From: a virus | Taxonomy: Duplodnaviria > Caudoviricetes | Strand: one strand, 5' to 3' | IMG/VR virus record: IMGVR_UViG_3300029288_000075 | Location: 1-64,000 of that record | DNA length: 64,000 bases | In this document: positions 1-64,000 of the stretch, piece after piece | Layout of the letters: the number at the start of each line of letters is the position of its first letter | How positions within the stretch are numbered: position 1 is the first letter of the stretch | Notes under the pieces: generated by a model | Database searches by the model: none | Seen by the model: the letters and a program-made list of their open reading frames with translations, nothing else | Told to the model about the DNA's origin: nothing | Program-made: the position numbers and the translations under genes

Positions 1-162
1 GTGCAGATGCAGGGGCGTAACCAGGCTACCCCGCCTGATGAGCGTCTGCTGTCTGCCTCTGTGTTATCCGCAGGCTATAGCAAGACAGAGACCGCGCTAG
101 TGGCATCCATTCAACTGACATCCATGGCGGGGCGTTCCGCCATTGCTCGACTCGAGGTTTGA
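1..162 (+). CDS. C-terminal fragment of a probable gp25-like baseplate wedge subunit (5' truncated)
   Basis: Open frame from base 1 (VQMQGRNQATPPDERLLSASV...ARLEV*) ending 3 nt before the baseplate-J-like gene; position and DERL motif fit gp25-like proteins. Confidence 0.5.
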   Translation: MQMQGRNQATPPDERLLSASVLSAGYSKTETALVASIQLTSMAGRSAIARLEV

Positions 163-165
163 CGC

Positions 166-3100
166 ATGGCTGTTTTTGACCTTCAGGCATTCATTCAGGA
201 GAGACTGAGAGCTTTCGACGAAAGCATTGATGTCACTTCGGGGGCTCCAGCAGACGTGCAGCTGATCCAGCCGCTACTGCGTAGGCTTGGTGTTGACCCG
301 TTCACTGTGGATATGGCCACGTTTTTGAGTGACCGCTTGCGGCAAGCGTTCCCAGAAATGGCAACGGACGAGGGTGACGCCCTGACGGACTTGTTGGTCA
401 AGCCGGCGTTGCTTCTTTGGGACCCGATTGTTCGAGAGATCTATCGCATTCGCTCTTGCCAGTCGTGGCGGGATCCAACAACGTTGACGACAGATGAGGC
501 AGAGGCGCTGGGGGCCAATCTCTTTGTTGACCGGGATCGCGGGGACTTTGCCCGTGGTGTCGGTCGTATCTACTATGCTCAACCACGGGCGGTTTCTGCA
601 ACCCCTGTCAACTTCTTTACGTCGAAGGGCGGGCTTCACTTCTACCCCGATGGCCAGCAGGACATCACGGTGCAGGAGATGATGCTGAACACGCATCAAG
701 GGATGTACTACTTCGATGTAACGCTTATTGCCGAAGCAGCAGGCACTGCGTACAACATCGATTCGGGAGAGCTTTCTACCGTAGCGAATCTGGAAGGGAC
801 GATGAAGGTGGTCAACCTTCGTCGTTTCCGGTCTGGAGATGACGCGGAGACTTCGGTTGAGTACGTAGATCGTGCCGCGCAAGGTCTTACCGAGCGGTCT
901 ATGGTGACTATTCGTGGCATAGGCGCGCGTATCCCAAAGGCCTTCCCGGAAGTCACGCGTATCGGCGTAGTTGGCTGCGGGGATCCAGAGATGCAGCGTG
1001 ATGTGCTTACTGGTGGAGGGTTGGGGGGCGTGTTGGAGGCAGGGCTTCTCGGTCAAACTGTGCTGGATCAAGAAAACCGAGGCGCCACGCGTAGGCTGCG
1101 TGTGCTCGATGCCGGCGTGGACTTCTTGGCGAGCTTGGACAAGTATTCTCTTGGCTCGTACGCAGTGACGGTGGCCGGCTGTTTCAGTACGTCGCCGTCT
1201 GTGCGCGACCTTCATATCAAGCAGGTAGTAGATGGGCAGACGCTAGACATGGTGGAGCAGGTGTTCATCCCCAGCTACTTGAACCTCACGTGGACGGTTC
1301 GTAAGCGCGAGCTGACACTGAGCGGGATCCCAGGGGGTATTCTGTACCCTGATACTGCTTTTGGCACTGTGTCAGTGCCTGATGGGGAGGTACATGTCGG
1401 AGGGATGTACGACGTGTCTGTTCGAGGTAGCTCGTTTGACACCTCGTCGTTGGTGCTGGAGAACGTAATGGACGCAGCCCCCGCGGCCAGCGGTGTGCGA
1501 GGGGAGTTTGCGTCTGTGGGTACGTGCACCTTGCTTGACCTGGTGCTTGGCGATACGTATTTGGTGGATGATCCGGTGTACGAAGCTTTGTCGAACGCAA
1601 AGGAGTACGGGTTCATTCTGCAGATATTGACGGGGGTCAATGCCGGCAACTACCGCGTGCTTGACGTGGTCCAAGCCACTGGGGCTTCGCCGACTATTAC
1701 GTTGGATGACAGCACCCCGGTGCAGGTCGGTGAGTATCGCTGGCAGTTGGTGGATGAAATTGACATCGACCTGGTGGAGCCGAAGACCTCTCGGGTGTCT
1801 GGTGTAGACATGCAGTCCGTGCAGAATTCGGATGTCTTGTACACGGCTGGCAGCACCGACCTAGCGGAGTTGGGGGTGAGTGAGAGAGACATAGTGCGCG
1901 TCGAGACGGGAGAGGTTGCCGGTGATTACGAGGTGAAAGCGCTGGTGGCATTCAACGCAGTGCGCGTTGACCGTGCTGTATCTGCTACAGCTACCGATTT
2001 GAAGTACACCATCTATCGGATGAATAGCGGAGGTGGAATGAACTTGCCGCTGGTCCGAGTCACGAAGGTTGAGTTGCTGGACGGCTCAGGGCAGCCTGTG
2101 GGCACTACAATTCCGTACGCGAAGGCCATTGACGTACAAAGCAGGTCGTTTGAGAATCCCGGTAGAGGCACGAAGGTGGACATCACTGACGCGCGTCTCG
2201 GGATCCTTACCATCAAAGAACCTGGCGGCGGGTACGCGGTTGGTGGTCAGAACTTGACCATAAGCAACGTGGGCATGGCGCCCCTTGTGGTCACCTTTAC
2301 GGGAGGAAACAAGACGCGCACGCAGCTCATCTCCGAGTTGAATGCTGCGGCAGCGGCCTTGTACGGGATCGGCACGATTGTAGCCAAAGAGCTATTCGAC
2401 GGTGACGCATATCGTGTTGGGATTATCCCTCTTAGCGCGCTGGCTGTCTGCGTGTCTGGCACCGCCATGACCGGGCTTTTCGCCAGCACGTTGGCGCGGT
2501 CCAGCCTAGATGTGCGTTCGGATTCTTTGGAGGCGGCATTGGGTTGGGCAGCGGTCACCCCCGCGATCGACCAAGATGACTTGGATGTTCTGCAGGTGCT
2601 TGATGGCAACCAGGTGGGTTTCTACGGGGATTTGAGCTATGGGCCCACGGCAGCTGCTTCGTTGCTGGCGGGGGATCCCAGCGGCGTGGCGGAGTACCCT
2701 GCCTTTGTACCAGAGGTGGGTGTACGAGTGCAGGTTGGCGCGCGGTCTATCGGGAGTGCTCGTTGCTACTTCATGGACCCCACCAGTGTAGAGTTCAAGC
2801 GTAGCAGTCGGTTCAGGGCAACCCTGTCGGATGGCGTTGTACTCAACTTCTTCCCAGATCCAACGTTGGATTACGTAAAACTTCCGGCATATCCCACCGT
2901 GGGGTTGGTGAAAGACGGGGACATTGCAGGGTCTGGCACAGCCTCTTTTGCATCAGCCTCGCAGGACTTCGTGTTGAGCAGCTTGGTTGTAGGAGACCAC
3001 CTGGCGCTGCGCTACGTACCAATCATTGGTACGACGGTTCTTGGGACTTCAGTGGCTGTAGCAAACATGCACATCACGCTGTCCCTCGAGGGTAATGCGG

Positions 3101-4158
3101 ATCAGATCATCACCTTTGCCAATGACTCTGAGGCCATTCCGTCCGGTAGCGTCACCACCTCTGGTATGGTGGCGCAGATCAACAGCGCGATAGGTAAGGC
3201 CATCGCTAAGATTGGTAGCGGCAATCACCTGGAGTTGGAGGGGGATGTATCGATAGCAGTGCGCGGTACGTCAGTTGGATCTGCAAATACCGTTTTGGGA
3301 TTTCCCACCACCGACAAGGACAACAAGGCGTACCATCAAGGTACGTACATCATCAACAGCGTGGGTCAGCATCAGGTCTTAGCCACACCTCTACTGTCCT
3401 CCACCCCGCCTTTGTCTGTCCATCCTGAGAGTAGGGTGTCTTTCGAAGTGCGCAGGCCTGGGGCACAGCGTGTCAGTTCTACTCGCATGAGTGGTCAGAC
3501 CGCGGAGACTGGCTTGTACTATTGTGATGTGCAGCTAGTAAGTGAAGGCACCGGTGACCTTTACAACATAGGGAATGGCACTCAGCTAATGGTGGACGGC
3601 TATCGTAGCGACGGCTACTACTTGACCACGAGTGATCCACATCTGACGTTCTCTACGGCGGAGAAGTTGACGCTGCATGTGTCTAGGTCAGTGCAGGAGA
3701 TTGGTGTGGCAGATGATCCAGCCAACGCCACGCAATTGACAGGACAGAACCTGGAAATTGCGTATGACAGGGCGGGTCTCGTGGCGGACGTGCAGAACTT
3801 TGCGCTCAGCGAGACGGAGCGTGTGGTTTGCTCGAACCCCCTAGCTAGGCACTTGATCCCGCACTTCGTACGTTTCGATTTCGTGTACACCGGGGGTTCG
3901 GCAGCGGATATAGTGGCGGAGGATATTCGGCAGTACGTGTCGGAGCTGTTCCCGCAAGACTTTCTGGAGGTTGGGGATTTGAACTCTCTGGCCTTTCGGA
4001 GGGGAGCAACCAGCGTTGTGAATCCAATCAACATGCTGGCGGTGGTCTACAACTACGATAGGACTATCTGGTCGCAGAGATCGCAGGATTCTCTGAGTAC
4101 TGGACGTCTGTCGGCATTTGTAGCTGACGTCATCAACATAAATCGAAAGTCAGGCTGA
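166..4158 (+). CDS. Large baseplate J-like (wedge) protein, 1330 aa
   Basis: N-terminal J-type segment (IAEAAGTAYNI...GDDAETSVEYVDRA...LTERSMVT) and C-terminal IRQYVSELFPQD region flank long beta-rich insertions. Confidence 0.7.
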   Translation: MAVFDLQAFIQERLRAFDESIDVTSGAPADVQLIQPLLRRLGVDPFTVDMATFLSDRLRQAFPEMATDEGDALTDLLVKPALLLWDPIVREIYRIRSCQSWRDPTTLTTDEAEALGANLFVDRDRGDFARGVGRIYYAQPRAVSATPVNFFTSKGGLHFYPDGQQDITVQEMMLNTHQGMYYFDVTLIAEAAGTAYNIDSGELSTVANLEGTMKVVNLRRFRSGDDAETSVEYVDRAAQGLTERSMVTIRGIGARIPKAFPEVTRIGVVGCGDPEMQRDVLTGGGLGGVLEAGLLGQTVLDQENRGATRRLRVLDAGVDFLASLDKYSLGSYAVTVAGCFSTSPSVRDLHIKQVVDGQTLDMVEQVFIPSYLNLTWTVRKRELTLSGIPGGILYPDTAFGTVSVPDGEVHVGGMYDVSVRGSSFDTSSLVLENVMDAAPAASGVRGEFASVGTCTLLDLVLGDTYLVDDPVYEALSNAKEYGFILQILTGVNAGNYRVLDVVQATGASPTITLDDSTPVQVGEYRWQLVDEIDIDLVEPKTSRVSGVDMQSVQNSDVLYTAGSTDLAELGVSERDIVRVETGEVAGDYEVKALVAFNAVRVDRAVSATATDLKYTIYRMNSGGGMNLPLVRVTKVELLDGSGQPVGTTIPYAKAIDVQSRSFENPGRGTKVDITDARLGILTIKEPGGGYAVGGQNLTISNVGMAPLVVTFTGGNKTRTQLISELNAAAAALYGIGTIVAKELFDGDAYRVGIIPLSALAVCVSGTAMTGLFASTLARSSLDVRSDSLEAALGWAAVTPAIDQDDLDVLQVLDGNQVGFYGDLSYGPTAAASLLAGDPSGVAEYPAFVPEVGVRVQVGARSIGSARCYFMDPTSVEFKRSSRFRATLSDGVVLNFFPDPTLDYVKLPAYPTVGLVKDGDIAGSGTASFASASQDFVLSSLVVGDHLALRYVPIIGTTVLGTSVAVANMHITLSLEGNADQIITFANDSEAIPSGSVTTSGMVAQINSAIGKAIAKIGSGNHLELEGDVSIAVRGTSVGSANTVLGFPTTDKDNKAYHQGTYIINSVGQHQVLATPLLSSTPPLSVHPESRVSFEVRRPGAQRVSSTRMSGQTAETGLYYCDVQLVSEGTGDLYNIGNGTQLMVDGYRSDGYYLTTSDPHLTFSTAEKLTLHVSRSVQEIGVADDPANATQLTGQNLEIAYDRAGLVADVQNFALSETERVVCSNPLARHLIPHFVRFDFVYTGGSAADIVAEDIRQYVSELFPQDFLEVGDLNSLAFRRGATSVVNPINMLAVVYNYDRTIWSQRSQDSLSTGRLSAFVADVININRKSG

Positions 4159-4320
4159 TGGCCGAAGTCTTCAAGGCGTGGTGGCAGTTGGGTACCTCGG
4201 GTATGCCTCTTGGGTGGTCTTTGCTCATGGGGGTTTGTATTCTCGCTGTATTTCTGCTACTACGGTAGGAGTCACCCGCTTGGCGCGGCACCGTAGAACG
4301 GCCGCGGAAAGCAGGACATC

Positions 4321-4560
4321 ATGGAGCACAATCTCGAAATCGGTTCTGTCGTCGTATACATCGATCCCACGCGGGGTCGGCACAACGCGCTGGTCACCAA
4401 CGTGTTTGGGCCGCAGTGCTGCAACGTGCTGTGGGTTAGCGGCGATGATTCGAAACAGGACCCGTACGGTAGGCAGATCGAACGCCAAAGCTCGTGCTGT
4501 CACACCAGCATGAACCAAGCTAAGGCCAACTGCTGGTGCTGGCCTGACGAGGTGGAGTAG
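4321..4560 (+). CDS. Small hypothetical phage protein
   Basis: AGGA RBS before ATG; compact beta-type sequence ending CWCWP. Confidence 0.6.
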   Translation: MEHNLEIGSVVVYIDPTRGRHNALVTNVFGPQCCNVLWVSGDDSKQDPYGRQIERQSSCCHTSMNQAKANCWCWPDEVE

Positions 4561-4629
4561 TCCAGTTGCCTTGGCCGGTACCGATGAGGCGCCAACGGTT
4601 AGGGCTTCGATGTCGCGTCAAGCGGGTGA

Positions 4630-4980
4630 CTAGCGCTCAGGCGTTACCTTGATGATGGGGACGTCTCCGTGCACTGCCTTGTTGCGGTCGCCGAGCTCTA
4701 CAATCATTCCGTCGAAGGGGTTCATGGTGAATCCGCATGCGTGGCATTTCAGCAGGCAGCGGGGTATGAGCCAGTTCGGGTCTGCGAAAGCGAAGGCGGG
4801 GCCGCCCGAGTGCTTCTCCATGGTTGGGCCGCAGCCGTTTTTGCACAGGCGGTGGGCGCGGTACAGCGCCTCAGCCTTGGCATTTTCTCCACCTAGCGCG
4901 TCGGGGATACCCTCTATGGCCTTCCGTGCTACCTCTGGATCCAGCAGTTGAAACGTCAGGGGAATGCCGTTTTCGGACAT
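4630..4980 (-). CDS. Zn-ribbon hypothetical protein
   Basis: CKNGC...CHAC cysteine pairs; canonical promoter just upstream. Confidence 0.65.
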   Translation of the reverse strand: MSENGIPLTFQLLDPEVARKAIEGIPDALGGENAKAEALYRAHRLCKNGCGPTMEKHSGGPAFAFADPNWLIPRCLLKCHACGFTMNPFDGMIVELGDRNKAVHGDVPIIKVTPER

Positions 4981-4986
4981 TCTTGC

Positions 4987-5015
4987 AGTGTAAGGGCAGC
5001 GCGTACCTGGCGCAA
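4987..5015 (-). promoter_or_regulatory. sigma70-type promoter, probably leaderless mRNA
   Basis: Minus strand TTGCGC-N17-TACACT-N6-ATG(4980). Confidence 0.55.
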
Positions 5016-5083
5016 GGCGGCTTTTCGGTCGAAGGTTCTACTTCCTGGTACAATCAGAACGGACGCAATCTGGAAGGCACAGC

Positions 5084-5968
5084 ATGGCAGCTACCGCGCT
5101 CATCAAGTTCACGCAGGGTTTGGTTGTTGGCGCTGACGGGCAGGCGCTCCTTGGCGTTTCGGGCGCGTCCGTGCACGTCTCGAACGTAGTCAATACGGAT
5201 GTGCAGTCGTGGCAGGTCGACCTGGTGTACGTAGATCCAAGAAGCTCTTTGGTGGCTGCCGATGCGTATGCGACAGGGAACAACTCGACTCCATCGGCCG
5301 ATTTCACTCCAGACTCCAGTGGCAGTTATCGCGTAGTTCTGAAGGTGTGGGAGAACCCAAGTCGTACAGGGGATCCGGTCAGCGTTGACATCCGTGTCTT
5401 CTCTATCTTGGAGGAGTTTGGGTTGCTTGTTCCTCCGTCGCAGGTGTGGCCGCTGCCGTTGCCAGATCCCAGATCTGGATTGGCGACGGCGCGGCCTGGG
5501 GAGATGAACTTTGCTGCGCAGTTGCATGGGTGGGCAGGCAATGGGACAGATGGTTTGTTGAATGAGGCAGTGCGCAGGGTTGATAGCTCCGGCGCGGTCA
5601 AGACGTTGCCTTTTCCAAGAGTGCATACCACGTCGAGTGCACCAAGCGTTCTGGCAACGTTGTCCACCGCACTATGGCCTGCGCCCGCGGTGCTTTCCAT
5701 TTGCTACGAGGTGCTGTTTCGGAATGATGACGCGAGTGTTGTTTGCGTGCAAAAGTGGGAAGGAACGGTAGCAATAACCAGCACAGGGGTAGTACTGGTA
5801 AGTGAGAAGAACCCTCTTACCGTACCAGGGGCTGTGGAAGGTCCGGGTGAGCTCGCGTTTCTGGAACTAAGCATAGTCGGTTCGTCCGTTGTATTGACGG
5901 GTACCCCAGGTGTCGGGTTGACAGCTAGTTGCTGGTGGACCGTGGTTGCCAAGCTGGTGGTCGGGTAA
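5084..5968 (+). CDS. Putative virion protein with Ig/PKD-like domain
   Basis: FTPDSSGSYRVVLKV PKD-like strand; structural context; TGGTACAAT -10 box upstream. Confidence 0.6.
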   Translation: MAATALIKFTQGLVVGADGQALLGVSGASVHVSNVVNTDVQSWQVDLVYVDPRSSLVAADAYATGNNSTPSADFTPDSSGSYRVVLKVWENPSRTGDPVSVDIRVFSILEEFGLLVPPSQVWPLPLPDPRSGLATARPGEMNFAAQLHGWAGNGTDGLLNEAVRRVDSSGAVKTLPFPRVHTTSSAPSVLATLSTALWPAPAVLSICYEVLFRNDDASVVCVQKWEGTVAITSTGVVLVSEKNPLTVPGAVEGPGELAFLELSIVGSSVVLTGTPGVGLTASCWWTVVAKLVVG

Positions 5969-5998
5969 TGGCGTCTATGCGAAGTAAGCAGGTGCTCC

Positions 5999-8900
5999 GT
6001 GGCTAGCGGTTATGGGTCAGGCTGGGGTCTTACCCCTTGGGGAGGGTTCCTTCTTCCAAGTGGTACGCCTCCGCCAACGCCTCCGACGCCGCCAGACGGG
6101 TTCGACATCTATGTGTACTACGAGTACGGGCCCTCTATGGGGGCAATCCTTACGGATCCCGCCGTTTCGACTTCTGGTGGAAGCTTCGAGATCAATCTGG
6201 AGTACGACCTGTGCATTCGCAGCGGGGCTCCGGCCCCGTCTACTACCGCGATCTTCCTTTTGACGTCGCTTGTCCCTGCCAGTTGGACGTACCAGTGCAC
6301 GGGAACTGCGCACCAGCTGCCGGTCGACTTTTCTAACCTACCTCAATCGCACATTTACTTTGGAGTTGCAGACGCTACGGGCATTGCGGCAGGTCTCTTC
6401 ATCTCGAGTGCCGGTGTTGGCTATACCGGGTCAGTGAGTTTTCCAGGCGGTACTTTGACGCTCACGTCACCCTTTCAGGTCATACCCGGTACTGCAGGGA
6501 TGATAGAGCCTGGTATCGAGTACACGTACCGTATTGCAGTGGACGACACCACGCAGACGGTCTACTTGTTCATTACGGAGACTGCGCTGCTGGAGGCGCA
6601 CGTGACGGGCCATCGTTTGGTAGCTATATTGCCGGCAATACCGTCTTTTGAAGTCACCGAGGATGTGACTACGATCAGCGTGAAGGGCACTGACGTTCGA
6701 CCCTCATGGTTCTGTATTTCCATGCTGGGGTTGGCCACCGACCTATTCATGCCAAATGTACCTCCTACGGCCGATGCAGGTAGCGACCAGTCATTGCGCA
6801 TGTGCAGCGTAGGTAGGTTGGACGGTACAGCAAGCAGAGATCCCGAGGGTGGCAACATTACGTACAGCTGGCGTCTGATCGACGCTCCGCCAGCCAGTAC
6901 GTTCGCCTTTGAGGGGCATGATGGGTTTACGGTGCCTTTGCCCGTGCCCACCGGGTACACCAGCAAGTTTTACTCTGCGTCGTTGGGTTCAGAGTCGCTG
7001 CTGGACCCGGTGCTATCTGGCGATGTAGTGCTGGTCGGAGGTTCCCCATTCTCCGTAGTGACCACAGGAGTGGATGGCGACGGCTTCTACGTGCAGGTGA
7101 CCACAAATGCGTTCGTAGACAGCCTGTTGACTGTCTCGTTCAAGTTGCTTCGTCAGCGGTTTCTTACTGGGTCCACCACCTCTCGTCCAACGTTCTACCC
7201 AGACATCCCGGGGTTGTACAAGTTCGACTTGGTGGTGTACGACGGGGAGTATCTAAGCTCTCCGTCCACTACGATTGTCAATGTCTTGGAGAGTCAGGTA
7301 CCGAAGGGGGTTATTCCGGACTTGGGCTTTCTGTGGAACTACTTGAGTGATTTTTGGAGTCTGGTAGAGGATCGAGAGCGCATTCAGGTTTACTGGGAAG
7401 GGATGGCACAAGTGGCCGCCGCAGAGCTCTTGAACCTGTGGCAAGTGGACTACGGAAAGAGTCTGCGGGACATTCAGCGCACGTTCCAGCGGCGTTGGCT
7501 GCATTACGACTTGAAGCTGCCGGAGCCGTTGCCAGATCTTACTTTGCTGCGCAAGTCGTATGGTGGCGTGTCTTCCTATTCGATCCCGCTGTCGGGTGTG
7601 TCTGGGGTTTCAGGCACCATGTTGGTCATCGAGTCTCCGGTGCACGCCACCCTCCGCATTGTATTTGTGCAGGCCAATCCGTTTACACCCGAGAAGGTGC
7701 AGGTAACCCTGCAAGCCAAGCTGAGAGGTGTGGACAGTCGCTACTCAGTGGCAGTAGTCGGCACTTCAGGAGATCCTGTAGTTCGAATCTTGGCGCCTTT
7801 CTACTTCGAGGTAGGTGCAGACACAACCACGCCCTTGTTCATGGTTGGAGCTGGAAATCGAGCGGTGTCTGGAACGAGCGGCATTCGCATTACGGCGCGT
7901 GTGTACCGTGTGGAGAAGAGCCTCCAATCCTTGGATGTGCAGGAGGGGGATATGCTGGTTGTAGGGGGCGAGGGGTACCTGATTTCACGTGTTGCAGACG
8001 ACCCTGGCGACGGCCTACGTTACCAGCGCATCCTGGTACAGCACGACATGCCGCTACTTCCTGGTAGCGATTGGACGATTGCGTCTACGGTGTCGAGCAA
8101 GCTGTTGAATTTCTACGGCGGCATGTTGTCGGCTCGTGACGATGTGACCTTTGAGGTAGTTGACTCAGCGCAGCCTGGGTTGGTATTGCTGCATGCCTCT
8201 GTTCTGGCTGCCTGTAAGGAGGAAGTGAACAAGCTAGGGGTTGATGTTTCGGACATTGACCGTTATCTGTCGATGCCTACGGTCTCGAGCCGCTTAGCGT
8301 ACGTACTGCGCAAGACGCATTTGCCGATAGGGGATCTGGTGACCGACATCCCCTGCCTGCAGCAGAACATCAAAGAGACGGATGACACTGCTGTTCTTCG
8401 CAGGAATGTCGACTACTACGTTGAAGAGTTTCGTGGTGCCAACTCTGTACGTATGGTGTCGGGAAATAGCTGGGATCCAGGGGACGTTTGGGAAGGCGGG
8501 GACCCACCAGACCGACTGTGGGCAGAGGTGACGTACTTCGACAACAGGCCCATGATTGAAGCCAACTTCGGGGTGCCTGCGGAGTTCACTCTCGACCAAC
8601 TGGATGAGGTGGCGTCAGACTTGGACTACCTGTCGGCAGTACGCGGCCTTTGGTATGCGTACCTGAACGGGCCTACGATGTACAACCTGCGAGTGGGTTC
8701 TCAGATCCTTCTGGGATTACCATTCTCTGAGGAGGCAGGGGTCATCGAAGAAGTTAGGGAGGACTTCTCAGTTACGCAAGGTCGTATCCTTGTACGTGAC
8801 GCGAACAACGAGGCCATCGTACGCTCCTACCACTACCCTTTGCCGTTGACGTTGGAGATCAATCCAGCTACTGGGCAGCGCTATGCAGTAGGTGATTCGG

Positions 8901-9883
8901 TGGTGCAGTTTGCACCGCTGGTGGAGGGCGCCTATGTAGTGGACTACGTGAAGGACCCAGGGTGGTTTGAGGGCATCATGCGCCAGGGGGCCTTCTTCGA
9001 AGTGGAGAAGTTTCATCGTTTCATGGTGCAGGTAGACAAGTCAGCGTTCAGCCTCAGTTCGTTGATGTTCGTGCGCAGTTTTGTACTTCGAGTGAAGCCA
9101 ACGTACACCTTCCCTCTCTTCGTTGTGCGAGCGAAAGCACATGACCTAGGTATTAGCGTGGACGACACCGTCACGCAGCGTGGTCGGCTCGTGTTGAACG
9201 ACGGCGCCTGCTTCAACGGATGGAACTACTCCACCATGCTCGATGACGTACGCGCAGCCGGTGGCGCCATACGCAATCAGCTCGATACTTCTTCAAACCC
9301 CGCGTTGTCGCCCCCGGTGTTTCCGGTGCCCTCTGCTCAAGTGGAATGGGGCTGGGACAAGAACTACCTTTGTCCGGAGGACGAGATCATAGCTACCTTG
9401 CGCATGTACCACATAGGTGGACCCGTGGCGTTGGACAGCTTCTTCAATCTGGATGGTACCAACGTACCGTCGCATCTGTTTTTGGAGAACGGCTTGGTTG
9501 CGGTGCCAGGTGCAGGCTATACTTTTTCGTCTATTTCTTCCGTAACGGTGACGGGGTCGCTCGAGTCGGTGGTCTTGACCGTTCAGGGATCTCTGGGAGT
9601 AGGAGACAACGGGAACTACCTGATTGTGCCCGTATTGAACTCCGTGCCGTTGACAGGGCTGCCCATCACGATTCCGCTGGAGGGCGTGTTCACTGAGCTT
9701 TCGCTGACAGCCATTGGGGTTACTAGCGGGGATGTGCTGGGATTGCAGCTGGTTCCTGCCGATGGATTGGACAAGACTCCGTCCTGGGTCCTTATTTCTG
9801 CTCTGTTCAAGCAGACGCCAATTCCTTTCAGCATAGACGGCGGGTTGCCAGCCGGTACATACTCAACGACCAAACTGCTCTAA
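5999..9883 (+). CDS. Large baseplate/tail protein with PKD domain, 1294 aa
   Basis: PPTADAGSDQ...LDGTASRDPEGGNITYSW PKD signature; later GPTMYNLRVG and FVLRVKPTYT segments resemble baseplate wedge proteins. Confidence 0.65.
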   Translation: MASGYGSGWGLTPWGGFLLPSGTPPPTPPTPPDGFDIYVYYEYGPSMGAILTDPAVSTSGGSFEINLEYDLCIRSGAPAPSTTAIFLLTSLVPASWTYQCTGTAHQLPVDFSNLPQSHIYFGVADATGIAAGLFISSAGVGYTGSVSFPGGTLTLTSPFQVIPGTAGMIEPGIEYTYRIAVDDTTQTVYLFITETALLEAHVTGHRLVAILPAIPSFEVTEDVTTISVKGTDVRPSWFCISMLGLATDLFMPNVPPTADAGSDQSLRMCSVGRLDGTASRDPEGGNITYSWRLIDAPPASTFAFEGHDGFTVPLPVPTGYTSKFYSASLGSESLLDPVLSGDVVLVGGSPFSVVTTGVDGDGFYVQVTTNAFVDSLLTVSFKLLRQRFLTGSTTSRPTFYPDIPGLYKFDLVVYDGEYLSSPSTTIVNVLESQVPKGVIPDLGFLWNYLSDFWSLVEDRERIQVYWEGMAQVAAAELLNLWQVDYGKSLRDIQRTFQRRWLHYDLKLPEPLPDLTLLRKSYGGVSSYSIPLSGVSGVSGTMLVIESPVHATLRIVFVQANPFTPEKVQVTLQAKLRGVDSRYSVAVVGTSGDPVVRILAPFYFEVGADTTTPLFMVGAGNRAVSGTSGIRITARVYRVEKSLQSLDVQEGDMLVVGGEGYLISRVADDPGDGLRYQRILVQHDMPLLPGSDWTIASTVSSKLLNFYGGMLSARDDVTFEVVDSAQPGLVLLHASVLAACKEEVNKLGVDVSDIDRYLSMPTVSSRLAYVLRKTHLPIGDLVTDIPCLQQNIKETDDTAVLRRNVDYYVEEFRGANSVRMVSGNSWDPGDVWEGGDPPDRLWAEVTYFDNRPMIEANFGVPAEFTLDQLDEVASDLDYLSAVRGLWYAYLNGPTMYNLRVGSQILLGLPFSEEAGVIEEVREDFSVTQGRILVRDANNEAIVRSYHYPLPLTLEINPATGQRYAVGDSVVQFAPLVEGAYVVDYVKDPGWFEGIMRQGAFFEVEKFHRFMVQVDKSAFSLSSLMFVRSFVLRVKPTYTFPLFVVRAKAHDLGISVDDTVTQRGRLVLNDGACFNGWNYSTMLDDVRAAGGAIRNQLDTSSNPALSPPVFPVPSAQVEWGWDKNYLCPEDEIIATLRMYHIGGPVALDSFFNLDGTNVPSHLFLENGLVAVPGAGYTFSSISSVTVTGSLESVVLTVQGSLGVGDNGNYLIVPVLNSVPLTGLPITIPLEGVFTELSLTAIGVTSGDVLGLQLVPADGLDKTPSWVLISALFKQTPIPFSIDGGLPAGTYSTTKLL

Positions 9884-9907
9884 TCGCGTGCTAGAATCGA
9901 GAAGACG

Positions 9908-10537
9908 ATGAGGTTCCTAGATACAGTACAAGTGCGGAACAACCTCAAGCTCACCATGCGTGAGCGAGGAAAGATTGTTCAAAGGCGCGAGGGTCACAAC
10001 ATCTGGTTGGACATTGGACGTGAGTATTTGGCGCATCTGATTGCGCTGTCGTCCTATGGACCTGATGTGGCGCAGAGGGATGACCGCATCAAGTACATGG
10101 GCTTCGGCATAGGAGGTACTCGGCAGGTAGCCCCCGGCATGGCCAACTCACCGCCTATGTCGACGGCCTATCCAGGTACCAATCTGCAGACGGACCAGGA
10201 TCCATTGGTGTCCAGGCTGGAGCGTCCGGTACGAATTTCGGGCACCACCACTACTCCGTCAGATCCCTACAGCCCTACGGATGTTTGGCTAGGAACCATC
10301 CAGGCTCCGGCCATTCATGGCACGGCGACTGAAGTGACGTTTCGACGACTCTTCACGCTTTCAGAAGTCAGCTACTTGACTTTTCTGTCCGTGCCTTTGA
10401 GCGAGATCGGATTGTTCACGTCGGCAGCTATCCCGCTCGGGCAGCCCTACAACTTGCCGGTTGCCTACGACACCTTCGATACCATCTCGAAGACAGGCGC
10501 CTTTGAAATCGAGACTGACTGGACAGTGAGGTTCTGA
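9908..10537 (+). CDS. Baseplate/tail-fibre attachment protein
   Basis: KYMGFGIGG and LSEIGLFT motifs, C-terminal ISKTGAFEIETDWTVRF, typical of fibre-collar domains. Confidence 0.6.
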   Translation: MRFLDTVQVRNNLKLTMRERGKIVQRREGHNIWLDIGREYLAHLIALSSYGPDVAQRDDRIKYMGFGIGGTRQVAPGMANSPPMSTAYPGTNLQTDQDPLVSRLERPVRISGTTTTPSDPYSPTDVWLGTIQAPAIHGTATEVTFRRLFTLSEVSYLTFLSVPLSEIGLFTSAAIPLGQPYNLPVAYDTFDTISKTGAFEIETDWTVRF

Positions 10538-10541
10538 CCCT

Positions 10542-12644
10542 ATGTTTCATCGACTGACTACCCCCACGTACTACGGCGGACTTCCCTCGGGCGCTGACTA
10601 CCTCAATACTCCTACGGACCCATCCGTTGGGGGGTCAGGTGTACCAGCCTATTTTGACGGAAAGAAGACGGGAGGGCCTAACGACGGCACCTACTTCTTT
10701 GCCTTTGGCGAGAATGCAACGTCAAACTTCTGCAACCGAGGGCTACATGCCTTGGGTGAGAACACGGACGAGCTGGACAACATGTTGCGTCGCGACCTGG
10801 CCATTACGGCAAGGACGGTAGATGCCTCGTCTGGTGCGCCGGTCTCGTCCATCACGCTTACGGGTTACGTGTTCGTAGGGGCGTTTGGGACAGCCAACAC
10901 GCAAGCCACACGAGATGCGCTTATCAGCATTCTTGACTCCAGCGACAACGAGATCATAACCGAGTACGGCGTCAAGGTGCAGGCGCTACTTGTCAGTGAT
11001 GGGACCAACAACGTAGTAGGCACTCAGACATCGGGCTTCTACAATGGGCCCACCATTGGTCTGAATACTCCCATACCGGCAGGAGTCACGTACCGCGTGT
11101 ACTACGGGGAGCGCAGCAGCTTGGCGGCGTTGCCAATGGATGCCTTTACGTCCATCAAGATTCGTGGCGCACAGGAGGTGCCTGCGGCAATCGAGCAGAT
11201 TCTGAAGAGTCTGCACACCTCTACCATCAGCGCGAATTGGAACGATCCGTGGGTAGCCACCATCAATTCGCTGGCACGTGGCGGTTTGGATGCCAGGTAT
11301 CGGTTGAGTACCTATGACAACTACTCTGCCCCTCCTCTGGATACGCCGGGGAGTGGTTCGTCCATCACTCGAGACGGCCCTGCGGTTACGTTCCCGTTGC
11401 CTGAATACTTGATGAATCAGCAGGGGTCGACTCTGCTGCCGTACCCAGACCCGTTTATGGCGTGTCTTCGGTTGGAGTATCCGACGACTAACGTCGGGGT
11501 AGCTTACAACAAGAACCTGGGTGGTGACGTTGGGATCATGCAGATCTCTCCGTACGTTAGTACCGCTGATGCAAATGAGCACACGTCTACTGAGGTTGCG
11601 GGAAGTTTGCTGTTTGCGGGTGTTCCTCGCGACGTGCGCGCTTCTGCGCTTGGAGGAAATACTGCGGTTACGCGGGTTGACGTTACAACCACTGCTATCT
11701 TGAATCCAGATTCGGGTACGACAGCCGTAGCCAGAAGTACCATTCAGCTGAATGCGACGGACTACTTTCGTGTGGCGGGTGGCAATTCGATTCGTCGACA
11801 TTTCGACATGCTCGAAGTGACCGAGATAGCTACAGGTAACGTTCTGGGAGTTTTTCGTGTCTATCAGTTTCCTGCAGACAACAGAGTAGAGCTGCTTGCC
11901 CCTACAGGGGCAGTGCCTTCTATTGGCGTGTCAGGCTCATTTACTCCAGTACGCGTCAGGTGGATTCAGACAACAGTGTCTATCGGCGGCAGGCATGCGG
12001 CAGCCAACGGGCAATATGGCGTTCCTCATTTTGTTGTTGCGCAGCCTAGCTACCTAACAGACGGGTACGACTCGAATGCGTTCTCGGTCGATGCAGCATT
12101 CTTGTCGGCCTTAGGTGGGTATCACCGAGCAGTAGGAGCTACCAGTTTCAATGGGTTCGCGGCCATGGCTTGGGGTGGCTTTGACTCTACGGGCGCTGTG
12201 TCGTATGCCGGATACCTACAAGGCGATGGAGGGGTCTATTGCCTAGGCGGTCGACAGCAGTTGAACTTGCCGGGTCGCACCAGCGCCCCGTACGCATCCG
12301 GTACTGGCGGTCGTACGTGTGACTGGTACCTGGGCGCATCCGGTAATTTTGTGGAGATATACACATCAGGGGCAGCTTGGACTACTTCAACCACCTTGAC
12401 GTTTGCGTATCACGAAACCGCCGGGTTCGTTGCGCAGAGCGGGGACGAGTTCGAACTGCTCGTGCATATACCGCCAGGATCTACGGGTCCTGTGCAAATG
12501 GCGTGGTCTTTACCCGCGCTGTTCAGCGGTAGTGACGCGATCATCCCCACCAGCAATACGACACTGGGTACAGTCACCGTTCGGTATAGGTTTGTCTACA
12601 GCGGGGTCCGCAGTTCGTGGATAGCAACGCGCACAGACATCTAG
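10542..12644 (+). CDS. Putative tail/fibre structural protein, 700 aa
   Basis: Long G/T/S-rich beta-type ORF coupled to baseplate genes. Confidence 0.55.
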   Translation: MFHRLTTPTYYGGLPSGADYLNTPTDPSVGGSGVPAYFDGKKTGGPNDGTYFFAFGENATSNFCNRGLHALGENTDELDNMLRRDLAITARTVDASSGAPVSSITLTGYVFVGAFGTANTQATRDALISILDSSDNEIITEYGVKVQALLVSDGTNNVVGTQTSGFYNGPTIGLNTPIPAGVTYRVYYGERSSLAALPMDAFTSIKIRGAQEVPAAIEQILKSLHTSTISANWNDPWVATINSLARGGLDARYRLSTYDNYSAPPLDTPGSGSSITRDGPAVTFPLPEYLMNQQGSTLLPYPDPFMACLRLEYPTTNVGVAYNKNLGGDVGIMQISPYVSTADANEHTSTEVAGSLLFAGVPRDVRASALGGNTAVTRVDVTTTAILNPDSGTTAVARSTIQLNATDYFRVAGGNSIRRHFDMLEVTEIATGNVLGVFRVYQFPADNRVELLAPTGAVPSIGVSGSFTPVRVRWIQTTVSIGGRHAAANGQYGVPHFVVAQPSYLTDGYDSNAFSVDAAFLSALGGYHRAVGATSFNGFAAMAWGGFDSTGAVSYAGYLQGDGGVYCLGGRQQLNLPGRTSAPYASGTGGRTCDWYLGASGNFVEIYTSGAAWTTSTTLTFAYHETAGFVAQSGDEFELLVHIPPGSTGPVQMAWSLPALFSGSDAIIPTSNTTLGTVTVRYRFVYSGVRSSWIATRTDI

Positions 12645-12669
12645 CAGGTAAGAAGGGAGTACAGCACAC

Positions 12670-13092
12670 ATGCAAGATTTAGACATCGTTGGGTTGCTTA
12701 CGCGGCCAGGTACGTACGTGCTTGGCGTTGCCTTGTTCGCTGCCGTATTCATGATCCGCAGGATTGCGGAGACGGCGTTTCCAAAGCTCAAGAAGCAAGC
12801 AGACGCGAATGCTCCGAAGACCACGTATCTCACCGCTTTTGCTAGGTGGTGGAACGAGGTCATCTTGTATTTTCTGCCGGTAGCTCTTGGTCTTGGCTGT
12901 GGCTTCATCAAGAGCGACTTCTTCTTCGCAGGCATTGGAGACAAGGGCGGCCGGCTCATCTTCGGGGCAATGGTTGGGTGGTTTTCCAGTTTCCTGTACA
13001 AGCTGCTTCGAAAAGTCGTGAAGCAGAAGATGGGTATCGACCTGGTGCCAGACTCCGGTACTGGCGACATCGACACCCCGGCAGGGGGTTGA
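12670..13092 (+). CDS. Holin-like membrane protein
   Basis: Three hydrophobic segments and basic C-terminal region; followed by a spanin-like gene. Confidence 0.5.
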   Translation: MQDLDIVGLLTRPGTYVLGVALFAAVFMIRRIAETAFPKLKKQADANAPKTTYLTAFARWWNEVILYFLPVALGLGCGFIKSDFFFAGIGDKGGRLIFGAMVGWFSSFLYKLLRKVVKQKMGIDLVPDSGTGDIDTPAGG

Positions 13093-13093
13093 G

Positions 13094-13462
13094 ATGAAAC
13101 TCCCTGTTTGGATGTTTCTCACCAAGGAGTGGCTCAAGAAGTACTGGAAGTGGCTTTTACTTCCGCTTGGGGTACTCCTTTGGTTGCTTGGTCGAGCGAC
13201 GGCCAGGAAGACAGTGGTAGTCACAAGTGGTGCACTTGCGCAGGCGGACGAGGCCAAGACGGAGATTGATGCGAAGGCAGCTTCTCGAGTGCGGGAAGCA
13301 GATGGCAAAGAGGCCGCACAGTTGGCAGGAATCTCTGCGCAGCACTCAGCTGCAGTAGCCTCTGAAACGCAGAGGCTGGTAGATGCTGCCGAGGAAGCAC
13401 AGGGGGATCCTGACAAAGTCAACGACCTGCTACGGCAGGTGGGTAAGGACATGCGCAGATGA
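13094..13462 (+). CDS. Putative i-spanin (Rz-like)
   Basis: Single N-terminal TM segment then Ala/Glu-rich coiled coil. Confidence 0.45.
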   Translation: MKLPVWMFLTKEWLKKYWKWLLLPLGVLLWLLGRATARKTVVVTSGALAQADEAKTEIDAKAASRVREADGKEAAQLAGISAQHSAAVASETQRLVDAAEEAQGDPDKVNDLLRQVGKDMRR

Positions 13463-14073
13463 ACCACGGACGAGTCACACGAGAACGGGGTATCCACTCA
13501 GTCGTATCCTACGTCTATGCAGATGCGACGGAACGTACCGGTGCAACGGGATTTACTGCCGCGGACGTGGGAAAGATTGCGTATCAGACGGATACAACCA
13601 CATACTGGTTTCTGACAGCCACAACCCCAACGTGGTTGCAACTAGCGACCGGTACTCTTGTTTCTGCGTTTGCCGATGGTGGTACTTCAGCAGACCACAC
13701 GTTTTCCGGTGACTCGTCAGAGGTCTTGCTAACCCAGAGTTTGGTGGGCAGGACCGGGTTGGTGTCAGGGCATACGTATACCTGCACGGTGGGATTTCGG
13801 GCCATCATATGGTCCACTTCGGACTTGACCGTCAGCGGCTCTATGGACAGCCAGGTGGACATGGCGTTGGTCGTTACGGCGGGCGTTGTCGCAACGTTGC
13901 AGACCACGCCCATCATCAACAAGAGTCGCCTGAATGTCACCTTGGGTCCTGCGGGGATGACCATGGCTGCAGTCACAAACGGGTTTACTATCTCTGCTAC
14001 TCGACCTGTTGGGGTAGGCAGCAAAGCGTTTGCTGAGTGGTGGGTGGTTCGGTACAAGGAAGTCACGGCATGA
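13459..14073 (+). CDS. Putative tail fibre/decoration protein
   Basis: ATGA overlap; N-terminal domain shared with 17421-17933. Confidence 0.55.
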   Translation: MNHGRVTRERGIHSVVSYVYADATERTGATGFTAADVGKIAYQTDTTTYWFLTATTPTWLQLATGTLVSAFADGGTSADHTFSGDSSEVLLTQSLVGRTGLVSGHTYTCTVGFRAIIWSTSDLTVSGSMDSQVDMALVVTAGVVATLQTTPIINKSRLNVTLGPAGMTMAAVTNGFTISATRPVGVGSKAFAEWWVVRYKEVTA

Positions 14074-15887
14074 GCCTACCCGGTATAGTCAGTACCCCAG
14101 ACCTGCATCCGGTGTCTGCGTATCGTGGCATTGTGCGTAAGGTGGTTACGGTGGGGGCGGGGTCTACTCCACGTGGCCTTGCTTTCACACCAGATGGCGC
14201 TTACGTCTACGTAGCCAATTACGGCGTCAATACCGTATCGAAAATCAATGTTGGTACGGGAGCTGTGGCGGCTACCATTCTCACTGGCGTTGGCCCTGCG
14301 TTTGTTGCTATATCTCCTGATGGTACTTTGGCCTTTGTCTGCAATCTCTCAGCAGGTACGCTGACTAGGATTGTAGTGGCCACAGGAAGTACCTCTACTG
14401 TGACCGTTGGCTCGGGTCCGCGTTGGTGCGCCTTTACCAAGGACGGGGTGTACCTGTACGTATGCAATAGCCTTAGTGACAATGTGTACAAGATCCTTGT
14501 GGCGGACAACTCGCTAGCGGCCACCATAGCTACGTCTGCTGGTCCTGTGTCAGTTAGTGTTTCGCCCGACGGCACCATAGCCTACGTGGCATGCTTCGAT
14601 GACGACGCAATCACGAAGATCACGGTCTCGACTAATGCAACTTCAATGATTTCTGGAGTGAGCTCGCCTTACGCTGTGAGATTCTCGCCAGACGGTCTTC
14701 TTGCCTACGTGGCTTCCTACACTGGAAATACTATCCTCAAGGTCACCGTAGCTACAGGGGTAGTAACTAGCTATGGTGTACTGAGTCTTATTGGGTGTAC
14801 GGACGTTGGTGTCTCGGTGGATGGCTCAGTGCTGTATGGTGTTTTCAACGGGTCTGCCAAGATCAAGAGAATCAACATAGCCACAGGAGCCGCAAGCGAT
14901 TTCGTGGTTGGTGCTGGTCCGTGGATTATTGCTTTTTCTCCTGACGGGGTTTGGGCATGCGTATCCAATAGCACTGCAGGTACGGTGTATTTTATTGCGC
15001 TTCGTGATGACTTGCGCGCGCGAGGGCGCCTGTTCGCGGCGGACAACAATGGGACCTTCTTTCAGTTCCCAGCGCAGGGTGGTGTTGTATCTACGGTACC
15101 TGGCGTGTGCTATAGCCCTCGGGGGGTGACCTACGACAATGCAGAGCATCTCTACATCTGCAACACCCTTGACAATGCGGTGTCCCGGCGTTTGAAGACC
15201 ACAGGGGTGGAAGACCTGAGAATTGCGGTAGGTTCGCAGCCGTACGTTGCTGCGATGGACGGCGCCGGGTATATGTACGTGGCTAACTACGCCGCGGGGA
15301 CGGTGTCTCGCTTCTTGATAGCCACTGGCGTGGTAGACGCCACAATAACGGTAGGTACCAACCCCCGGTCAATAGGGTGGGATGGTGCTTCCCATATGTA
15401 TGCGACGAACACGGGGTCCAACACGGTATCTCGTATTGATGTCGCCACTGCTACGGTGGATTCAACGATTTCGGTAGGAAACTCGCCGCGCTCCATCGCA
15501 TGGGATGGCGCCGACCACGTCTACGTTGCTAACAACGGTGCTGGGACTGTTTCTAGGATTCTGATTTCGTCTGGTGCTGTGGATGCCACAATTACGGTGG
15601 GCTCAGGCCCTTGGTATGTTGCATGGGATGGCGCTCAGCACATGTATGTAGCCAACTACACTGCCGCTACCGTGTCTACTATCTTGATAGCTACAGGTGC
15701 TGTGGATTCAACGATACCTGTAGGGGCCGGTCCAATAGCCATGGCATGGGACGGGGTAGAGCACATGTACGTGAGCTGCTACGATGCCCCAGCGGTCTAT
15801 GGGATCAATACAAATACCAGGCTGGTCGACGTCATTGTCCCAGCGGGGGGCAAGACGCCTTACGGGATTGCCTGGGATGGAGGATGA
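14070..15887 (+). CDS. YVTN/YncE-type double beta-propeller protein (possible receptor-binding)
   Basis: About 14 blades of ~42 aa (P..xAFSPDG..xYVAN; IAWDGA.HMYVAN); ATG 14070 overlaps the upstream TGA. Confidence 0.85.
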   Translation: MSLPGIVSTPDLHPVSAYRGIVRKVVTVGAGSTPRGLAFTPDGAYVYVANYGVNTVSKINVGTGAVAATILTGVGPAFVAISPDGTLAFVCNLSAGTLTRIVVATGSTSTVTVGSGPRWCAFTKDGVYLYVCNSLSDNVYKILVADNSLAATIATSAGPVSVSVSPDGTIAYVACFDDDAITKITVSTNATSMISGVSSPYAVRFSPDGLLAYVASYTGNTILKVTVATGVVTSYGVLSLIGCTDVGVSVDGSVLYGVFNGSAKIKRINIATGAASDFVVGAGPWIIAFSPDGVWACVSNSTAGTVYFIALRDDLRARGRLFAADNNGTFFQFPAQGGVVSTVPGVCYSPRGVTYDNAEHLYICNTLDNAVSRRLKTTGVEDLRIAVGSQPYVAAMDGAGYMYVANYAAGTVSRFLIATGVVDATITVGTNPRSIGWDGASHMYATNTGSNTVSRIDVATATVDSTISVGNSPRSIAWDGADHVYVANNGAGTVSRILISSGAVDATITVGSGPWYVAWDGAQHMYVANYTAATVSTILIATGAVDSTIPVGAGPIAMAWDGVEHMYVSCYDAPAVYGINTNTRLVDVIVPAGGKTPYGIAWDGG

Positions 15888-16427
15888 GTGTCTTACGCAG
15901 AGTTGCAGCAGCAGGTAACTAGGGAGTTTCCGTCGTACCGCGAGGTGCGCAAGGTGGACAGCTGGTTGATGAAGGCGATAGACCGGTGCCTTTGGGTCAT
16001 TACGCTAGGCCGCATGCGCTCTTTTATGCAGGACTTCATCACGACTCTTGGAACCACCGTATACGTGCCCGAGAGCTGGGGCAGCATGCTCGAGCACGAG
16101 AAGATGATAATTTTGAGGCATGAGCGGGTGCACATGCGACAACGTGCTCGTTATGGTGGCTTGCTGTTCTCTCTGGCGTACCTTTTCTTTCCCCTCCCCT
16201 GCGTTTTCGCCTACGCGCGCATGAAGTTCGAACAGGAGGCGTACGCGGAGGGCCTCAAGGCCACCGTGGAGTTGCTGGTGATGGGGGATCAGATAATCCA
16301 GACGCGCGAGTGGAGGGAGCGACATATCGGGTACTTCACCCAGGCTTCCTATTTTTGGACGTGGCCTTGGCGGCGGTGCATTGAAAAGTGGTACGATCAC
16401 GCGGTGAAAGAGGCCTTGGGTAGCTAG
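15888..16427 (+). CDS. HExxH putative metallopeptidase
   Basis: ILRHERVHMRQ plus downstream FEQEAYA. Confidence 0.6.
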   Translation: MSYAELQQQVTREFPSYREVRKVDSWLMKAIDRCLWVITLGRMRSFMQDFITTLGTTVYVPESWGSMLEHEKMIILRHERVHMRQRARYGGLLFSLAYLFFPLPCVFAYARMKFEQEAYAEGLKATVELLVMGDQIIQTREWRERHIGYFTQASYFWTWPWRRCIEKWYDHAVKEALGS

Positions 16428-16469
16428 CCAGGCCTTTGCGCCGGTGCGTTGTATGCTATGCTGCGGAGG

Positions 16470-16958
16470 ATGAACTGGAGAGTATTCGCTGTAATTTCCC
16501 TACTTTCCTCAGCCGGACAGGCTGAGAAGCTACAACTTCCAGAGCCTCAGGTGGTGACTTACCCGCCCGGGGACGACAAGATAGCGGTGGTCAAGAAGGG
16601 AGACCCAGCCCCCTACACGGGGCAGCTGTTCGAGGACAACACGGCTCTTCGTTGGGCGACGTGGCTTCAGCAGTACCGTACCAGGTACGGGTTGGACATG
16701 AAGGCGGAGCAGGACAGCTGCAAGGTGCGTCTCGAGCACGACGCAGAGTTGGTGGCCATTGAACAGGAGCGTACAGCAGCCATTGAGGCGGATCTACGGA
16801 AACGACTGAAAGACGTAGACGCGCAAAGGCTCAAGCTGGAGGAGGAGCTTAGGAATCCGTCGTTCTTCAAGCAGCCAGGGCTTTGGTATGGCGTGGGGGT
16901 GGCATCAACCCTTGCTGCCGTGGCAATCACAGCTTACGCAGTGCATGAGACAAGGTGA
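16470..16958 (+). CDS. Secreted/membrane coiled-coil protein (spanin-like)
   Basis: Signal peptide, KKGDPAPYTGQL motif, coiled coil, C-terminal TM segment. Confidence 0.55.
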   Translation: MNWRVFAVISLLSSAGQAEKLQLPEPQVVTYPPGDDKIAVVKKGDPAPYTGQLFEDNTALRWATWLQQYRTRYGLDMKAEQDSCKVRLEHDAELVAIEQERTAAIEADLRKRLKDVDAQRLKLEEELRNPSFFKQPGLWYGVGVASTLAAVAITAYAVHETR

Positions 16959-16966
16959 GGTAGCGG

Positions 16967-17230
16967 TTGGCAACCATCACTATCGGTAGAAAGCTGAGTT
17001 ATCTCACGGACTCTGTGACTGCAGCACAGGGGCTTGCCGGTAGTCAGGCTTGGCTTGTTGCTGAGCAAAATCAGCTGGTGCCCACCAAGTACGATCGCCT
17101 AGAGATTACATACCACCCTACGCTGCCTGACCTGATTTCCACCGTAGTGTATCGACAGGGTGGGGTTGTAGTTGCAACCCTCAATATCGTCTACGACAAC
17201 GGCAACATCGTGGCCGTAACGAGAACGTGA
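16967..17230 (+). CDS. Small putative virion protein
   Basis: GAGG RBS, TTG start, coupled to the next gene. Confidence 0.55.
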   Translation: MATITIGRKLSYLTDSVTAAQGLAGSQAWLVAEQNQLVPTKYDRLEITYHPTLPDLISTVVYRQGGVVVATLNIVYDNGNIVAVTRT

Positions 17231-17421
17231 TGGCGCTGGTTTTCAATCCGTTCACCGGTACTTTCGACTACACTTCGCGTGGAGTTCCGGCGGCCACAAG
17301 GAAGGGGCAAGTTCTGGTCTCCTTCGATGGTACAACCTTCTCCCCTGGTAGCTTTGTGGTCAGTGACAGGCACGATGTGGTGTGCGGAGACGACTACGAG
17401 CCAGTGATGGGTGAATCCTGA
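17230..17421 (+). CDS. Small putative virion protein
   Basis: TGATG coupling at both ends; VFNPFTGTFD motif. Confidence 0.55.
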   Translation: MALVFNPFTGTFDYTSRGVPAATRKGQVLVSFDGTTFSPGSFVVSDRHDVVCGDDYEPVMGES

Positions 17422-17933
17422 TGCAGCACTCTAAGATGACAGGGGCCGTAGGTGGAGTGCACACGACGATAGCCTACGTCTATCCGACGGCAGGAGATCG
17501 TACTGGCGCAACCGGGTTCACTGCCGAGGACATCGGAAAGCTAGCGCTGCAGTCGTCAGACAGCAGTCTCTGGATGCTCATTGGTACAACCCCCGTATGG
17601 AGAGAGTTGGCCGCGGGATCCTCTTCGGGTATTGGGAATGTTCCGTTCACGTTTGCCACGACAACCCTGATACTTGGCGCCGTCACAACAGGACAGGTGC
17701 TGACGTTTGCGCAGCTTGATGTAGAGACGGTATTTGGCTCTGGCACGATGCTGCAGGTGGGTACTGTACTTGACCCGTCCCTGTTCTTGCAAGTCAATGG
17801 TGCCGGTGCGACCACAGTGGGGTCATATGGCGACTTCACCCGACGGCGTATTACGATTGACGACTTTCTCCTTCTGACTGTATCCGCAGTTGGTGCAGTC
17901 GGATCTGGTAGGCTGTTTTACGAACTGAGATAG
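17421..17933 (+). CDS. Putative fibre/decoration protein
   Basis: N-terminus paralogous to 13459; C-terminus resembles that of 17944. Confidence 0.6.
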   Translation: MQHSKMTGAVGGVHTTIAYVYPTAGDRTGATGFTAEDIGKLALQSSDSSLWMLIGTTPVWRELAAGSSSGIGNVPFTFATTTLILGAVTTGQVLTFAQLDVETVFGSGTMLQVGTVLDPSLFLQVNGAGATTVGSYGDFTRRRITIDDFLLLTVSAVGAVGSGRLFYELR

Positions 17934-17943
17934 GTAGGTATGT

Positions 17944-18759
17944 ATGTCTCTCTGGTCCAAGGTGCTAGGTACAATCGAAGCAACTTTTCAACTCGGCCTA
18001 GGTGGTCCGAAGTTCAAAGCGAGTAGCGGTGCTCTCGAAGCCCGCAATGCGGCGGACAACGCGTACGCAGTGATGCGAGGCGCGTCTCCCGTTGGGAACA
18101 ACGACCTGGTGACGAAGCAGTATGCCGACACGCTGGCTACTCGCTACGTGATTGCAGATCAGTTTGACGGCAACAGCTCCCTGCCAGCAAATACCTCTAC
18201 GGAGCGGTTCTTGGTGGTGACGACGACCGGAGCAAACGCCTCAATTGGCGATTTGATCTGGGACGACGGAACGGGTACCGGCACTGCTGTCAAGCTGATT
18301 ACGACCGAGCGTATGATCATGACGCAGTCGGCGTTGTCGGGCGGCACAATCTCGCTGGTTGCAGATTCGATGTACTGGTGGGACACGAATACGTCGGCGT
18401 GGCTCCTTGTTAGCGGGTCTGGGCTGTCCGGCACCCTTAGGATGATCCGGCTTGCTATCACGAATGCCGCGTCGCAATCGTCCTCGTCTCAGATCCCGGC
18501 GAATGCGACGGTCGTGGAGACGACGCTTGACATCGTGACTCCTTACTCTGCTGGCGCCACGATCTCCGTCGGGCAGACGGGTACGCCCGCGCTGCTACAG
18601 GCGACTACCGACAATTTGGCCACGGTGGCTGGGCAATACCAAACGCCGCAAGACGTCGCATGGGGAGCGTCCCCCTTGGCTGTCTTGGTCACGGTTGCCG
18701 GGTCTCCAGCGGCAGGTGCTGGATTCTGTCTCGTGAAGTACTCAGTTCCTGACGTCTAG
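17944..18759 (+). CDS. Putative fibre protein
   Basis: DLVTKQYADT fibre motif; N-terminus paralogous to 18777. Confidence 0.65.
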   Translation: MSLWSKVLGTIEATFQLGLGGPKFKASSGALEARNAADNAYAVMRGASPVGNNDLVTKQYADTLATRYVIADQFDGNSSLPANTSTERFLVVTTTGANASIGDLIWDDGTGTGTAVKLITTERMIMTQSALSGGTISLVADSMYWWDTNTSAWLLVSGSGLSGTLRMIRLAITNAASQSSSSQIPANATVVETTLDIVTPYSAGATISVGQTGTPALLQATTDNLATVAGQYQTPQDVAWGASPLAVLVTVAGSPAAGAGFCLVKYSVPDV

Positions 18760-18776
18760 AACCGGCTTGCTACCTA

Positions 18777-19346
18777 ATGTCATTTTGGACCAAAATACGA
18801 GGTACCGTCGAGACCTATTGGCAGCTGGGTCTTGGCGGTCCTCTATGGAAGGCCAGCACGGGTGTCTTAGAGGCACGTAATGCTGGGGATTCAGCGTACG
18901 CCATCGTCAGAGGTGCGGAGCCATCCGGAACAGCTGATCTAGCAACGAAGAACTACGTGGATACCAAACCCGGTGTACTGCCTGATGAGACGGACTCTCA
19001 GGTGGCCATTACGGGCGGAGGTGGACTTCAGGTAGCCGGCTCACGGACTCTAGGGACGACCGACGACCGCATCATGCAGCTCGGAGTGCGCCTGTGGATC
19101 TACGAGCGGGGTACGTTCGCGACCTGGGGATGGGTAGAGTACCGGGTAGGTCTTCGGCGGTCTGGGGGAACGTGGTCGATCAAGACTGGGACTGATACGG
19201 TAGTAGACTCCCAGTTGCCGGCGGGGTTTACCTCCTCGGTCGCGGTAAACAGCGGAGCATTGGAGGCTCGTGTCACGCCAGGAGCAAACAACTGCTATGC
19301 CACCGTGGAGTTTTGGGACTCCACGATTGTCGCGCAGTCGTCGTAA
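18777..19346 (+). CDS. Putative fibre protein
   Basis: DLATKNYVDT motif; paralog of 17944. Confidence 0.65.
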   Translation: MSFWTKIRGTVETYWQLGLGGPLWKASTGVLEARNAGDSAYAIVRGAEPSGTADLATKNYVDTKPGVLPDETDSQVAITGGGGLQVAGSRTLGTTDDRIMQLGVRLWIYERGTFATWGWVEYRVGLRRSGGTWSIKTGTDTVVDSQLPAGFTSSVAVNSGALEARVTPGANNCYATVEFWDSTIVAQSS

Positions 19347-19357
19347 TGGAGGACGCA

Positions 19358-19648
19358 ATGCCCCAAGTGGTGATGCAAGTAAAGTGCAACCTAACTCGAA
19401 GTCAAAGCAATGCGCTCGTCGTCAATCTGCTGGTGACTCAGCCGTTTGTCGTGGCGCACTGGCATCGAGGTGAGCCGATTGTGCACGGGTATGGGTCCAC
19501 GGCGTGGGCGGCAAGAAATCGTGCTCGTGTCGTAGGAGCCCCCGCAGAAGCCGAGTTGTGCACACGTGTACTTGGGGAAACCATGGTTTGGCAAGGTCCC
19601 TCTGGCAGACGGGTAACCGTCGAAGACTTTTTGACGATCGATGACTAG
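19358..19648 (+). CDS. Hypothetical protein
   Basis: GGAGG RBS before ATG 19358. Confidence 0.5.
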   Translation: MPQVVMQVKCNLTRSQSNALVVNLLVTQPFVVAHWHRGEPIVHGYGSTAWAARNRARVVGAPAEAELCTRVLGETMVWQGPSGRRVTVEDFLTIDD

Positions 19649-19656
19649 GAGACCGA

Positions 19657-20061
19657 ATGGCACTAAATCCGAAACTTGACGAGGGTGTGCGTAATGGCGC
19701 CCTAGACTTGCTGACGACAGCTCTCGGCACCAGCCCCTTGATGCGTTGGTACGACGGAACCCAACCAACGAATGCGAATACAGCGCTAGGGTCGCAAGTG
19801 GCTGGAGTCGAGCTGGCGTGCTCTGCTACGTTTGCTGCGTCGGCGACCGGCGGGTCGATGACCGTCAACACGATCACCGGGGCAAATGCCTCGGCAACGC
19901 TAAGTCCATGTACCTGGCATTCGTTTTTGACGGCAGCCGGCGACCGGAAATTCGACGGAAGCTGTGGTACAACGACTGCCAACCTAATCTTGGACACGGT
20001 GACCATAGGCAGCGGTACTCCCTGCGCCTGCACCTCCTACGTCTTCACTATGGCGGCTTAG
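19657..20061 (+). CDS. Putative tail/fibre-associated protein
   Basis: GGAG RBS; VRNGALD...YDGTQPTNANTAL...FDGSCGT pattern typical of small phage structural proteins. Confidence 0.6.
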   Translation: MALNPKLDEGVRNGALDLLTTALGTSPLMRWYDGTQPTNANTALGSQVAGVELACSATFAASATGGSMTVNTITGANASATLSPCTWHSFLTAAGDRKFDGSCGTTTANLILDTVTIGSGTPCACTSYVFTMAA

Positions 20062-20064
20062 TCT

Positions 20065-20367
20065 ATGGCCTCAATCTATCTACTACGCCATAAGCATGGT
20101 GGGATCCTGACGAAGTATGCGTTCACGGCGACGCCGAATGACGCGCAGATGGAGGCCGTGGGTAAGGGCGCCGACGCCGTATTTGGGGAAGGCTGGATCT
20201 CGGTTTACGAGGTGATGCTTGTTGAAGATGGGATGGTGCCTCAGATAGAGGGCCTGGGTGAGGAAGAAGCGCAGGGTGGTGCAACTAGCGGTAGCGCTTT
20301 CCCCTTCATTACAGGCCAGGGCTACGGCACAGTAGGTGTGCCACTTGTTGAAAGGGCAGAGCCTTGA
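20065..20367 (+). CDS. Hypothetical protein
   Basis: Tightly packed in the operon. Confidence 0.5.
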   Translation: MASIYLLRHKHGGILTKYAFTATPNDAQMEAVGKGADAVFGEGWISVYEVMLVEDGMVPQIEGLGEEEAQGGATSGSAFPFITGQGYGTVGVPLVERAEP

Positions 20368-20666
20368 CCCTTCGGAGCATCCTACCCGAGGTACTTGCTG
20401 GCGCGTGGTTCGGTAGAACCGAAGACAAGAAGTTTGCCTTGTTGTGGCGTATTGTTCCAGTAGCGGGCGCTGAAGAGCAGCAGTCATTTGCCACGCTGTC
20501 GGCAAGGCTGGAGGATGTTCAGCATGGGAGGATGTTTGCTGTTCCTGGGCTTGAGCGACAGAATGAAGATGGCAGTTGGGCTTTTGTTGGGGCACTGAAA
20601 TCGCATGAGGCAAAAGCTGACGATTGGGTGATCGTACAGCCGGAGTCAGAGCGCGTCGATGGCTGA
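20364..20666 (+). CDS. Hypothetical protein
   Basis: Overlaps both neighbours; ends KADDWVIV. Confidence 0.45.
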   Translation: MTLRSILPEVLAGAWFGRTEDKKFALLWRIVPVAGAEEQQSFATLSARLEDVQHGRMFAVPGLERQNEDGSWAFVGALKSHEAKADDWVIVQPESERVDG

Positions 20667-23600
20667 CATTGGCTACACAACAGCACCTGGAGACTACCAA
20701 GACTACACGTACTCGTCGGTGCTGGTGGCTACGAAGCTTACGGCGGGGGCCGACGGTAATCTACAGAGTCTGTCGTTGTACATGCGGGGCACTGGTGGTG
20801 GCAACATCACTATGGGGCTGTACAGCCACGATGCGGGCAACAACCGACCTGGGACGCGTCTTGCCACTACGGCGTCGGTAGCGTGCTCGGTCACCAACGC
20901 GTATCAGACGATTGCGACGACGACGAACCCGGCAGTGACATCTGGCACGGTGTATTGGATTGTCTACGAGCATTCGACGGACGCGGCGAATCTAGTCGAC
21001 TACGACTTGGGTGTCACCGGGGCGTATTACGGATATGCTTCGCAAGCGTACGGGGCATTGCCAGCGACGTGGCCAGGAGCATTTGCCGGGTCGCAAGATC
21101 AGCTGGCGATAATGGTGTACGGGACGCTCTCGTCAGAGACTCCCAACACTGGGTCTGCGGCATTTTCTCCGTTTGCTGCTTCGGGCGAAGGTACGGTTGG
21201 AGAACCCCCGATACCCTTCTGTGCTGAAGTTTCTACGGTTGCTTCGGGGACGACGAGTGTCACGGCGAACATGCCGGCAACTCGAGAAGCCAATCGGATA
21301 CTTGTCGCTTTCCTTGAGTCAGCAAACCAGGCGATTTCAGTTTCGAATGGCAACGGACTGACGTGGGAGGAAACCTACGCGCAGCAAGGTACGGGCACCG
21401 CTGGCGGTACAGCAGCAACGCGTCTTGCCGCATACTGGGCTAGAGATGATGGGACATCGGGGGCCCCAACATTTGCATGCACGTCCGGAAACCATGTTTG
21501 TGTGTCTATTGCAGCCTTTGTAGGCTGCGTTGAAAGTGGCAGTCCAATCCATGTGTCTTACGGGAGCGTAAAGACACCTGCCTCGACGTCAGTGTCGATT
21601 CCGGGAGGTACTACAACAGTCGACAAGTGCTTGATTGTAGCAGCAGCGTCGAAACAGACGGATAGTGCAGCCGCACAGTTCTCTGGCTTTGGAAATTCCA
21701 GCCTTGGGGGTGTCACCAAGATCATTGACGGCGGCACTACGACAGGCAATGGCGGAGGATACGCGGTAGCCACCGGCACTCTGGCCACTGCTGGCACATT
21801 CAACGCAACCACGGCTACGGGACCAAGTTCGACGAACGGTAACATCTCGTTCGCGCTGCTACCCAAAGAAACGGGCGGTCCGACGGGTACAGGTACTGCT
21901 GCATTTAGCCCGTTTGAAGCAGCTGGCACAGGCGGAGTTTCGGTAAGTGGTGTTGGTAATGCGGCGTTTTCATCTTTCGCGGCAGATGGAAGACAGTCTC
22001 CTCCTCCGGTGTCAGGCACAGGGACAGCCGCATTTTCTCCGTTTGCTGCAAGTGGTACTGGCACAGTCACGCCCACTGGTGGACAAGTCCAAGTAGACCT
22101 GCTTGGAGATCCGCTGGCAGCGACGGGCACGACGTTCTATGCGGACTATGGCCCTTGTGCGTTTGTTGATGTCATCACTGGCGACCTTGTTTGGATTCAA
22201 GACGACGGTGGAACGTCTTTACTTGTCTATGTGCAGACGGGTCAAGACGTCGCTCCAGCGCTTGTTGCCACGGTCATAACGTCTCTTGGAGGGATAAAGG
22301 CCTGCGCGCAAGGGTCCACTGGCACAGTGCATGTGTGCGGAGACTATGCCGGTGGGTTTCAGTACTCTAGACTGACGCTGACCCGTAGTGGTGACCATGT
22401 TACTGGCGTCACGTCGGCAACAGCCCCGTTCGGTATGCCAACGATGAACAACTCTCTTGGCGGAACGCCTTGGAGTTGCGCAATGGCAGTGATCCCGAAT
22501 GAGGATGGGGTGGAGCGCGTATTCGTAGCGCGCCTTGATGGAAGTGATTCGACGCAGTACTGCGCAGCTGTTACGCATGGGCCAATTACGGCGTCAGCTA
22601 CAGCAGATTTTACTACGTTGAGTGGGACATCGAATGCGTGGACGAAGTTCCCAACGCAAACAGCATCGGTGAATGTCGGGGTACCGTATTGCTTCAGCAT
22701 ATCCATTGAGCGCAATCAGAGCACTGGTAGCGACTTTTTTGTAACGTGTGGTGCCTCTTCTCGAGGAGATGTCGCCAACTACGCTTGTTCGCTTGTTGGG
22801 TTCTTGTGCACGGCAGATTCCGGGACAACTTGGACAGTCAACACCGGAAGTCCTCGTACGCTCGCAGCAGAGAGCTACGAGTCGATGTGCGGAAATTCAT
22901 GCCGTGATGCCGACGGCAACGCATACTTTCTGTGGACTTCGCGCAGCAGCGATTCTGGGCCGGTTACGGTTGGGTTGTCCAAGGTTGCCGCTGACGGTAC
23001 GTTCACGGCGAACTGGATTTCGACCACAGCAAGTTATGGTGGAGAGATCCGCGGGTATCCAGCGGTGTGTAGTGACGGAACGGTTATCCTGGCGTTAGAC
23101 CCTGGAGATACGGGTGCTTCGGGGACTCGTCCTGAAATCAAGGTCTACTCGAAGGGTGCATGGCACTCGTACTGGGGAGCTTCCACGCAATGGGGGACGC
23201 TTGGGTGGGTTACCCATGGGTCGCGAGGATGGGTAGATGGCCTTCTCTGGTCGGTTGGCGATAGCGCGTATCCTGCGCAGAGTTGCCTAGGGTCCGTTCG
23301 TAGGCGCACTGGCAGCGAGGTCGGTGTCTTCTACACGAACTACTCTGACCCATCAGTTTCAAGCGCAGGTGGTACAACTACCTCGCCAACGTATCCTGAT
23401 GCAGTTCCGGATGAGAACACTCAGTACGTACTTGTCACAGGACAGAAGCCCTCTACGGCCAATGGCGGCACCATCACGCTACCAGAGGGCTGGACTGAGC
23501 GCGGTTCAATCTCTGGAGCAGGTGGGTATGGAGAAACGCTTGGGTCAGGCACCGGCAACGTAAATCTGAAGATAGGAACCCTCGATGCGCCGACGGGAGA

Positions 23601-24105
23601 TGAGTCCGGTCCTGTCAATGTAGGACTGAGCGTAAACAACGTTGCGTGGTCGTTGATGGTTCGCGTCGACAGCATGGGTGGTACTTGGGGGTACGCTTCC
23701 ACCACCGGCAGTGATGAGACCAGCGGGTCTGCCTTGTCGGTCACCTATGGTGACACTGTTGATCTAGCTCCCGGAGACTTGATTGTAGTTGGGTGGTGCC
23801 AACCGACAAACGTGACCACTCGCTTTACAGCTCCTACTTTGACGGCCGAGGGATTCACTTTCGGTCGGGTCACCACCGTAGCTAGACCAACTTCCCCGAC
23901 TGGAAATACAATAGGCGGGTTGGTTTGCTTTGCTCGCGTGCTGACGGGGAGTGGGGCTGCCGCTATCACCTTTGGGGCAGTTGCGGGCGGGGTCACTACC
24001 AACGTTCGAGGGGGGTCGGTCCTTGTTAGGTTACGAAGGCAGACTACTCCCGCCGTCCGCAGGTCTGCGTTTAGCGTGCGGTGTCTGGTCAAGTGTCTGC
24101 GCTAG
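20659..24105 (+). CDS. Multidomain tail fibre/adhesin-like protein, 1148 aa
   Basis: T/S/G-rich beta domains separated by repeated AAFSPFAASG linkers. Confidence 0.65.
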   Translation: MADIGYTTAPGDYQDYTYSSVLVATKLTAGADGNLQSLSLYMRGTGGGNITMGLYSHDAGNNRPGTRLATTASVACSVTNAYQTIATTTNPAVTSGTVYWIVYEHSTDAANLVDYDLGVTGAYYGYASQAYGALPATWPGAFAGSQDQLAIMVYGTLSSETPNTGSAAFSPFAASGEGTVGEPPIPFCAEVSTVASGTTSVTANMPATREANRILVAFLESANQAISVSNGNGLTWEETYAQQGTGTAGGTAATRLAAYWARDDGTSGAPTFACTSGNHVCVSIAAFVGCVESGSPIHVSYGSVKTPASTSVSIPGGTTTVDKCLIVAAASKQTDSAAAQFSGFGNSSLGGVTKIIDGGTTTGNGGGYAVATGTLATAGTFNATTATGPSSTNGNISFALLPKETGGPTGTGTAAFSPFEAAGTGGVSVSGVGNAAFSSFAADGRQSPPPVSGTGTAAFSPFAASGTGTVTPTGGQVQVDLLGDPLAATGTTFYADYGPCAFVDVITGDLVWIQDDGGTSLLVYVQTGQDVAPALVATVITSLGGIKACAQGSTGTVHVCGDYAGGFQYSRLTLTRSGDHVTGVTSATAPFGMPTMNNSLGGTPWSCAMAVIPNEDGVERVFVARLDGSDSTQYCAAVTHGPITASATADFTTLSGTSNAWTKFPTQTASVNVGVPYCFSISIERNQSTGSDFFVTCGASSRGDVANYACSLVGFLCTADSGTTWTVNTGSPRTLAAESYESMCGNSCRDADGNAYFLWTSRSSDSGPVTVGLSKVAADGTFTANWISTTASYGGEIRGYPAVCSDGTVILALDPGDTGASGTRPEIKVYSKGAWHSYWGASTQWGTLGWVTHGSRGWVDGLLWSVGDSAYPAQSCLGSVRRRTGSEVGVFYTNYSDPSVSSAGGTTTSPTYPDAVPDENTQYVLVTGQKPSTANGGTITLPEGWTERGSISGAGGYGETLGSGTGNVNLKIGTLDAPTGDESGPVNVGLSVNNVAWSLMVRVDSMGGTWGYASTTGSDETSGSALSVTYGDTVDLAPGDLIVVGWCQPTNVTTRFTAPTLTAEGFTFGRVTTVARPTSPTGNTIGGLVCFARVLTGSGAAAITFGAVAGGVTTNVRGGSVLVRLRRQTTPAVRRSAFSVRCLVKCLR

Positions 24106-24255
24106 CAGGGTGACGTGCTACCGGCCTTTGGTTCGTCTAGTGGCAGCGGTTGAGAGCTGCCGGCGCCGCTTTTGTGAGGGAGTTCTCGTCCCTTGAGCGC
24201 CTTCCGGCTAAGATGGTGAGGTGCACGAGGTAGCACGAAAGGTAGTCTAGGGAGA

Positions 24256-24801
24256 ATGAGTGGTTGGGCCATCACCGTCGAGAAGCAGGTCACTGCCTTT
24301 CCCCTGTCGTTGAATCTGCAGCAGGAGGGAGTAGGGGGGATCTCGGGCAAGCAGCCCACGGTGCAGGTGCGTCAAGGGAGCACCTTGAATAGCTACCTGG
24401 ACTTTGCCGACAACGCGTTCAAGACGGCAGGCTGGACCACCAAGACAGTGCCCATGAGCGAAGTGGGCGATGGTAACTACCAGCGTCCATTGAACATCGC
24501 GCTCTTGTCGGTCCAGAAGGGTGATGTACTGGTGGCTGAGTACCATGTGGACGACGGAGGCGACGTGGTCGGGTCTGCCACAGACTTGCTCATTGTTACG
24601 GAGCTCGGGGCCGACCTGGCTTTCGTTCGCAAGTCGGTCACCAACCGCATGGCCACCTTTGCTGGGTCTCCTGGTACGCTGCTGCTGTTCGATGACGACG
24701 ACACCACCGTGATCGGGCGCTGGGAGCTTCGAGATGAGGCCGGCGGCGGCATCGTCGCTACGGTGGCTACGCCAGCGAAGAGAGGCAAGAACCTGGTATG
24801 A
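24256..24801 (+). CDS. Putative virion protein
   Basis: GGAG RBS; MSEVGDGNY and LLLFDDDDTT segments. Confidence 0.55.
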   Translation: MSGWAITVEKQVTAFPLSLNLQQEGVGGISGKQPTVQVRQGSTLNSYLDFADNAFKTAGWTTKTVPMSEVGDGNYQRPLNIALLSVQKGDVLVAEYHVDDGGDVVGSATDLLIVTELGADLAFVRKSVTNRMATFAGSPGTLLLFDDDDTTVIGRWELRDEAGGGIVATVATPAKRGKNLV

Positions 24802-25025
24802 ACCTCCGGCCGGACTATGTGTCCTTGGGGTTTTTTCTGGGTGTTGGGTGTTTGAAGCTCACGCGCGGTTTGGGTCCTTGCACAGGCGTGCCGTTGGTCC
24901 CTGAGGAACCCGTGCATGCGCGCGATGGCGGGGCAGCGCCGTACGCTCGAGCAACGCAGCCAAAGCAGCCCACTGTGGTTGGTGTAGAGATCCCAGGCAG
25001 AGGGGCTAAAAAGGGCACAGAGTAG
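24798..25025 (+). CDS. Small hypothetical protein
   Basis: ATGA overlap; last gene of the + block. Confidence 0.4.
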   Translation: MNLRPDYVSLGFFLGVGCLKLTRGLGPCTGVPLVPEEPVHARDGGAAPYARATQPKQPTVVGVEIPGRGAKKGTE

Positions 25026-25028
25026 GTA

Positions 25029-25058
25029 GCTACGGAAAAGCGCCTGTGGCGCCCTTCC
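25029..25058 (-). terminator. Intrinsic terminator
   Basis: GCGCC-ACA-GGCGC hairpin then TTTTCCGTAGC. Confidence 0.55.
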
Positions 25059-25063
25059 TTGCC

Positions 25064-25336
25064 TCACGCAGCTCGTTGTACTTCTTCCCCGTTGCTACTT
25101 TGGTAGTAGCCGGTGGCTACGAAGACGGTTACGAGCCACCTGTTCGTTTCTTCTTCTCCCAGGGCTTTTTCCAGACGTGCCAGGCAGTGCAGGTCGTCTG
25201 CGGTCAGCCAGCGAGATAGAGCCAAGCTGAGAGCCATGTTGGTACCTGGCAGCATACGGCCCGTGTCACGGTCCTCTTGAATGGCGGCAGTTATTCGCGC
25301 AGCAAGGGTGTTCTTCAGGGTGGTGAGATGCAGCAT
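25064..25336 (-). CDS. Small hypothetical (putative early) protein
   Basis: GGAGG RBS; own promoter motif and terminator. Confidence 0.65.
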   Translation of the reverse strand: MLHLTTLKNTLAARITAAIQEDRDTGRMLPGTNMALSLALSRWLTADDLHCLARLEKALGEEETNRWLVTVFVATGYYQSSNGEEVQRAA

Positions 25337-25344
25337 GGAAGTCC

Positions 25345-25383
25345 TCCTCTACCTATCTTATCCCCGAAATTGCGGTGAGTTTT
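25345..25383 (-). promoter_or_regulatory. Phage-specific promoter motif A
   Basis: AAA-N16-GGGATAAGATAGGTAGAGGA; 19/20 identical to motif B. Confidence 0.7.
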
Positions 25384-25388
25384 CGGTA

Positions 25389-25428
25389 GCTAAAGAGAAG
25401 CCAGGGTCTTCAACCCAGGCTCCTCCCC
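25389..25428 (-). terminator. Intrinsic terminator of the replication block
   Basis: GAGCCTGGGT/ACCCTGGCTT imperfect hairpin then CTCTTTAGC. Confidence 0.55.
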
Positions 25429-25438
25429 AGCGGTACAC

Positions 25439-25624
25439 CTAACCGCTGTTTCTCGACCGCGCTTGAATACCCCTAACCACTGACAGCAAGCACGATAGGA
25501 AGTGACTCAGGCTGCTTTGTAGAGGTACGTGCGAAGTGCGGAATGATGTACTCTCATGTCCGCAGCCAGCGCAGTACCACGACGCCCCATCTCTGAGTAT
25601 CTTCCCGTTGCACAACGTACTCAT
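25439..25624 (-). CDS. Small Cys-containing hypothetical protein
   Basis: AAAGG RBS; WYCAGCGH. Confidence 0.4.
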   Translation of the reverse strand: MSTLCNGKILRDGASWYCAGCGHESTSFRTSHVPLQSSLSHFLSCLLSVVRGIQARSRNSG

Positions 25625-25668
25625 GACGACCTTTCTGTCTCTGCGGGAGTACGTTTCTCTTACTAGGC

Positions 25669-25827
25669 TCAGTCAACTTGCAGAGCGAGAACTCGTTGTA
25701 GTAGCAGGTCGTGGCTCGGGTCATCCTGGACAAGAACGCCAAGGTCTTTGGCGAAGACCCGCAATGCGGTGTACGAGAGCTTGTGCAGCCTTCTCTCGTC
25801 GACTTCCACCACATCGCGGGTGCCCAT
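25669..25827 (-). CDS. Small Rho-N/HEH-like protein
   Basis: LHKLSYTALRVFAKDLGV helix-extension-helix pattern; ATG 25827. Confidence 0.5.
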   Translation of the reverse strand: MGTRDVVEVDERRLHKLSYTALRVFAKDLGVLVQDDPSHDLLLQRVLALQVD

Positions 25828-25859
25828 TCTGACGCAGTTAGGCCAGGCCTCGACCTCTA

Positions 25860-26705
25860 CTATTTTCCCTTGGCGGCCTTCTTCTTCTTTCCTGCTGCTG
25901 CCTGCAGATCCTTGATGCGCTGAGCTGCCTGTTCGAAGCTCTTCAGGCACTCCTCGTAGAAGGTGTCTTCATCCGTCTGCAGCACGTTGCTGCCCACGGT
26001 GGACATCATGGCAATCAGCAAGCTCTGGAAGCCATGGTTGAGGTTGAACTGGTCTTCTATGACGCTCAGGCGGCCCTTGATCTCCTCGAGGTCACCGAGG
26101 ATTGCTTCTGCGGCCTTCACGCTAGAAGGCGCAGTTGTCGTCGCGGGCTTGCCCACGGGTGCACGCTCGGACGGTTTGGCTGCGACCGGAGTACGCTCGG
26201 CAGGCTTGGACTTGGCGGGCTTACGGACGGGCTCGTCATCGTCGTCATCGTCATCATCGTCGGGCTCGTCGTCCTCGTCTTCGTCGTCCTCATCATCGTC
26301 ATCATCGTCATCGTCGTCATTGGCGGGCTTACGAGCGGGCTTGCCTTTGGACTTGGCGGGCTTACGGGTGGGTTCGTCGTCATCGTCTTCGTCCACCTCT
26401 TCCCCATCGTCCTCGTCATCCTCCTCGTCATCGTCGGGTGGGGGTGCCTTCTTGCCCTTCTTGTTGACTGGGGTGCGCTCCGGTTCGGGCTTTTTGCCAC
26501 CCTTCTTGTCGTTCCTCTGCAGGGCTTTGAGGACCCGTTCGGCCTGCACTTCGATGGTCTGCTTCAACCAGGCGTTGCGTGCGTTGACATCGGCCGAGTC
26601 ATAGATGCCGAGCTCTTCAGCCAGCATTCTCAGGTTGAAGCGGTTTGCCTTGACGAGTAGTTCTAGGTCACGAGGTGCGGTGGCTACATTCATTGCGGTT
26701 GGCAT
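25860..26705 (-). CDS. Disordered protein with alternating acidic/basic blocks
   Basis: Poly-D/E tracts alternate with RKPAKSK repeats; helical termini. Confidence 0.75.
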   Translation of the reverse strand: MPTAMNVATAPRDLELLVKANRFNLRMLAEELGIYDSADVNARNAWLKQTIEVQAERVLKALQRNDKKGGKKPEPERTPVNKKGKKAPPPDDDEEDDEDDGEEVDEDDDDEPTRKPAKSKGKPARKPANDDDDDDDDDEDDEDEDDEPDDDDDDDDDEPVRKPAKSKPAERTPVAAKPSERAPVGKPATTTAPSSVKAAEAILGDLEEIKGRLSVIEDQFNLNHGFQSLLIAMMSTVGSNVLQTDEDTFYEECLKSFEQAAQRIKDLQAAAGKKKKAAKGK

Positions 26706-26712
26706 CTGCTTA

Positions 26713-27108
26713 CTATCTCCTTACCTTGTACTTCTTGATCTGAATCAGGTTGCTGTCGTTCAGGCCCTTGACGCATGCAATTACTTGCATGTCTACGCAT
26801 CCGTAGCATGGTTTTGGTTGGGGGTTGACGGGATCTTTCATGTGGCGGGCGGGGCAGGTGATCTGCGTTTCTATCTTCTTCCAATGCTCGTTGAAGAAGG
26901 TGATGAAGGCATCCCTCCAAGCGTCTATTGGGTACTCTCCGGGACGATACGCTGGAGGGTCTTCAACGTCTTCGAAGTAAGCCAGCAGTTTTCGGGTGGA
27001 CTCGTTTGGTCGGACTTTTAGCCCCGCTACTGCGCAGCTCTGAAGTAGCTCTGTCCGGTTGCATCGTCGGTAGAGCGATTCCGACGCTGTCGATGGGCGA
27101 TCCTTCAT
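26713..27108 (-). CDS. Cys-rich hypothetical protein
   Basis: CNRTELLQSC; C-terminal CPA...CYGC...C; start uncertain because it overlaps the RusA-like tail. Confidence 0.55.
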   Translation of the reverse strand: MKDRPSTASESLYRRCNRTELLQSCAVAGLKVRPNESTRKLLAYFEDVEDPPAYRPGEYPIDAWRDAFITFFNEHWKKIETQITCPARHMKDPVNPQPKPCYGCVDMQVIACVKGLNDSNLIQIKKYKVRR

Positions 27109-27517
27109 CTTCAATGCTCCATATCCAGATGTCGGTTTTCTCTGCGGTACCTTCTACCTTGCTGGCAGCTACCGTGAAGTAGTGGGAGTCGTCGACAGCC
27201 GTCACGTCTGCCAGTACGTCTTCCATGAGCTTGATACGGTTGGTGGCGTCGGTCCTCTTGTACCTGGTCTTGGCTGCCTTTGGCCAGGTGTCATTCACGA
27301 GGTCCGTCATGGTGAAGCGAAAGTATATGGCGTACGGCTTGTTTGGCACCATCGACTTGAGAGCAAAGGCGTAGTTTTGCGTCAAGTAGGAGGTGGCGTC
27401 AGTCTTGAACCTTCTGCCTTCCGTGGACAGAACCCGCTTACTTCCTTTGGGGAGCTTGATGGTGATATAGGCGTGGTTGGTTGAGATAGGCACGTACGGC
27501 ATCTGGAGGTGTATCAA
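26963..27517 (-). CDS. RusA-like Holliday junction resolvase
   Basis: PISTNHAY...DATNRIKLMEDVL...VDDS matches the RusA DxDN-xxK-xxxD-DD pattern. Confidence 0.65.
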   Translation of the reverse strand: MIHLQMPYVPISTNHAYITIKLPKGSKRVLSTEGRRFKTDATSYLTQNYAFALKSMVPNKPYAIYFRFTMTDLVNDTWPKAAKTRYKRTDATNRIKLMEDVLADVTAVDDSHYFTVAASKVEGTAEKTDIWIWSIEDEGSPIDSVGIALPTMQPDRATSELRSSGAKSPTKRVHPKTAGLLRRR

Positions 27518-28143
27518 AACCGACTCCTAGGCTCTCGCTCGTTGGGGATCCCGCGCCGACCCTGGATGTTGCCTGCCCGGTTTTGGTTTTCGAAGTCTTG
27601 CCTTCGAATTTCCACCTGGCGGGATATCAGGCTGTTGTAGGCGGTTCTCCCTTTTACCACCCCCTCGAGGACAGTGAGTACGGAAGTGAGGAAGGCCTCT
27701 TTGTGGGCAAGCTCCTTGTAGCGTGGATCCTCACCAATTTCATCTTCCATCTCCAGGCTGCTGGGTGGTTTTGGTGCTCCGCGTGCGTTGGTGCGCTTGC
27801 ACATTTTTCGCATGTTGATGCGGATGCCGCGGGCGATTTCCTTCATCTCTGCCGTGACCAGGATCTTTTCAGCCTCCAGCACGGCTTTGCGTTGTTCCAG
27901 GAAGTCTGCCCACTCGATGTGGCGCAGGAACGTTTCTGAGTACTTCTTGCCGTCGGTGGTAGTCAAGTCCTTGGCGGACAGTGTTGGGAAGGGGGAGTCA
28001 GGTTCTTCGGGGGTTGGGCAGCCCACGCCGCGGTAGATGTAGTCCATTACGACGCTGAAGTCCCAGCGCTGTCGGATTGCCTCTTCGGCGCTCTCCCCTA
28101 GTCCCACTACGTCACTTTGAAGTTGTAGACCGGTGTGGCTCAT
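27514..28143 (-). CDS. Coiled-coil protein (UvsY-like recombination mediator?)
   Basis: Long helices; EDEIGEDPRYKEL and LISRQVEIR; recombination context. Confidence 0.45.
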   Translation of the reverse strand: MSHTGLQLQSDVVGLGESAEEAIRQRWDFSVVMDYIYRGVGCPTPEEPDSPFPTLSAKDLTTTDGKKYSETFLRHIEWADFLEQRKAVLEAEKILVTAEMKEIARGIRINMRKMCKRTNARGAPKPPSSLEMEDEIGEDPRYKELAHKEAFLTSVLTVLEGVVKGRTAYNSLISRQVEIRRQDFENQNRAGNIQGRRGIPNEREPRSRF

Positions 28144-29057
28144 GCTCCGTTGTTCCTTGGTGTTCGTATCCCTGCTGCTCCGAAGCGCTTGCTTTTCTTC
28201 TCCGCGGCGGCTCTTTCCTTCTTGTACTGCTCGCTGCGAGCTTTACGTTCTAGGCAGTGCGGTTGGCAAACCCACGAGTATCCGCAGAATTGGCAACATA
28301 TGTCTTCGGTCCTTGGCGGGGGCTTGTTGACGACTGACAGGTGCCTTACTTCCTTGGTCTCGGCTTCAAGGACGTCCCAGAGTTCGTTGTCGAAGGCGTA
28401 CAGGTAAGGATGGCGGCTGTCGACAACGTTCTGGTTTCCTTTGTTGATGTACATGGTCCACATCAGTGGGACGTCCAGGCACTTCATGTAGACGCATGTC
28501 TGTCTTCGGTGTGTCTCCTTTGGCTCCTTCAGCTTTGCGTATTCATCAGGAGACTCCGATTTGATCTCCAAGCCAACACGAATGATGGTGGCCCCGTACG
28601 GCCGCTCAAGGAAGGAAATGATGCCGTCACAGCTCGAGTGGATGTCGTAGTCGTTGGCGATGTCCTGCAGGGAGGGGTCAATCCGAACTTCCTTGGAGAA
28701 CGTCATGAACCCATTGCTCTTTTCGCAGAGACGTCGCCAATCCTCCTGGATCATGGCGTGGTACATGTGCCCTATCCGGAATCTCTTCTTCCAGAAAGGC
28801 GCCAGGTTGGCCTCCTTGCGGGTCTCCCCCTTCAGCGAGTACCAGGTCTGCCGGCGGCACATGCCTGACATCTCAGAGGCGTGTAGCCCGCCAGAGCGAC
28901 TTTTTGCCCCATGCCACCCAGCCACAAAGGCCACGTCTTCGTCGTCATCTCGGATGAAGTTGTCGTACATCTCTCCGAGTTCACTGGCCATGTTGATGTA
29001 CCTGGCTAGCAGGTCTGGCGGTTGTTCTTGTAGGTCTGAGATGGAAACGAGGCTCAT
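28140..29057 (-). CDS. Cas4-like PD-(D/E)XK exonuclease with Fe-S cysteines
   Basis: HASEMSGMCRR, IGHMYH, CDGI...LEIKS, QTCVY, C-terminal CQFCGYSWVC; ATG 29057 with GGAG RBS. Confidence 0.8.
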   Translation of the reverse strand: MSLVSISDLQEQPPDLLARYINMASELGEMYDNFIRDDDEDVAFVAGWHGAKSRSGGLHASEMSGMCRRQTWYSLKGETRKEANLAPFWKKRFRIGHMYHAMIQEDWRRLCEKSNGFMTFSKEVRIDPSLQDIANDYDIHSSCDGIISFLERPYGATIIRVGLEIKSESPDEYAKLKEPKETHRRQTCVYMKCLDVPLMWTMYINKGNQNVVDSRHPYLYAFDNELWDVLEAETKEVRHLSVVNKPPPRTEDICCQFCGYSWVCQPHCLERKARSEQYKKERAAAEKKSKRFGAAGIRTPRNNGA

Positions 29058-29059
29058 CG

Positions 29060-29395
29060 CTACTCCTTGGTCTGTTGGGCTAGCCAGGCTTCGTATGGGA
29101 TGCAGACCCAGTGGTCGTCGGTGCGCCCGTGCGGGTCTACGAAGGTGATATCGAGTACGGGGGTTTCGTCGAAGCTGCACTCGCCGCGTATTTTGTCGAG
29201 GATGGCGCGGGTCACGGAGAAGGACTTGTTCCGGGTGAACTTGCACTCTGCCCTGAATTCGCCCTTCTTGTGGACGTCACCCTTGGCCCACGGGAGGCTG
29301 CCGGATCCTTTCTGGACCCTACCTCCCGTGTCGGTTGCTAGGCGCTGCTCTTGTCTCCTCGAGCGACGCTTGTTTGCCTTGGAGGTACTGAGCAT
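29060..29395 (-). CDS. Hjc-type Holliday junction resolvase/PD-(D/E)XK nuclease
   Basis: QEQRLA...GSGS...KGDV...ECKFT motifs; TAATG coupling. Confidence 0.7.
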   Translation of the reverse strand: MLSTSKANKRRSRRQEQRLATDTGGRVQKGSGSLPWAKGDVHKKGEFRAECKFTRNKSFSVTRAILDKIRGECSFDETPVLDITFVDPHGRTDDHWVCIPYEAWLAQQTKE

Positions 29396-30717
29396 TATCG
29401 GCAAATTGGAGAGACGTTTGCTACTCGACAGATTTCCCAGCGTAGCCCCATGGCTGCCTCGAAGTCGCCCTGCAGAGCTTGTAGGAATTCTTCTTTTCCG
29501 GGGATCTGATACAGGTATCCGTCAGGTTCTCCATTGCGGTAGAAGGTTAGGTAGCCACCCTGCTCCTGTATAACACCATAACGAAGTCCGGCGACCAGCA
29601 GCGTACTGTTGAGGTTGAAGCAGCGTTCGTCGTAGTAGTAGGGGGTCTCTCCATGTACGTTATCGTGTGCCCCTGACTTGCCTTTTGTGATCTTCCAGGT
29701 GAACGCCTTGCCTCGAGCTACCTTCTTGTCCTTGGTGCCCTCCTCGATTTTGGAACCACTGTCTACGCTTATGTGCATTGCTCGGGCGTGTTGCAGGGCG
29801 TAGGCGGCTTTGTCCTCCGTGTAGTCCTTGATGTACTTCTGCATGAAGGTCGAGGCTTCCATCTTCTTGCGGTTGCTGCGTACCTGCAGCGTGAAGACGA
29901 GGGAAGTGAAATGCCGCGGGCTGCCTTTGATTTCGTTGTATCGCTGGCAGAACCTGGTAATGCAGTTGGCCCGTAGAGCCTGTTGGGCATATTCCTCTAG
30001 CGAGTCTAGGGCAGCTTCAGCGGCAGGCAGTAGTCCTTCGTAGCTGTCAATACCGATGATGCCAAAGCGGTTGGACCGAAGCATTTCCAGGTTGCGGTCC
30101 ATGAGTGCTTCCATGGTGTCCACACCTACGATTACGTTCGTGCCAACCTCACGGCGTAGTTCAGCCACCTCGGCCTTGGTTAGTAGCGGGAAGCCCTGTT
30201 CCTTTCTTGACGCTTGGAGGGCCTCGATTTCTTCCTCTGGAAACGGCACAATCCAGCCGCATCGCCGAGCCTGCACATAGTCGATGGTTCCTTCGGAGTG
30301 CGTGGCACCAATCACTGAGCGTTCACCGTAGATACGCTGGTGTTGGGCGTAGTAGTGGTACAGCAAGGTAGATTTACCGGAGTTTCCTGGCCCCCCGATA
30401 GTGGTCATTTCTTGTGCGGGAAGCCCTCCTGCAGTGTCTATGTCCAGCTGCATTATGCCGGAGGGTCGGCGAAGCCAGGCGTTGGATGTGGCATCCGCCG
30501 CCAACGTCACTAGTTTGCGGTCTGACTTTCCTCCCTTGGAGTTGATCTTGTTGACTAGTGCCGCTATGTCAGCTCTTTGTTGGCTGAGGCTACCGGTTAC
30601 ACCAGCTAACCTGCCGTGTTCTGTTGTGGGTGCAACGGGAGTGCGCTGCACCTCTTTGGCCATAGGCTTGGTAGCTGCCTTCTTGCTTGCTTTCTTCTTC
30701 GACTTCTTGGATGCCAC
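29395..30717 (-). CDS. recA: RecA/UvsX-like recombinase
   Basis: PSGIMQLDIDTAGGLP, Walker A GPGNSGKST, Walker B IIGIDS, LQVR; GTG 30717 overlaps the upstream TAG. Confidence 0.85.
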   Translation of the reverse strand: MASKKSKKKASKKAATKPMAKEVQRTPVAPTTEHGRLAGVTGSLSQQRADIAALVNKINSKGGKSDRKLVTLAADATSNAWLRRPSGIMQLDIDTAGGLPAQEMTTIGGPGNSGKSTLLYHYYAQHQRIYGERSVIGATHSEGTIDYVQARRCGWIVPFPEEEIEALQASRKEQGFPLLTKAEVAELRREVGTNVIVGVDTMEALMDRNLEMLRSNRFGIIGIDSYEGLLPAAEAALDSLEEYAQQALRANCITRFCQRYNEIKGSPRHFTSLVFTLQVRSNRKKMEASTFMQKYIKDYTEDKAAYALQHARAMHISVDSGSKIEEGTKDKKVARGKAFTWKITKGKSGAHDNVHGETPYYYDERCFNLNSTLLVAGLRYGVIQEQGGYLTFYRNGEPDGYLYQIPGKEEFLQALQGDFEAAMGLRWEICRVANVSPICR

Positions 30718-30875
30718 TAGTCCTTGGTCTTCTCGAACGGCGCGGAGCCATGGGTGGGGCAGAAGAGTAGGTTGCCATGCCGTTCGCATTTGGCTCCGCA
30801 CTCTGGGCAGCCGGCGGTGGCTGCCTTTTCCATTGCCTCTTGATCAGTCGTTTCTTCTACGGCGAACTTTTCCAT
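30717..30875 (-). CDS. Small Zn-ribbon protein
   Basis: CPECG...CPTHG. Confidence 0.6.
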   Translation of the reverse strand: MEKFAVEETTDQEAMEKAATAGCPECGAKCERHGNLLFCPTHGSAPFEKTKD

Positions 30876-31179
30876 TGGTTGCTTCTCCATCGTCACGCAG
30901 CTGAGAAAATACATGGCGTGACTTGGTGAAGTGTACCGTAGTACTGGAGCTTCGTCTCGTGGTACTTTTGCCCGTTCCCTTGTTCTGCTTCAGGTTGCGA
31001 GCACTTGGGTGCTTACTTACGACCGCACGGAACTTGCCAAACCCGGGTAGGATTACCACTCGTCCTTCAGAAACCGCAGCTATGGCCTTGCGCAGAAACA
31101 GCTTGGTCACGGTAGCCACGGTGGTGCTCGAGCAGGCAAGTTCTTCGGCCACTGCCTCGTCCAGTTGTCGTTTCAGCAT
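30844..31179 (-). CDS. HU/IHF-like DNA-binding protein
   Basis: EGRVVILPGFGKF...ARN...VHFTKS signature. Confidence 0.75.
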   Translation of the reverse strand: MLKRQLDEAVAEELACSSTTVATVTKLFLRKAIAAVSEGRVVILPGFGKFRAVVSKHPSARNLKQNKGTGKSTTRRSSSTTVHFTKSRHVFSQLRDDGEATNGKVRRRRND

Positions 31180-31874
31180 CGTACGATATTGAAAGGTAGG
31201 TCTAGTCCCTCGATGTCTTCTTCAGCGACCTCCTTCAGCCAGCGCTTGTTGTCACCGTCGAAGTAGAAGCCTTCGTTAGCAGCCAGGTCTTTGTTCGCCT
31301 TGTCGACCAGTGCCCGTACAAGGACGTGGGGTCGGCAGGCCTTGTCGATGAGAAGAGAGATGTCGGTACCCATCTCGTGGACCTTGGTGAGCAGTCGTGC
31401 AAGGATGTCGCAGTCGGTGAGTGCTCGATGTGCTTGCACAATAGGTACCCCGTGCGCCAGGGCAACGGCGGTGAGGCTTTTGCTGGTGCTGGTGCGCGGC
31501 CACTTCACGTGGTTCATAGCGCAGACCCACTTCATTCCTTGGAAGGTAGGGTGATCTCCAATGAAGCGTTGGTCGAAGGAGGCGTTGTACGCCAGTATGA
31601 CGTCAGAGGCTCTCAGGAACCTTCCAAGGACTCGTTTCACGGAGCTGAAGTCTTCGGGAACCAAGGCCATTAGTTCGGGGGTGATACCGTGCACGTCCGA
31701 CGCTGTCAGGCCCTTTATCCTTTCCATGGAAACCTTGGAGGAGGGAATGACCTCTGAGTACGTAGCAAGTGGAGCAGCCTGCTTGAGGCTGTAGAGGATG
31801 GCGGCTAGCTCGACTATATCGTCGTTGTTCCGCACCCCCGTTGTCTCTGTGTCGCAGATGGTTATGAGGTCCAT
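31173..31874 (-). CDS. DEDDh 3'-5' exonuclease (DnaQ-like)
   Basis: DTETTG, AYNASFD, HRALTD. Confidence 0.9.
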   Translation of the reverse strand: MDLITICDTETTGVRNNDDIVELAAILYSLKQAAPLATYSEVIPSSKVSMERIKGLTASDVHGITPELMALVPEDFSSVKRVLGRFLRASDVILAYNASFDQRFIGDHPTFQGMKWVCAMNHVKWPRTSTSKSLTAVALAHGVPIVQAHRALTDCDILARLLTKVHEMGTDISLLIDKACRPHVLVRALVDKANKDLAANEGFYFDGDNKRWLKEVAEEDIEGLDLPFNIVRC

Positions 31875-31881
31875 GTTCTTC

Positions 31882-33936
31882 CTATTTGGCGTTGCCCCAG
31901 GAGGGCCCTGATCCTATGTCTACAGTGAGTGGTACGGTGAGGTCTGACCAGAACGGGTGCTCCATCCATTCGCGGAGGCGTTCTTTCACTTCAGGTACGG
32001 CACCCTTGGGGCATTCGCCCACGACTTCATCGTGGACTTGCAAGCACATCATGTACTCCAAGCGCTCCCGCAGGTCCACGTCTTCGTAGAGTCGGGTCAT
32101 CGCCATCTTGCAAGCTTCAGCAGCGGTGCCTTGGATTGGCATGTTCGAAGCCTGACGCTGTGCTCTGAACCGCACGAAGTTTCGTGGTGACGTGATGTCC
32201 GGTAGGCGTCGTCGTCTTCCTAGGAATGTGAAAGCGGCCTTGTATTTCGTAGCGTCGTCCACTGCCTCGTCGAAGAAGTGCCTCACGGCGGGGTAGCGGT
32301 CCATGTACTGGGCAATCTTTTCTTCGGCTTCCTCTTCTCCGCATCCCATTCGAGCGGCCATGGCACGCGCTTTCATTCCGTAGTTCAGACCGAAGCCTAT
32401 CGTCTTTGCGTCTCCGCGGGCTTTGAGGCATTGAAGTACCGCCTTGGTCATGGCAGACGCAGGCAACTTTCCAGCCTTCACCTCCTTGTCTATTTTCTTG
32501 GCGGCCACGATGTCGTCGTAGGGGATATCGAACACCAGTGACGCATTGCCCATGTGGATGTCCCAGTCCTTCTGGAAGATCTCGATCATGGCCGGTTCGT
32601 TTGCCGCAGCAGCTAGAAGGCGCATCTCCAGCTGACTGTAGTCGGCGACTACCATCTCGTTCCCATCGGAAGCAATGAATGCCTCGCGCAGGTGGAAGCG
32701 GTCCTTCTCCCCTGTCGTGACGTTCTGCATATTGGGGTCAGACGAGCTCAACCGGCCTGTCCTGGCAACGTCCTGGTTGAGCTTCATGTGCACGCGGTCG
32801 TTTTCGTCGAGACGTGCAGGCATCTTTTGTATGTAGGTGCTGTACTGCTTGGAGATGGCGCCATGCTCCAGAAGCAACCCAGCCACTTTTCCTGCCTTCG
32901 AACCTAGCTTGTAGTCCCTGACGTACTCGAGGAACTTACCATCGATGGATGGCTTGCGTATGCCGCTCTTGCCCCCTTTGGTCATCTTGTGGGGTTTGAT
33001 GCCTTGCTCTTCGCAGAAGTAGCGTGCTAGCTCTGCTGAGCTGTTTGGCTTCAGCACACGCCCGACGATGCTGTTGATCTCAAAGCGTAGACGCTCTAAG
33101 TCTTTGAGGATCCCAGGGCTGATGCTTTCTAGGCGTAGGCGGTCTACACGCAGCCCATTGCGCTCGCAGGCAAATAGTACTCGCGTGAAGGGCATCTCGG
33201 TGCGGTAGTAGTAGTCGTACATCGTCACGATGTGAGGCCACCGGTCGTCATAGAAGCTTTGGGTGCATGTATCTGCCAGCTCTTTATTCAGTACCTCATA
33301 CAGCTTCCATGTCGCGTACGCGTCGTTGGCAGCATAATCTACCAGCTTGTTCATGTTCGTGCGTTCGGCGTACTGCAGCACGTCAAGGGACGTCATCTGC
33401 GTAAAGCGGCCGCATCCAGTCTTCTTGCAGTACCCAGCACCCTTCTCATGGGAGGCCTGCGTCGAACCGCACACGCAGATTCCTTTGCGCACCTTACCGA
33501 AGGTGTCCTGGAAGTCGGTCCACTTCCAGTTCAGCATCTGCCATGCCATTTCCTTCAACCCGTGTGGGTCTTCGTCGTAAAGGAGAGCATGCATCACGGC
33601 CGTGTCGATCAGGTTGCCTCGAATGTCCATGCCAATGTTCGCGCACATGTGCGTGTCGAATTTGGCGTTGGCAAATACCCAGTTCTTGTTGCAGTCCCTG
33701 AACGACCGCTTGAAGGCCGGCATCGTCTCGATGGGCATGGTGATACGACGTTCTATGTCGTTCTTGCTCCAGGAGATTGACCAGTAGTAGGGTTGGCAAC
33801 GGATGATGTCCAAGCCGTTGGTTTCGGTATCGATAGCTACCGTGCGCTGGTCGTAGACTTCGCGGACTAGCCCATCTAGCTCGGAGCTGTCCAGTGTGTA
33901 GTACTCGGCGTCTGGTACGTTGAGGTTCCATGCCAT
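31882..33936 (-). CDS. polA: DNA polymerase family A with 3'-5' exonuclease
   Basis: DTETNG, NAKFD, YAAND, TGRLSSSDPNMQN, DYSQLEMR, AKTIGFGLNYG, VHDE. Confidence 0.95.
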   Translation of the reverse strand: MAWNLNVPDAEYYTLDSSELDGLVREVYDQRTVAIDTETNGLDIIRCQPYYWSISWSKNDIERRITMPIETMPAFKRSFRDCNKNWVFANAKFDTHMCANIGMDIRGNLIDTAVMHALLYDEDPHGLKEMAWQMLNWKWTDFQDTFGKVRKGICVCGSTQASHEKGAGYCKKTGCGRFTQMTSLDVLQYAERTNMNKLVDYAANDAYATWKLYEVLNKELADTCTQSFYDDRWPHIVTMYDYYYRTEMPFTRVLFACERNGLRVDRLRLESISPGILKDLERLRFEINSIVGRVLKPNSSAELARYFCEEQGIKPHKMTKGGKSGIRKPSIDGKFLEYVRDYKLGSKAGKVAGLLLEHGAISKQYSTYIQKMPARLDENDRVHMKLNQDVARTGRLSSSDPNMQNVTTGEKDRFHLREAFIASDGNEMVVADYSQLEMRLLAAAANEPAMIEIFQKDWDIHMGNASLVFDIPYDDIVAAKKIDKEVKAGKLPASAMTKAVLQCLKARGDAKTIGFGLNYGMKARAMAARMGCGEEEAEEKIAQYMDRYPAVRHFFDEAVDDATKYKAAFTFLGRRRRLPDITSPRNFVRFRAQRQASNMPIQGTAAEACKMAMTRLYEDVDLRERLEYMMCLQVHDEVVGECPKGAVPEVKERLREWMEHPFWSDLTVPLTVDIGSGPSWGNAK

Positions 33937-33939
33937 AGG

Positions 33940-33971
33940 TACGAAAAGGGAGGCCCGTGACGGACCTCCCT
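33940..33971 (-). terminator. Terminator/attenuator between SSB and Pol
   Basis: AGGGAGGTCCG-TCA-CGGGCCTCCCT hairpin then TTTCGTA. Confidence 0.7.
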
Positions 33972-33985
33972 ATCCTTTCTGCAGC

Positions 33986-35332
33986 TTAGCGCGTGTACGC
34001 GCGTGCTCGATTTACTGGCTGTCGTTCTTCGCCGCTTTTCTTGGACTTCTTTTTTCGCGCAGGGCGATCGTCGTCGTCCTCGTCTTCATCTACCGGCTCC
34101 TCTTCTTCATCCTCGTCTCGGGTCTTGCGCTTGCGAGGTGGTTCGGCGTCTTCGTCTCGGGCTTTTCGCTTGCGCGGTTTCTCACTACCGTCGTCATCAT
34201 CTGACGGCGGTATGCCGAACAGGTCTTCCTGCTTGTCCAACGAGTCGGGGGCGAAGATCTTGTCCAAAGGAAGTGACTTGCGCAGGTCTTCTCCGTAGAC
34301 GTCTGGGATTGGGCGCGGGCCTAGGAATCCTACGATTTGCAGGATCTTCTGCGTACCTCCCCTGTTTCCAGTGGCTTGCGTCTCCACCAGCTTCACCTTC
34401 AGGTCTACGTCGAACAAGGTAGCTGGGTCCCCGTGGTCGCAGGATGTGCAGCGTGTAATGACGTCTAGGTACCCCGTATGCCCGCAGGCTCTGCAACGAA
34501 CTTCTTCATCGCGCAGGGTAGCTAGCTCCTCCTCGTCCAGGCTGGTTTCACTGAAGATGACTACGTCGGCAGAGCAGTTTTTGCATACCAGCGCCAACTC
34601 CTCGATGGAGTCCTGGGCGCCGCAGGTACGACAATGCTTTGACAGCTCATTCTGGTACTCCTGAAGGACACGCCACTGCGGGAAGTTCAAGGACCAGTGC
34701 ATGAGGTGGCCATCTTTCGACTCGTAGCCGGCAGACGCCATTTCGTCGTTGCGACGGGTGGAGCCTCGCGCCCACTCGTAGTAGGGGTCACCCGAATTGG
34801 GGTTCCTTCGTGTTTTACCTTCTGCGTCAACCTGGGGGATCTTGTAGAACGGGGCCTGCACCAGCACAGTGAAAGCCCATCGCTCCGACCGATTCATGGA
34901 TTTGGGGCTCTTGGACCTGTTGCGATTGCGCATTCGCCACTCGTACCAGAACCAGTCCGCAGCAATGCACGGGTCCCCCTTTCCCTTGAATCGGCCTAGT
35001 GGGCCCTCAGAACCGATACAGCCGCGTTGCCTAGGTCCATGGAAGTAGGACATGTACGTGTAGAACGGCAACACGTCGGCAACGATGTTACCGTCGTCGT
35101 CCTTCACGTAGTCTTTGGCTTCTTCATCGATGAGTGGAGTCTCGTAGCTCCCTGGGATTAGACGGATGATATCTGCCTTGCCATGAATCACGGGAACGAA
35201 CTTGTCCCTGAAGTAGTAGCCTCCGCCTCCTCCGCTTTTCTGAGTTCTTGTGGAGGATCTCTTCATTTGCTGTGCCAGGCTCATTCGCGTCTGTACGTAG
35301 CCTGGTCCGCTTTTGCTTTTGCCGAATGCCAT
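33986..35332 (-). CDS. gp32-like ssDNA-binding protein with Zn fingers
   Basis: IIRLIPG N-terminus, four CxxC pairs, charged low-complexity tail; between primase and Pol. Confidence 0.6.
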   Translation of the reverse strand: MAFGKSKSGPGYVQTRMSLAQQMKRSSTRTQKSGGGGGYYFRDKFVPVIHGKADIIRLIPGSYETPLIDEEAKDYVKDDDGNIVADVLPFYTYMSYFHGPRQRGCIGSEGPLGRFKGKGDPCIAADWFWYEWRMRNRNRSKSPKSMNRSERWAFTVLVQAPFYKIPQVDAEGKTRRNPNSGDPYYEWARGSTRRNDEMASAGYESKDGHLMHWSLNFPQWRVLQEYQNELSKHCRTCGAQDSIEELALVCKNCSADVVIFSETSLDEEELATLRDEEVRCRACGHTGYLDVITRCTSCDHGDPATLFDVDLKVKLVETQATGNRGGTQKILQIVGFLGPRPIPDVYGEDLRKSLPLDKIFAPDSLDKQEDLFGIPPSDDDDGSEKPRKRKARDEDAEPPRKRKTRDEDEEEEPVDEDEDDDDRPARKKKSKKSGEERQPVNRARAYTR

Positions 35333-35370
35333 ATGTACCTTCTTGTGCCTCTTCGGGCGATTTTTTGCGC

Positions 35371-36339
35371 TCAGAACAACGTGAGCAGGTTGTGGTTTGG
35401 TGCTTTGTCTATGAGCCTTCTGAGTTTCCTTGTCGGTATGTCAGTAGGCTGCGGAGCATCGTACAACACAACGCGGAGGTCGGTTGTAGTTTCTTCAAGC
35501 TCTTTGCAGATTTGTATTGTCCCGTCGATGCCGGCCTGGTCGTTGTCCAGCATAAGAATGAGAGAGTTCGTGAGTTTTTGCAGTATCCATCGCTGAGCCC
35601 AGCTCATGTGCTTGGTCATCAGAGCTACCACGTTGGTGATCCCTGCCTGCCAGAGCCACATGCAGGCTTTGAACCCTTCTACGACCACTAGAGGGCCATC
35701 TACTTCTTGCGTCATCAGGGGGAAGATGATGTGGGAGTTCCAGAGCAATTTCCCCTTGTCCGTTTCATATGGAGGAAGATCCCAGACGCGATACTCTTCG
35801 TGGTAGACCTTATACCTGGGCTTCTGCTTCTTCCGCATGGCCCTACCGCTGATTCCTACTAGGTTTCCGTGCATGTCGCGCAACGGGAAGGTGATTCGGT
35901 TGTGATCTTCGTCCACCCCTATCTCGAAATGCAGTAAGGTCTCTTCCGTGAATCCTTCATCCAGCAGGTCTAGCGGGCACTTGTGGAAGACCCCCAGTAG
36001 ATCCCCAGGGATGTGCATGTTGGTGTCGTGGACCACTACACCCGGGTTTGCGGGGTCTGGGGGCGGAGGTAGGTTGGTCTTGATCTCCTCCAGCGTGCAT
36101 CCGTAGTGGTGCCGAATCTGCTCTCGAGTGTGTCCGGTGTTTCGTAGGAACTGCTGAAAGTTCCCGCTGGCGCCGCAAGAGAAACAGATGTAGAGCCCGG
36201 TTTGGATGCTCATGGAGAACGAGGGGTCTTTGTCGTCGTGGAACGGGCAGCGTGCCACTACGTTGTAGGCACCAGCAGGCCGTATGGGTCCGTCCACCTG
36301 CGCCTCGAGGGCGCTCATGATCTTTTCCTTTACGCTCAT
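35371..36339 (-). CDS. DnaG-type DNA primase
   Basis: CPFHDDKDPSF...CFSC Zn domain; ISGR; TOPRIM VEGFKA...DNDQAG. Confidence 0.9.
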   Translation of the reverse strand: MSVKEKIMSALEAQVDGPIRPAGAYNVVARCPFHDDKDPSFSMSIQTGLYICFSCGASGNFQQFLRNTGHTREQIRHHYGCTLEEIKTNLPPPPDPANPGVVVHDTNMHIPGDLLGVFHKCPLDLLDEGFTEETLLHFEIGVDEDHNRITFPLRDMHGNLVGISGRAMRKKQKPRYKVYHEEYRVWDLPPYETDKGKLLWNSHIIFPLMTQEVDGPLVVVEGFKACMWLWQAGITNVVALMTKHMSWAQRWILQKLTNSLILMLDNDQAGIDGTIQICKELEETTTDLRVVLYDAPQPTDIPTRKLRRLIDKAPNHNLLTLF

Positions 36340-37742
36340 GCTGCTCGTTTGGGTACGCGGATGGTGAGACGGTCTATACGGCTCTTCGCAATTTGCGTCG
36401 CACTTGCTACCGGCTTCTCTCCCTTCTTCTTGGAGGCTCCTGATGCCCTCTCGTCTTTGCGTGCTTCTCGCTCGTTGATTTTCTCCACTTCCCGTTCATC
36501 CAGGGGCTCGATGTACGAGAAGTCTTCTGCACAATCTGCGTAGATACGACAGCCGCTGAACTGCCATTCACGCGATCCACCAACAATCAGGCTTACTACG
36601 TCTTTCCCGTTGTAGTCAGGATGTCGCGGCTCGTTGATGACGCGAAGTACTGCAGTGGCATCCTGGCCAACAGAGTCAGAGAAGGCAATTTCGTCGAGGT
36701 TTGCTTGCTGGTTCCCTGCGGCTGCTCGGTTCGCCTGCAGGCTGGCTACTACGGGTGTCTTCAGGTTGAGGATCATCTGTCGAACGTCCCTAGAGATGTT
36801 CTGCACTCTGAAGTTGTCTTTCTGTCCTTTGCCCCCTCGGGCATCCTTCATCAAGTACATGCCGTCAATGAAGATGATGCCTGGCTTGTACTTCTCTGCC
36901 TTGGCCTGCAGCCAGTCCACCGTATCGCCACCTTGGCTGTCCTTACCGTCCAGGATGATGATGTCCTGGAAACGCTGCAGGTCGCGGCAGGCGTTCTTGA
37001 TGCGCTCCATGTACTCGCGCTGTTCGAACGTCAGTCGACCGTGCCTGTAGTCCTGGTAGTTGACTTCTCCCAGGCAGGCAGTGATACGGCGCATGAGGTT
37101 GTCCGCGGTCATTTCCTTGGTGTAAATGAGCGGCGTTTTGCCCTGCAGGAACATGCTGGCTATGAAAAAGGTAAGCATCCACGACTTCTTGCTCTTCGGG
37201 CGTCCGTAGAACACGATGTAGTCGTCATCCTGCACACCTCCAGTGGCTTCGTTGAACACGTCCCATGGCCATTTTGCTACCGAGGTGTCGACCCCGGCCT
37301 GCCGCATGTCGTGGTCTTCTAGGTTTCTCTCGAAGGCATCTACTAGGGATACGTCTGACTGCGCTCCGTACCCAATAGCCAAGACGTTTCTTTGCAGTCG
37401 CTCAACGGCGTGTGATGCGGCTTCTAGGGGGTCGTCGGAGCTGTTGATGATCTCTCTGGATACTGTTTGTAGTTCGAGCCTATGCCGGTTCCGACGAACG
37501 CTGGTGCACAGCGCCTCGAGGGTCATGCCTCTGTCGTGGCAGATGGTGAAATCTGGCCATAGGTTCTTTACTGCGTTTACGCCCAGTTGCCCGCGCTTGT
37601 TCCTCGGGTCTCTTGCGGCTCGTACTAGCCCTTGAAATACGTCTCTTCCTTCGTCGGTGATGAAGTCCCGTTCTTGTATGCCCCAGCTACCGGTTGCTTC
37701 AGAGAGCGACCCGTTCTTGACGATGTAGCTGAGCAGCTGCAT
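36336..37742 (-). CDS. DnaB-like replicative helicase
   Basis: Walker A variant GRPKSKKS, IFIDGMYLM, SLQANR, SDSVGQDA. Confidence 0.85.
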   Translation of the reverse strand: MQLLSYIVKNGSLSEATGSWGIQERDFITDEGRDVFQGLVRAARDPRNKRGQLGVNAVKNLWPDFTICHDRGMTLEALCTSVRRNRHRLELQTVSREIINSSDDPLEAASHAVERLQRNVLAIGYGAQSDVSLVDAFERNLEDHDMRQAGVDTSVAKWPWDVFNEATGGVQDDDYIVFYGRPKSKKSWMLTFFIASMFLQGKTPLIYTKEMTADNLMRRITACLGEVNYQDYRHGRLTFEQREYMERIKNACRDLQRFQDIIILDGKDSQGGDTVDWLQAKAEKYKPGIIFIDGMYLMKDARGGKGQKDNFRVQNISRDVRQMILNLKTPVVASLQANRAAAGNQQANLDEIAFSDSVGQDATAVLRVINEPRHPDYNGKDVVSLIVGGSREWQFSGCRIYADCAEDFSYIEPLDEREVEKINEREARKDERASGASKKKGEKPVASATQIAKSRIDRLTIRVPKRAA

Positions 37743-37776
37743 TTCGGGGTGAGCCGTGGCTACTGCGCTCCTGTTC

Positions 37777-37820
37777 TACGAAAAAGGGGAAGCCATGCTG
37801 CCGAGAGGCGTGGCTTCAGT
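37777..37820 (-). terminator. Intrinsic terminator upstream of the helicase
   Basis: GAAGCCACG...CATGGCTTC hairpin then CCTTTTTCGTAG. Confidence 0.6.
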
Positions 37821-37839
37821 CAATTCGAAATGGGGATGA

Positions 37840-37887
37840 CCCCAAGCAGTAGTGGTACCAACTCACGTATCGCACTACTGCTTGGGG
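37840..37887. repeat. Perfect 15-bp inverted repeat
   Basis: CCCCAAGCAGTAGTG-N18-CACTACTGCTTGGGG. Confidence 0.9.
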
Positions 37888-38205
37888 CTACACCTGCTCA
37901 GCTTCGGCGGTCTGCTTTGCTCGCTCTCCTATGCCGGAGGGTTCCGACACCATGAGAGGCCTGCCGGCAGGCTGCACGAACACTCTATCGGCGATGTCCG
38001 CTTCCATACAGGCCCGCAACTCTGCCAACTTGTCCAGTGTGGTCTTGGACCACTGGTTACCCGTAGTCTCACCGTACGTGTTGCCAGTTTCGGTGTTGAC
38101 GTAGGCGGCATGGGCGACCAGCACAAGTGGTGATGACGCAAAGCTTATGGCGTCGATGTCCAGCACGGCAACGGCGTTGAACGCCGGGACTCCTACAACA
38201 GGCAT
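37888..38205 (-). CDS. Hypothetical protein
   Basis: Coupled to the upstream gene. Confidence 0.6.
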   Translation of the reverse strand: MPVVGVPAFNAVAVLDIDAISFASSPLVLVAHAAYVNTETGNTYGETTGNQWSKTTLDKLAELRACMEADIADRVFVQPAGRPLMVSEPSGIGERAKQTAEAEQV

Positions 38206-38510
38206 CAGCCACCTTCCTCTTCTACGAGCAGTTCCCAGCCATCGTTCAGAAGTTCGCAGGCTTTGTTGAACGCCAGCCCGCCCGCCTTGTTGATGGCTGA
38301 CTTGTTCTGGTCGCAGTGCAATGTGACGGAAGCCTGTACGCGCACCGAGCCAAAATCCATGCTGCGTCCCACGGACATGGTTACACCGGCTGGTTGTTTT
38401 TCAAGGTCCTTCCAAAGCCTTGTGTACTTGTCTTCGGACAGCACGCCTTCTTCGGTACTGGCCTTCTTCGGAGCCTTGGGTGTTCTGGTCACGGTGAAGG
38501 TACCGGTCAT
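38205..38510 (-). CDS. Hypothetical protein
   Basis: Overlap-coupled at both ends. Confidence 0.6.
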   Translation of the reverse strand: MTGTFTVTRTPKAPKKASTEEGVLSEDKYTRLWKDLEKQPAGVTMSVGRSMDFGSVRVQASVTLHCDQNKSAINKAGGLAFNKACELLNDGWELLVEEEGG

Positions 38511-38986
38511 ACTTCAAGCTTTTCAGGCTTGTGATATGCAGCGCGCATGGATTTGAACTCCTTCACGCAGTCTGCGGGGATTTTGCCGCTGGCGATGGCA
38601 GATTCCACCTTGGCCTTGTCCACCTTGTACGCAGTGACACGCACTGTAGACCCACCGTAGGCCAAGAATAGCTCCTTGCCCAACTCTTCGAACATCTTCT
38701 CGCCGTCGTACTGGGGGGTGTAGGAGTAGAGGTCGAACGGGCCACAGGACACTCCTCGGGTGCGTACTGCCTTTTCTGCTGCCTCTAGTGCGGTGTTGTA
38801 CCGCTGCACGATGTCGGTGTAGAGACGGAATATCTCCGGGTGGTCTGCTTTGAGTCCCTCTAGCTCCTGCTTTACGTCCATGAAGTCTGACACTTCTTGG
38901 ATGTCGTCGGCCGACACGCGCTTGGCTGTGGCTTCCTGCGCGCTGGTTGTTTTGGGAGTGCTTTTCTTGCTCTTCTTGCTTGCCAT
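38507..38986 (-). CDS. Hypothetical protein with Lys-rich N-terminus
   Basis: Coupled; KVDKAKVESAIASGKI tail. Confidence 0.65.
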   Translation of the reverse strand: MASKKSKKSTPKTTSAQEATAKRVSADDIQEVSDFMDVKQELEGLKADHPEIFRLYTDIVQRYNTALEAAEKAVRTRGVSCGPFDLYSYTPQYDGEKMFEELGKELFLAYGGSTVRVTAYKVDKAKVESAIASGKIPADCVKEFKSMRAAYHKPEKLEV

Positions 38987-38987
38987 G

Positions 38988-39818
38988 TTAGGGATCTGGC
39001 CTTTCTATATCGGGATCTGTGTCGTAGTCGGGGGTTACACCGGTGACTTCTTCGTGGTGAGCACGGTATAGGGAACGCGCAAATATCATGTCTTCAACGA
39101 ATGCGTCAAACGCGTTGTCCTTGCCGTCGTCTTGGGATGCATCCCAGACCTCTGTGATGCTGTGCGTGATCAGCATTTGGTAGCGTACGAGGAAGGGGTC
39201 TACCGGCGTTATCTCTACGCCCTTGACCTTGCGCGTCCATTCCTTCTTTTTCTTCGACAGGTTTGGTACGTGGGTCACTCCAGGGATTGCAATGGTTCGC
39301 GTGGTACCTCGGTCCGCCTTGATGCTGACGCTTTGGCCTGATAAGGAGGCTGCCACGGTAGCCCCCAGTGCCACGATTAGCACTGGGTCCACGATGTAGA
39401 TCTCCTCGTTTAGCCGGGCACGGCAGGCACGCAGAGGCAATACGGCCGGTGGTTGGGGGATGACTACGTATCGTTCCCTTCCCTGGAAGTTGGCTCGTAC
39501 TTCACGTTCTCCGTCGTCACCCAGCTTGAAGGCATTGCTTTGACACGCCAGCAGGTAGGTGAAGTAGACGGGGCGCATCTTCAACCCCTCCACGCAGTGT
39601 AGTAGGGTTGCCCTACTTTCCTTGTCGGAGAATACTGCGCCCTTGCGGTTGTCTGAATAGGACGGTGACTCACCGATGAACATGATGCCTTCGTACTCCC
39701 CGCCACCTAGGAGTACTTCGGTCTCATTGTATTCTCGAGTAACGTGCAATTCGCACTTCTGGCAGCCTGCCCATTCGTTGGCGAGCTGCTCTATGTCTTT
39801 CCTTGCGTCAAGTACCAA
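38988..39818 (-). CDS. Family-4-like uracil-DNA glycosylase (diverged)
   Basis: CQKCELH, IMFIGESP, ACRARLNEEI, IVALGATVA. Confidence 0.75.
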   Translation of the reverse strand: MVLDARKDIEQLANEWAGCQKCELHVTREYNETEVLLGGGEYEGIMFIGESPSYSDNRKGAVFSDKESRATLLHCVEGLKMRPVYFTYLLACQSNAFKLGDDGEREVRANFQGRERYVVIPQPPAVLPLRACRARLNEEIYIVDPVLIVALGATVAASLSGQSVSIKADRGTTRTIAIPGVTHVPNLSKKKKEWTRKVKGVEITPVDPFLVRYQMLITHSITEVWDASQDDGKDNAFDAFVEDMIFARSLYRAHHEEVTGVTPDYDTDPDIERPDP

Positions 39819-41577
39819 CGTTACCTCCTGTGCCTGGCACCCTTATACCGGTGACGCCCATTCTTCTTCTCAAGGACGGATGGTCCACCAGCGTGTAATG
39901 GAAGGGTCCCCCTTCTTCGGGGGGCCAGTTGCGTAGATGGCGGCGTAGTTTGATGCATTGCCCGATTAGAGGGGACACGTTATCCTCGAGGAACACCAGC
40001 TCGGAGTTCTTCTTGTCCCGTGGCCTACCCATGATCTGCTGGAGGGTGTTCCTGTCGGATACGGGTTCGCAGACCACGATGGCCGAGAGCTTTTTGTCGT
40101 CTAAGCCCTCTCTTCCGTACTTCATGATCGCGAAGATGACCTGCCTTTTTGCCAGCATGTCCATTCGTGTGGGCGGGTCCACCACTTCAGTGAAAAGACC
40201 TGATGTGCTGGGCTTCTTCAGGAGCTTTTGGAGGAACTCCTTTTGCCTACGTCGTAGTTCCCGTTCGGTCTTCTTCCATACCTCGTGCTGTCGTAGTTCT
40301 TCCTGGTACCTCTCGAGGCGTTCTTGGAAGGCCACCCTGTTTCCAGCGGTGAGGCTGTGCCCGTTTCGTCGCAGGTTTCTTTGTATCTCACGAATGGTGT
40401 TGGTGATACGTGTAAGGTATGCCTTCTTCAGTTCTACAGGCTCGATGTCTTCGCCGACGTCGGCACCCGTGGGGTACGGGATCTCGGTGTACAGACGGGT
40501 ACTGTCGTTGTTTTCTGTCCACAGCGTCATGAGGTTGATGACTTCGTCTACCGAGTAGGACAGCACAATTACCTTGTGCCCGTCGTCCACAAGACGACGC
40601 ACTACCGGTAGGACCACCTTGGTGAGGCGTTCTCTGCTGGCTCCGAAGAAGCCAGCAAGCTTTCCAAGGTGCAACTCTCCGTTCTTGGCGCATACCCCTA
40701 CGCGGGTCGCACTGGAATCCATATCTATGGAGAAATCGGTCCACTTGAAGTAGATCTTCGGAGGGTGGTCTTGAACCACATCCTTGAAGATGACGTCTCC
40801 TACGTGGTACTGACAAACCACGTGACTTCCGTCTGGTCGGTTCGGCGTTGCCGTCAGGGCTAAGCGATAACCGTAGAAAAGTGGGGCTGACTTGGAGAAG
40901 ACGGGGGCGCTCACGTGATGTCCCTCGTCCCACACAACCAGACCGAACTTCCTGCGAACCTCTTCGGGCATTGTCTCTGCCCAGTTGGCCAGCGTCTGGT
41001 ACGTGGCCATTACGACGTCCTTGTCCCAGTCTTTTACATCGCCCTGTATGAGGCCAACGCCCCCTGGCACGTCGAGATGACGTTCGATTTCCTCCATCCA
41101 TTGGTGCAGCAGGTGCGTGTTGTCTACGGCAATCAAGACCGGTACTTGCAGTAGCGCTGCGAAGTGAAGCGCCACCACGGTCTTGCCTTTACCGCAGGCC
41201 AGTTGTAGCGTCCCGCCGGTGGCCCGTAGCAGTGCTTCCACTGCCTTGCGTTGTATTTTCTTGCCGGTAGGTTGGAGCACCCCGCCAGGGCCTGGCTTAT
41301 GGTCTAGGTGGATGCGGCTGGTGATGTTGGTGCGTTCGTACTGTGCTGGTCTGCAGTCGATGCACTCAAAGGGCAAGTCCGCTGGCTTCCAGAAGGCTCG
41401 AGGCACCACCAGGTGGTGCTCCGACTCCCGCCAGAGTCGGAGGCACCTGATCGTGTTTCGGTCTGATAGCTCGAACTCGAGCGCGCTTTTGACTCCATCA
41501 ACGTTCACCAAGTGCTTTGGAATCCAAAGCATGTCGTCTAAGTACCCTTTGTCGGGGTCGCGCCGAATGAGCTTCAT
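39808..41577 (-). CDS. SF2 helicase (UvsW/XPB-like)
   Basis: ACGKGKT, DEGHH, LTATPNR, EGLD, QIMGR. Confidence 0.9.
   Translation of the reverse strand: MKLIRRDPDKGYLDDMLWIPKHLVNVDGVKSALEFELSDRNTIRCLRLWRESEHHLVVPRAFWKPADLPFECIDCRPAQYERTNITSRIHLDHKPGPGGVLQPTGKKIQRKAVEALLRATGGTLQLACGKGKTVVALHFAALLQVPVLIAVDNTHLLHQWMEEIERHLDVPGGVGLIQGDVKDWDKDVVMATYQTLANWAETMPEEVRRKFGLVVWDEGHHVSAPVFSKSAPLFYGYRLALTATPNRPDGSHVVCQYHVGDVIFKDVVQDHPPKIYFKWTDFSIDMDSSATRVGVCAKNGELHLGKLAGFFGASRERLTKVVLPVVRRLVDDGHKVIVLSYSVDEVINLMTLWTENNDSTRLYTEIPYPTGADVGEDIEPVELKKAYLTRITNTIREIQRNLRRNGHSLTAGNRVAFQERLERYQEELRQHEVWKKTERELRRRQKEFLQKLLKKPSTSGLFTEVVDPPTRMDMLAKRQVIFAIMKYGREGLDDKKLSAIVVCEPVSDRNTLQQIMGRPRDKKNSELVFLEDNVSPLIGQCIKLRRHLRNWPPEEGGPFHYTLVDHPSLRRRMGVTGIRVPGTGGNVGT
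39842..39868 (-). promoter_or_regulatory. Possible promoter motif E
   Basis: AAG-N16-GGTATAAG just upstream of the UDG RBS. Confidence 0.4.
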
Positions 41578-41585
41578 ACTGCTTC

Positions 41586-42116
41586 CTAGTCTCTTCTTCC
41601 GAAGGATTCCACATCGAAGAAGTGCGCCACGGTATGCCCTGCTGATTTGCCGAGCGACCGTAGTACTTCAAGCCCAAGTCGCTTTAGCAGACCGCCACCG
41701 TTCACGGGCTCTCTGGTGGTGAGATACTGAGGCATCCCGTAGTTCACTGGCACCGCCTGCGGCAACCCTACCTGCTGGTATTGCTGCGGGTGATGCTGCG
41801 CTTGTATTGCCTGCTGCTGCGGTAAGTACCCCGGGCGGTAAGGCTGTGCTGTAGCAGCTGGTGGGGTGAACGTGGTGGAAGGTCGCACCAGGCTCTGCTG
41901 TGGAACCACGTTGCTGCCATGCACTGCTGCCTGCGTCCTTACCGCGCAGGAAGACATCATGTCGCACTTTGGTCTTCTGAGCTCTCCTGTTTTTGCTGAA
42001 TAGGCCGGGTCATCCCCACCTGTGCATTCCAAGGCCGTGGCATCAAACTTCTTGCCGAAGCACTTCGGCACGTCTTCTTCGTCGTTGTCTTGTCTCATCT
42101 GGCTGAGCTTGAACAA
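41586..42116 (-). CDS. Hypothetical protein with Cys cluster and Q/P-rich linker
   Basis: GGAGG RBS; first gene of the replication block. Confidence 0.65.
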   Translation of the reverse strand: MFKLSQMRQDNDEEDVPKCFGKKFDATALECTGGDDPAYSAKTGELRRPKCDMMSSCAVRTQAAVHGSNVVPQQSLVRPSTTFTPPAATAQPYRPGYLPQQQAIQAQHHPQQYQQVGLPQAVPVNYGMPQYLTTREPVNGGGLLKRLGLEVLRSLGKSAGHTVAHFFDVESFGRRD

Positions 42117-42264
42117 GAGGCCTCCTGACTTAGGCGGTATGCCTATGCCTCAATTCTCTTTTGCCCTGCGCTATTGCCAATTTGCAGGCCGCAGTTCCGC
42201 AAAGGGGTTGTGTCTAGTATTCTGACGGTGCTACAACTAGCCAGTCGCGCACTGAGAGGCACCG

Positions 42265-43704
42265 ATGAAAACCGCAGGACTCGTTCTAGACCTATACGAC
42301 TCCCCAAAGGACATCAAGCACATCTTCCCCACGCTGGACGATGTACCTGCCCAGATCAAGGAGGCACAGGTTCTTTCCTCTGTCGAGTTGGAAGGCCTGC
42401 CTGACCACCTATTTGCCTTGGTGCTTGACAATGGGGATGCGCCGTTGCGCAAGTACGCCTGCGTAGATGCGGGGGGCACGCTGCTGAACGTAGGGTACTT
42501 CCTGATGCACGGGCACAAGCTTCCTGAGGAGGCACAGAAGGTAGCAGCGCAGAACTTGCAGGTAGCGTGTGGATGGTACGGGTTGGAGCCTCCCGATGAG
42601 TTGTGCAAAGTGGCATTGGGATTGAACACGTTGCTGACAGCGGCGATGGCCCCATCGCTGGTCAAGGGCACAAGCCAGCAGATTGGTAACAATCTGGCAG
42701 GGCTTCAGGCGTCTTCGGGACACGTGATGCCGCTGGGCCAGCAGAGTGCCGCGGGCAGTATGTTGAAGGGCGCAGAGGCGACTGGGTCATCGTTGTTGCC
42801 CGCGCAGGACCCGGGAGACTTGGTAGCTGCGACGGAACGTGGAAAGCCAGGTAGCAGCAACACTAGTGCGGCCAAGTCAGCAAGTACTGGGCACTTGGTA
42901 CCGGGGCATGGTGGAGAAAAAGGCACGGAGCTCGAGCAGGCTTTCGGGGTTGCCAAGGAACAGTACGAAGAGGCCCCGCAGCTGCCCGCGCAGAAGATGT
43001 CCCCTCATGTGGACGTTCGGGGCAAGGAACCGCCCAAGAAGTTGGAGAAGGAAGCTAGTGTAGGGCTGTTTCCTCTCGATAACTATGCGCAGGTGCAAGA
43101 GGCAGTCAGGTATGCCGAGGATAACAAGGATGTGCTTCCTGCGGAGTTCTTACATGACTTCTCCGTGCCCTTGGTGAAGAGGGCATCGCAGCTGGGGCTG
43201 CCTTTGAGTGATGAGCTGCGCGCCTACGGATCGACCACGTTTGCTCCAGATGAGCAACTGCAGGTCGGTCTTGACACACGTAGACAGCACATGTCCAAGG
43301 AAGCCTGTCTGGCGTTGGATGCGTTGTTCGAACAGCGCGGTTTGCTAGGACCGGATGGCTACTGTCAGTTGCTTCAGCACATCGACAAGACTGCCGGCGT
43401 GGAGTGGTTGTACGGGCGGGCCATCCTCAATCCGCAGCTGTCTACGTATGGCGTCACCAAGACGGCAGCTGACGGTGAGGACACCTGGGTGCATGCGAAT
43501 GACTACATTACTCGTGCCCAGATAGAGAACTTTGGGGTTACCGCAGCCCTTGCACTTCGTGACGACTACGGGGATGAATTCGTGAAGGCCTTTCAAAAAG
43601 AGCCGTGGGCGATGTTCAAGTCCTTGCCATTACCCCAACAAGTACGCATAGCGCGGCGCGCCAGTGACAATAGTGCTACGGGCATGCGAGATGTCCAGGT
43701 TTGA
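42265..43704 (+). CDS. Putative head/internal virion protein rich in KxA motifs
   Basis: GAGG RBS; about 12 K-x-A sites; upstream of the portal. Confidence 0.6.
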   Translation: MKTAGLVLDLYDSPKDIKHIFPTLDDVPAQIKEAQVLSSVELEGLPDHLFALVLDNGDAPLRKYACVDAGGTLLNVGYFLMHGHKLPEEAQKVAAQNLQVACGWYGLEPPDELCKVALGLNTLLTAAMAPSLVKGTSQQIGNNLAGLQASSGHVMPLGQQSAAGSMLKGAEATGSSLLPAQDPGDLVAATERGKPGSSNTSAAKSASTGHLVPGHGGEKGTELEQAFGVAKEQYEEAPQLPAQKMSPHVDVRGKEPPKKLEKEASVGLFPLDNYAQVQEAVRYAEDNKDVLPAEFLHDFSVPLVKRASQLGLPLSDELRAYGSTTFAPDEQLQVGLDTRRQHMSKEACLALDALFEQRGLLGPDGYCQLLQHIDKTAGVEWLYGRAILNPQLSTYGVTKTAADGEDTWVHANDYITRAQIENFGVTAALALRDDYGDEFVKAFQKEPWAMFKSLPLPQQVRIARRASDNSATGMRDVQV

Positions 43705-44482
43705 GTCACTGTACGCCCGAGTCCTCGAGCAAGTTCCGCGCAAAGTGCCGGAAGAGGATGACCCCACGGTTGTCGTAGAAACGGCGCAGGGTGATGAGCG
43801 CACCATAGATCCCGCCGCGATGGTGCACAGGCCTACAAAGGTGGCGGGGGTTACTCGAGATACGCTGTGGAGGTCCCCGGAGGCGCACCCAATCGTGCTG
43901 GATTTGGTGATGCTGCGAAAGTACGACTTGGCGTGGCTTGGCTATGAAATTGAGACCATTGCCAGGCTGATTCGGGAGGACTTCGGTACCCCCACCGTTG
44001 CTGATGTGAACTTGGAGAAGCTGCAAGCGTGCAAGACGCTACATCTCGTGGATGACTTCTGGTCCAGGTGGGAGGTATTTTTGCCCTGCGCGATGGCTTT
44101 CAACAGCCAGCTGGCAGACTTTCATAGCATGCAGGTACCAACTGTGGCGGAGTGCTTGGTAGCAGTGGACATAGCCAACAGGCTGCGCGATGACTGCAGC
44201 TGGAGTGCTGAGATCAAGGGCTACCTTGGCGCCGTGCACACGTTTGACAGTGAGCTTTGTCCGCAGGAGCCTTTGACCTTTGTGTCGGTGCCAACGGAGG
44301 ATCTGTCTGTGGATGTTGCTGAGGTACGCCGCAGATGGCCCATCGTGCGTGCAGCAGGGCAGATCCCTAAAGGGGACACCTTGGAAGACGAGCAGCTGCG
44401 CAAGATGCTAGGCTCTTGGGTGTACCTGGAAGCCATGCGCAGTCGGCTTCAATCTCAGCTGGTGGTTTTGAACGATGTCTGA
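43691..44482 (+). CDS. Hypothetical (head cluster) protein
   Basis: Overlapping ATG start; helical. Confidence 0.6.
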   Translation: MSRFESLYARVLEQVPRKVPEEDDPTVVVETAQGDERTIDPAAMVHRPTKVAGVTRDTLWRSPEAHPIVLDLVMLRKYDLAWLGYEIETIARLIREDFGTPTVADVNLEKLQACKTLHLVDDFWSRWEVFLPCAMAFNSQLADFHSMQVPTVAECLVAVDIANRLRDDCSWSAEIKGYLGAVHTFDSELCPQEPLTFVSVPTEDLSVDVAEVRRRWPIVRAAGQIPKGDTLEDEQLRKMLGSWVYLEAMRSRLQSQLVVLNDV

Positions 44483-45641
44483 CCCCAACCCAACGCTGCT
44501 TGTACTTGCTGCTTTCGTCGATGAGCTAGCCAAGGAGGCTGCGGTGGCTGACGTCGCCCGCAGGGCGTTATCTCGAGGGGTCTTGCATGGGGTGGGCGCG
44601 GGCGCGGGTGGCGGCCTGGGTCTTGGCATAGGGGCGGGGGCGCTAGCCGGCGGGACGTTGAGCGGGGTTCAACGGTATCGTCAGGCCCGAGAGCAGGGGA
44701 ATAGCTTGGTGTCCTCGCTGGGGTCGGCTGCGGGCGGCGCGGCGCGCGGCGCGCTGCTGGGTGGTGCTGTCGGCGGCGTGGCAGGTACCGGGCTGGGTGC
44801 CGTAGCAGGGGGTGTTGCGCCTACAAAGGTGATCTCTGCCACCAAGAATTTGGCTAAAAGGCAGGATTCCGTAGGATCTTTCTCGCGGTTCGGGCAGCGG
44901 CAGGTTCACAGCCTAACCGGTTGGAAGCCAGGAGGGGCGACGTCGTCCATTGAGTCGATTGGAGCGGGCGCGGCGCCCGCCAGGGCGGCAACCGAGCAAT
45001 CCTTGGAAAAGCTGAAGTCCTCCCCCGAGATGGATGGTGTGGTGAAGGCAGTAGCTTCTGGAGATCGGAGAGCGTCCGACGTGGCTCGAGAAGCTCTTCG
45101 AAAAGGGCCCCAAGCAGAATTGACGGGTACCTTGAAGCGACTGCAAGCGTCAGAAGCCACTCAGCGGATGGGGCTCACCAGCCTTCCTGGTTACGCCAAG
45201 TCGATTCAACGGGAAGGCCTTGTGCCGACGGTGAGGGCCGGCGTGAAAGAGCAATGGCAGGCCAGTGGTCCTAAAGGCAAGGCGATGATGGTTGGCTTTC
45301 CGGCGTTGTATGCGGCACAGACGCTGAAGAGACCCGAGGGTTCGGAGCAGGGTAGGGGTGAAACCATCGGGAAGATGGTGGGTGGAACACTGGGATCCAT
45401 GGCGGCGCCCACGCCGCTGGCAGGCAGTTTAGCGCTTGGGGCTGGCTTCGAACGTGCAGGCGGGTTGGTAGGAAGAGGTGTGGACAGGCTGCGCGGTAGG
45501 CGGCCTGGGCAGGCACAGCGGCCGCAGGTGCCGCAGGAACCGTCGCGCCCGCCGGCAACTGAACCTGGTGACACAGGCCAGGCGGCTGTTGAGCGGGTGT
45601 ACGGTACCGGCTACGGTGGTGGTGCAGGAGGATTGGAGTAG
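44475..45641 (+). CDS. Gly-zipper hydrophobic internal/ejection-like protein
   Basis: FVDELAKEAA leader then long GxxxG repeats. Confidence 0.55.
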   Translation: MSDPNPTLLVLAAFVDELAKEAAVADVARRALSRGVLHGVGAGAGGGLGLGIGAGALAGGTLSGVQRYRQAREQGNSLVSSLGSAAGGAARGALLGGAVGGVAGTGLGAVAGGVAPTKVISATKNLAKRQDSVGSFSRFGQRQVHSLTGWKPGGATSSIESIGAGAAPARAATEQSLEKLKSSPEMDGVVKAVASGDRRASDVAREALRKGPQAELTGTLKRLQASEATQRMGLTSLPGYAKSIQREGLVPTVRAGVKEQWQASGPKGKAMMVGFPALYAAQTLKRPEGSEQGRGETIGKMVGGTLGSMAAPTPLAGSLALGAGFERAGGLVGRGVDRLRGRRPGQAQRPQVPQEPSRPPATEPGDTGQAAVERVYGTGYGGGAGGLE

Positions 45642-45644
45642 CCC

Positions 45645-47678
45645 ATGAGTATCCCTGGTTCGTTGATGATGGGTGGCGCCGGCAGCGGTTCTCGTTTTGT
45701 ACAGACCCGTGGGCGCATGGGAAATGGCTACAGCCAGGGGGTCAACTACCCGAGCCCGTTCTTCGACATCGCTCACACGTACTTGCCCATCACCATCAAG
45801 TCGATGCTGCGGTGGTGCCGTTACTACTTTCTGACGAATCCCATCATCAACGCCACAGTCACCAAGTTGGCGGAGTACCCCATTACGGAAATCATGATCG
45901 ACCATCCCGAGAAGCGGGTGGCGGACAAGTGGAAGGAGTACTTCGAAGACCATCTGAACTACCGCGCATTCCAGATTGAGTGTGGCCTTGACTACCATAC
46001 CTACGGGAATTGCCTGTCTAGCTTGAGCTTTCCTTTCAAGAAGTACCTGACGTGTGCTCAATGCGGGTTTCAAGCTGAAGCAAAGCGGATTCGTCCCCAT
46101 TGGGTTTTCACCAATTACGAGTACCGACTGAGTTGTCCCAAGTGCGGCAATCTAGGCACCGCTCGAGCACGTGACGTCTACCTCAAGAGCGAGGATGGTG
46201 TGCAGGTGATGCGGTGGAACCCGGAGGATGTAGAGATTACGTACTCTGCGCTCACGGGGGAGCACACGTACTTCTACAACATACCTGCGTCGGTGCGTAA
46301 CGATGTCATCATAGGTAAGAAGGACGCGGTAGAACAGGTCCCTGAGGTGTTTATTCAGGCGTTGCGCCAGCAGAAGGGTGTTGTATTTTCGAAGGACTTG
46401 TTCTTTCACCTGCGTCGGCCGACGCTGGCTGACCAGGATCGCGGGTGGGGTATTCCTCTGCTTCTTCCCTGTCTGAAAGACACGTTCTACCTGCAGATCA
46501 TGAAGAAGGCGCAAGAGGCCATTCTGCTCGAGCACATTGTTCCTCTGCGCACAATTTCTCCGCAAGCGGGCTCTGGTACCTCTGACCCGTATACCACCAT
46601 CAACCTGGTGGATTGGCGTGATCATGTAGCTACGGAAATTGCGCGTTGGCGCATGGACCCGAACTACATTCCCATCCTGCCGCTGCCCATCTCTAGCCAG
46701 ACCATTGGCGGGGATGGTCGTGCGCTTCTGTTGATCCAGGAGATGCAGGCCATCAGCGAGAACCTCATCAACGGTATGCAGGTTCCGCTCGAGTTCATCA
46801 AAGGTGGCTTGAGCTACGCCGGTACGAATGTGTCGATGCGTATGCTCGAGAACCAGTTCATCATCTACCTGTCGCGGCACAAGCGGCAAGCGCAGTGGGT
46901 GATGCGTAGCGTGGCCGACTACTTAGGGTGGCCGTTGGCTTCCATTCGTTTCAAGCCGTTCAAGATGGCCGACGACATCCAACGTAAGGCCTTCTTGTTC
47001 CAGCTCAACCAAGCCAACAAGGTCAGCGAAACGACATTGCTGGCTGATTCGGATTTGGATCAGGACCGTGAGAATCAGATCATGGAGCGCGAGACGGCGC
47101 AGCGGATCCGTGCAACGGAGAAGCAGCAGCTGGCCACGGCTGAATTGCAGGGCAGGCAGCAAGTTATCATGATGAAGATGCAGGCCAAGGCACAGCAGGA
47201 GATGCAGGCAGCCATGGCTGCCCCCAATGCCCCAGGAGAACCTGGTGGCCCTGCTAGTGGAGCAGCAGCGCCAGGAGGACAGGGCGGCGCTGACGTCATG
47301 CCCAGCAATCCAATGGCGGCTATGCAGAGTCCTCTCAACTCGACCCAGGATATGGGCTTGGGGCATAGCCAACAGCCAGGGCAACAGGCGCAGATGGGTG
47401 GCACTGATATCGTGTTGATGGCGCAGACCTACGCGCAGCAGCTATCTCAGATGAACGCTGCGCAGCAGCTGATCGCCCTCAAGAACTTGCGAACGCAGTC
47501 TCCAGAGTTGGCGGACTTGGTGATGCAGTACTTGCGCAGCATGCCGCGGTCGGTAAACGAGCCTTCTATGCCCGCTGCAAACTCTCAGATGGGGGCGGCC
47601 GGCGCCGCGGCGCAAGAAGTGGATATGACACCGCAGCCAGAGAAGCTTCCGCCAAGACGTGCGGCGGGCATGGTGTGA
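45645..47678 (+). CDS. Probable portal protein with Zn-ribbon insertion
   Basis: NPIINATVTKLAE, FHLRRP...GWGIPLL, coiled-coil and disordered tail; CAQC...CPKC. Confidence 0.6.
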   Translation: MSIPGSLMMGGAGSGSRFVQTRGRMGNGYSQGVNYPSPFFDIAHTYLPITIKSMLRWCRYYFLTNPIINATVTKLAEYPITEIMIDHPEKRVADKWKEYFEDHLNYRAFQIECGLDYHTYGNCLSSLSFPFKKYLTCAQCGFQAEAKRIRPHWVFTNYEYRLSCPKCGNLGTARARDVYLKSEDGVQVMRWNPEDVEITYSALTGEHTYFYNIPASVRNDVIIGKKDAVEQVPEVFIQALRQQKGVVFSKDLFFHLRRPTLADQDRGWGIPLLLPCLKDTFYLQIMKKAQEAILLEHIVPLRTISPQAGSGTSDPYTTINLVDWRDHVATEIARWRMDPNYIPILPLPISSQTIGGDGRALLLIQEMQAISENLINGMQVPLEFIKGGLSYAGTNVSMRMLENQFIIYLSRHKRQAQWVMRSVADYLGWPLASIRFKPFKMADDIQRKAFLFQLNQANKVSETTLLADSDLDQDRENQIMERETAQRIRATEKQQLATAELQGRQQVIMMKMQAKAQQEMQAAMAAPNAPGEPGGPASGAAAPGGQGGADVMPSNPMAAMQSPLNSTQDMGLGHSQQPGQQAQMGGTDIVLMAQTYAQQLSQMNAAQQLIALKNLRTQSPELADLVMQYLRSMPRSVNEPSMPAANSQMGAAGAAAQEVDMTPQPEKLPPRRAAGMV

Positions 47679-47685
47679 TCTAGGG

Positions 47686-47720
47686 GCTAAGAAAAGACCC
47701 TCGCGAGATGGTCTTTTCTC
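47686..47720. terminator. Bidirectional terminator
   Basis: AGAAAAGACC-N10-GGTCTTTTCT between convergent genes. Confidence 0.75.
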
Positions 47721-47745
47721 CCATCCCCTGCGGGATGGTTCTTGC

Positions 47746-47985
47746 TCAGTTGCCGGCAGCTTGCGCTTGCACCTGTGGGGCTTGCGCTTGCATGGGCTGC
47801 GAGGCAACCAGCTTGTTGTACTCGCTCCGCGTGATGATCTTACCGTCAGGCAGGACGTGGAATTGTTGTGCCGCATGCGCCTTGATACCGGAGCGCTTAC
47901 CCATGACGAATGCCGTGGAGCCGATGACGGCTGCGGTCGCTACGGAGCCAGCGGAGATGAGTGAGATGGTCCAGAAACGGGTCAT
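47746..47985 (-). CDS. Small membrane-anchored protein
   Basis: AAGGA RBS; N-terminal hydrophobic helix; own promoter motif. Confidence 0.6.
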   Translation of the reverse strand: MTRFWTISLISAGSVATAAVIGSTAFVMGKRSGIKAHAAQQFHVLPDGKIITRSEYNKLVASQPMQAQAPQVQAQAAGN

Positions 47986-48024
47986 AGTATTTCCTTTGCT
48001 GGTAAGCCGCAAGTGGCTGTACCT

Positions 48025-48063
48025 TCCTCTACCTTTCTTATCCCTGGTTTTTGGCTATTATTT
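48025..48063 (-). promoter_or_regulatory. Phage-specific promoter motif B
   Basis: AAA-N16-GGGATAAGAAAGGTAGAGGA. Confidence 0.7.
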
Positions 48064-49401
48064 CAGGAAGATGGTCTGTCCCCACGCCGCGGGCTTTGTG
48101 CGTGACGTAGGCACGATGCACCAGATCACCTCCATGTTGGTAGGCGGTTCTTCAGGTACCGTACCGTCACCGTCTGTGATGTAGATGAGCATGTCTGGTC
48201 GAGGCATGGCCTTGCATGCTTGTGCTATTGGCTGCCTGAAGTCCGTACCTCCACGCCCGTGTATTTCCATCTGGTACAAGTCCGCTGAGCACACCAGTGT
48301 TGGTTCCCGTTGTATTTTGGTGTCTGCCTCGAGGTAGTACACCTGCGAAGTGCCAGTTTGGTCGATGACGTCGGCGCAAACGCGCAGTGCGGCGCCCAGC
48401 TCAGGCTTGCCCATGGACAAGGAACTGTCCACTACTAGCCAGAGGCAGGGGTCGTAGTCAACCAGTCCAGGTAGCATGAACCCGCGGAGGTAAGACCGCT
48501 TTGACGGACGTTTGCGGCTGTAGTCAGAGCCGCCTACCCGAATGTGGTCTATGGTTTGGCTGGTGACTTCAGCCAGCAGCGATTCCCAAGGAACGTTGAA
48601 GGTTTCGTCGCTGGCGATGATGAGCTCGGACCAGATACCGGGGGCATTATCCCTACCGGTAGCTTGCAGGTGGTCTTTGATAGCCTGCGAGGTGAGTCTT
48701 ACGATGTGTCTCTTGTAGGCGTCAGAGCGACCTCCGTTCTTCTCTGCATTTTTGGCTGCTTCGAGCGCCTCAGATGTCGAAGCGCTAGATACGCCACCGC
48801 AGCAGCCAGCCATGAATTTGTTGTGGTGTTTTCCAGACTGGCCTTCTTGGTCGTTGCCGTCACCTGCTTCGCCTGAATCTCCGGCAGTACTTTTCTGCTT
48901 CTGTTCCTTCTCGTGCTGTTTCAGCCTGCGGTAGTACTCGTCCGCGGTAAGTCCGTTTGGCCATGCGTACTGCGCAGGAAGTACTGCCCAGTCAGGAAAT
49001 AGCCAAAGAGGTCGTTCTTCCGTGTTGGGGCCGCTGCTGTTCTTGAGTCGTACGGTGCGCTTTTGCTCCACCATCACACCGTTGATGAACAGGTCGCACG
49101 CCAAGAAAAAGGTCTGCGTATCTGGATAGCGCAGCCCTCTCTTCACATGCTCGAGCTGCACATGAAGGCACTCGTGAGCCAATCCGGTGGCCACAATTTG
49201 GGGATCTTCTGTAGCCACCCAGGCAGGGTCGTAGAGAAGCACAAGTTGCTCAGTTACGGCCATAGGGCCCTTGGCTATTTGCATCATGTGCTCGACTGGC
49301 GTTGGTATCAACGCGTAGAGTGTCGGGCTTAGGTATGGTGCAAACTGTCGGACAATCGCCCGCGCCAAGGGCAGCGCGGGCGACATATCTTGGTACGTCA
49401 T
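48058..49401 (-). CDS. Metallopeptidase-VWA protein (DUF2201-like)
   Basis: AHECLH, MIDAS VVDSSLS, GRGGTDF, YITDG. Confidence 0.85.
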   Translation of the reverse strand: MTYQDMSPALPLARAIVRQFAPYLSPTLYALIPTPVEHMMQIAKGPMAVTEQLVLLYDPAWVATEDPQIVATGLAHECLHVQLEHVKRGLRYPDTQTFFLACDLFINGVMVEQKRTVRLKNSSGPNTEERPLWLFPDWAVLPAQYAWPNGLTADEYYRRLKQHEKEQKQKSTAGDSGEAGDGNDQEGQSGKHHNKFMAGCCGGVSSASTSEALEAAKNAEKNGGRSDAYKRHIVRLTSQAIKDHLQATGRDNAPGIWSELIIASDETFNVPWESLLAEVTSQTIDHIRVGGSDYSRKRPSKRSYLRGFMLPGLVDYDPCLWLVVDSSLSMGKPELGAALRVCADVIDQTGTSQVYYLEADTKIQREPTLVCSADLYQMEIHGRGGTDFRQPIAQACKAMPRPDMLIYITDGDGTVPEEPPTNMEVIWCIVPTSRTKPAAWGQTIFLK

Positions 49402-50672
49402 AGTTGCTCTTCCAAGAACTTGTTCAAGCCACCCTTAGCTAGCGGCACTATCACTTTCTGTGCTGCCTGCGCGACTGCCTTGTCCTGGCACTTCATGCCT
49501 AGACGCTGCGTGATCATGCTTTCAGCGTATGGCACTACGATGTCCGCCAAGTTTGCAGTTTGTAGTCGGCCGAGAGCTGCCCACATCAAGGGGGCCAGTT
49601 CTACTTTTTCCTCCATGGTGCTGCGTTGTCGCAGATACGAGGCAGCGCTGGCGTAGGCCATCACAACGATGTCCAGGCGATCCTTGTCAGGCTGCCATGT
49701 GCCGTCTAGCACGGCCATTGGCTCTGGCATGTCTGCTGTTTGAAGAAAGGTGGATAGCGTGGCTGCAGGTCCTTGCCCTACGCAGCATTCCACCAGCGTG
49801 TCACGCACCAGCTCAGATTTGCCAAGAATGGAGCAGGTGGTCCAGAGCCTGCCGGCGAAGTCCCACGTTCTAGAGGAAGGCCAGGCCTTGCTGCTTCTTG
49901 GGTCTGTTGCGGCAGGTTCCTGGTTGAACAGGGTGGGGTTGGATTTCAAGAAGGCGGTGATGAGGGAGAACGAGATGGGTTCTGCGTTTTTCCAGTTCTC
50001 CGTGACCATGGCTTCCAGGTTTAGTAGTGAGTGCGAGGAAGTAGCTGACGCGCCAAACATTTTGTAGGAAGTCCACTGCTCCAGCGGAAGGGACGGGTAT
50101 TCGTAGTGTGCAAAGCGCTGAGCCAATGGGGCAGACAGCCGGATGCCATTCGTGGCGATGTGCACTGGATTCTGGGCGGCAACGATGCGTACCTCGTTGG
50201 GTAACCTGGTATCCCCAGAAGCACGTTCGTGAACGAACGCTTGAAGTGCGGTATGCGTGGCCCTGGTACCACCGTTTATCTCGTCCAAGAAGATGATGCC
50301 CCGACCGTGTTCCACCATCTCACGGACCTGCGGTAGTGGACAGATCTGTTTGGCTCCGCCTCTGCCATCCGGGATGAGCACGCTGGCAAAGTCCTCCGGG
50401 GCGTGCTGTGACGCGTATAGGGTGACCAGCCTTTCTTGCATTGCGTCTGATAGCTGTTCAATCTGCGCAGTTTTCGCACTGGCAATCTTGCCCTCGATGA
50501 GTAGTGGGATCCCCCAAATGCACTTGGTGTCTCCTGGGGATCCCTTCATCGGTGTAGCAAAGCAGACCTCGAGCAGGTCTAGCAGCAGCGGTCTTGGACC
50601 AGCTACCGATGGCTGTGCGGTGGTGCGGAGGGCTGATAGGTTTGCTACAGTTTGCTTTCTCTTCATGGCCAT
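49398..50672 (-). CDS. MoxR-like AAA+ ATPase
   Basis: Walker A GKIASAKT, IFLDEIN, AAQNP, LAQRF, PSSRTW. Confidence 0.85.
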   Translation of the reverse strand: MAMKRKQTVANLSALRTTAQPSVAGPRPLLLDLLEVCFATPMKGSPGDTKCIWGIPLLIEGKIASAKTAQIEQLSDAMQERLVTLYASQHAPEDFASVLIPDGRGGAKQICPLPQVREMVEHGRGIIFLDEINGGTRATHTALQAFVHERASGDTRLPNEVRIVAAQNPVHIATNGIRLSAPLAQRFAHYEYPSLPLEQWTSYKMFGASATSSHSLLNLEAMVTENWKNAEPISFSLITAFLKSNPTLFNQEPAATDPRSSKAWPSSRTWDFAGRLWTTCSILGKSELVRDTLVECCVGQGPAATLSTFLQTADMPEPMAVLDGTWQPDKDRLDIVVMAYASAASYLRQRSTMEEKVELAPLMWAALGRLQTANLADIVVPYAESMITQRLGMKCQDKAVAQAAQKVIVPLAKGGLNKFLEEQL

Positions 50673-51253
50673 TACTTGCATTCTCCAGTGCGATGTACGC
50701 AGGTTGAGTGGTCGCAGGTTCTAGTTCTCCAGCACCGTTCGAATAGTCCGTCCAGACATACGGAGAGTCCAGGCACTGGTTCCACCCCTGTTTTCCAAAT
50801 GGGGGTGTCTCGGCTTTCTTCCAAGTGATTTAGGCAGCCTATGCACACGTGTATTTCGTTGTTCATGCCCACGAACTTGGGCATGTACTCGCGGTGCGGG
50901 TTGCGTTCGGAGTAGTGAAGTTCGCCAAAGGCAGCAGTAGCGAAGGCTTCTCCCTGAAGTATGTCGCTGCCGCAGATGTCACATTCCACTATCCCATCGG
51001 CATCCTCGAGCGGCGGTGAGTCTTCTAGTAGCTCCTTCACTTCTTCAAGGGTCTCTTCCCAGCAGCTGAAGCACCAGAACACCGGTATGTAGCGGAAGTA
51101 CCCGTTCATCTCTAGGACGTCCACCATCTGTAGTCCCGCGTCGGTGTTGACTACGTGCACGATGTGAAATAGAAAGACTTCGTCGGTGAGACCTAGCTCA
51201 TCGCCGCAAGAGGTGCAGTAGATACCAGATCCAACTTCTACCTCTTCCTCCAT
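50672..51253 (-). CDS. Tandem Zn-finger protein
   Basis: Two CxxC...CxxC repeats plus a C-terminal Cys cluster. Confidence 0.7.
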   Translation of the reverse strand: MEEEVEVGSGIYCTSCGDELGLTDEVFLFHIVHVVNTDAGLQMVDVLEMNGYFRYIPVFWCFSCWEETLEEVKELLEDSPPLEDADGIVECDICGSDILQGEAFATAAFGELHYSERNPHREYMPKFVGMNNEIHVCIGCLNHLEESRDTPIWKTGVEPVPGLSVCLDGLFERCWRTRTCDHSTCVHRTGECK

Positions 51254-51852
51254 AGCCGTGCCCTTTCTCTAGGAGCCGTTCGTTCAATACTGACCCAGCG
51301 GGTTTCTATGGTGGCCATGTTCAAGTCGGGTCCCATGCCTGTGCGCAGGTCTATGTCGTTCAGTAGCAGCATGTTTTCTGCGAAGTCGTTGCCCCTCCCG
51401 TTGTGGATGAGCCGTTCAAATGACAGCCCTGGCTCGAGCATTGAACCGGCTGGATACCTTGCACGCGCTTCTAGCTCACGGTCATACAGGTCATCTAGGA
51501 GGTCGTCATCGTCTACTGCCAGACCAACCCAGTCACGGTCGTTGGTATCCACGTAATCCTGGTCTAGCCACTCGCAGTAGGATCCTGGTGTTGCCATTTG
51601 CAGCAAGACTTCCAGGTCTCTTTGGTTGCAGAAGCTGATGAAACCTTTGTTGTCCACGACCTTGGCACGTACACCGCCAATTGCCCTGCCAATCACAGGC
51701 GTGTACAAGGAGTACACCGACCAGACCCGGTCATCGTGGTGCACGTCGTAGAAGGTTGACCCCAGGATTCCGAGGGTACTTTCTACGATGTGCGTACCGG
51801 GTATAGGAGCCAGTTCGTTTTTCCCCTCGAGGGTGAACGGATTGACAATCAC
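51238..51852 (-). CDS. Hypothetical protein
   Basis: GGAGG RBS, GTG start. Confidence 0.65.
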   Translation of the reverse strand: MIVNPFTLEGKNELAPIPGTHIVESTLGILGSTFYDVHHDDRVWSVYSLYTPVIGRAIGGVRAKVVDNKGFISFCNQRDLEVLLQMATPGSYCEWLDQDYVDTNDRDWVGLAVDDDDLLDDLYDRELEARARYPAGSMLEPGLSFERLIHNGRGNDFAENMLLLNDIDLRTGMGPDLNMATIETRWVSIERTAPRERARLWRKR

Positions 51853-51941
51853 GGGTTCCTCCAGATGAGCGAGTCCATCAAGTAGTGGGAGAAGCCGAAG
51901 ATGAACCCTGCGATGAATGCCCAGATGAGGAGCGATTTCAT
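51849..51941 (-). CDS. 30-aa membrane peptide (not in ORF track)
   Basis: MKSLLIWAFIAGFIFGFSHYLMDSLIWRNP, coupled at both ends. Confidence 0.45.
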   Translation of the reverse strand: MKSLLIWAFIAGFIFGFSHYLMDSLIWRNP

Positions 51942-51942
51942 A

Positions 51943-52092
51943 TTAGGATTCTTTTTCCGGCTCTTCTGTTGTACTTTCAGTTGATGATGACCTGCTGTAC
52001 AGGTCTTGTACCAACTGGCGGTACTTCTCTCCGGAGTCAGGGCGATCAGGAAACTCTTGTGCTGTTGGGCGTTTTTGTTCTTTGCGTGGCAT
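51943..52092 (-). CDS. 49-aa hypothetical protein (not in ORF track)
   Basis: GGAGG RBS directly after motif C; MPRKEQKRP... Confidence 0.45.
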   Translation of the reverse strand: MPRKEQKRPTAQEFPDRPDSGEKYRQLVQDLYSRSSSTESTTEEPEKES

Positions 52093-52110
52093 GCGACCCT
52101 CCGATAAAGC

Positions 52111-52138
52111 TCTTATCCCGTAGGGTGCGTGTCCCTTG
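52111..52138 (-). promoter_or_regulatory. Phage-specific promoter motif C
   Basis: CAA-N16-GGGATAAGA at the head of the MoxR/VWA operon. Confidence 0.6.
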
Positions 52139-52187
52139 CACCTTTTTGTCCCCGCAACCGCTGGTTCCAGCTATACTCTCGTAGAGC

Positions 52188-55100
52188 ATGACGCACTTGA
52201 ATCCGACTGAAGCGTTCGAGCACTACCGCGACAAGACCCTGGGTGCGATCAGGAAGCAGTTCCCTGTCGACGGGCAGAACCAACGTCTCGAGCTGGTGGA
52301 CCTAGAAGTTCAGGACAACTTGAATCCCGACGATATCAGGGATCAGCAGCAGGCCAAGGTAACAGGGAAGACTTGGGGTATCCCGGTTTACGCCAAGCTC
52401 AAGTTGGTGAACAAGGTCACTGGCGAGACGACTCAGTCGCGTACCAGAATTGCTGAGCTTCCCAAGATTACATGCCGACAGAGCTACATCGTAGGCGGGC
52501 AGGAGTACCAAGTAGACAACCAGTGGCGGCTCAAGCCTGGCGCGTATGTGCGGAGGAGGCAGACCGGACAGATTGAGGCAATGTTCCAGCCGGGTAACAA
52601 GCCGTCGTTCGACGTTGTTTTTGATGACGCGACGAAGGAGTTCAAAGTAGAGCTCCCTGGCGGTAAAGCGTCTGTGCCGCTGTACCAGATCATTTCCACG
52701 TTGGGTGTTTCTGATGACGAGTTGCACAAGGCGTGGGGTCCTGAGGTATTGGCTGCCAACAGAAATGCACGTGGTGTTCACGGGGCGGTGGAGCAGTACT
52801 ACAAGACCACGACAAAGAAGGAGGCACCCAGTGCGGCAGTAGCTGTAAGTCATCTAGTGACTTCACTGCAGCAAACGCAGCTGCGACCCGAAGCTACGGC
52901 GCTCACGCTTGGGAAGCCGATAGACCATGTGAACGGTGATGCTCTGCTGCGGGCTACTCGCAGGATGTTGGATGTCCAGTCTGGTGGGCCTGTAGATGAC
53001 CGCGATTCGCTGGTGTTCAAGGACCTCAGGAGCGTTGGGGATTTCTCCGAGGACAAACTACGTGAGGCTGGTGCAGATATTCGACGTAAGATGTCGAGGC
53101 AGGTGAATCGCGCAACCAACCCGTCCCACATGGTGCCGCTTGACGCGTTCAATAGGCCCATCAGGGACACGTTCTACAAGAACTCTGCAGCGCAGGTAGC
53201 CAAGCAAATCAACCCGGTGGAGATCTTGTCGGCTGCGCAGCAGACCACGGTGATGGGACCTGGCGGTATCCAGTCCGAGAATCAGATCATGCCCGAGGTG
53301 AAGTTTGTGAATCCCTCGCACATGGGCTTCTTGGACCCGATACATACGCCGGAAGGTGGAAAGACGGGCGTTACCTTGCGGTTGCCTATGAGCGTGAAGC
53401 AAGTTGGGTACGAGCCTAGGATTCCGCTGTACAACATACGTACAGGAAAGGTGGAAGACGTAGGGCCTGCCGCGTTTCTGAAATCGAAGATTGTACTTCC
53501 TGACCAGGTGGACTGGAAAGGCGGGAAGCCGGTAGCTCGAGGGCGTACGGTGAAGCTATCCGTGGCAGGCAACGACGTATCGGATGGCCATTTGCACGAG
53601 GCTGACTACGTGATGCAGCACACGTCGCAGTTCTTCAATGTCACCAGCAACTTGATCCCGTTCATCAACAGCACTTCTGGTGGCAGAGCATCTATGGCCA
53701 CCAGGCACATGGAGCAGGCCATCTCTCTGGTGGGACGAGAAGCACCTCTTGTTCAAGTAGGCACTGGCTCCGCTACCCCGGGTAGCACCACTTTCGAAGA
53801 GGTTGTAGGCACTCGCGCGTCTCATTACTCTCCGATCGCGGGCGTGGTGAAGGCAGTGAAGCATGACGCTGTGGTAGTAGCTGGCCACGACGGCAAGGAG
53901 CACGAGGTGCAGATCTACCGCAACTACCCGCTGAACGACGCCAAGTCGGTTTTGGACTCCACAGCGATTGTGAAGCCTGGTGATCGCGTGCGTGCGGGGC
54001 AGGTGGTGGCGGATACGAACTTTTCAAAAAACGGCGTAATTGCCTTGGGCACGAACCTGCGCGTGGGCTACATCCCGTACACGGGGTACAACTTCGAGGA
54101 TGGAGTAGTCATCAGCGAAAGTGCTGCGACGAAGCTCAGTAGCGACCATCTATACAAGCACAAGGTTCCCGTAGATGCCGAGTCGGTGTTGTCGAAGAAG
54201 CACTTTGTGACGCACCACGCTGGCTTGTTCAGCAAGGATCAGTTCGCAAAGGTAGGAGATGACGGGCTAGTTGCCGTAGGATCCGTGGTGCATCCCGGAG
54301 ACCCGCTGGTCTTGTCTATGAAGCAAGTGGTTGCGCGTGACCGCACGGGGCTATCCGCCATCCGTAAGAGCTTTGGGACTCAGTTTGCCGACCAGTCTAC
54401 TGTCTGGGACGGGGTAGGTGAAGGCAGGGTTGTGAGCTCCGAGAAAGTTGGCGACCACGTGGTTGTACACGTGCGGGCAATTGAGCCGATGCAAGTTGGC
54501 GACAAGTTGGCTGGTAGGTACGGCAACAAAGGCATTGTCACCAAGATTGTGCCGGACCACGAGATGCCACGTACACCCGATGGGAAGCACATAGAGGTGG
54601 CGTTGAATCCCTCGGGGGTACCTGGGCGTATGAACGTAGGGCAAGTGCTGGAGACTGCGGCTGCCAAGATTGCCCAGAAGACGGGCAAGCCGTACATTGT
54701 GCAGAACTTTTCAGATGGTAGTCAGCTTGCTCGGGTGCAAGCCGACCTGAAGAAGCACGGGCTGAGTGACACAGAGGACTTGTTTGATCCTATTACGAAG
54801 CAGCGCTTGGGCACTGCGCTGGTCGGCTCCCAGCACATGATCAAGCTGCACCATCAAGTGGACAAGAAGGTGTCCGTACGCTCTGGCATGACGTTGCCGG
54901 GAGAAGCTCCAGAGAAGTACAACTCCAACCTGCAGCCGGTGAGTGGCAAGCATACCGGCGGACAAGCGATGGACCCGCTAGGTATGTACTCTCTGCTCGC
55001 GCACGGGGCTCGTGCAAACATCCGAGAGATGGCCACGTGGAAGAACGAAGGTCCGGACATGTCTTCCAATCCGTCCAAGCAGTGGCATAGTCAGCATCAC

Positions 55101-58100
55101 GAGGTGTGGGATGCCATACAGCACGGTGACCCGTTGCCCGTGCCGAAGCCGACTTTCGCCTTTCACAAGTTCACGTCGATGCTTACCGCCGCGGGCATCA
55201 ACGTAGATAAGAAAGGGCACAACTTCATCTTGGGCCCGTTGACGGATTCCCACATACAGCAGTCGTCTGGAGATCGGGTACTGACGAAGCCTTCGGAGAT
55301 TGTTTACGCGAAGCTGGATTCGAAGACGGGGGAGCCCAAGCCCAAGCCGGGAGGGTTGTTTGACGACCGCCTTACTGGTGGCAATGGCGGACGTAAATGG
55401 AGTCGAATCGCCCTTGCCGAGCCGGTGCCAAATCCCGTGTTTGAGGATTCCATCCGGATGCTGACGGGGCTCTCTTCTGCGGACTACCACGGGTTGGTGC
55501 ATGGGGTGCACGCGATAGACAGTCACGGCCACATCGTAGAGGCTGGCAAGGGCACTACTGGCGGTGCGGCGATTGAGCAGCTGCTGAAGAAGATAGATGT
55601 GGCTGCCGAGTTGGATAAGTCCAAGAGGGCTTTGAATACGCTACCGGCGTCGAAGGTGGATGCCACCCTGAAGAGGGTGAAGCGGCTACAAGCACTTCAC
55701 CAGTCTGGCTTGTCTGCTGATGAGGCATACGTGCTGCACTCCCTGCCAGTCATTCCTCCAGCTATGCGCCCAGTCACTGTCATGCACGACGGCTCGCTGA
55801 AGTTCGATGACATCAATCAGCTGTATGCCAAGGCAGCTCAGACGAACATGTACTTGGGGGATCAAACGTTGGCCACGAACTTGCCGGAACAGCGCAGGAG
55901 AGATTTGCGCAAGGAGATGTACGACGGTGTCAGTGCATTGATGGGAGTCGGTATCCCGTACAAGGATGCGCAGCATAAGGGCCTATTGCATCTGATCCAG
56001 GGCGCGCAGCCCAAGACCGGCTATTTCCAGAGCACGCTCATCAGTCGCAAGCAAGACCTGAGCATGCGGTCTACCATTGTTCCGGAACCCTCCTTGGGGT
56101 TGGACGAGGTAGGGTTGCCTCGAGAGCAAGCCATGAAGCTGTTTTCTCCCTTTGTGGTGGGTGAGTTGAAGAAGTCAGGAATGGCCATCAACGTGGCCGA
56201 CGCGCAGAAGATGGTAGCTTCCGGCACGCCCGCGGCGCACAGGGCGTTGGCCAAAGTCATGACCGAACGTCCCGTGATGCTGAAACGAGATCCTTCGTTG
56301 CACAAGTACAGCATCCAGGCGTTTCAGCCTAAGGTGGTGGAGGGTAGCGCTATCAAGATTCACCCGCTGGTTACTGGGGGGTACAACGCAGACTTCGACG
56401 GGGACACCATGAGCGTGTTCGTGCCTATCTCTCAAGAGGCAGTGGATGAGGCGCACCGCATGTTCCCGTCCAACAACCTGTTCAGCGAAGCTACAGGCAA
56501 GGTCATGTACCAGCCTACGCTGGAGTCTGCGCTGGGGCTGTATAAGCTGTCGCGTGTCAATGATACGAAGGCGCACCACATCTCTCACCCTGCGGAAGCG
56601 ATTACCGCGGTGCAGCAGGGGAAGCTAACGGTGAATGACCGGGTGAAACTGGGAAATCAGGTCACCACACCAGGTCGTATCATTTTGGCGGCCGCCCTGC
56701 CTGAGCCAATGCAGCGTCCTATGCTGGAGAACCTTGGGCAGCAGTTGGACAAGAAAGGGCTGGACGCGCTGCTGACTACAGTGGCCAAGAACCATGTCGG
56801 AGACTATGGGCATGTAGCAGACAAGCTGAAGAACTTGGGTAACGGGGCGGCAAGTGGCGTGGTCACGGTGGAGCATGACGGATTCGTGGGTGCTGCACGT
56901 CTGGACCAGAAGAATAGAACTTACGTGCCTGTGGGCGTCCACACGCTGGCGTTGTCCGACTTTGAGCCAGATACGAAGACCAGGGAGCGAGTGTTGGCAC
57001 CGGCTCGTTTGGAGGCGGCACAGGTAAGGCAGGGGGGTGGTACCAAGTACAACAAGGATGCTGCGCTGGTGCGTATTTGGTCTGCAGCAGACCGCAAGAT
57101 GCAGGAAGAGCACATGAAGGTGGCCACAGACGATCCGACCAACCTCATGATGATGCACTTGGCTGGCGTGAAGCCCGGGTGGGGACAGTACAAGCAGCTC
57201 ACGCTGGCACCCATGCTGGTGGCCGACGCTTCTGGAAGAATCATCCCAGTGCCTATTACCCGCAGCTACTCCGAGGGGCTGGATTCTGGAGATTACTGGA
57301 ACCAGATGCACGGAGCTCGGCGTGGTGCGGTCATGAAGGTGCAGGAGGTCCAGGAACCTGGGTATCTTTCGAAGCTGATGATGGCCAACACTATGAACAT
57401 GGTGGTGCATGGGAACGACTGTGGCACTGAGCGCGGTATTGCTCTTCCTGTGACCGACCCAGATGTGCATGACCGGTTCTTGCAGCGTGAATTCAACGAG
57501 AAGGGAGTGCATGTCCCCTCCGGTACCTTACTCACTCCGCGGGTAGTCACCAGCATGCGTTCAGCAAACAAGAATGCTCAGATCGTGGTGCGCAGCTCGT
57601 TGAAGTGCGAGCATGCTACTGGGGTGTGCCAGAAGTGTATGGGGCTAGCGGCCAATGGCAACTTGCATTCTGATGGGGACAATGTTGGTGTTACGGCTGC
57701 ACAGACGCTGGGTGAGCGCGCGGTGCAGTTGACCATGCGCGTTTTTCATACCGGTGGCGTGGCGGATACCGGGAGTGGTTCCCGCGTGCTGGGGGAATTC
57801 GATCGGGTGCAGCAGCTCATGAAGTTGCCCAAGCGCATACCCGACGCGGCCACGTTGGCTATGGCATCGGGCACAGTTGACAAGGTGGAAAAGACGGCCA
57901 CCGGCATGAACATCTTCGTTGGGGGTAAGAAGCACTTCGTGGGGAAAGACGCTCGAGGGGCACCCTTGTGGCATTCCATAGGGGACAATGCGCATCCTGG
58001 CTGGGTCCCCCCGCGGGTAGGGACCCAGGTGACGCGAGGCCAGTCGCTGAGTGATCCTCTTCGTACGCTGGTGAATCCGCATGATCTGTACAAGGCCACT

Positions 58101-58583
58101 GGGAGCATTGAGACTGTGCAGAACCACCTGGCGGACCAACTGCATTCCTTGTACAAAAGCGAAGGGATCAAGCGGCAGCACGTGGAGACTGTGGTCAAGG
58201 CCATGAGCAACCTGTCCGAGGTAGCCGCCCCTGGGGACTACGAGGGTGTCCTGCGTGGCGAATTCCATCCCACGTCCAAGCTCATTGCGGTCAACAAGCG
58301 GCTGATTCGGGAGGGTAAGAAGCCGATAGAGCACAAGCCGGTACTGAAGGGGGTGGACATCATGCCGTTAGCGGTTCAAGAAGATTGGATGGCCAAGATG
58401 CAGCACATCAAGCTCAATCAGACCCTGCTGGATGCAGCGGCCACAGGCGGTAGATCCAGCATCCATGGCATGCACCCCATTCCTGCTCTGGCGTATGGTG
58501 CTGAGTTTGGTTTGACAAGTGAGCATGCCAAGCAGCGGTCAGCCTTGAGCCATCTTCACGATGTGCAGGGGCACGAGTACTGA
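52188..58583 (+). CDS. Single-chain beta-beta' DNA-dependent RNA polymerase, 2131 aa
   Basis: beta motifs TPEG, GYNFEDG, GDKLAGRYGNKG, NPSGVPGRMNVGQ followed in frame by beta' motifs LPVIPPAMRP, YNADFDGD, HGARRG, TMRVFHTGG. Confidence 0.95.
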   Translation: MTHLNPTEAFEHYRDKTLGAIRKQFPVDGQNQRLELVDLEVQDNLNPDDIRDQQQAKVTGKTWGIPVYAKLKLVNKVTGETTQSRTRIAELPKITCRQSYIVGGQEYQVDNQWRLKPGAYVRRRQTGQIEAMFQPGNKPSFDVVFDDATKEFKVELPGGKASVPLYQIISTLGVSDDELHKAWGPEVLAANRNARGVHGAVEQYYKTTTKKEAPSAAVAVSHLVTSLQQTQLRPEATALTLGKPIDHVNGDALLRATRRMLDVQSGGPVDDRDSLVFKDLRSVGDFSEDKLREAGADIRRKMSRQVNRATNPSHMVPLDAFNRPIRDTFYKNSAAQVAKQINPVEILSAAQQTTVMGPGGIQSENQIMPEVKFVNPSHMGFLDPIHTPEGGKTGVTLRLPMSVKQVGYEPRIPLYNIRTGKVEDVGPAAFLKSKIVLPDQVDWKGGKPVARGRTVKLSVAGNDVSDGHLHEADYVMQHTSQFFNVTSNLIPFINSTSGGRASMATRHMEQAISLVGREAPLVQVGTGSATPGSTTFEEVVGTRASHYSPIAGVVKAVKHDAVVVAGHDGKEHEVQIYRNYPLNDAKSVLDSTAIVKPGDRVRAGQVVADTNFSKNGVIALGTNLRVGYIPYTGYNFEDGVVISESAATKLSSDHLYKHKVPVDAESVLSKKHFVTHHAGLFSKDQFAKVGDDGLVAVGSVVHPGDPLVLSMKQVVARDRTGLSAIRKSFGTQFADQSTVWDGVGEGRVVSSEKVGDHVVVHVRAIEPMQVGDKLAGRYGNKGIVTKIVPDHEMPRTPDGKHIEVALNPSGVPGRMNVGQVLETAAAKIAQKTGKPYIVQNFSDGSQLARVQADLKKHGLSDTEDLFDPITKQRLGTALVGSQHMIKLHHQVDKKVSVRSGMTLPGEAPEKYNSNLQPVSGKHTGGQAMDPLGMYSLLAHGARANIREMATWKNEGPDMSSNPSKQWHSQHHEVWDAIQHGDPLPVPKPTFAFHKFTSMLTAAGINVDKKGHNFILGPLTDSHIQQSSGDRVLTKPSEIVYAKLDSKTGEPKPKPGGLFDDRLTGGNGGRKWSRIALAEPVPNPVFEDSIRMLTGLSSADYHGLVHGVHAIDSHGHIVEAGKGTTGGAAIEQLLKKIDVAAELDKSKRALNTLPASKVDATLKRVKRLQALHQSGLSADEAYVLHSLPVIPPAMRPVTVMHDGSLKFDDINQLYAKAAQTNMYLGDQTLATNLPEQRRRDLRKEMYDGVSALMGVGIPYKDAQHKGLLHLIQGAQPKTGYFQSTLISRKQDLSMRSTIVPEPSLGLDEVGLPREQAMKLFSPFVVGELKKSGMAINVADAQKMVASGTPAAHRALAKVMTERPVMLKRDPSLHKYSIQAFQPKVVEGSAIKIHPLVTGGYNADFDGDTMSVFVPISQEAVDEAHRMFPSNNLFSEATGKVMYQPTLESALGLYKLSRVNDTKAHHISHPAEAITAVQQGKLTVNDRVKLGNQVTTPGRIILAAALPEPMQRPMLENLGQQLDKKGLDALLTTVAKNHVGDYGHVADKLKNLGNGAASGVVTVEHDGFVGAARLDQKNRTYVPVGVHTLALSDFEPDTKTRERVLAPARLEAAQVRQGGGTKYNKDAALVRIWSAADRKMQEEHMKVATDDPTNLMMMHLAGVKPGWGQYKQLTLAPMLVADASGRIIPVPITRSYSEGLDSGDYWNQMHGARRGAVMKVQEVQEPGYLSKLMMANTMNMVVHGNDCGTERGIALPVTDPDVHDRFLQREFNEKGVHVPSGTLLTPRVVTSMRSANKNAQIVVRSSLKCEHATGVCQKCMGLAANGNLHSDGDNVGVTAAQTLGERAVQLTMRVFHTGGVADTGSGSRVLGEFDRVQQLMKLPKRIPDAATLAMASGTVDKVEKTATGMNIFVGGKKHFVGKDARGAPLWHSIGDNAHPGWVPPRVGTQVTRGQSLSDPLRTLVNPHDLYKATGSIETVQNHLADQLHSLYKSEGIKRQHVETVVKAMSNLSEVAAPGDYEGVLRGEFHPTSKLIAVNKRLIREGKKPIEHKPVLKGVDIMPLAVQEDWMAKMQHIKLNQTLLDAAATGGRSSIHGMHPIPALAYGAEFGLTSEHAKQRSALSHLHDVQGHEY

Positions 58584-59848
58584 TGGCGGGTCACCACCAG
58601 GGACTAGCCGAGGCGGCGCGCGGGGCAATACGGCCTCGTACGGAATTCCGTACAAGCATGACTGCGCCGTCAGGGTTGGGTGACACCAACATACTCATGG
58701 CGCGCGTCATCAACGTGGACCTAGTGCACTACACCGTTGACGTATACAGTCAGTTCGATCAAGTGCGCCTGCTGTCGGTGCCCATCGGGTCTCCATATCT
58801 GCACTCGAATCGTGGAGATGGACTCTCTATCACCCCAGAGATTGGTGCCAAGTGTGCCGTCTGCTGGCCTGGGGATAGTTCTCCTCCATTCGTTCTGGCC
58901 TTTGTTATGCCGCACGAGACGGTACCGACGACAGGTGATGCGGAGAGCCCTGGAGGAACGTCCGAGCGCAGCGACAGTAATCAGGGTCCTTCTACAGCCA
59001 GTTTTGCTGGAGGTAGACCAAAGGGTAAGCCGGGGGACATAGCTCTGCGGGGTCGGGATGGGCAGTTCGTTGTACTGCACCGCGGCGGCGTGCTCCAGGT
59101 TGGAAGCAACGAGCTAGCGCAACGCTTGTATATCCCGCTGAACAACCTGGTGATGGACGTGGCCGAGAACTATGCCATGCAGAATTCCGGCGGGTCAATA
59201 CGCTGGGGAATACAAGAGGGAGAAGGTGAGACCACCCTTCCTACTGAGTACAAGCACGCCATGCGCGTGTACGCGAACGACAAGTATGCAGATCTTCGCA
59301 TAGGCATGGGGCGCGTACATGATCCAGTGCCCGAGATGGATGACGACGGGATTACGGACTTGGCAGCCGCTGAAGTAGGAAAGACAGAGCCCATCGTGTG
59401 CGAGCTCTCCCTTGCTAGGAACGGGTTCAAAGCAGAGAGCGGTGCGCTACTACCTGGTACGGGCAACCTGGTGAAGCTTCGATTCATCTTTGACCGTGCT
59501 GGCAACGCGTTTCTGCGTATGGATGGAAACGTTGGTATCTTGTGCAAGAAGAAGTTGCGTCTTCGTGTGAAGGGCGACATGGAGGTGTTCGCCGACAGCA
59601 ACTTCAGCCTGACTGTAGCTAGCAGTGCAAAGATAGCCGTGGGTGGGAACTTCGAGCTCACGGCACCCGTGGTGCGCGTAAACGATGGAGACAAGCCTGT
59701 AGCACGTGTAGGGGACCAGGTGTCCGTAACGTTACCGCCTACGTTGCTCATGGTAGCTCCGGGCCCGCCGGGGTTCATGCCAATACCGCCGGGCATGAAC
59801 TCAACGATTGGTGTCATCACCAGTGGTAGATCGGACTTCTTGGCGTAA
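58583..59848 (+). CDS. Baseplate central spike (gp5/GpV-like) with PAAR-like tip
   Basis: OB-fold (TPEIGAKCAV), beta-strand repeats, KPVARVGD. Confidence 0.7.
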   Translation: MAGHHQGLAEAARGAIRPRTEFRTSMTAPSGLGDTNILMARVINVDLVHYTVDVYSQFDQVRLLSVPIGSPYLHSNRGDGLSITPEIGAKCAVCWPGDSSPPFVLAFVMPHETVPTTGDAESPGGTSERSDSNQGPSTASFAGGRPKGKPGDIALRGRDGQFVVLHRGGVLQVGSNELAQRLYIPLNNLVMDVAENYAMQNSGGSIRWGIQEGEGETTLPTEYKHAMRVYANDKYADLRIGMGRVHDPVPEMDDDGITDLAAAEVGKTEPIVCELSLARNGFKAESGALLPGTGNLVKLRFIFDRAGNAFLRMDGNVGILCKKKLRLRVKGDMEVFADSNFSLTVASSAKIAVGGNFELTAPVVRVNDGDKPVARVGDQVSVTLPPTLLMVAPGPPGFMPIPPGMNSTIGVITSGRSDFLA

Positions 59849-60489
59849 TGGTAAACGACATCGGCAGCTATACGCTTGGTGGCATCAACATTGGATTGGC
59901 CGTAGGCATAGGCCTGATCAACCCACTGCTACTGCAGTTCGACTTGTTCCTGACAGGACAGTTCGGTCTTGGGCCATTTCTGCTGGATGTGCAGGTAGCT
60001 TTCAATGCAGCGATATCCGCGGTGTTGCAGCTCAGCATCGGGATCTCTGACCCGTTGGCGATACTGCGGTCGTTGCTCATGGCTATGGTGCAATTGCAAG
60101 CTTCGTTGTCGGTGATGCTGTCTTTCGGATTGCCCACGGTTACTGCGCAGATAGGCGCACAGATTGCTGCTGTGGCAGCACTCACTGGTGCCTTGGCTTT
60201 GAAGCTAGGTGGTGTGCGAGCCTTGCTGTCTGCCGGGTTGGCCGTGAAGATCCCGGTAGTGAAGTTTGTCGGACAGATCACTGGTGCACTAAGCGCTGGG
60301 CCTGCCCATTTGCTGTCCTTTACGGGAAGTACATTGGCCGCATCTGGCGTTCAGATTGCGGCAGCCTTCGCTTCTGGTCTTGGACCAGACGACCCTCTTT
60401 TGCCAACCGACTTGGTGGATGGCATCATCATCGTCACTAAGGACCCTGCCGTTTTCCAGGCTATGGGTTTGCTGCTAAAGACATCGTGA
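59848..60489 (+). CDS. Highly hydrophobic putative tail-tip protein
   Basis: TAATG-coupled to the spike; L/A/G/I-rich. Confidence 0.55.
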   Translation: MVNDIGSYTLGGINIGLAVGIGLINPLLLQFDLFLTGQFGLGPFLLDVQVAFNAAISAVLQLSIGISDPLAILRSLLMAMVQLQASLSVMLSFGLPTVTAQIGAQIAAVAALTGALALKLGGVRALLSAGLAVKIPVVKFVGQITGALSAGPAHLLSFTGSTLAASGVQIAAAFASGLGPDDPLLPTDLVDGIIIVTKDPAVFQAMGLLLKTS

Positions 60490-61007
60490 TGGCTAGCCAC
60501 TCGCAAAGATTTTGGGCTAAGGTGCAGAAGCGAGGTCCCAAGCATCCGGGGTTAGGCACACGCTGTTGGGTGTGGACCGCGGCAAGGCTTCCTGCGGGCT
60601 ATGGGTTGTTCAAGCTGAATGGCCGCAGCCGTGTTGCTCATAGTGTTGCTTGGGAGATCGAACACGGCGAACTACTTAGAGGTATCTGCGTGCTACATCG
60701 CTGCGATAATCCAGCGTGCGTGCGCCCAGACCACCTGTTTTTAGGTACCAGAGGGGACAACAATACGGATAGGTCCATAAAAGGCAGAAGTGCCAAGGGA
60801 GACCGCTCGCCCTCCAGGTTGCACCCGGAGAGCAGACCAAGAGGCTCCCGGCATGCCAATGCGAAACTGACGGAAGAGAGGGCCGCCAGGATTCGGGAGT
60901 TATATGCTGTTGGAGATACTACGCAGACCAGGCTGGCCCGGCTGTTCGGTGTTCATCAAAAGGTGATTAGTGGTATCGTTTTGGGCACTAGTTGGAAGAC
61001 CTCGTAG
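60489..61007 (+). mobile_element. Free-standing HNH homing endonuclease
   Basis: CWVWT, GYG, VLHRCDNPACVRPDHL...NNTD, C-terminal HTH. Confidence 0.85.
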
Positions 61008-61019
61008 GAGACTTGTCGC

Positions 61020-63149
61020 ATGAACCAGCCATTGTTCCTGACAGCTATGCCAGATTTCGAAAAGGGAGCTGCCGAAACGGCAATGCCCGAGGATCCCAAT
61101 GCTTGGTCCGACGAGGCACTACAAGCCTTGTACAAGCAAGTTCCTTACCTGTCTGACTTCGACTTGCACGTAGAGATGGCGGCGGTGGATGGTGAGCGAG
61201 GGTACGGGTTGGGGCATGTCAAGGTAACGTCGAAGACAGAGGCGCCGATGATGGCGCCAGCAGACCAGCTGAAGTCTGCCGGCATTCGGGAGAGTCGAAT
61301 TCCCATCATCATCAAGGACAACAAGCTGATGCCCTTGGATCTCATCGTAACGGACGACTCCAAGGTGTTGCCACTTACTGAAGGACGTTTGCGTCAGGCC
61401 ATGTTTCGTCCGCAGAACTTTGACGTTACGTCGAAGACGCCAGGCGACCAGTCGATGATTGGGCAGTTGTATCCTCCGTTTCGACAGAACTATGGATTTG
61501 GCGGGGGAGGCGTGGCGGTCAGTGCAGGCATGGGCGGCAAGACTGCCGCTGTGCACAGCGATCTCGAGGCATGGTTGACTGCAGATGTGACGAAGAAAGA
61601 GGCGTCGAGCGCGACCAAGGGTGCACGTTTCCACAAAGCACAGCAGCTACTCGGTAAGACAGGGTCGGTACTGTCGGCGGTACTCCCTACGGCAAACGTG
61701 TCCGACTTGGACGCCTTCCGTGAGGCACTGGGTGACGCTTCTACGAAAGTAGCGTTTTTTCAGAATGTTGCTGCGTATGGGGCGCTGCAGAAGATTGCGG
61801 AGACTGAGCCACGGTCGATTGCTAAGACTGCGGCCAGGCTTGCTGACGTGCTGCGCCCAAGTGTGGTGCAGTTCATCAGCAATGGTGATGGCACCTACGT
61901 TTGCAAGACAGCGAGCAGGCACAGCTGGGAAGCTCGTGAAGTAGAGGTGTCACGGCAGCTGCTGGTTCAGCACATGGGGTCCAAGCTAGCTGCCGAGGTG
62001 GACAGCGCGGGTTCGGTGACGCTAGCTCCCGAGGGTGCCGCAGCAGTCGCTGAGAGCCCACTGCCAGGGTCTGGCGCAGGTCCTATTTCAGCGCCGGGGA
62101 TGTACCAGGTGCAGACCGCGGAAGGGGAATCCCTGTCGGGGGTGGTCGTCCCGAATCTGCTGGATGTGGACGGTACGGCCCTGCCCATCTCCCTTTTCAT
62201 GGATGGTCAGCACGTGGCGGTGCAGGCAGACATGGTGGGTACCCCCCTCGGGGAGTACTCGGCCCCTGGCAGTCTTCCCGCGGATCAGGCCGCCGGGTAT
62301 GGCGTCTTCTACTTCGAGGCCGGAGGCATACCGGTGGCCACTCTCCCATTGCGTTTGGGAGCCAGCGTGGCGGGTATGGAGGGACAGACGGGTCACTTTA
62401 CGGCAGAAACCTTCGATGGGCGCCTCGTACAGGTCAGCGTGCAACCGTACGTGGCAACAGTGGTCGGTGTGGAAGACCAGATGCTCATCCCGAGCACTTG
62501 GTGCTGGATTCCGCTCGATCAGGCGCAAGAGGTAAGCCTGGCGGAGACTGCAGCGACTGCCCAAAAGGTGGCGTCGTCGGCACAAAGGGCGCTTCAAGTC
62601 ACCGTATTGGCAGGTTCGGCCGACAGTTTCTCGTTGCGGGGGGCTCCGGTAGAGAAGCTGGCGGCGGACGAACGGAACTTCCTCACCCAGGACCAGGCGC
62701 TATTTGTTCTAGTTGGCTGTGGGGCCGACCCCACCAAGTCGTTGAACAAGCTGGCGGAAGCGCTGTCGCTACCCGGCAAGCAGGCGACCCTTGCGGTGCC
62801 GCACACCCTGAAGATGGCAGAGGAGGTGCGGGGCGAGAGCTACCTGAATGCCCAGGAGTACCTGGACAATACCCCGTCATTTCGAGTGCGTTTGTGGAAA
62901 GAGGCGGCTGTCATCCCTGACCCAGTCGCGGTCGATACGGTCCTCAGCTTGGGGTTCCTCAATCCGGAGAACATCACAGCATTCGTTGGTTACCTCCCCA
63001 CGCTGGATGAGGCGCAGCGCCGCATGTGCGAGCTGCTCATTGGCGCAAGGCTTGGTTTGCGGGAGCTGTCTGATGGTGCGCTCGAGCGGGCTATTCGCGC
63101 TGTAGAGGACGTCATCGAGGGACTCAAGGTCATCGCTTTCCAGGGCTAA
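61020..63149 (+). CDS. Putative virion/head protein rich in KxA motifs, 709 aa
   Basis: GGAG RBS; about 16 K-x-A sites. Confidence 0.6.
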   Translation: MNQPLFLTAMPDFEKGAAETAMPEDPNAWSDEALQALYKQVPYLSDFDLHVEMAAVDGERGYGLGHVKVTSKTEAPMMAPADQLKSAGIRESRIPIIIKDNKLMPLDLIVTDDSKVLPLTEGRLRQAMFRPQNFDVTSKTPGDQSMIGQLYPPFRQNYGFGGGGVAVSAGMGGKTAAVHSDLEAWLTADVTKKEASSATKGARFHKAQQLLGKTGSVLSAVLPTANVSDLDAFREALGDASTKVAFFQNVAAYGALQKIAETEPRSIAKTAARLADVLRPSVVQFISNGDGTYVCKTASRHSWEAREVEVSRQLLVQHMGSKLAAEVDSAGSVTLAPEGAAAVAESPLPGSGAGPISAPGMYQVQTAEGESLSGVVVPNLLDVDGTALPISLFMDGQHVAVQADMVGTPLGEYSAPGSLPADQAAGYGVFYFEAGGIPVATLPLRLGASVAGMEGQTGHFTAETFDGRLVQVSVQPYVATVVGVEDQMLIPSTWCWIPLDQAQEVSLAETAATAQKVASSAQRALQVTVLAGSADSFSLRGAPVEKLAADERNFLTQDQALFVLVGCGADPTKSLNKLAEALSLPGKQATLAVPHTLKMAEEVRGESYLNAQEYLDNTPSFRVRLWKEAAVIPDPVAVDTVLSLGFLNPENITAFVGYLPTLDEAQRRMCELLIGARLGLRELSDGALERAIRAVEDVIEGLKVIAFQG

Positions 63150-63327
63150 GAAAAAGCGGAGGACCATGTAACAGCGTCGTGTGGCCTTACCAGCCACACG
63201 CCGTTTCCCTTTGATTCGAACTCAGGCGCAAATACATCGCTACATTGGCCGTATTGTCCGGTCTTGTGCATTCATCTGGTTGTATTTATCGACGCAAGAC
63301 AGCCTCCTTGGATTGCGTTAGTGTGCA
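63146..63327 (-). ncRNA. Candidate structured non-coding RNA
   Basis: Bounded by promoter motif D and TTTTTCTTAGC; nested stems; no good ORF. Confidence 0.35.
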
Positions 63328-63333
63328 CGTTGT

Positions 63334-63361
63334 ACTTATGCCATGCTCTGGCTAGGAATTT
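63334..63361 (-). promoter_or_regulatory. Phage-specific promoter motif D
   Basis: AAA-N16-GGCATAAGT. Confidence 0.5.
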
Positions 63362-63362
63362 C

Positions 63363-64000
63363 ATGATACGTCGTTCACCCGCAGAGAACTACTACAAGTA
63401 CCTGGTGGTGCACCCTGCCATGTACGACAACGACTACATCAGAAGCGTTTCCCAGGAGTTGGGATTGGATTGGCTTGGAGACTGGTACATCCAATGGTTG
63501 CGTGATCGACTTACGGTGCCAACTCCGTTCTACCCGGCTGACACGGGGCATACGAAGTCTCGGAAGTTCCTTCAGCGGGAGGGGTTGACTACCGCGTTCT
63601 TTCCCACGCCAGCATGGGACTCGGCATTGCGCGTTATGAGCCGGCCTCGCCAGCGTGAGGTAGTAGAAACGCTATTGGTTGCGCACGCACCGCACGAGGC
63701 TATCTGCTACACGCTCAAGGAGCGACACCATGCCACGGTGACTACAAAGGCGATACGGCTATTCAAGCACTACTTTTGGGATGTGGACATTCTGGATAGC
63801 AACGAGTTCCGCACCTTCTTGGATCTGAGGCACCATGGTGCGCTTGATGCGTACACAGACACGGATCGGATGACGCAGCTGGCATCCCGAAAGAGGATGA
63901 GGCACACCGACCCGCGGGTGGTGGCAGCCAAACTCCCACATACGCCGCTGGCAGCGACCATAGCGCAGCTCGAGCTTGGCGTGTTGCCTCATCATATTGA
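63363..64000 (+). CDS. Hypothetical protein (3' truncated)
   Basis: AGGA RBS; MIRRSPAENYYKYL... open to the window end. Confidence 0.65.
   Translation, partial: MIRRSPAENYYKYLVVHPAMYDNDYIRSVSQELGLDWLGDWYIQWLRDRLTVPTPFYPADTGHTKSRKFLQREGLTTAFFPTPAWDSALRVMSRPRQREVVETLLVAHAPHEAICYTLKERHHATVTTKAIRLFKHYFWDVDILDSNEFRTFLDLRHHGALDAYTDTDRMTQLASRKRMRHTDPRVVAAKLPHTPLAATIAQLELGVLPHHI

What the first reader, a model, noticed from the sequence alone, without database searches (positions are those of the whole stretch)
25345..63361. Conserved non-sigma70 promoter motif AAA-N16-GGNATAAG heading minus-strand units
Copies at 25345-25383 and 48025-48063 share 19/20 nt and the upstream AAA in identical register. 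Further copies are at 52111-52138 (CAA), 63334-63361 and, weaker, 39842-39868. All are on the - strand, just before an RBS or transcription unit. Looser variants precede SSB (GGCACAAGAAGGTA, ~35336-35349) and the replication block (GGGCAAAGA, ~42157-42165). Inference: cognate promoters of the phage RNAP.
Basis: partly seen in the sequence, partly recalled or inferred. Interest (0 to 1): 0.8.

Follow-up and report, generated by a model that had tools for sequence, protein, structure and literature searches.

The report
Phage sigma-type early promoter motif
A short two-part DNA signal repeated in front of the non-structural genes of this 188-kb uncultured phage is a real promoter. It has the layout of a bacterial flagellar-sigma (sigma-28) promoter and is most likely read by the phage's own sigma factor together with its own single-chain RNA polymerase.

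Summary
All five listed copies sit at the stated coordinates. In the 124 kb outside the window, GGNATAAG occurs 20 times against 4.4 expected, and 17 of those 20 are intergenic. The full AAA-N16-GGNATAAG pattern occurs 5 times against 0.02 expected.

The same two-part motif is the top intergenic-enriched word in three relatives (~69% nucleotide identity). Its -10 core also recurs about 30 times in Salmonella phage Arash (GGTATAAG) and about 21 times in Vibrio phage D69 (GTTATAAG).

"Non-sigma70" is only half right. It is not the housekeeping consensus, but it is a sigma70-family bipartite promoter. Its AAA and ATAA blocks are spaced exactly as in sigma-28/FliA promoters.

The phage encodes a divergent group-3 sigma at 125.6 kb, outside the window, and one fused beta-beta' polymerase that keeps both sigma-docking elements.

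In Arash, published virion proteomics found the polymerase and the sigma in particles. So these are probably early promoters of a phage-borne holoenzyme. Which core enzyme reads them is inferred, not shown.

The scan had already noted this motif in other windows of this genome and in other genomes of the lineage.

The parts
25345..25386 (-). Promoter copy 1. -35 GAAA 25384-25381; -10 GGGATAAG 25364-25357; predicted start A25350; SD GGAGGA 25347-25342; ATG 25336 of a 90-aa ORF.
48025..48066 (-). Promoter copy 2. -35 TGAAA ending at 48061; -10 GGGATAAG 48044-48037. It sits just past the 3' end of the HNH gene 48058-49401 and heads small ORFs (ATG 47985).
52105..52141 (-). Promoter copy 3. -35 TGCAAGG (CAA 52138-52136); -10 GGGATAAG 52119-52112. 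It heads a ~49-aa ORF (ATG 52091) and the downstream membrane-protein genes. Both blocks are conserved at the orthologous divergent spacer in G001 and G003.
63328..63364 (-). Promoter copy 4. -35 TGAAA (AAA 63361-63359); -10 GGCATAAG 63342-63335. It lies in a 213-nt insert (63150-63362) that G001 and G003 lack, followed by an SD, a 3-codon ORF and a 41-aa ORF (63271-63146). Its product is unknown.
39835..39871 (-). Weak copy 5. GGTATAAG 39849-39842, with AAG instead of AAA at the -35 register. It lies inside the 3' end of the helicase gene, 31 nt before TTG 39818. Not conserved in relatives.
42140..42188 (-). Variant promoter heading the replication block. TGCAAA-N16-GGCAAAAG (42165-42158), then AGAATTGAGGCA. 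The G001 orthologue has TGAAA-N16-GGGAAAAGAGAACTGAGGCA.
35330..35372 (-). Doubtful variant. GGCACAAG 35349-35342, with an A-run one base off register, 17 nt before ATG 35332. Absent before the orthologues.
52188..58583 (+). Fused beta-beta' RNA polymerase (2131 aa), the only RNAP gene in the genome and the candidate core enzyme. It keeps the beta' clamp helices and the beta flap-tip helix. It is preceded by a different conserved box, GCTATACT 52170-52177, with no SD.

Best explanation
The motif is a bipartite sigma70-family promoter specific to this phage lineage.

Consensus: cTG(A/C)AA - N16 - GG(G/C/T)ATAAG A(A/T)AGGTAG - SD - ATG.

Inferred register:
- -35 block at about -36 to -30, with near-invariant A-32 and A-31.
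- Extended -10 block G-14 G-13 n-12 A-11 T-10 A-9 A-8 G-7.
- A 6-nt discriminator.
- Start at the conserved purine 7 nt after the final G, so that most mRNAs begin at or just before the Shine-Dalgarno sequence.

Inferred mechanism:
- It is recognised by the phage's own 251-aa group-3 (FliA/WhiG/SigF-like) sigma factor, encoded at genome 125585-126340.
- Sigma domain 4 would read the AAA block, and domains 2 and 3 would read GGnATAAG.
- The sigma most likely works with the phage's alpha-less single-chain beta-beta' polymerase (52188-58583).
- By analogy with Salmonella phage Arash, polymerase and sigma are probably packed into the virion. They would then fire these promoters at the start of infection.
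- The promoters drive the small early ORFs and the DNA-metabolism and replication genes. The structural genes lack the motif.

Shown: the motif, its two-part structure, its position and orientation, its conservation, and the existence and fold class of the sigma and the polymerase.

Inferred: the transcription start, which protein reads the motif, which core enzyme is used, and the timing.
For: Motif statistics: enrichment, intergenic location and co-orientation.

Two-block information profile over 63 sites in 4 genomes:
- AA at -18/-17 carries 1.4 and 1.6 bits.
- GGgATAAGA follows at positions 0 to 8.
- A pyrimidine-purine step sits at +13/+14.

Conservation where the DNA no longer aligns (relatives ~69% nucleotide identity, sigma 62-63% identical):
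- ATAAGA-type words top the intergenic enrichment in G001 and G003 and rank third in G002.
- Both blocks are kept at orthologous spacers: beside the RNAP gene, before gene 110481, and about 1.5 kb upstream of the sigma operon in all four genomes.

Deep conservation:
- Arash has GGNATAAG 36 times on one strand against 7-8 for the control. GGTATAA is its top intergenic word (33/41).
- D69 has 21 intergenic GTTATAAG or GGTATAAG sites, all on one strand.
- The best phage-collection matches to the sigma are the same four phages that give the best long matches to the polymerase (Arash, D69, D181, D148). Klebsiella phage K64-1 is the only other, marginal, sigma hit.

Sigma identity:
- Pfam Sigma70_r3 scores 30.8 bits, above the 25.3 cut-off.
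- The best NCBIfam families are SigB/F/G, WhiG and FliA_WhiG.
- The best PDB sequence hits are WhiG (6pfv) and SigF (1l0o).
- The AF2 model has pLDDT 83, and all top Foldseek hits are sigma factors, with a B. subtilis SigD model first.

Register: the last A of AAA to A-11 is 20 nt, the same as in the P. aeruginosa fliC sigma-28 promoter (PMC12784957).

Polymerase:
- It retains the beta' clamp helices and the beta flap-tip helix.
- The genome has no alpha homologue and no second RNAP.

Virion link:
- Arash virion mass spectrometry found beta Gp206 (most spectra of any protein), beta' Gp216 and sigma Gp10 at 100% coverage (PMC10585845).
- The sigma N-terminus here, MNAADEFLETKQKTAA, resembles the N-terminus of a protein in the head-gene cluster, MNPAEEFLTEKKAF.

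Host promoters: sigma70-consensus sites show no excess over 42-54 kb (4 found, 4.1 expected).
Against: - No transcription start, RNA or binding data exist for this phage or any relative.
- The sigma operon is itself headed by a copy of the motif, so sigma is not purely a late, packaged product.
- The polymerase gene has a different upstream box (TATACT), so at least one other promoter class and possibly another reader exist.
- Residues that I recall (from memory) as critical for sigma70 binding on E. coli beta' (R275, E295) align to T and L in the phage enzyme. This fits a private sigma-core pair, but it also means sigma docking is not proven.
- In Arash and D69 the core reads tGGTATAAG or GTTATAAG, which is close to a host extended -10 (TGnTATAAT).
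- Virion proteomics of Arash may include abundant contaminants, as its authors note.
- Sigma and polymerase co-occurrence may simply reflect common descent.
Confidence: 0.6

Rival explanations
1. The phage sigma reads the motif but redirects the HOST core polymerase, as SPO1 gp28 or T4 gp55 do. The phage beta-beta' enzyme would then use other signals, for example the TATACT-type boxes.
For: - Sigma appropriation of the host core is the classic phage strategy (established knowledge).
- A second class of upstream boxes exists before the RNAP gene and other + strand genes.
- The sigma's region 2 is recognisably sigma70-like.
Against: - The sigma co-occurs with the phage RNAP in every phage examined here, across hosts as different as Vibrio and Salmonella.
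- Both are abundant in Arash virions.
- The phage enzyme keeps both sigma-docking modules.
- No other sigma was found in the genome. The only other region-4 hit lies beside an HNH-like Cys/His motif and is probably a homing endonuclease; no family search was run on it.
Confidence: 0.2
2. The host holoenzyme alone reads the motif, either sigma70 as an extended -10 promoter or host sigma-28/FliA.
For: - Arash tGGTATAAG and D69 GTTATAAG resemble TGnTATAAT.
- The geometry equals that of sigma-28 promoters.
Against: - The predicted -7 base is G in essentially every copy in all six genomes, whereas T-7 is a key sigma70 contact.
- In this phage -12 is mostly G or C, there is no T at -15, and there is no TTGACA.
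- The sigma-28 hallmark CGA (-13 to -11) is absent, because the -12 base varies.
- The motif is kept in phages of unrelated hosts with 45-60% GC.
Confidence: 0.07
3. The phage polymerase recognises the motif without a sigma, or with an unrelated phage factor, as phiKZ and AR9 non-virion RNAPs do.
For: - Jumbo-phage multisubunit RNAPs use non-sigma specificity subunits (PMC7598289, listed; established knowledge).
- The downstream AwAGGTAG block next to the predicted start is also conserved.
Against: - A -35-like block at fixed distance and a canonical sigma register argue for a two-domain sigma.
- A bona fide sigma is encoded and conserved in more than 100 relatives.
Confidence: 0.08
4. The motif is not a promoter. 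It could be a conserved 5'-leader, a translation signal, a repressor operator or an RNA-processing site.
For: In about 38 of 55 sites the motif abuts the SD, which starts 14-17 nt after the first G. Part of the conservation may therefore be translational.
Against: - About a third of sites have 30-110 nt between the motif and the SD.
- The upstream AA block, 20 nt from the core and separated by non-conserved spacer, has no translational rationale.
- Copies sit at the heads of divergent units.
Confidence: 0.05

Closest known systems
Sigma-28 (FliA/SigD/WhiG) class promoters, TAAA-N15-GCCGATAA
   Same: - Bipartite layout with an AAA block at -33 to -31 and ATAA at -11 to -8.
- Identical 20-nt distance between them (PMC12784957).
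- The cognate factor here is a group-3 sigma whose best sequence and fold matches include WhiG, FliA and SigD.
   Different: - The extended -10 is GGn, not GCCG, and the CGA core is absent.
- G is fixed at the predicted -7.
- The -35 reads cTG(A/C)AA, not TCTAAAG.
- The regulon is phage early and replication genes, not flagellar genes.
- The sigma is only about 1e-7 to 1e-8 to those families and scores far below their cut-offs.
Promoters of phage-encoded sigma factors acting on host core (SPO1 gp28 and gp33/34, T4 gp55, phiEco32 gp36)
   Same: A phage-encoded sigma70-family protein defines a private promoter class for a temporal gene set (established knowledge).
   Different: Here the phage also encodes a complete beta-beta' core that keeps the sigma-docking modules. 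In a cultured relative, both core and sigma are found in virions.
Early promoters of virion-packaged phage RNAPs (N4 vRNAP hairpin promoters; phiKZ/AR9 vRNAP AT-rich motifs; crAss-like gp66; P23-45 TMP-fused RNAP, PMC10770324)
   Same: A polymerase made late, carried in the particle, would transcribe early genes from a phage-specific motif repeated at the heads of early units.
   Different: Those enzymes use no sigma70-family factor, and their promoters are single short motifs or hairpins. This motif has -35 and -10 blocks in sigma register, and the enzyme is a close bacterial-type beta-beta' (Rpb2_6 E 1e-53).
Salmonella phage Arash (OQ632216; PMC10585845) and Vibrio phages D69/D148/D181
   Same: - Same lineage markers: RNAP and sigma about 30% identical.
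- Same -10 core: GGTATAAG about 30 times in Arash, GTTATAAG about 21 times in D69.
- In all, the sites lie on the strand opposite to the RNAP and sigma genes (and, in this phage, the major head protein gene).
   Different: - The -35 blocks differ: weak CAATAA/TCAATAA-like.
- The -12 base is T rather than G or C.
- The RNAP is split in Arash (gp206 + gp216).
- The term 'promoter' does not occur in the Arash paper.

Membership tests
Sigma70-family bipartite promoter (general architecture) | Two conserved blocks separated by a non-conserved spacer of fixed length, equivalent to 16-18 nt between hexamers | tested here: met
   Information peaks at -18/-17 and at 0 to +8, with none between. AA is at register in 50/64 intergenic sites against 7/33 genic sites. 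The hexamer-equivalent spacer is 18 nt.
Sigma70-family bipartite promoter (general architecture) | Invariant A at -11, and a transcription start about 7 nt after the -10 hexamer | tested here: inconclusive
   A is invariant at the position that would be -11, and a conserved pyrimidine-purine step lies at the predicted -1/+1. No start site has been mapped.
Housekeeping sigma70 consensus promoter (TTGACA-N17-TATAAT) | T at -7 and T at -12 of the -10 hexamer; TTGACA-like -35 | tested here: not met
   The predicted -7 is G in all copies. The -12 base is mostly G or C in this phage. The -35 is cTG(A/C)AA. Consensus sigma70 sites show no excess.
Sigma-28/FliA promoter class | -35 TAAA and -10 ..GATAA at the same spacing | tested here: met
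   AAA (or CAA) and ATAA are 20 nt apart, as in (-36)TCTAAAG(-30) / (-15)GCCGATAA(-8).
Sigma-28/FliA promoter class | GCCGATAA with the conserved CGA at -13 to -11 | tested here: not met
   The block reads GG(G/C/T)ATAAG. The -13 base is G and the -12 base varies. So it works like a sigma-28 promoter but is not one.
Group-3 sigma70-family factor (the proposed reader) | Domains sigma2, sigma3 and sigma4 without region 1.1 or the non-conserved region | tested here: met
   - 251 aa in length.
- Region 3 scores above the Pfam cut-off; regions 2 and 4 are weak.
- NCBIfam alignments span residues 18-250.
- In the AF2 model, full-length alignments go to sigma factors only.
Group-3 sigma70-family factor (the proposed reader) | Binds a core RNAP and directs it to the motif | not testable with these tools
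There are no biochemical data.
phiKZ/AR9-type jumbo-phage RNAP promoters | A single short motif at or near the start, no -35 block, a non-sigma specificity subunit and split beta/beta' genes | tested here: not met
   The motif is bipartite. The beta-beta' is fused and close to the bacterial type. A sigma70-family gene is present.

The most novel reading that the evidence does not exclude
An alpha-less, single-chain bacterial-type beta-beta' polymerase and a FliA-like sigma are packed together into the virion. They are injected as a ready holoenzyme and start host-independent early transcription from these sigma-28-geometry promoters. This would be the first sigma-dependent virion RNA polymerase. 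Its promoter code (GGnATAAG with G at -7) would be conserved from uncultured ~190-kb phages to Salmonella and Vibrio phages.
Probability: 0.45. Interest if true: 0.8.

Novelty: new variant of a known kind. Interest (0 to 1): 0.62.

Why it matters
- The motif gives a concrete, testable promoter code for a large and almost unstudied phage lineage. That lineage comprises hundreds of RNAP clusters and more than 100 sigma clusters, mostly on 160-200 kb contigs.
- Two cultured members, Arash and D69, carry the same core motif. Start-site mapping, rifampicin tests and in vitro transcription are therefore feasible now.
- If the phage holoenzyme reads it, this is a minimal sigma-dependent multisubunit RNAP (one beta-beta' chain plus sigma, no alpha) with a private promoter. 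That would bear on RNAP assembly and evolution, and it could serve as an orthogonal expression system.
- It also allows early and late genes to be annotated in these genomes from sequence alone.

Tried and rejected
- Complex prediction (sigma with beta' residues 1000-1500) was not available, so there is no docking test.
- Megablast of 20 kb against the phage collection found nothing.
- Rfam found no known RNA family in the window. That includes the 63.2-kb insert downstream of copy 4.
- A full-text search for the 8-mers returned only unrelated primer hits. A search for virion RNAP plus sigma literature found nothing on this lineage.
- An iterated PWM gave 39 sites over 15 bits against 1.1 in shuffles. 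I discount that figure as circular and rely on the held-out pattern counts.
- GTGCTAC looked like a second, + strand promoter word in this genome. It is not conserved as such in relatives, where TATACT, TATAAC or GATACT-like boxes occur instead. I left it unresolved.
- The conserved CCTTGC and TTTGC blocks upstream of + strand genes turned out to be the reverse complement of the -35 of divergent copies of this motif.
- The second sigma-region-4 hit, at 67.4 kb, lies in a frame with an HNH-like Cys/His motif. I read it as a homing endonuclease, not a sigma. No family search was run on it.
- Pfam and PHROGs gave no function for most genes directly downstream of the motif.

Full report
**Setting.** The window is the first 64 kb of a 187,857-bp IMG/VR virus record (99% complete, 57% GC). 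The genome has one RNA polymerase gene, a 2131-aa fused beta-beta' at 52188-58583(+). It has strong bacterial-type domains (Rpb2_6 E 1e-53; NCBIfam rpoC E 2e-145). No alpha homologue was found.

**Observation.** Every listed copy is at its stated place. The two best copies share 19 of 20 bases after GG, and both have AAA exactly 16 nt upstream.

Genome-wide, GG[ACGT]ATAAG occurs 26 times, and 21 of those are intergenic where 11% of the sequence is (p 4e-16). GGGATAAG occurs 9 times on the - strand and never on the + strand.

An unbiased scan of all 7-mers for intergenic enrichment puts GATAAGA first (9/10) and GGGATAA second.

The window served as the training set and the other 124 kb as the test set:
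- GGNATAAG occurs 20 times against 4.4 expected.
- AAA-N16-GGNATAAG occurs 5 times against 0.02 expected.
- [AC]AA-N16-GGNATAAG occurs 10 times against 0.13 expected.
- 17 of the 20 test-set sites are intergenic.

**Anatomy.** Aligned copies read cTG(A/C)AA-N16-GG(G/C/T)ATAAG-A(A/T)AGGTAG(A/T)GGAGGAAC..ATG. Over 63 intergenic sites from four genomes, information sits in three places:
- two adenines at -18/-17 from the first G (1.4 and 1.6 bits);
- GGgATAAGA at positions 0 to 8;
- a pyrimidine-purine pair at +13/+14, followed by the Shine-Dalgarno sequence.

The spacer between the blocks carries no information. The AA doublet is linked to real sites: it is present in 50 of 64 intergenic copies but in 7 of 33 genic ones. 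In six genomes, 80 of 82 intergenic sites point at the next gene.

In this phage the minority coding strand (33 kb against 134 kb) holds 15 of the 21 intergenic sites. This is why every window copy is on the - strand. The rule does not hold genome-wide: + strand copies, mostly GGCATAAGG, exist at 124126, 135257, 154672, 175462 and 176672.

**What lies downstream.** The motif heads small ORFs of unknown function and the DNA-metabolism genes. These include a DnaB-like helicase, PolA, a Cas4-like exonuclease, an SNF2-type helicase, an HNH endonuclease, an ATPase and a NUDIX protein. The tail/baseplate block (166-24105) and the head block around the major head protein (75604-76722) have no copy. 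This pattern fits an early or middle gene class.

**Conservation.** Three IMG/VR relatives were fetched whole. They are about 69% identical over roughly 50 kb of coding DNA, and their sigma is 62-63% identical.
- Independent intergenic-word scans put ATAAGAG, GGGATAA or GATAAGA on top in two of them and ATAAGAA third in the 58%-complete one.
- Their copies have the same two blocks and the same spacing.
- At orthologous spacers the surrounding DNA has diverged beyond alignment, yet both blocks persist. Examples are the divergent spacer beside the RNAP gene (TGCAAGG-N15-GrGATAAGAG), the spacer before gene 110481 (GCAAA-N15-GGCATAAGA and equivalents), and a site about 1.5 kb upstream of the sigma operon in all four genomes.
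Those at 35349 and 39849 are not.
- Copy 4 lies in a 213-nt insert that the relatives lack.

**Deep conservation.** By tblastn, the only phage records with a near-full-length match to the fused RNAP are Vibrio phages D69, D148 and D181 (Salmonella phage Arash matches 70% of it), all at about 30% identity. The same four phages are the best hits to the sigma; Klebsiella phage K64-1 is the only other, marginal, hit.
- Arash has GGNATAAG 36 times on one strand against 7-8 for a reversed control. About 30 copies read GGTATAAG-tAAaGTgTAa before an SD and a start codon. GGTATAA is its top intergenic word (33/41).
- D69 has 21 intergenic sites, mostly GTTATAAG-tAAyaT (a few GGTATAAG), all on one strand.
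- The nATAAG core and the T-purine step about 6 nt later therefore survive across hosts and across 45-60% GC.

**The reader protein.** A weak Sigma70_r2 hit led to a 251-aa ORF at 125585-126340(+).
- It passes the Pfam cut-off for sigma region 3.
- Its best NCBIfam families are SigB/F/G, WhiG and FliA/WhiG.
- Its best solved relatives are WhiG and SigF.
- Its model folds with pLDDT 83, and every top Foldseek hit is a sigma factor, with a B. subtilis SigD model first.
- More than 100 clusters of this sigma exist, mostly on 180-200 kb contigs.

Published numbering for a sigma-28 promoter is (-36)TCTAAAG(-30) and (-15)GCCGATAA(-8) (PMC12784957). The last A of its AAA lies 20 nt from A-11. In the motif here, the last A of AAA lies 20 nt from the A of ATAAG. 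The two promoters therefore share the AAA and ATAA blocks in the same register.

They differ in three ways: GGn replaces GCCG, the CGA core is absent, and G is fixed at the predicted -7. The motif works like a sigma-28 promoter but is not a member of that class, and it is not the housekeeping consensus. Sigma70-consensus sites show no excess over 42-54 kb (4 found, 4.1 expected).

**Which core enzyme.** This step is inferred.

In favour of the phage enzyme:
- It retains the beta' clamp helices and the beta flap-tip helix, the two sigma-docking modules.
- Sigma and polymerase co-occur in every phage examined here.
- In Arash virions, mass spectrometry found beta (the most spectra of any protein), beta' and sigma at 100% coverage. 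The authors suggest a role in early transcription but caution about carry-over (PMC10585845).
- The sigma here begins MNAADEFLETKQKTAA, much like MNPAEEFLTEKKAF at the N-terminus of a protein in the head-gene cluster. I verified only the sequence likeness and the location.

Against, or left open:
- The sigma operon itself carries a copy of the motif.
- The polymerase gene is preceded by a different conserved box, G[CG]TATACT, 10 nt before the ATG and without an SD.

The same motif and the same lineage were already noted by this scan in other windows of this genome and in other genomes. My results agree with those notes and were obtained independently, except for the packaging lead.

Noticed in passing
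window 52170-52190 (+); the same place in G001 and G003: The RNAP gene is preceded in all three genomes by a conserved G[CG]TATACT box 10-12 nt before the ATG, with no Shine-Dalgarno sequence. This looks like a different promoter class and a near-leaderless mRNA.
   Followed up: partly
window 24115, 42228, 60690 (+); G000 64515, 68730, 83485, 96811, 110465, 161558, 166019, 184307: GTGCTAC is intergenic-enriched (12/24) on the + strand before several + strand genes. The exact word is not kept in relatives, which show TATAAC, GATACT or TATTAT-like boxes instead.
   Followed up: partly
window 63150-63362: A 213-nt insert between two + strand genes that are directly adjacent in G001 and G003. It carries promoter copy 4 in antisense orientation, an SD with a 3-codon ORF, and a 41-aa ORF. 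It could be a moron or an antisense RNA.
   Followed up: partly
window ~33940-33985 (-): A GC-rich hairpin plus T-run lies immediately upstream of the PolA start codon, and similar hairpins sit at the same place in G001, G002 and G003. There is no copy of the motif there, so PolA expression would need read-through or another signal.
   Followed up: no
window 55200-55400 (RNAP residues ~1050-1075): The beta' N-terminus reads GGLFDEKLTGGHGGxKW in the family consensus. The Cys-rich zinc-binding domain of bacterial beta' seems to be missing. This is my reading of the consensus, not a structural test.
   Followed up: no
protein P0220: A 2045-aa homologue (57% identical over the region searched) is recorded in the 13.6-Mb genome of Pendulispora rubella (Myxococcota), and another in a Myxococcota MAG. 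This is a possible host clue or a resident prophage.
   Followed up: no
G000 67477-67578 (+), just beyond the window: A sigma region-4-like HTH (24.1 bits) lies in a 227-aa frame whose upstream part reads like an HNH motif. It is probably a homing endonuclease rather than a second sigma.
   Followed up: partly
Arash genome (L043-L052); D69 (L053-L062): TATATAA (20/21 intergenic) and ATATATA (15/15) in Arash, and ATATATA (26/45) in D69, are a second strongly intergenic word family. They may be another promoter class, possibly late.
   Followed up: no
G000 166411-166486 (+) (L038 2411-2486): ARAGORN calls a tRNA-Phe with the unusual anticodon AAA. It is the only tRNA call in the 124 kb scanned outside the window (the window itself was not scanned) and may be spurious.
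   Followed up: no
several promoter copies, e.g. window 25390-25397; G001 111600, 157000, 187010: A TTAGC(C/T)CC word often lies just upstream of the -35 block, in places after a T-run. It could be an upstream promoter element or the tail of a preceding terminator.
   Followed up: no

What the first reader, a model, noticed from the sequence alone, without database searches (positions are those of the whole stretch)
52188..58583. Compact fused beta-beta' RNA polymerase embedded in a virion operon
Seen: one 2131-aa ORF carries all major beta and beta' motifs in order, including the NADFDGD active site (56385-56405), bridge helix, trigger loop and the C-terminal Zn site. Its TGA overlaps the spike gene ATG. 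No alpha, omega or sigma gene lies in the window. Known: E. coli beta plus beta' total about 2750 aa; phiKZ/AR9 enzymes are split into several chains; N4 and crAss-like phages package RNAPs; deep-branching multisubunit RNAPs have been reported in metagenomic tailed phages, so this may belong to such a lineage. Inference: a late-expressed, virion-packaged, one-chain cellular-type RNAP that transcribes early genes.
Basis: partly seen in the sequence, partly recalled or inferred. Interest (0 to 1): 0.9.

Follow-up and report, generated by a model that had tools for sequence, protein, structure and literature searches.

The report
Single-chain phage RNA polymerase (fused beta-beta')
A 188-kb uncultured phage encodes the two large subunits of a bacterial-type RNA polymerase as one 2131-residue protein; the phage has its own sigma factor but no alpha or omega subunit, and the enzyme belongs to a very large metagenomic family that I did not find described in the papers I could search.

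Summary
Window 52188-58583 (+) is one uninterrupted 2131-aa ORF with a complete bacterial-type beta module (1-1010) joined without a linker to a complete beta' module (1011-2131). The fusion is not an assembly error: more than 150 clusters at 50% identity have the same build, on contigs of up to about 200 kb. The scan had already noted the same enzyme in at least three other genomes.

On my tree the family lies outside the sampled Bacteria. Its sister group is the enzyme of Salmonella phage Arash and Vibrio phage D69, which is split into two genes.

The protein is compact because it lacks the lineage-specific inserts and the beta' N-terminal zinc-binding domain.

The whole genome holds no second RNAP, no alpha, no omega and no T7-type RNAP. 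It does hold one group-3-like sigma factor outside the window, and that sigma co-occurs with the fused enzyme in related genomes.

Packaging into the virion is plausible but unproven. The gene sits between portal and spike-like genes, and the Arash homologues were the most abundant proteins in a virion preparation of doubtful purity.

Verdict: a real new variant of a known kind (phage multisubunit-type RNAP).

The parts
52188..58583 (+). Gene for the fused beta-beta' RNA polymerase (2131 aa, P0001)
   Evidence: ORF and translation; Pfam and NCBIfam beta and beta' domains in order; more than 150 fused relatives
52188..55217 (+). Beta module (residues 1-1010): protrusion/lobe, fork, double-psi beta-barrel, flap, C-terminal clamp part
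   Evidence: AlphaFold2 model with pLDDT 85 and pTM 0.80. It matches bacterial beta chains over the whole length, TM 0.76-0.78. The junction is mapped by alignment to Salmonella and Staphylococcus.
55218..58580 (+). Beta' module (residues 1011-2131), starting at about E. coli beta' residue 18 with no added linker
   Evidence: AlphaFold2 model with pLDDT 86 and pTM 0.80. It matches bacterial beta' with TM up to 0.82. phmmer against PDB beta' chains gives E 8e-107.
55389..55394 (+). Point (residues 1068/1069) where the bacterial beta' zinc-binding domain (E. coli 68-99, four Cys) is missing
   Evidence: A 32-residue gap relative to both Salmonella and Staphylococcus. It is shared by the fused family, Arash and D69.
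56385..56405 (+). Catalytic NADFDGD (residues 1400-1406)
   Evidence: N1400, D1402, D1404, G1405 and D1406 are invariant in 10 diverse family members. It is also the commonest intein insertion site in relatives.
57285..57395 (+). Bridge helix (residues 1700-1736)
   Evidence: Alignment to E. coli beta' 769-805; the HGARRG core is kept
57420..57638 (+). C-terminal zinc site (C1745, C1807, C1814, C1817)
   Evidence: All four Cys are invariant in the family alignment
57669..57839 (+). Trigger loop (residues 1828-1884), without the SI3-type insert of E. coli
   Evidence: Alignment
52166..52177 (+). Conserved element TCCRGCTATACT, 10-16 nt upstream of the start codon; candidate promoter or regulatory site of unknown class
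   Evidence: The only conserved plus-strand block in the intergenic alignment with two relatives. CCRGCTATA occurs once in the genome, and TATACT occurs only 6 times in 188 kb.
52112..52119 (-). GGGATAAG promoter-like motif heading the divergent minus-strand unit
   Evidence: Conserved in relatives. It is one of 26 genome copies, most of them just upstream of an RBS and ATG.
58583..59848 (+). Downstream 421-aa gene, start overlapping the RNAP stop; candidate baseplate hub or spike
   Evidence: The 1-nt overlap is conserved in relatives. Language-model look-alikes carry Gp5_OB or Phage_base_V (a lead only). No Pfam or PHROG hit.
45645..47678 (+). Portal protein gene, upstream anchor of the conserved neighbourhood
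   Evidence: tblastn: 29-32% identity to the Arash gp204 portal and to the D69 homologue

Best explanation
The ORF encodes a functional, single-polypeptide core RNA polymerase of bacterial type. The beta and beta' modules are joined head to tail, where the two subunits' ends meet in cellular enzymes. The lineage-specific inserts and the beta' N-terminal zinc ribbon have been lost. It most likely works as a two-protein holoenzyme with the phage's own group-3-like sigma factor (251 aa, genome 125585-126340), without host alpha or omega. That holoenzyme would read the phage-specific promoters (AAA-N15-GGNATAAG) that head the replication genes. It is the only RNAP the phage encodes. Because its gene lies in the virion-gene block, translationally coupled to a spike-like gene, the enzyme is probably made late, packed into the particle and delivered with the DNA to start transcription in the next host. 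Shown: the ORF, the domain set, the fold, the conserved catalytic residues, the family size, the position on the tree, the absence of alpha and omega genes, and the presence and co-occurrence of sigma. Inferred: sigma binding, promoter class, independence from alpha, timing of expression, packaging.
For: The ORF is complete and the domains are in order. Predicted folds match whole bacterial beta (TM 0.76-0.78) and beta' (TM up to 0.82). NADFDGD, the beta GDK/GNKG lysines, the bridge helix, the trigger loop and the C-terminal four-Cys site are invariant or nearly so across members down to 35% identity. More than 150 clusters at 50% identity are fused. About a third of the retrieved members carry inserts at catalytic motifs, and the inserts checked have LAGLIDADG and intein-splicing domains; inteins typically sit at such sites in essential proteins. 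In the tree, Bacteria form one group (support 100) and phage enzymes another (99), with the fused family (95) sister to Arash+D69 (100). There is one RNAP locus only, with no alpha or omega; a T7-type RNAP search also found nothing, but it matched no control genome. There is one sigma-like gene. It is homologous to Arash Gp10, and its relatives sit on contigs of the same lengths as those carrying fused RNAPs. In Cobetia phage Carin-5 a sigma gene lies directly before the RNAP genes. The clamp-helix positions aligned to E. coli R275 and E295, which I recall as important for sigma70 docking, are T and L here; this fits a dedicated sigma. GGNATAAG occurs 26 times, mostly just before an RBS and ATG, and it heads the replication module. 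The neighbourhood portal ... RNAP-spike-like ... terminase is conserved. Arash Gp206 and Gp216 gave 3516 and 1210 spectra in virion MS, and its sigma Gp10 was detected too (PMC10585845).
Against: There is no direct evidence of activity, of sigma binding or of packaging for this protein. The Arash virion preparation yielded 116 of 272 proteins, including ribonucleotide reductases and other enzymes, so it may have carried lysate proteins. Arash is only about 30% identical to this protein. The RNAP gene has its own unique upstream element, not the GGNATAAG motif, so its timing could differ from that of the virion genes. Only one sigma was found, yet at least two promoter classes seem to exist, because the plus-strand virion units lack GGNATAAG. 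No T4-type head protease (PF03420) was found by Pfam. The N-terminus has no conserved cleavable leader. The sigma could instead redirect the host RNAP.
Confidence: 0.62

Rival explanations
1. The enzyme is a non-virion RNAP. It is made inside the cell, from its own promoter, possibly by the host RNAP. With the phage sigma it takes over middle and late transcription, as T7 RNAP or the phiKZ non-virion enzyme do. It is not packaged.
For: The gene has a unique, conserved upstream element that differs from both the GGNATAAG class and the neighbouring genes. It is the only RNAP in the genome, so it must in any case act inside the cell. The Arash MS sample held many non-structural enzymes. No cleavable capsid-targeting leader is conserved at the N-terminus.
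Against: The gene lies in the plus-strand virion block, with its stop overlapping a spike-like gene, and this is conserved in relatives. The replication genes carry a phage-specific promoter rather than sigma70-type ones, and some enzyme must read it at the start of infection. The Arash homologues had the highest spectral counts of all proteins. No convincing sigma70 -35 or extended -10 accompanies the TATACT hexamer.
Confidence: 0.3
2. The fused enzyme works without any sigma, with promoter recognition intrinsic or through an unknown factor. The phage sigma serves only to redirect the host RNAP.
For: Phage RNAPs of the phiKZ/AR9 type use factors other than sigma70-family proteins (reviews PMC13282480 and PMC7598289). 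The beta' zinc-binding domain is missing, and the clamp-helix positions aligned to E. coli R275 and E295 are changed. Many RNAP-less large phages encode sigmas for the host enzyme.
Against: Sigma and the fused RNAP co-occur on the same genomes across the family, and also in Arash. In Carin-5 the sigma gene directly precedes the RNAP genes. The clamp helices and the flap are present in the alignment and in the models. The altered docking residues fit a co-evolved private sigma at least as well.
Confidence: 0.07
3. The ORF is an artefact: cellular rpoBC captured or mis-binned in a viral contig, or two genes joined by an assembly or frameshift error.
For: The best NCBIfam models are the Helicobacter and Wolbachia fused rpoBC. 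Several relatives sit in MAG bins labelled as bacteria or archaea.
Against: The score is 534 bits against a cut-off of 5372. Identity to bacterial enzymes is 27-32%, and the tree places the protein outside all sampled bacterial phyla. The fusion and its phage neighbourhood (portal, terminase) recur in independent assemblies. The 'MAG' contigs are 90-176 kb phage-like contigs.
Confidence: 0.01

Closest known systems
RNAP of Salmonella phage Arash (Gp206 + Gp216) and of Vibrio phages D69/D181/D148
   Same: These are the nearest relatives among cultured phages: about 30% identity over the whole length, and sister group on the tree with support 100. They have the same beta-beta' junction fusion, the same loss of the beta' zinc-binding domain, almost the same total length (2131 and 2136 aa), a portal-small ORF-RNAP neighbourhood, and a homologous sigma (Arash Gp10).
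   Different: There the enzyme is in two genes, cut at a position aligning to residue ~1490 here (E. coli beta' ~552). In Arash the pieces are 4.7 kb apart with opposite-strand genes between them; in D69 they are 640 bp apart. The active site reads AADYDGD. D181 carries in addition a group I intron with a homing endonuclease in the beta part. The records annotate the pieces only as 'beta subunit' or 'hypothetical protein'.
mReC, the multisubunit-RNAP-encoding Caudovirales of Weinheimer & Aylward 2020 (PMC7481178), and cultured look-alikes (Cobetia phage Carin-5, Yersinia phage YerA41)
   Same: These are phage-encoded beta/beta' still recognisable by cellular profiles and branching outside Bacteria. 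On my tree they lie on the same side of the Bacteria/phage split (support 99). Carin-5 also has a sigma gene.
   Different: All phage entries I read in their table (one part of the supplementary file) have separate beta (about 900-1520 aa) and beta' (about 900-1390 aa) ORFs. Carin-5 and YerA41 have the order beta' then beta and sit among replication genes. The published mReC capsid family PF07068 was not found in this genome. Close relatives here have a GpA-type terminase, not PF03237.
Cellular fused RpoBC (Helicobacter, Wolbachia; NCBIfam PRK09603, PRK14844)
   Same: One polypeptide in the order beta then beta'. These are the best-scoring NCBIfam models.
   Different: They are about 2840-2890 aa against 2131 here. 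The score is a tenth of the family cut-off. The cellular enzymes keep the zinc-binding domain and work with alpha2 and omega (established knowledge). The phage protein is not nested among the sampled Bacteria, so this is an independent fusion.
phiKZ/AR9-type virion and non-virion RNAPs
   Same: Phage multisubunit-type enzymes that lack alpha and omega. One set is packaged and transcribes early genes (reviews). This is the functional analogy for the packaging hypothesis.
   Different: Those are split into 4-5 polypeptides, are far more divergent (PHROG matches E 1e-29 or weaker), use non-sigma70-family factors (gp68, gp226), and come as two sets per genome. Here there is one chain, one set and a sigma70-family factor.
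crAss-like gp66, YonO and the P23-45 tape-measure-fused RNAP (single-subunit two-barrel enzymes)
   Same: Single-chain phage RNAPs with the DxDxD barrel. The crAss-like and P23-45 enzymes are virion-delivered.
   Different: These are minimal two-barrel enzymes related to the RNAi-type polymerases or to beta' only, without the full set of beta and beta' domains. The present protein aligns end to end with bacterial beta and beta'.

Membership tests
Bacterial-type multisubunit RNAP catalytic core (beta + beta') | Beta' double-psi barrel with NADFDGD; bridge helix; trigger loop | tested here: met
   NADFDGD at 1400-1406 is invariant. The bridge helix (1700-1736) and trigger loop (1828-1884) align to E. 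coli. Pfam Rpb1_2 and Rpb1_5 score over their cut-offs.
Bacterial-type multisubunit RNAP catalytic core (beta + beta') | Beta barrel domain (Rpb2_6) with the conserved GDK...GNKG lysines, and the fork (Rpb2_3) | tested here: met
   PF00562 E 1e-53 and PF04565 E 1e-9. G771, D772, K773, K781 and G782 are invariant.
Bacterial-type multisubunit RNAP catalytic core (beta + beta') | Overall fold of both subunits | tested here: met
   Foldseek matches whole bacterial beta at TM 0.76-0.78 and beta' at TM up to 0.82, from models with pLDDT 85-86.
Bacterial-type multisubunit RNAP catalytic core (beta + beta') | Beta' N-terminal zinc-binding domain (four Cys) | tested here: not met
   32 residues including all four Cys are absent relative to Salmonella and Staphylococcus, throughout the family.
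Bacterial-type multisubunit RNAP catalytic core (beta + beta') | Assembly with alpha2 and omega | not testable with these tools
   No alpha (PF01193) or omega (PF01192) gene is in the phage genome, and the control genomes all matched. Use of the host subunits cannot be excluded.
Cellular RpoBC fusion (NCBIfam PRK09603 / PRK14844 equivalogs) | Score over the curated cut-off, and placement among Bacteria | tested here: not met
   534 and 450 bits against cut-offs of 5372 and 4632. The protein lies outside the bacterial group on the tree.
mReC (Weinheimer & Aylward 2020) | Separate beta and beta' genes as listed; T4-type capsid (PF07068); Terminase_6N (PF03237) | tested here: not met
   Here the enzyme is one ORF, while all listed entries I read have two. 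PF07068 gave no match in the genome; the sensitivity of that search is unproven, since 1 weak control hit is all it found. Relatives' terminase is PF05876.
mReC (Weinheimer & Aylward 2020) | RNAP in the deep-branching phage clade | tested here: inconclusive
   The protein groups with Carin-5 and YerA41 on the phage side of the tree (support 99). No original mReC sequences were included, there was only one archaeal outgroup, the model was LG+G4 and the branches are long.
phiKZ/AR9-type phage RNAPs | Beta and beta' each split into two or more polypeptides; two sets per genome; no sigma70-family factor | tested here: not met
   One chain, one locus and a sigma70-family gene.
Virion RNAP (functional class) | Protein present in purified particles and transcribing early genes | not testable with these tools
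   The evidence is indirect only: gene position and coupling, and the Arash MS.
Sigma70 family, group 3 (for the partner protein, genome 125585-126340) | Regions 2, 3 and 4 | tested here: inconclusive
   Region 3 scores over its cut-off (30.8 against 25.3 bits). Regions 2 and 4 score below cut-off. NCBIfam SigB/F/G and FliA/WhiG models match at E 1e-7 to 1e-8, far below their cut-offs.

The most novel reading that the evidence does not exclude
This enzyme and its sigma form a self-sufficient two-protein holoenzyme (single-chain core plus sigma) that needs no alpha or omega. It is packed into the capsid and injected. That would make it the first sigma70-family-dependent virion RNAP and the smallest complete bacterial-type transcription machine.
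Probability: 0.4. Interest if true: 0.85.

Novelty: new variant of a known kind. Interest (0 to 1): 0.7.

Why it matters
Bacterial RNAP needs an alpha dimer to bring beta and beta' together, and omega to help beta' fold. A natural enzyme that carries both large subunits in one chain, in a genome with no alpha or omega gene, is a ready-made test of what those subunits are for. It also bears on how far the bacterial core can be trimmed: there are no lineage inserts and no zinc ribbon.

With its private sigma and a simple promoter, it could serve as a two-gene orthogonal transcription system.

The family is very large (more than 150 clusters at 50% identity) and is found on genomes of about 190 kb from many environments. 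I found no paper describing it in the library I could search. The two cultured relatives annotate the pieces as 'beta subunit' or 'hypothetical protein'.

The family is also dense in inteins and introns, which makes it useful for studying the homing of selfish elements into active sites. Cultured relatives (Arash on Salmonella, D69 on Vibrio) make the packaging and sigma questions testable at the bench.

Tried and rejected

Search for near-identical phages. Megablast of window 40000-64000 against the phage collection gave no match.

Introns at the split sites. Rfam found no intron in the D69 gap, in the Arash locus or in the window's own RNAP locus. The D69/Arash cut at residue ~1490 is therefore taken as a true gene split. 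The only intron found is in D181, at a different place.

A capsid-targeting leader on the RNAP. The N-terminus (NPTEAF...) resembles the start of the sigma and of one 196-aa ORF, and only two ORFs in the genome start with this pattern. However, no Lys-x-Ala site is conserved there in relatives. The segment also aligns to the conserved N-terminal helix region of bacterial beta (my reading of the alignment). I do not count it as evidence.

T4-type head protease and capsid. PF03420 and PF07068 gave no match. Few control genomes matched either, so this is weak negative evidence.

A host sigma70 promoter for the RNAP gene. TATACT lies 10 nt before the ATG, but there is no -35 or TG extension, and the scan did not list it. 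This is left open.

The PHROG matches. phrog_24349 and phrog_25354 ('unknown function') match the two halves best. Their profile lengths equal those of Firmicutes RpoB and RpoC, so they probably derive from host-like sequences and say nothing about phage relatives.

The 99-aa plus-strand ORF 51885-52184. It looked like the small gene that precedes the RNAP in Arash and D69, but I reject it as a gene. The minus strand there has small ORFs with an RBS and a promoter motif, and gene callers in relatives call the minus strand.

Host assignment from MAG bins. The labels are Myxococcota, Anaerolineales, Desulfatibacillum, Thermoplasmatales and Chitinophagales. They are too scattered to use.

Full report
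**1. The observation**

Window 52188-58583 (+) is a single ORF of 2131 codons with no internal stop. Pfam places Rpb2_3 and Rpb2_6 at residues 336-899 and Rpb1_1, Rpb1_2 and Rpb1_5 at 1137-2016. NCBIfam matches rpoB and rpoC models along the whole length.

The stop TGA shares its last base with the ATG of the next ORF, 58583-59848. The window is bases 1-64000 of an IMG/VR virus record of 187,857 bp, estimated 99% complete.

**2. The fusion is real and belongs to a large family**

A word-indexed search returned 119 other clusters at 90% identity. They are 54-75% identical to this protein. Most are 2119-2163 aa; about a dozen are longer (2422-2984 aa), and those carry intein-type domains. They lie on contigs of up to 200 kb.

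An exhaustive HMMER search with residues 600-1750, which span the junction, gave 150 best clusters at 50% identity. Nearly all are single proteins that cover both sides of the junction, mostly 2000-2160 aa; about twenty shorter entries of 1100-1900 aa look like fragments. Independent assemblies from ENA, JGI and Logan show the same gene in the same neighbourhood. An assembly or frameshift artefact is therefore excluded.

The scan's own index shows that first readers flagged the same kind of ORF (2129, 2133 and 2135 aa) in at least three other genomes.

**3. Anatomy**

I aligned the protein with Salmonella (E. coli numbering) and Staphylococcus beta+beta'.

- The beta module ends at about residue 1010 and runs directly into beta' at about residue 18. 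There is no added linker, and the junction residues (G1003, G1010, P1017) are invariant in the family.
- The protein is about 600 aa shorter than the E. coli pair. It lacks beta SI1 (220-354), beta SI2 (938-1049), beta 1125-1178, beta' SI3 (944-1128) and the two outer tails.
- It also lacks 32 residues that form the beta' N-terminal zinc-binding domain with its four Cys. This loss is seen relative to both reference bacteria, and it is shared by the whole family, by Arash and by D69.
- The second, C-terminal four-Cys site is intact and invariant.
- The rifampicin cluster I positions H526, R529 and S531 are A, Q and T. By analogy with known resistance substitutions, this predicts insensitivity to rifampicin. 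That is an inference.
- The clamp-helix positions aligned to E. coli R275 and E295 are T and L. From memory, these are important for sigma70 docking.

AlphaFold2 models were built on 46-sequence alignments. The beta module (1-1010) has pLDDT 85 and pTM 0.80. The beta' module (1011-2131) has pLDDT 86 and pTM 0.80. They match whole bacterial beta chains at TM 0.76-0.78 and beta' chains at TM up to 0.82. All top matches are bacterial.

**4. Relatives and phylogeny**

The nearest cultured phages are Vibrio phages D69, D181 and D148 (187 kb) and Salmonella phage Arash (181 kb), at about 30% identity. In these phages the enzyme is in two genes:

- one of about 1525 aa (beta plus the beta' N-terminal part, including the active site);
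- one of about 609 aa (the beta' C-terminal part).

The cut aligns to residue ~1490 here, which is E. coli beta' ~552. The pieces sum to 2131 aa (Arash) and 2136 aa (D69). In Arash they are separated by 4.7 kb of mostly opposite-strand genes. In D69 they are separated by 640 bp with no detectable intron.

D181 has a further interruption that is not a split. A group I intron (RF00028, 100.7 bits) with a homing endonuclease ORF sits between the codons aligning to residues 495 and 499.

I built a maximum-likelihood tree of 35 concatenated or fused sequences (LG+G4, 2028 columns, one archaeal outgroup taken from a MAG).

- The 15 Bacteria, labelled as four phyla, form one group (support 100).
- All phage enzymes form the other (99).
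- Within the phage group, Carin-5+YerA41 branch first. Arash+D69 (100) are sister to a monophyletic fused family (95).

The protein is thus not nested in a sampled cellular clade. The beta-beta' junction fusion is shared by the fused family and by Arash/D69. The limits of this tree are narrow bacterial sampling, a single outgroup, a site-homogeneous model and long branches.

**5. Relation to the published mReC lineage**

Weinheimer & Aylward (PMC7481178) described 97 metagenomic Caudovirales contigs with deep-branching beta and beta'. Every phage row I read in their table (one part of the supplementary file) lists two different ORFs, with beta about 900-1520 aa and beta' about 900-1390 aa. The word 'fused' is used only for crAssphage.

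Their capsid and terminase families are PF07068 and PF03237. PF07068 was not found in this genome, and close relatives here have a GpA-type terminase, PF05876. So I do not file this phage under mReC as defined, although the enzymes may share a deeper origin.

Two jumbo-phage reviews (PMC7824862, PMC13282480) and five further full-text searches gave no description of a fused cellular-type phage RNAP. The library is partial, so this is absence of evidence only.

**6. Partners**

Searches of the whole genome found:

- only this one beta/beta' locus;
- no alpha (PF01193) and no omega (PF01192), with all 14 control genomes matching;
- no T7-type RNAP, but that search matched no control genome and is uninformative.

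There is one sigma-like ORF at genome 125585-126340 (251 aa), outside the window. Its evidence is as follows:

- Pfam Sigma70_r3 scores over its cut-off; regions 2 and 4 give weak matches.
- NCBIfam places it nearest SigB/F/G and FliA/WhiG, at E 1e-7 to 1e-8.
- It is 30% identical (E 1e-19) to Arash Gp10 'sigma factor'.
- A profile of its family finds no second copy in the genome.
- Its roughly 104 relatives lie on contigs whose lengths equal those carrying fused RNAPs: 193017, 193847, 200070, 198155 and 193418 bp.

The fusion itself could replace the scaffolding role of alpha. That is an inference from the known assembly pathway alpha2 -> alpha2-beta -> alpha2-beta-beta'.

**7. Promoters and context**

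The motif GGNATAAG occurs 26 times in the genome, mostly 10-35 nt before an RBS and ATG, and often with an A-rich triplet about 15 nt upstream. In the window alone the count, 6, is not above chance; it is the positions that are informative. From memory, the motif resembles the sigma28/FliA-class consensus (TAAA-N15-GCCGATAA), which fits the group-3-like sigma.

In the window all copies are on the minus strand. That strand carries the replication module: PolA, DnaG, DnaB, an SNF2 helicase and UDG. The plus strand carries virion genes: a baseplate wedge protein at 166-4158, the portal at 45645-47678, and the terminase at genome 65041-66987.

The RNAP gene is on the plus strand. It is the first gene after a divergent intergenic region. 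Its stop overlaps a 421-aa gene whose language-model look-alikes carry Gp5_OB or Phage_base_V domains (a lead only).

The order is kept in three related contigs: portal, VWA-metallopeptidase and MoxR ATPase (-), two 204-aa genes (-), a small ORF (-), RNAP (+), a ~420-aa gene, a 214-aa gene, a ~700-aa gene, and then the terminase.

Upstream of the RNAP start, the only conserved plus-strand block is TCCRGCTATACT (52166-52177). It is unique in the genome, and the hexamer TATACT is strongly depleted in this genome. Its class and timing are unknown.

**8. Packaging**

The Arash paper reports Gp206 as the protein with the most spectra (3516) in virion MS. Gp216 had 1210 spectra and the sigma Gp10 had 467. 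But 116 of 272 proteins were detected, among them ribonucleotide reductases and other enzymes, and the authors themselves mention carry-over as an alternative.

The logic for packaging is that of phiKZ and N4. The replication genes carry a phage-specific promoter, and the only phage RNAP gene sits among the late virion genes. I rate packaging at a little over one half.

**9. Mobile elements**

Of the 272 family proteins retrieved, 89 carry one to five inserts of about 340-530 aa, at a few hot spots (numbering of this protein):

- ~388, the TPEG fork motif;
- ~616;
- ~775, the GDK motif;
- ~810;
- ~958;
- ~1280;
- ~1406-1412, the NADFDGD site, in about 50 proteins;
- ~1854-1862, the trigger loop.

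Three inserts that I examined contain LAGLIDADG and/or intein-splicing domains. The window's copy has none. Such homing into catalytic motifs is typical of essential, highly conserved proteins, and it argues for function.

**10. Verdict**

This is a genuine, functional-looking single-chain bacterial-type RNAP. It belongs to a very large family that I did not find described, and it most likely acts with a private sigma and without alpha or omega. Virion delivery is plausible but unproven. I rate it a new variant of a known kind, with interest 0.7.

Noticed in passing
Relatives only (P0013-P0272); sites given in P0001 numbering: ~388, ~616, ~775, ~810, ~958, ~1280, ~1406-1412, ~1854-1862: About a third (89 of 272) of the retrieved family members carry 1-5 intein-sized inserts at catalytic motifs. 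About 50 carry one exactly at NADFDGD, and one protein reaches 4739 aa. Three inserts that were checked hold LAGLIDADG and/or intein-splicing domains. The window's copy is free of them.
   Followed up: partly
L100:1991-2902 (Vibrio phage D181, OZ196140.1): A group I intron (RF00028, 100.7 bits, E 9e-26) followed by a homing endonuclease ORF interrupts the RNAP gene between the codons aligning to residues 495 and 499. The record annotates the two exons as separate hypothetical proteins.
   Followed up: yes
window 60486-61007 (+): An HNH endonuclease ORF (PHROG E 4e-28) sits between the 213-aa and 709-aa genes. The related contigs L097 and L098 have no gene at this place, so it looks like a mobile insertion.
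   Followed up: partly
window 51885-52184 (+) and 51853-52093 (-): The 99-aa GTG-start plus-strand ORF just upstream of the RNAP is probably not a gene. The minus strand there has small ORFs with a GGAGG RBS, an ATG at 52093, and a GGGATAAG motif at 52112-52119. Gene callers in relatives-73-aa minus-strand genes at this place.
   Followed up: partly
window 48058-50681 (-): A protein with a DUF2201 metallopeptidase and a VWA domain lies next to a MoxR-like AAA+ ATPase. This is the chaperone pair that Iyer et al. 2021 (PMC7824862) described in some jumbo phages and proposed to act in virion assembly.
   Followed up: no
whole genome; in the window at 25357, 35809, 39842, 48037, 52112, 63335 (all -): GGNATAAG, with an A-rich triplet about 15 nt upstream, precedes many RBS-ATG starts (26 copies). 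It resembles the sigma28/FliA-class promoter consensus. The plus-strand virion units lack it, so a second promoter class must exist, although only one sigma gene was found.
   Followed up: partly
whole genome: The hexamer TATACT occurs only 6 times in 188 kb on both strands, against roughly 49 expected from base composition. One copy is the conserved element before the RNAP gene.
   Followed up: no
L010-L018 (genome contigs): Phage-like contigs of 90-176 kb carrying the fused RNAP are binned into MAGs labelled Myxococcales, Anaerolineales, Desulfatibacillum, Chitinophagales and even Thermoplasmatales. This is probably mis-binning, and at best a weak hint about hosts.
   Followed up: no
L092 (OR844998.1, 'Staphylococcus phage SA 1306 Kay', UNVERIFIED_ORG) and similar unannotated records in the phage collection: These 'phage' records hold ordinary bacterial rpoB-rpoC (1183 + 1213 aa) and group with Bacteria on the tree, so they are likely host contamination. 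PHROGs 24349 and 25354 ('unknown function') probably stem from such sequences.
   Followed up: partly
L089:2541-3131 (Cobetia phage Carin-5): In this mReC-like cultured phage a sigma factor gene lies directly upstream of the beta' and beta genes, among replication genes. This is an independent case of a phage sigma linked to a phage multisubunit RNAP.
   Followed up: no

What the first reader, a model, noticed from the sequence alone, without database searches (positions are those of the whole stretch)
55300..55960. RNAP lacks the beta' zinc-binding domain and sigma-docking residues
GGLFDDRLTGGNGGRKWSRIALAEP directly joins the segments that flank the four-Cys Zn finger in bacteria (GLFC...GHIELA). 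By manual alignment, clamp-helix residues needed for sigma70 binding (E. coli R275, E295) correspond to T and L. Inference: promoter recognition is independent of host sigma70.
Basis: partly seen in the sequence, partly recalled or inferred. Interest (0 to 1): 0.7.

Follow-up and report, generated by a model that had tools for sequence, protein, structure and literature searches.

The report
Zinc-finger-less phage RNA polymerase, own sigma
A 188-kb uncultured phage makes a one-chain bacterial-type RNA polymerase that has lost the zinc finger and changed every known sigma-contact residue, yet it keeps the sigma docking helices and most likely uses the phage's own sigma factor, not none.

Summary
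ORF 52188-58583 is a 2131-aa fused beta-beta' RNA polymerase. E. coli beta' residues about 64-99, with all four zinc cysteines, are replaced by a short Gly-rich turn at 55350-55424. R275, E295 and A302 align to T1219, L1240 and G1247 in two independent alignments. All eight clamp-helix residues that contact sigma32 in E. coli are changed.

The loss is lineage-wide: 265 of 265 relatives have no cysteine there, including cultured phages Arash and D69. Three other phage beta' lineages keep the zinc finger.

The clamp coiled-coil still folds, with a conserved surface of its own, and the flap-tip helix is kept. The genome also encodes one full sigma2-3-4 factor of the sigma28/WhiG type, outside the window at genome 125585-126340. 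A matching bipartite promoter, GNAAA-N15-GGNATAAG, occurs at 26 sites.

In Arash, the sigma and polymerase orthologues are both found in virions. The best reading is therefore an orthogonal phage core-sigma pair that is insulated from host sigma70, not a sigma-free enzyme. Binding itself is untested.

The scan reached the same conclusion earlier on another genome (e1-5748839).

The parts
52188..58583 (+). Fused beta-beta' RNA polymerase gene (2131 aa, P0001)
   Evidence: One open frame. Pfam Rpb2_3, Rpb2_6, Rpb1_1, Rpb1_2 and Rpb1_5 occur in order. E 2e-107 to bacterial beta' chains in the PDB. More than 150 clusters of fused relatives of about 2000-2160 aa exist.
52188..55220 (+). Beta-like half (residues 1-1011); ends with GINVDKKGH, aligned to the E. 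coli beta C-terminus GINIELEDE
   Evidence: MAFFT with E. coli beta+beta'.
55221..58583 (+). Beta'-like half (residues 1012-2131); starts at the equivalent of E. coli beta' residue about 19, with no linker
   Evidence: VIA-align places model residues 10-501 on E. coli beta' 16-579, Z 24.
54345..54380 (+). Flap-tip-helix equivalent (TGLSAIRKSFGT, residues 720-731), the usual dock for sigma region 4
   Evidence: Aligned to E. coli beta 896-907. The amphipathic pattern is kept across the family.
55350..55424 (+). Junction without the zinc-binding domain (residues 1055-1079); the Gly-rich turn TGGNGG replaces E. coli beta' residues about 64-99
55809..55943 (+). Clamp helices (coiled-coil): helix 1208-1224 and helix 1234-1252
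   Evidence: AF2 model shows H209-225 and H235-253 of the fragment with pLDDT 88-94. Family-conserved residues are N1210, Y1213, N1220, L1223, L1240, R1241, Y1245, D1246, A1250 and G1253.
55842..55844 (+). T1219, equivalent of E. coli beta' R275
   Evidence: In the family this position is V/I/T/N.
55905..55907 (+). L1240, equivalent of E. coli beta' E295
   Evidence: Leu in 63 of 88 family members.
55926..55928 (+). G1247, equivalent of E. coli beta' A302
   Evidence: G/S/A in 80 of 88 family members.
56385..56405 (+). NADFDGD catalytic Mg site (residues 1400-1406)
   Evidence: D403, D405 and D407 of the fragment are invariant.
57420..57638 (+). Second zinc site retained (C1745, C1807, C1814, C1817)
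   Evidence: These Cys columns are nearly invariant in the family.
45645..47678 (+). Portal protein homologue, placing the polymerase gene in the virion-gene neighbourhood
   Evidence: tblastn of the Arash gp204 portal gives E 8e-81 and D69_259 gives E 2e-95. In Arash the portal lies two genes upstream of the polymerase.
52112..52139 (-). One of the phage promoter-like sites (GCAAG-N15-GGGATAAG). It faces away from the polymerase gene and lies inside the small ORF 51885-52184.

Best explanation
The ORF encodes a slimmed, bacterial-type RNA polymerase core made as one chain (beta fused to beta'). The phage genome shows no alpha or omega homologue.

Its whole lineage has deleted the N-terminal beta' zinc-binding domain. 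It has also re-surfaced the clamp helices, but it has kept the two structural docks for sigma: the clamp coiled-coil and the flap-tip helix.

I infer that the core pairs with the phage's single sigma factor (251 aa, sigma28/WhiG-like, genome 125585-126340). That sigma's region 2.2 helix is conserved within the family but differs from cellular sigmas at contact positions. On this reading the pair forms a private holoenzyme that reads phage promoters of the form GNAAA-N15-GGNATAAG and cannot be captured by host sigma70.

By analogy with phage Arash, core and sigma are probably carried in the virion to start transcription in the next host.

Shown here: the deletion, the substitutions, the retained folds, the sigma gene, its co-occurrence with the polymerase, and the promoter motif.
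Inferred: physical core-sigma binding, exclusion of host sigma70, and packaging in this phage.
For: Polymerase:
- The zinc-domain deletion and R275T/E295L/A302G are confirmed.
- All eight sigma32-contact residues of the clamp helices (PMC10216364) are changed, while E. coli and Streptomyces share them.
- The clamp helices fold confidently. They carry strongly conserved residues (R1241 in 76/88, Y1245 in 80/88, Y1213 in 87/88, N1210 in 85/88), which implies a conserved partner.
- The flap-tip helix is retained.

Sigma:
- There is one sigma gene in the genome: Pfam Sigma70_r3, NCBIfam SigBFG/WhiG/FliA, and phmmer hits to WhiG and SigF over residues 24-245.
- Its AF2 model (pLDDT 85) matches sigma-D, SigB, WhiG and SigA chains over its full length.
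- Region 2.2 is conserved in the sigma family (A66 in 67/69, A69 in 62/69, E70 in 61/69, A78 in 68/69). At the sigma70 positions D403 and I410 it has A and K; E407 is kept.

Co-occurrence and packaging:
- Arash gp10 (sigma), gp206 and gp216 (polymerase) are abundant in virions (PMC10585845).

Promoter and subunits:
- The promoter motif occurs at 26 sites against 12.2 +/- 4.7 expected, with A at -17 in 23 of 26.
- No alpha or omega homologue was found.
Against: - No binding or complex model could be made, because the fold tool handles single chains only.
- Nine matched polymerase/sigma pairs showed no clear covariation at the candidate contact positions.
- The Arash virion list also contains enzymes such as ribonucleotide reductases, and its authors note possible carry-over, so packaging is not proven even there.
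- The plus-strand operon that holds the polymerase gene has no GGNATAAG site in the window. A second promoter class, and perhaps another factor or the host polymerase, must therefore exist.
- The phage sigma could instead serve the host core.
Confidence: 0.6

Rival explanations
1. The phage sigma redirects the HOST core polymerase to phage promoters, as T4 gp55 or SPO1 gp28 do. The fused phage polymerase would then use another, unrecognised specificity factor (like phiKZ gp68 or AR9 gp226) or none.
For: - Phage sigmas that capture the host core are the rule in large phages without their own polymerase (PMC7824862).
- The promoter resembles the cellular sigma28 type (consensus from general knowledge).
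- The clamp-helix contact residues are all changed.
- No covariation was seen.
Against: - Sigma region 2.2 lacks the Asp (sigma70 D403) shared by sigma70, sigma32 and WhiG in the alignments and in PMC10216364. It also replaces the hydrophobic I410 by Lys/Arg, which fits a host core poorly.
- Sigma is found together with the polymerase in Arash virions.
- The clamp helices keep a conserved exposed pattern.
Confidence: 0.15
2. One reading: the single chain recognises promoters by itself, with no sigma-like factor. The loss of the zinc domain and of the sigma contacts would mark the end of sigma use.
For: - The zinc domain and all canonical contact residues are gone.
- Single-chain two-barrel polymerases such as YonO work without sigma (cited in PMC7481178).
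Against: - Clamp coiled-coil and flap-tip helix are retained and conserved.
- A co-inherited full-length sigma exists.
- The promoter is bipartite with sigma-like -35/-10 spacing.
- Core enzymes of this fold are not known to initiate specifically on their own (PMC7598289).
Confidence: 0.1
3. The substitutions are tolerated and host sigma factors still dock. The polymerase would be a spare core that uses host sigma70 as well as the phage sigma.
For: - The coiled-coil and flap-tip folds are kept.
- A302 becomes a small residue (G).
- Sigma70 E407 has an equivalent Glu in the phage sigma, so part of the interface chemistry survives.
- Endosymbiont polymerases with changes at these positions still function (PMC8321222).
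Against: - Eight of eight contact residues are changed, including charge reversals (R281->D, M298->E, I291->R).
- Single changes R275Q, E295K and A302D already break sigma70 binding in E. coli (cited in PMC8321222).
Confidence: 0.1

Closest known systems
RNA polymerase of Salmonella phage Arash (gp206 + gp216, with sigma gp10; OQ632216.1, PMC10585845) and of Vibrio phages D69/D181/D148
   Same: - 30-32% identity over about 1500-2100 residues.
- Same zinc-free junction and same clamp-helix pattern.
- Portal gene nearby.
- Orthologous sigma.
- Genome size 181-188 kb.
   Different: In Arash and D69 the enzyme is in two pieces, cut after the equivalent of residue about 1489 (beta plus the beta' N-part, then the beta' C-part). 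Here it is one chain. The Arash paper annotates the genes and reports virion proteomics, but in the passages found by searching it for 'RNA polymerase' and 'RNAP' there is no mention of the zinc domain, the clamp helices or promoters; the paper was not searched for those words.
mReC clade (multimeric-RNAP-encoding Caudovirales; Weinheimer & Aylward 2020, PMC7481178)
   Same: Large uncultured tailed phages from IMG/VR and metagenomes, with bacterial-like beta and beta' that branch outside cellular clades. This is very likely the same lineage, but that is an inference: contig names were not compared.
   Different: That paper treats phylogeny only. A text search of it finds no mention of zinc or sigma, and 'fused' and 'fusion' each appear only once, for crAss phage.
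E. coli RNA polymerase with the beta' zinc-binding domain deleted, and sigma28 holoenzyme (bioRxiv 10.1101/2020.01.02.893370)
   Same: A bacterial-type core without the zinc-binding domain is still catalytically active and sigma-dependent. The phage sigma is of the same group-3 (sigma28/WhiG) type.
   Different: In E. coli the deletion specifically weakens sigma28- and sigma38-dependent promoters, and it could not be made in vivo. Here a sigma28-like factor apparently works with a core that naturally lacks the domain.
phiKZ / AR9 jumbo-phage multisubunit polymerases (PMC7598289, PMC7618050, PMC9209446)
   Same: Phage-encoded two-barrel enzymes without alpha or omega. One form is virion-packaged. 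A specificity subunit sits on the clamp helices where sigma2 sits.
   Different: Those enzymes are split into 4-5 very divergent pieces, and their specificity subunit has no sequence similarity to sigma. This one is fused, clearly bacterial-like (E 1e-107) and pairs with a recognisable sigma70-family protein. The published dichotomy for jumbo phages, 'own polymerase and no sigma, or sigma and no polymerase' (PMC7824862), does not hold here.
Other phage bacterial-type beta' proteins: Rhizobium phage RHph_Y65, Yersinia phage YerA41, Cobetia phage Carin-5
   Same: Homologous beta' N-terminal region. In Carin-5 a gene annotated as 'RNA pol sigma factor' lies next to the polymerase genes.
   Different: All three keep the four-Cys zinc domain (CxCG...CxKC). 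The loss is specific to the Arash/D69/window lineage.
Cellular rpoBC fusions (Helicobacter, Wolbachia; NCBIfam NF007172, NF011417)
   Same: Beta and beta' in one polypeptide, in the same order.
   Different: Scores are far below the family cut-offs (534 vs 5372 bits). From general knowledge, the cellular fusions are about 2840-2890 aa, keep the zinc domain, and work with alpha2, omega and host sigmas.

Membership tests
Bacterial-type multisubunit RNA polymerase core (beta/beta') | Beta double-psi barrel region and flap (Pfam Rpb2_6, Rpb2_3) | tested here: met
   PF00562 E 1e-53 and PF04565 E 1e-9.
Bacterial-type multisubunit RNA polymerase core (beta/beta') | Beta' NADFDGD Mg site and the Rpb1 domains 1, 2 and 5 (Rpb1_5 being the C-terminal beta' region that holds the bridge helix and trigger loop) | tested here: met
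   NADFDGD at residues 1400-1406. PF00623 and PF04998 score over their cut-offs; PF04997 (Rpb1_1) scores 32.6 bits, below its 39.7-bit cut-off, and matches only profile positions 158-285. E 2e-107 to PDB beta' chains over residues 1122-2095.
Bacterial-type multisubunit RNA polymerase core (beta/beta') | N-terminal beta' zinc-binding domain (E. coli C70, C72, C85, C88) | tested here: not met
   All four Cys fall in gap columns and there is no Cys in the region. The same holds in 265 of 265 relatives.
Bacterial-type multisubunit RNA polymerase core (beta/beta') | Second beta' zinc site (E. coli C814, C888, C895, C898) | tested here: met
   C1745, C1807, C1814 and C1817; nearly invariant in the family.
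Bacterial-type multisubunit RNA polymerase core (beta/beta') | Alpha dimer and omega as assembly partners | tested here: not met
   No PF01000 or PF01192 match at E<=1 in the 187,857-bp genome; the controls hit in 14 of 14 genomes. Use of host alpha or omega cannot be excluded.
Sigma70-family holoenzyme (sigma docking on core) | Beta' clamp coiled-coil present | tested here: met
   AF2 helices 1208-1224 and 1234-1252, pLDDT 88-94.
Sigma70-family holoenzyme (sigma docking on core) | Canonical clamp-helix contact residues (R275, R278, R281, L282, L285, I291, E295, M298; also A302) | tested here: not met
   They align to T, Y, D, T, T, R, L, E and G respectively. The residue list is from PMC10216364.
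Sigma70-family holoenzyme (sigma docking on core) | Beta flap-tip helix for sigma region 4 | tested here: inconclusive
   A short amphipathic segment, GLSAIRKSF, aligns to E. coli 897-906. The individual contact residues differ and the register is uncertain by one residue.
Sigma70-family holoenzyme (sigma docking on core) | A cognate sigma with regions 2, 3 and 4 | tested here: met
   P0269 (genome 125585-126340).
Sigma70-family holoenzyme (sigma docking on core) | Physical core-sigma binding and sigma-dependent promoter-specific initiation | not testable with these tools
   This needs a complex prediction or biochemistry.
Arash-like / mReC phage polymerase lineage | Sequence kinship, zinc-free junction, nearby portal gene and orthologous sigma | tested here: met
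Arash-like / mReC phage polymerase lineage | Polymerase and sigma present in the virion | not testable with these tools
   Known only for Arash, by mass spectrometry (PMC10585845).
phiKZ/AR9-type jumbo-phage polymerases | Beta and beta' split into several polypeptides; no recognisable sigma | tested here: not met
   A single chain and a recognisable sigma.

The most novel reading that the evidence does not exclude
This lineage carries a natural two-polypeptide bacterial-type holoenzyme (fused beta-beta' plus one sigma28-like sigma). It would be delivered in the virion and be fully orthogonal to the host, because the clamp-helix/sigma-2.2 interface has been rewritten on both sides. Loss of the otherwise near-universal zinc domain would be adaptive: it strips a surface through which host or rival-phage regulators, and hairpin- or Rho-linked termination signals, act on cellular polymerase.
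Probability: 0.3. Interest if true: 0.75.

Novelty: new variant of a known kind. Interest (0 to 1): 0.55.

Why it matters
From general knowledge, the N-terminal zinc domain of the largest subunit is conserved in cellular polymerases. In E. coli it could not be deleted in vivo (bioRxiv 10.1101/2020.01.02.893370).

A large natural family that works without the zinc domain, without alpha and omega, and as a single chain gives a minimal bacterial-type transcription machine. It consists of one core protein and one sigma, for which I found no biochemical or structural description in the library searched.

It would allow direct tests of:
- what the zinc domain and the canonical sigma contacts are really needed for;
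- how a core-sigma interface can be re-coded to be private.

It could also supply an orthogonal core/sigma/promoter set for synthetic biology. Finally, it breaks the stated rule for jumbo phages of 'own polymerase or own sigma, not both' (PMC7824862).

Tried and rejected
- Megablast of 24 kb of the window against phage records found no match.
- The only Pfam Sigma70_r4 hit in the genome (67477-67578) is the HTH of an HNH homing endonuclease, not a sigma.
I re-made it with 44 sequences.
- A strict regular expression for the junction missed 108 relatives and E. coli. I replaced it with blastp mapping.
- Foldseek and VIA-align confirm the beta' fold (prob 1.0, Z 24). However, the global rmsd is about 24 A because the isolated fragment's domains sit differently. 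No residue-level superposition on a holoenzyme was possible and model coordinates are not exportable.
- A covariation look at nine matched polymerase/sigma pairs gave no usable signal.
- I tested whether the Lys-x-Ala head-protease motif noted elsewhere in this genome marks the polymerase. It occurs at 11 sites against 12.4 expected, so it does not.
- Searches for alpha and omega homologues were negative.
- A literature search found no biochemical or structural study of this enzyme family.
Full report
**What the region is.** The window is the first 64 kb of a 187,857-bp virus record judged 99% complete. The finding lies inside one ORF, 52188-58583 on the plus strand, which encodes 2131 aa. Pfam finds beta domains (Rpb2_3, Rpb2_6) followed by beta' domains (Rpb1_1, Rpb1_2, Rpb1_5) in order. 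NCBIfam gives rpoB and rpoC models, all below their equivalog cut-offs. phmmer against PDB sequences gives E 2e-107 to bacterial beta' chains over residues 1122-2095. It is the only beta' homologue in the genome. MAFFT with E. coli beta+beta' shows that the beta C-terminus runs straight into the equivalent of beta' residue about 19 at residue 1012.

**Check of the observation.**
- The quoted peptide is residues 1055-1079, nt 55350-55424.
- In the alignment of 35 family members, Arash gp206, Vibrio phage D69 and E. coli, the four zinc cysteines C70, C72, C85 and C88 fall in gaps. I verified their numbering on MG1655 rpoC.
- E. coli beta' 64-78 and 83-99 have no counterpart.
- The protein has five cysteines in all. 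Four of them form the second zinc site, which is retained.
- The AF2 model of residues 1000-1500 has mean pLDDT 88.5 and is confident across the junction. VIA-align maps model residues 10-501 onto E. coli beta' 16-579 with Z 24.
- R275->T1219, E295->L1240 and A302->G1247 are obtained from both phmmer and MAFFT.

**How general the loss is.** The fused enzyme has a very large family. More than 100 clusters at 90% identity were listed, and the 150 best clusters listed at 50% identity all have E<1e-91. Most are 2000-2160 aa; some are longer because of inteins. Many lie on contigs of 165-200 kb. In 265 of 265 members that span the site, the segment between GLFD and HIxL is 19-28 residues with no cysteine. 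The replacing loop is itself conserved. The cultured phages Arash and D69 share it. Three other phage beta' lineages keep the CxCG...CxKC domain: Rhizobium RHph_Y65, Yersinia YerA41 and Cobetia Carin-5. The loss is therefore a trait of this lineage, not of phage polymerases in general.

**Is sigma docking lost?** The published sigma32 open complex lists beta' R275, R278, R281, L282, L285, I291, E295 and M298 as the clamp-helix interface (PMC10216364). E. coli and Streptomyces share these residues. Here they are T, Y, D, T, T, R, L and E, so the canonical surface is gone.

The structure that carries it is not gone. Helices 1208-1224 and 1234-1252 fold with pLDDT about 90. They hold residues that are highly conserved in the family, namely N1210, Y1213, N1220, L1223, L1240, R1241, Y1245, D1246 and A1250. 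This points to a conserved partner. The flap-tip helix, the dock for sigma region 4, is also present.

The zinc domain is not a sigma dock in any case. E. coli polymerase lacking it still transcribes lacUV5 with sigma70, and the defect appears mainly at promoters with weak -35 contacts (bioRxiv 10.1101/2020.01.02.893370).

**The phage has its own sigma.** Outside the window, genome 125585-126340 encodes a 251-aa protein.
- It matches Pfam Sigma70_r3, the PHROG 'RNA polymerase sigma factor', and NCBIfam SigBFG, WhiG and FliA models, the NCBIfam ones far below their curated cut-offs.
- phmmer aligns it to WhiG over residues 24-164 and to SigF over residues 78-245.
- Its AF2 model (pLDDT 85) matches sigma-D, SigB, WhiG and SigA chains over the full length.
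- It is the only sigma found in the genome.
- Arash and D69 have orthologues. The Arash one is gp10. gp10 was found in virions with 100% coverage together with gp206 and gp216, the polymerase pieces, which gave the most spectra of all proteins (PMC10585845).
- Region 2.2 of the sigma is conserved within the family. It has Ala and Lys where sigma70 has D403 and I410, and it keeps the Glu of E407.

**A matching promoter.** There are 26 sites against 12.2 +/- 4.7 in Markov shuffles. At fixed distance upstream there is an A-rich element: A at -17 in 23 of 26 sites and at -18 in 20 of 26, against a base frequency of 0.21. This gives GNAAA-N15-GGNATAAG, often followed by a ribosome-binding site. From general knowledge this resembles the sigma28 consensus TAAA-N15-GCCGATAA, which fits the sigma's family assignment. 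In the window all six sites are on the minus strand (for example 48044 and 52119). None precedes the plus-strand operon that holds the polymerase gene, so another promoter class must exist.

**Context.** ORF 45645-47678 is the portal homologue. In Arash the portal lies two genes before the polymerase. Here a minus-strand block (48058-51852) with a MoxR-like ATPase and a DUF2201/VWA protein lies between them. No alpha or omega homologue exists in the genome.

**Verdict.** The inference of independence from host sigma70 is reasonable, but the mechanism is most likely a private core-sigma pair rather than a sigma-free enzyme. I put this at 0.6. The rivals are sigma serving the host core (0.15), a truly sigma-free enzyme (0.1) and retained host-sigma binding (0.1).

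Papers describe the lineage phylogenetically (mReC, PMC7481178) and proteomically (Arash). I found no mention of the zinc-domain loss, the re-surfaced clamp helices or the sigma/promoter pairing in the library searched. The same reading was reached earlier by this scan on a related genome (e1-5748839).

Noticed in passing
window 52188-52230; genome 125585-125630 and 70045-70090: The polymerase (MTHLNPTEAFEHY), the sigma (MNAADEFLETK) and a 196-aa ORF (MNPAEEFLTEK) start with a similar peptide. (N/D)P-x3-F is conserved at the N-termini of both the polymerase and sigma families, and the strict pattern (M, 0-4 residues, N/D, P, x3, F) is met by only three ORFs in the genome, the polymerase among them; the sigma, with Ala for Pro, is not one of them. 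It may be a shared capsid-targeting tag. However, the polymerase segment also aligns to the natural N-terminal helix of beta, and Arash/D69 lack the motif.
   Followed up: partly
genome-wide; in the window on the minus strand at 25364, 35816, 39849, 48044, 52119 and 63342: Bipartite promoter-like motif GNAAA-N15-GGNATAAG: 26 sites against about 12 expected, often followed by AGGTAGAGGA. All six window sites are on the minus strand, and the plus-strand virion operon has none.
   Followed up: partly
L001 (Vibrio phage D69) 2962-10013; L002 (Arash) 4923-9500 and gp216: In Arash and D69 the polymerase is cut after the equivalent of residue about 1489. This is near where cyanobacterial rpoC1 ends: NCBIfam gamma models match query residues 1107-1487. 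In D69, small ORFs sit in the gap. In D181/D148 a homing endonuclease is annotated within the stretch matched by the polymerase; its exact position was not checked.
   Followed up: partly
relatives P0019, P0025, P0027, P0029, P0155 and others: Many family members carry inteins (Pfam LAGLIDADG_3 and intein splicing domain) inside the polymerase, which stretch it to 2400-4739 aa.
   Followed up: no
window 48058-51852 (minus strand): A minus-strand block lies between the portal and the polymerase genes. It holds a DUF2201 metallopeptidase/VWA protein (48058-49401), a MoxR-like AAA ATPase (49398-50681) and two small ORFs. It is absent at this place in Arash.
   Followed up: no
genome 67030-67671 (3 kb past the window end): An HNH homing endonuclease with a C-terminal HTH that scores as Sigma70_r4. 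It is a false sigma lead.
   Followed up: yes
L015 (Cobetia phage Carin-5) 41-6866: An unrelated 155-kb phage has an operon of an annotated sigma gene, a beta' gene (with zinc domain) and a beta gene. Phage-encoded sigma plus bacterial-type polymerase may therefore have arisen more than once.
   Followed up: no
window 58580-58586: The polymerase stop codon overlaps the ATG of the next ORF (58583-59848, 421 aa, no family hit), which suggests translational coupling with a virion-operon gene.
   Followed up: no
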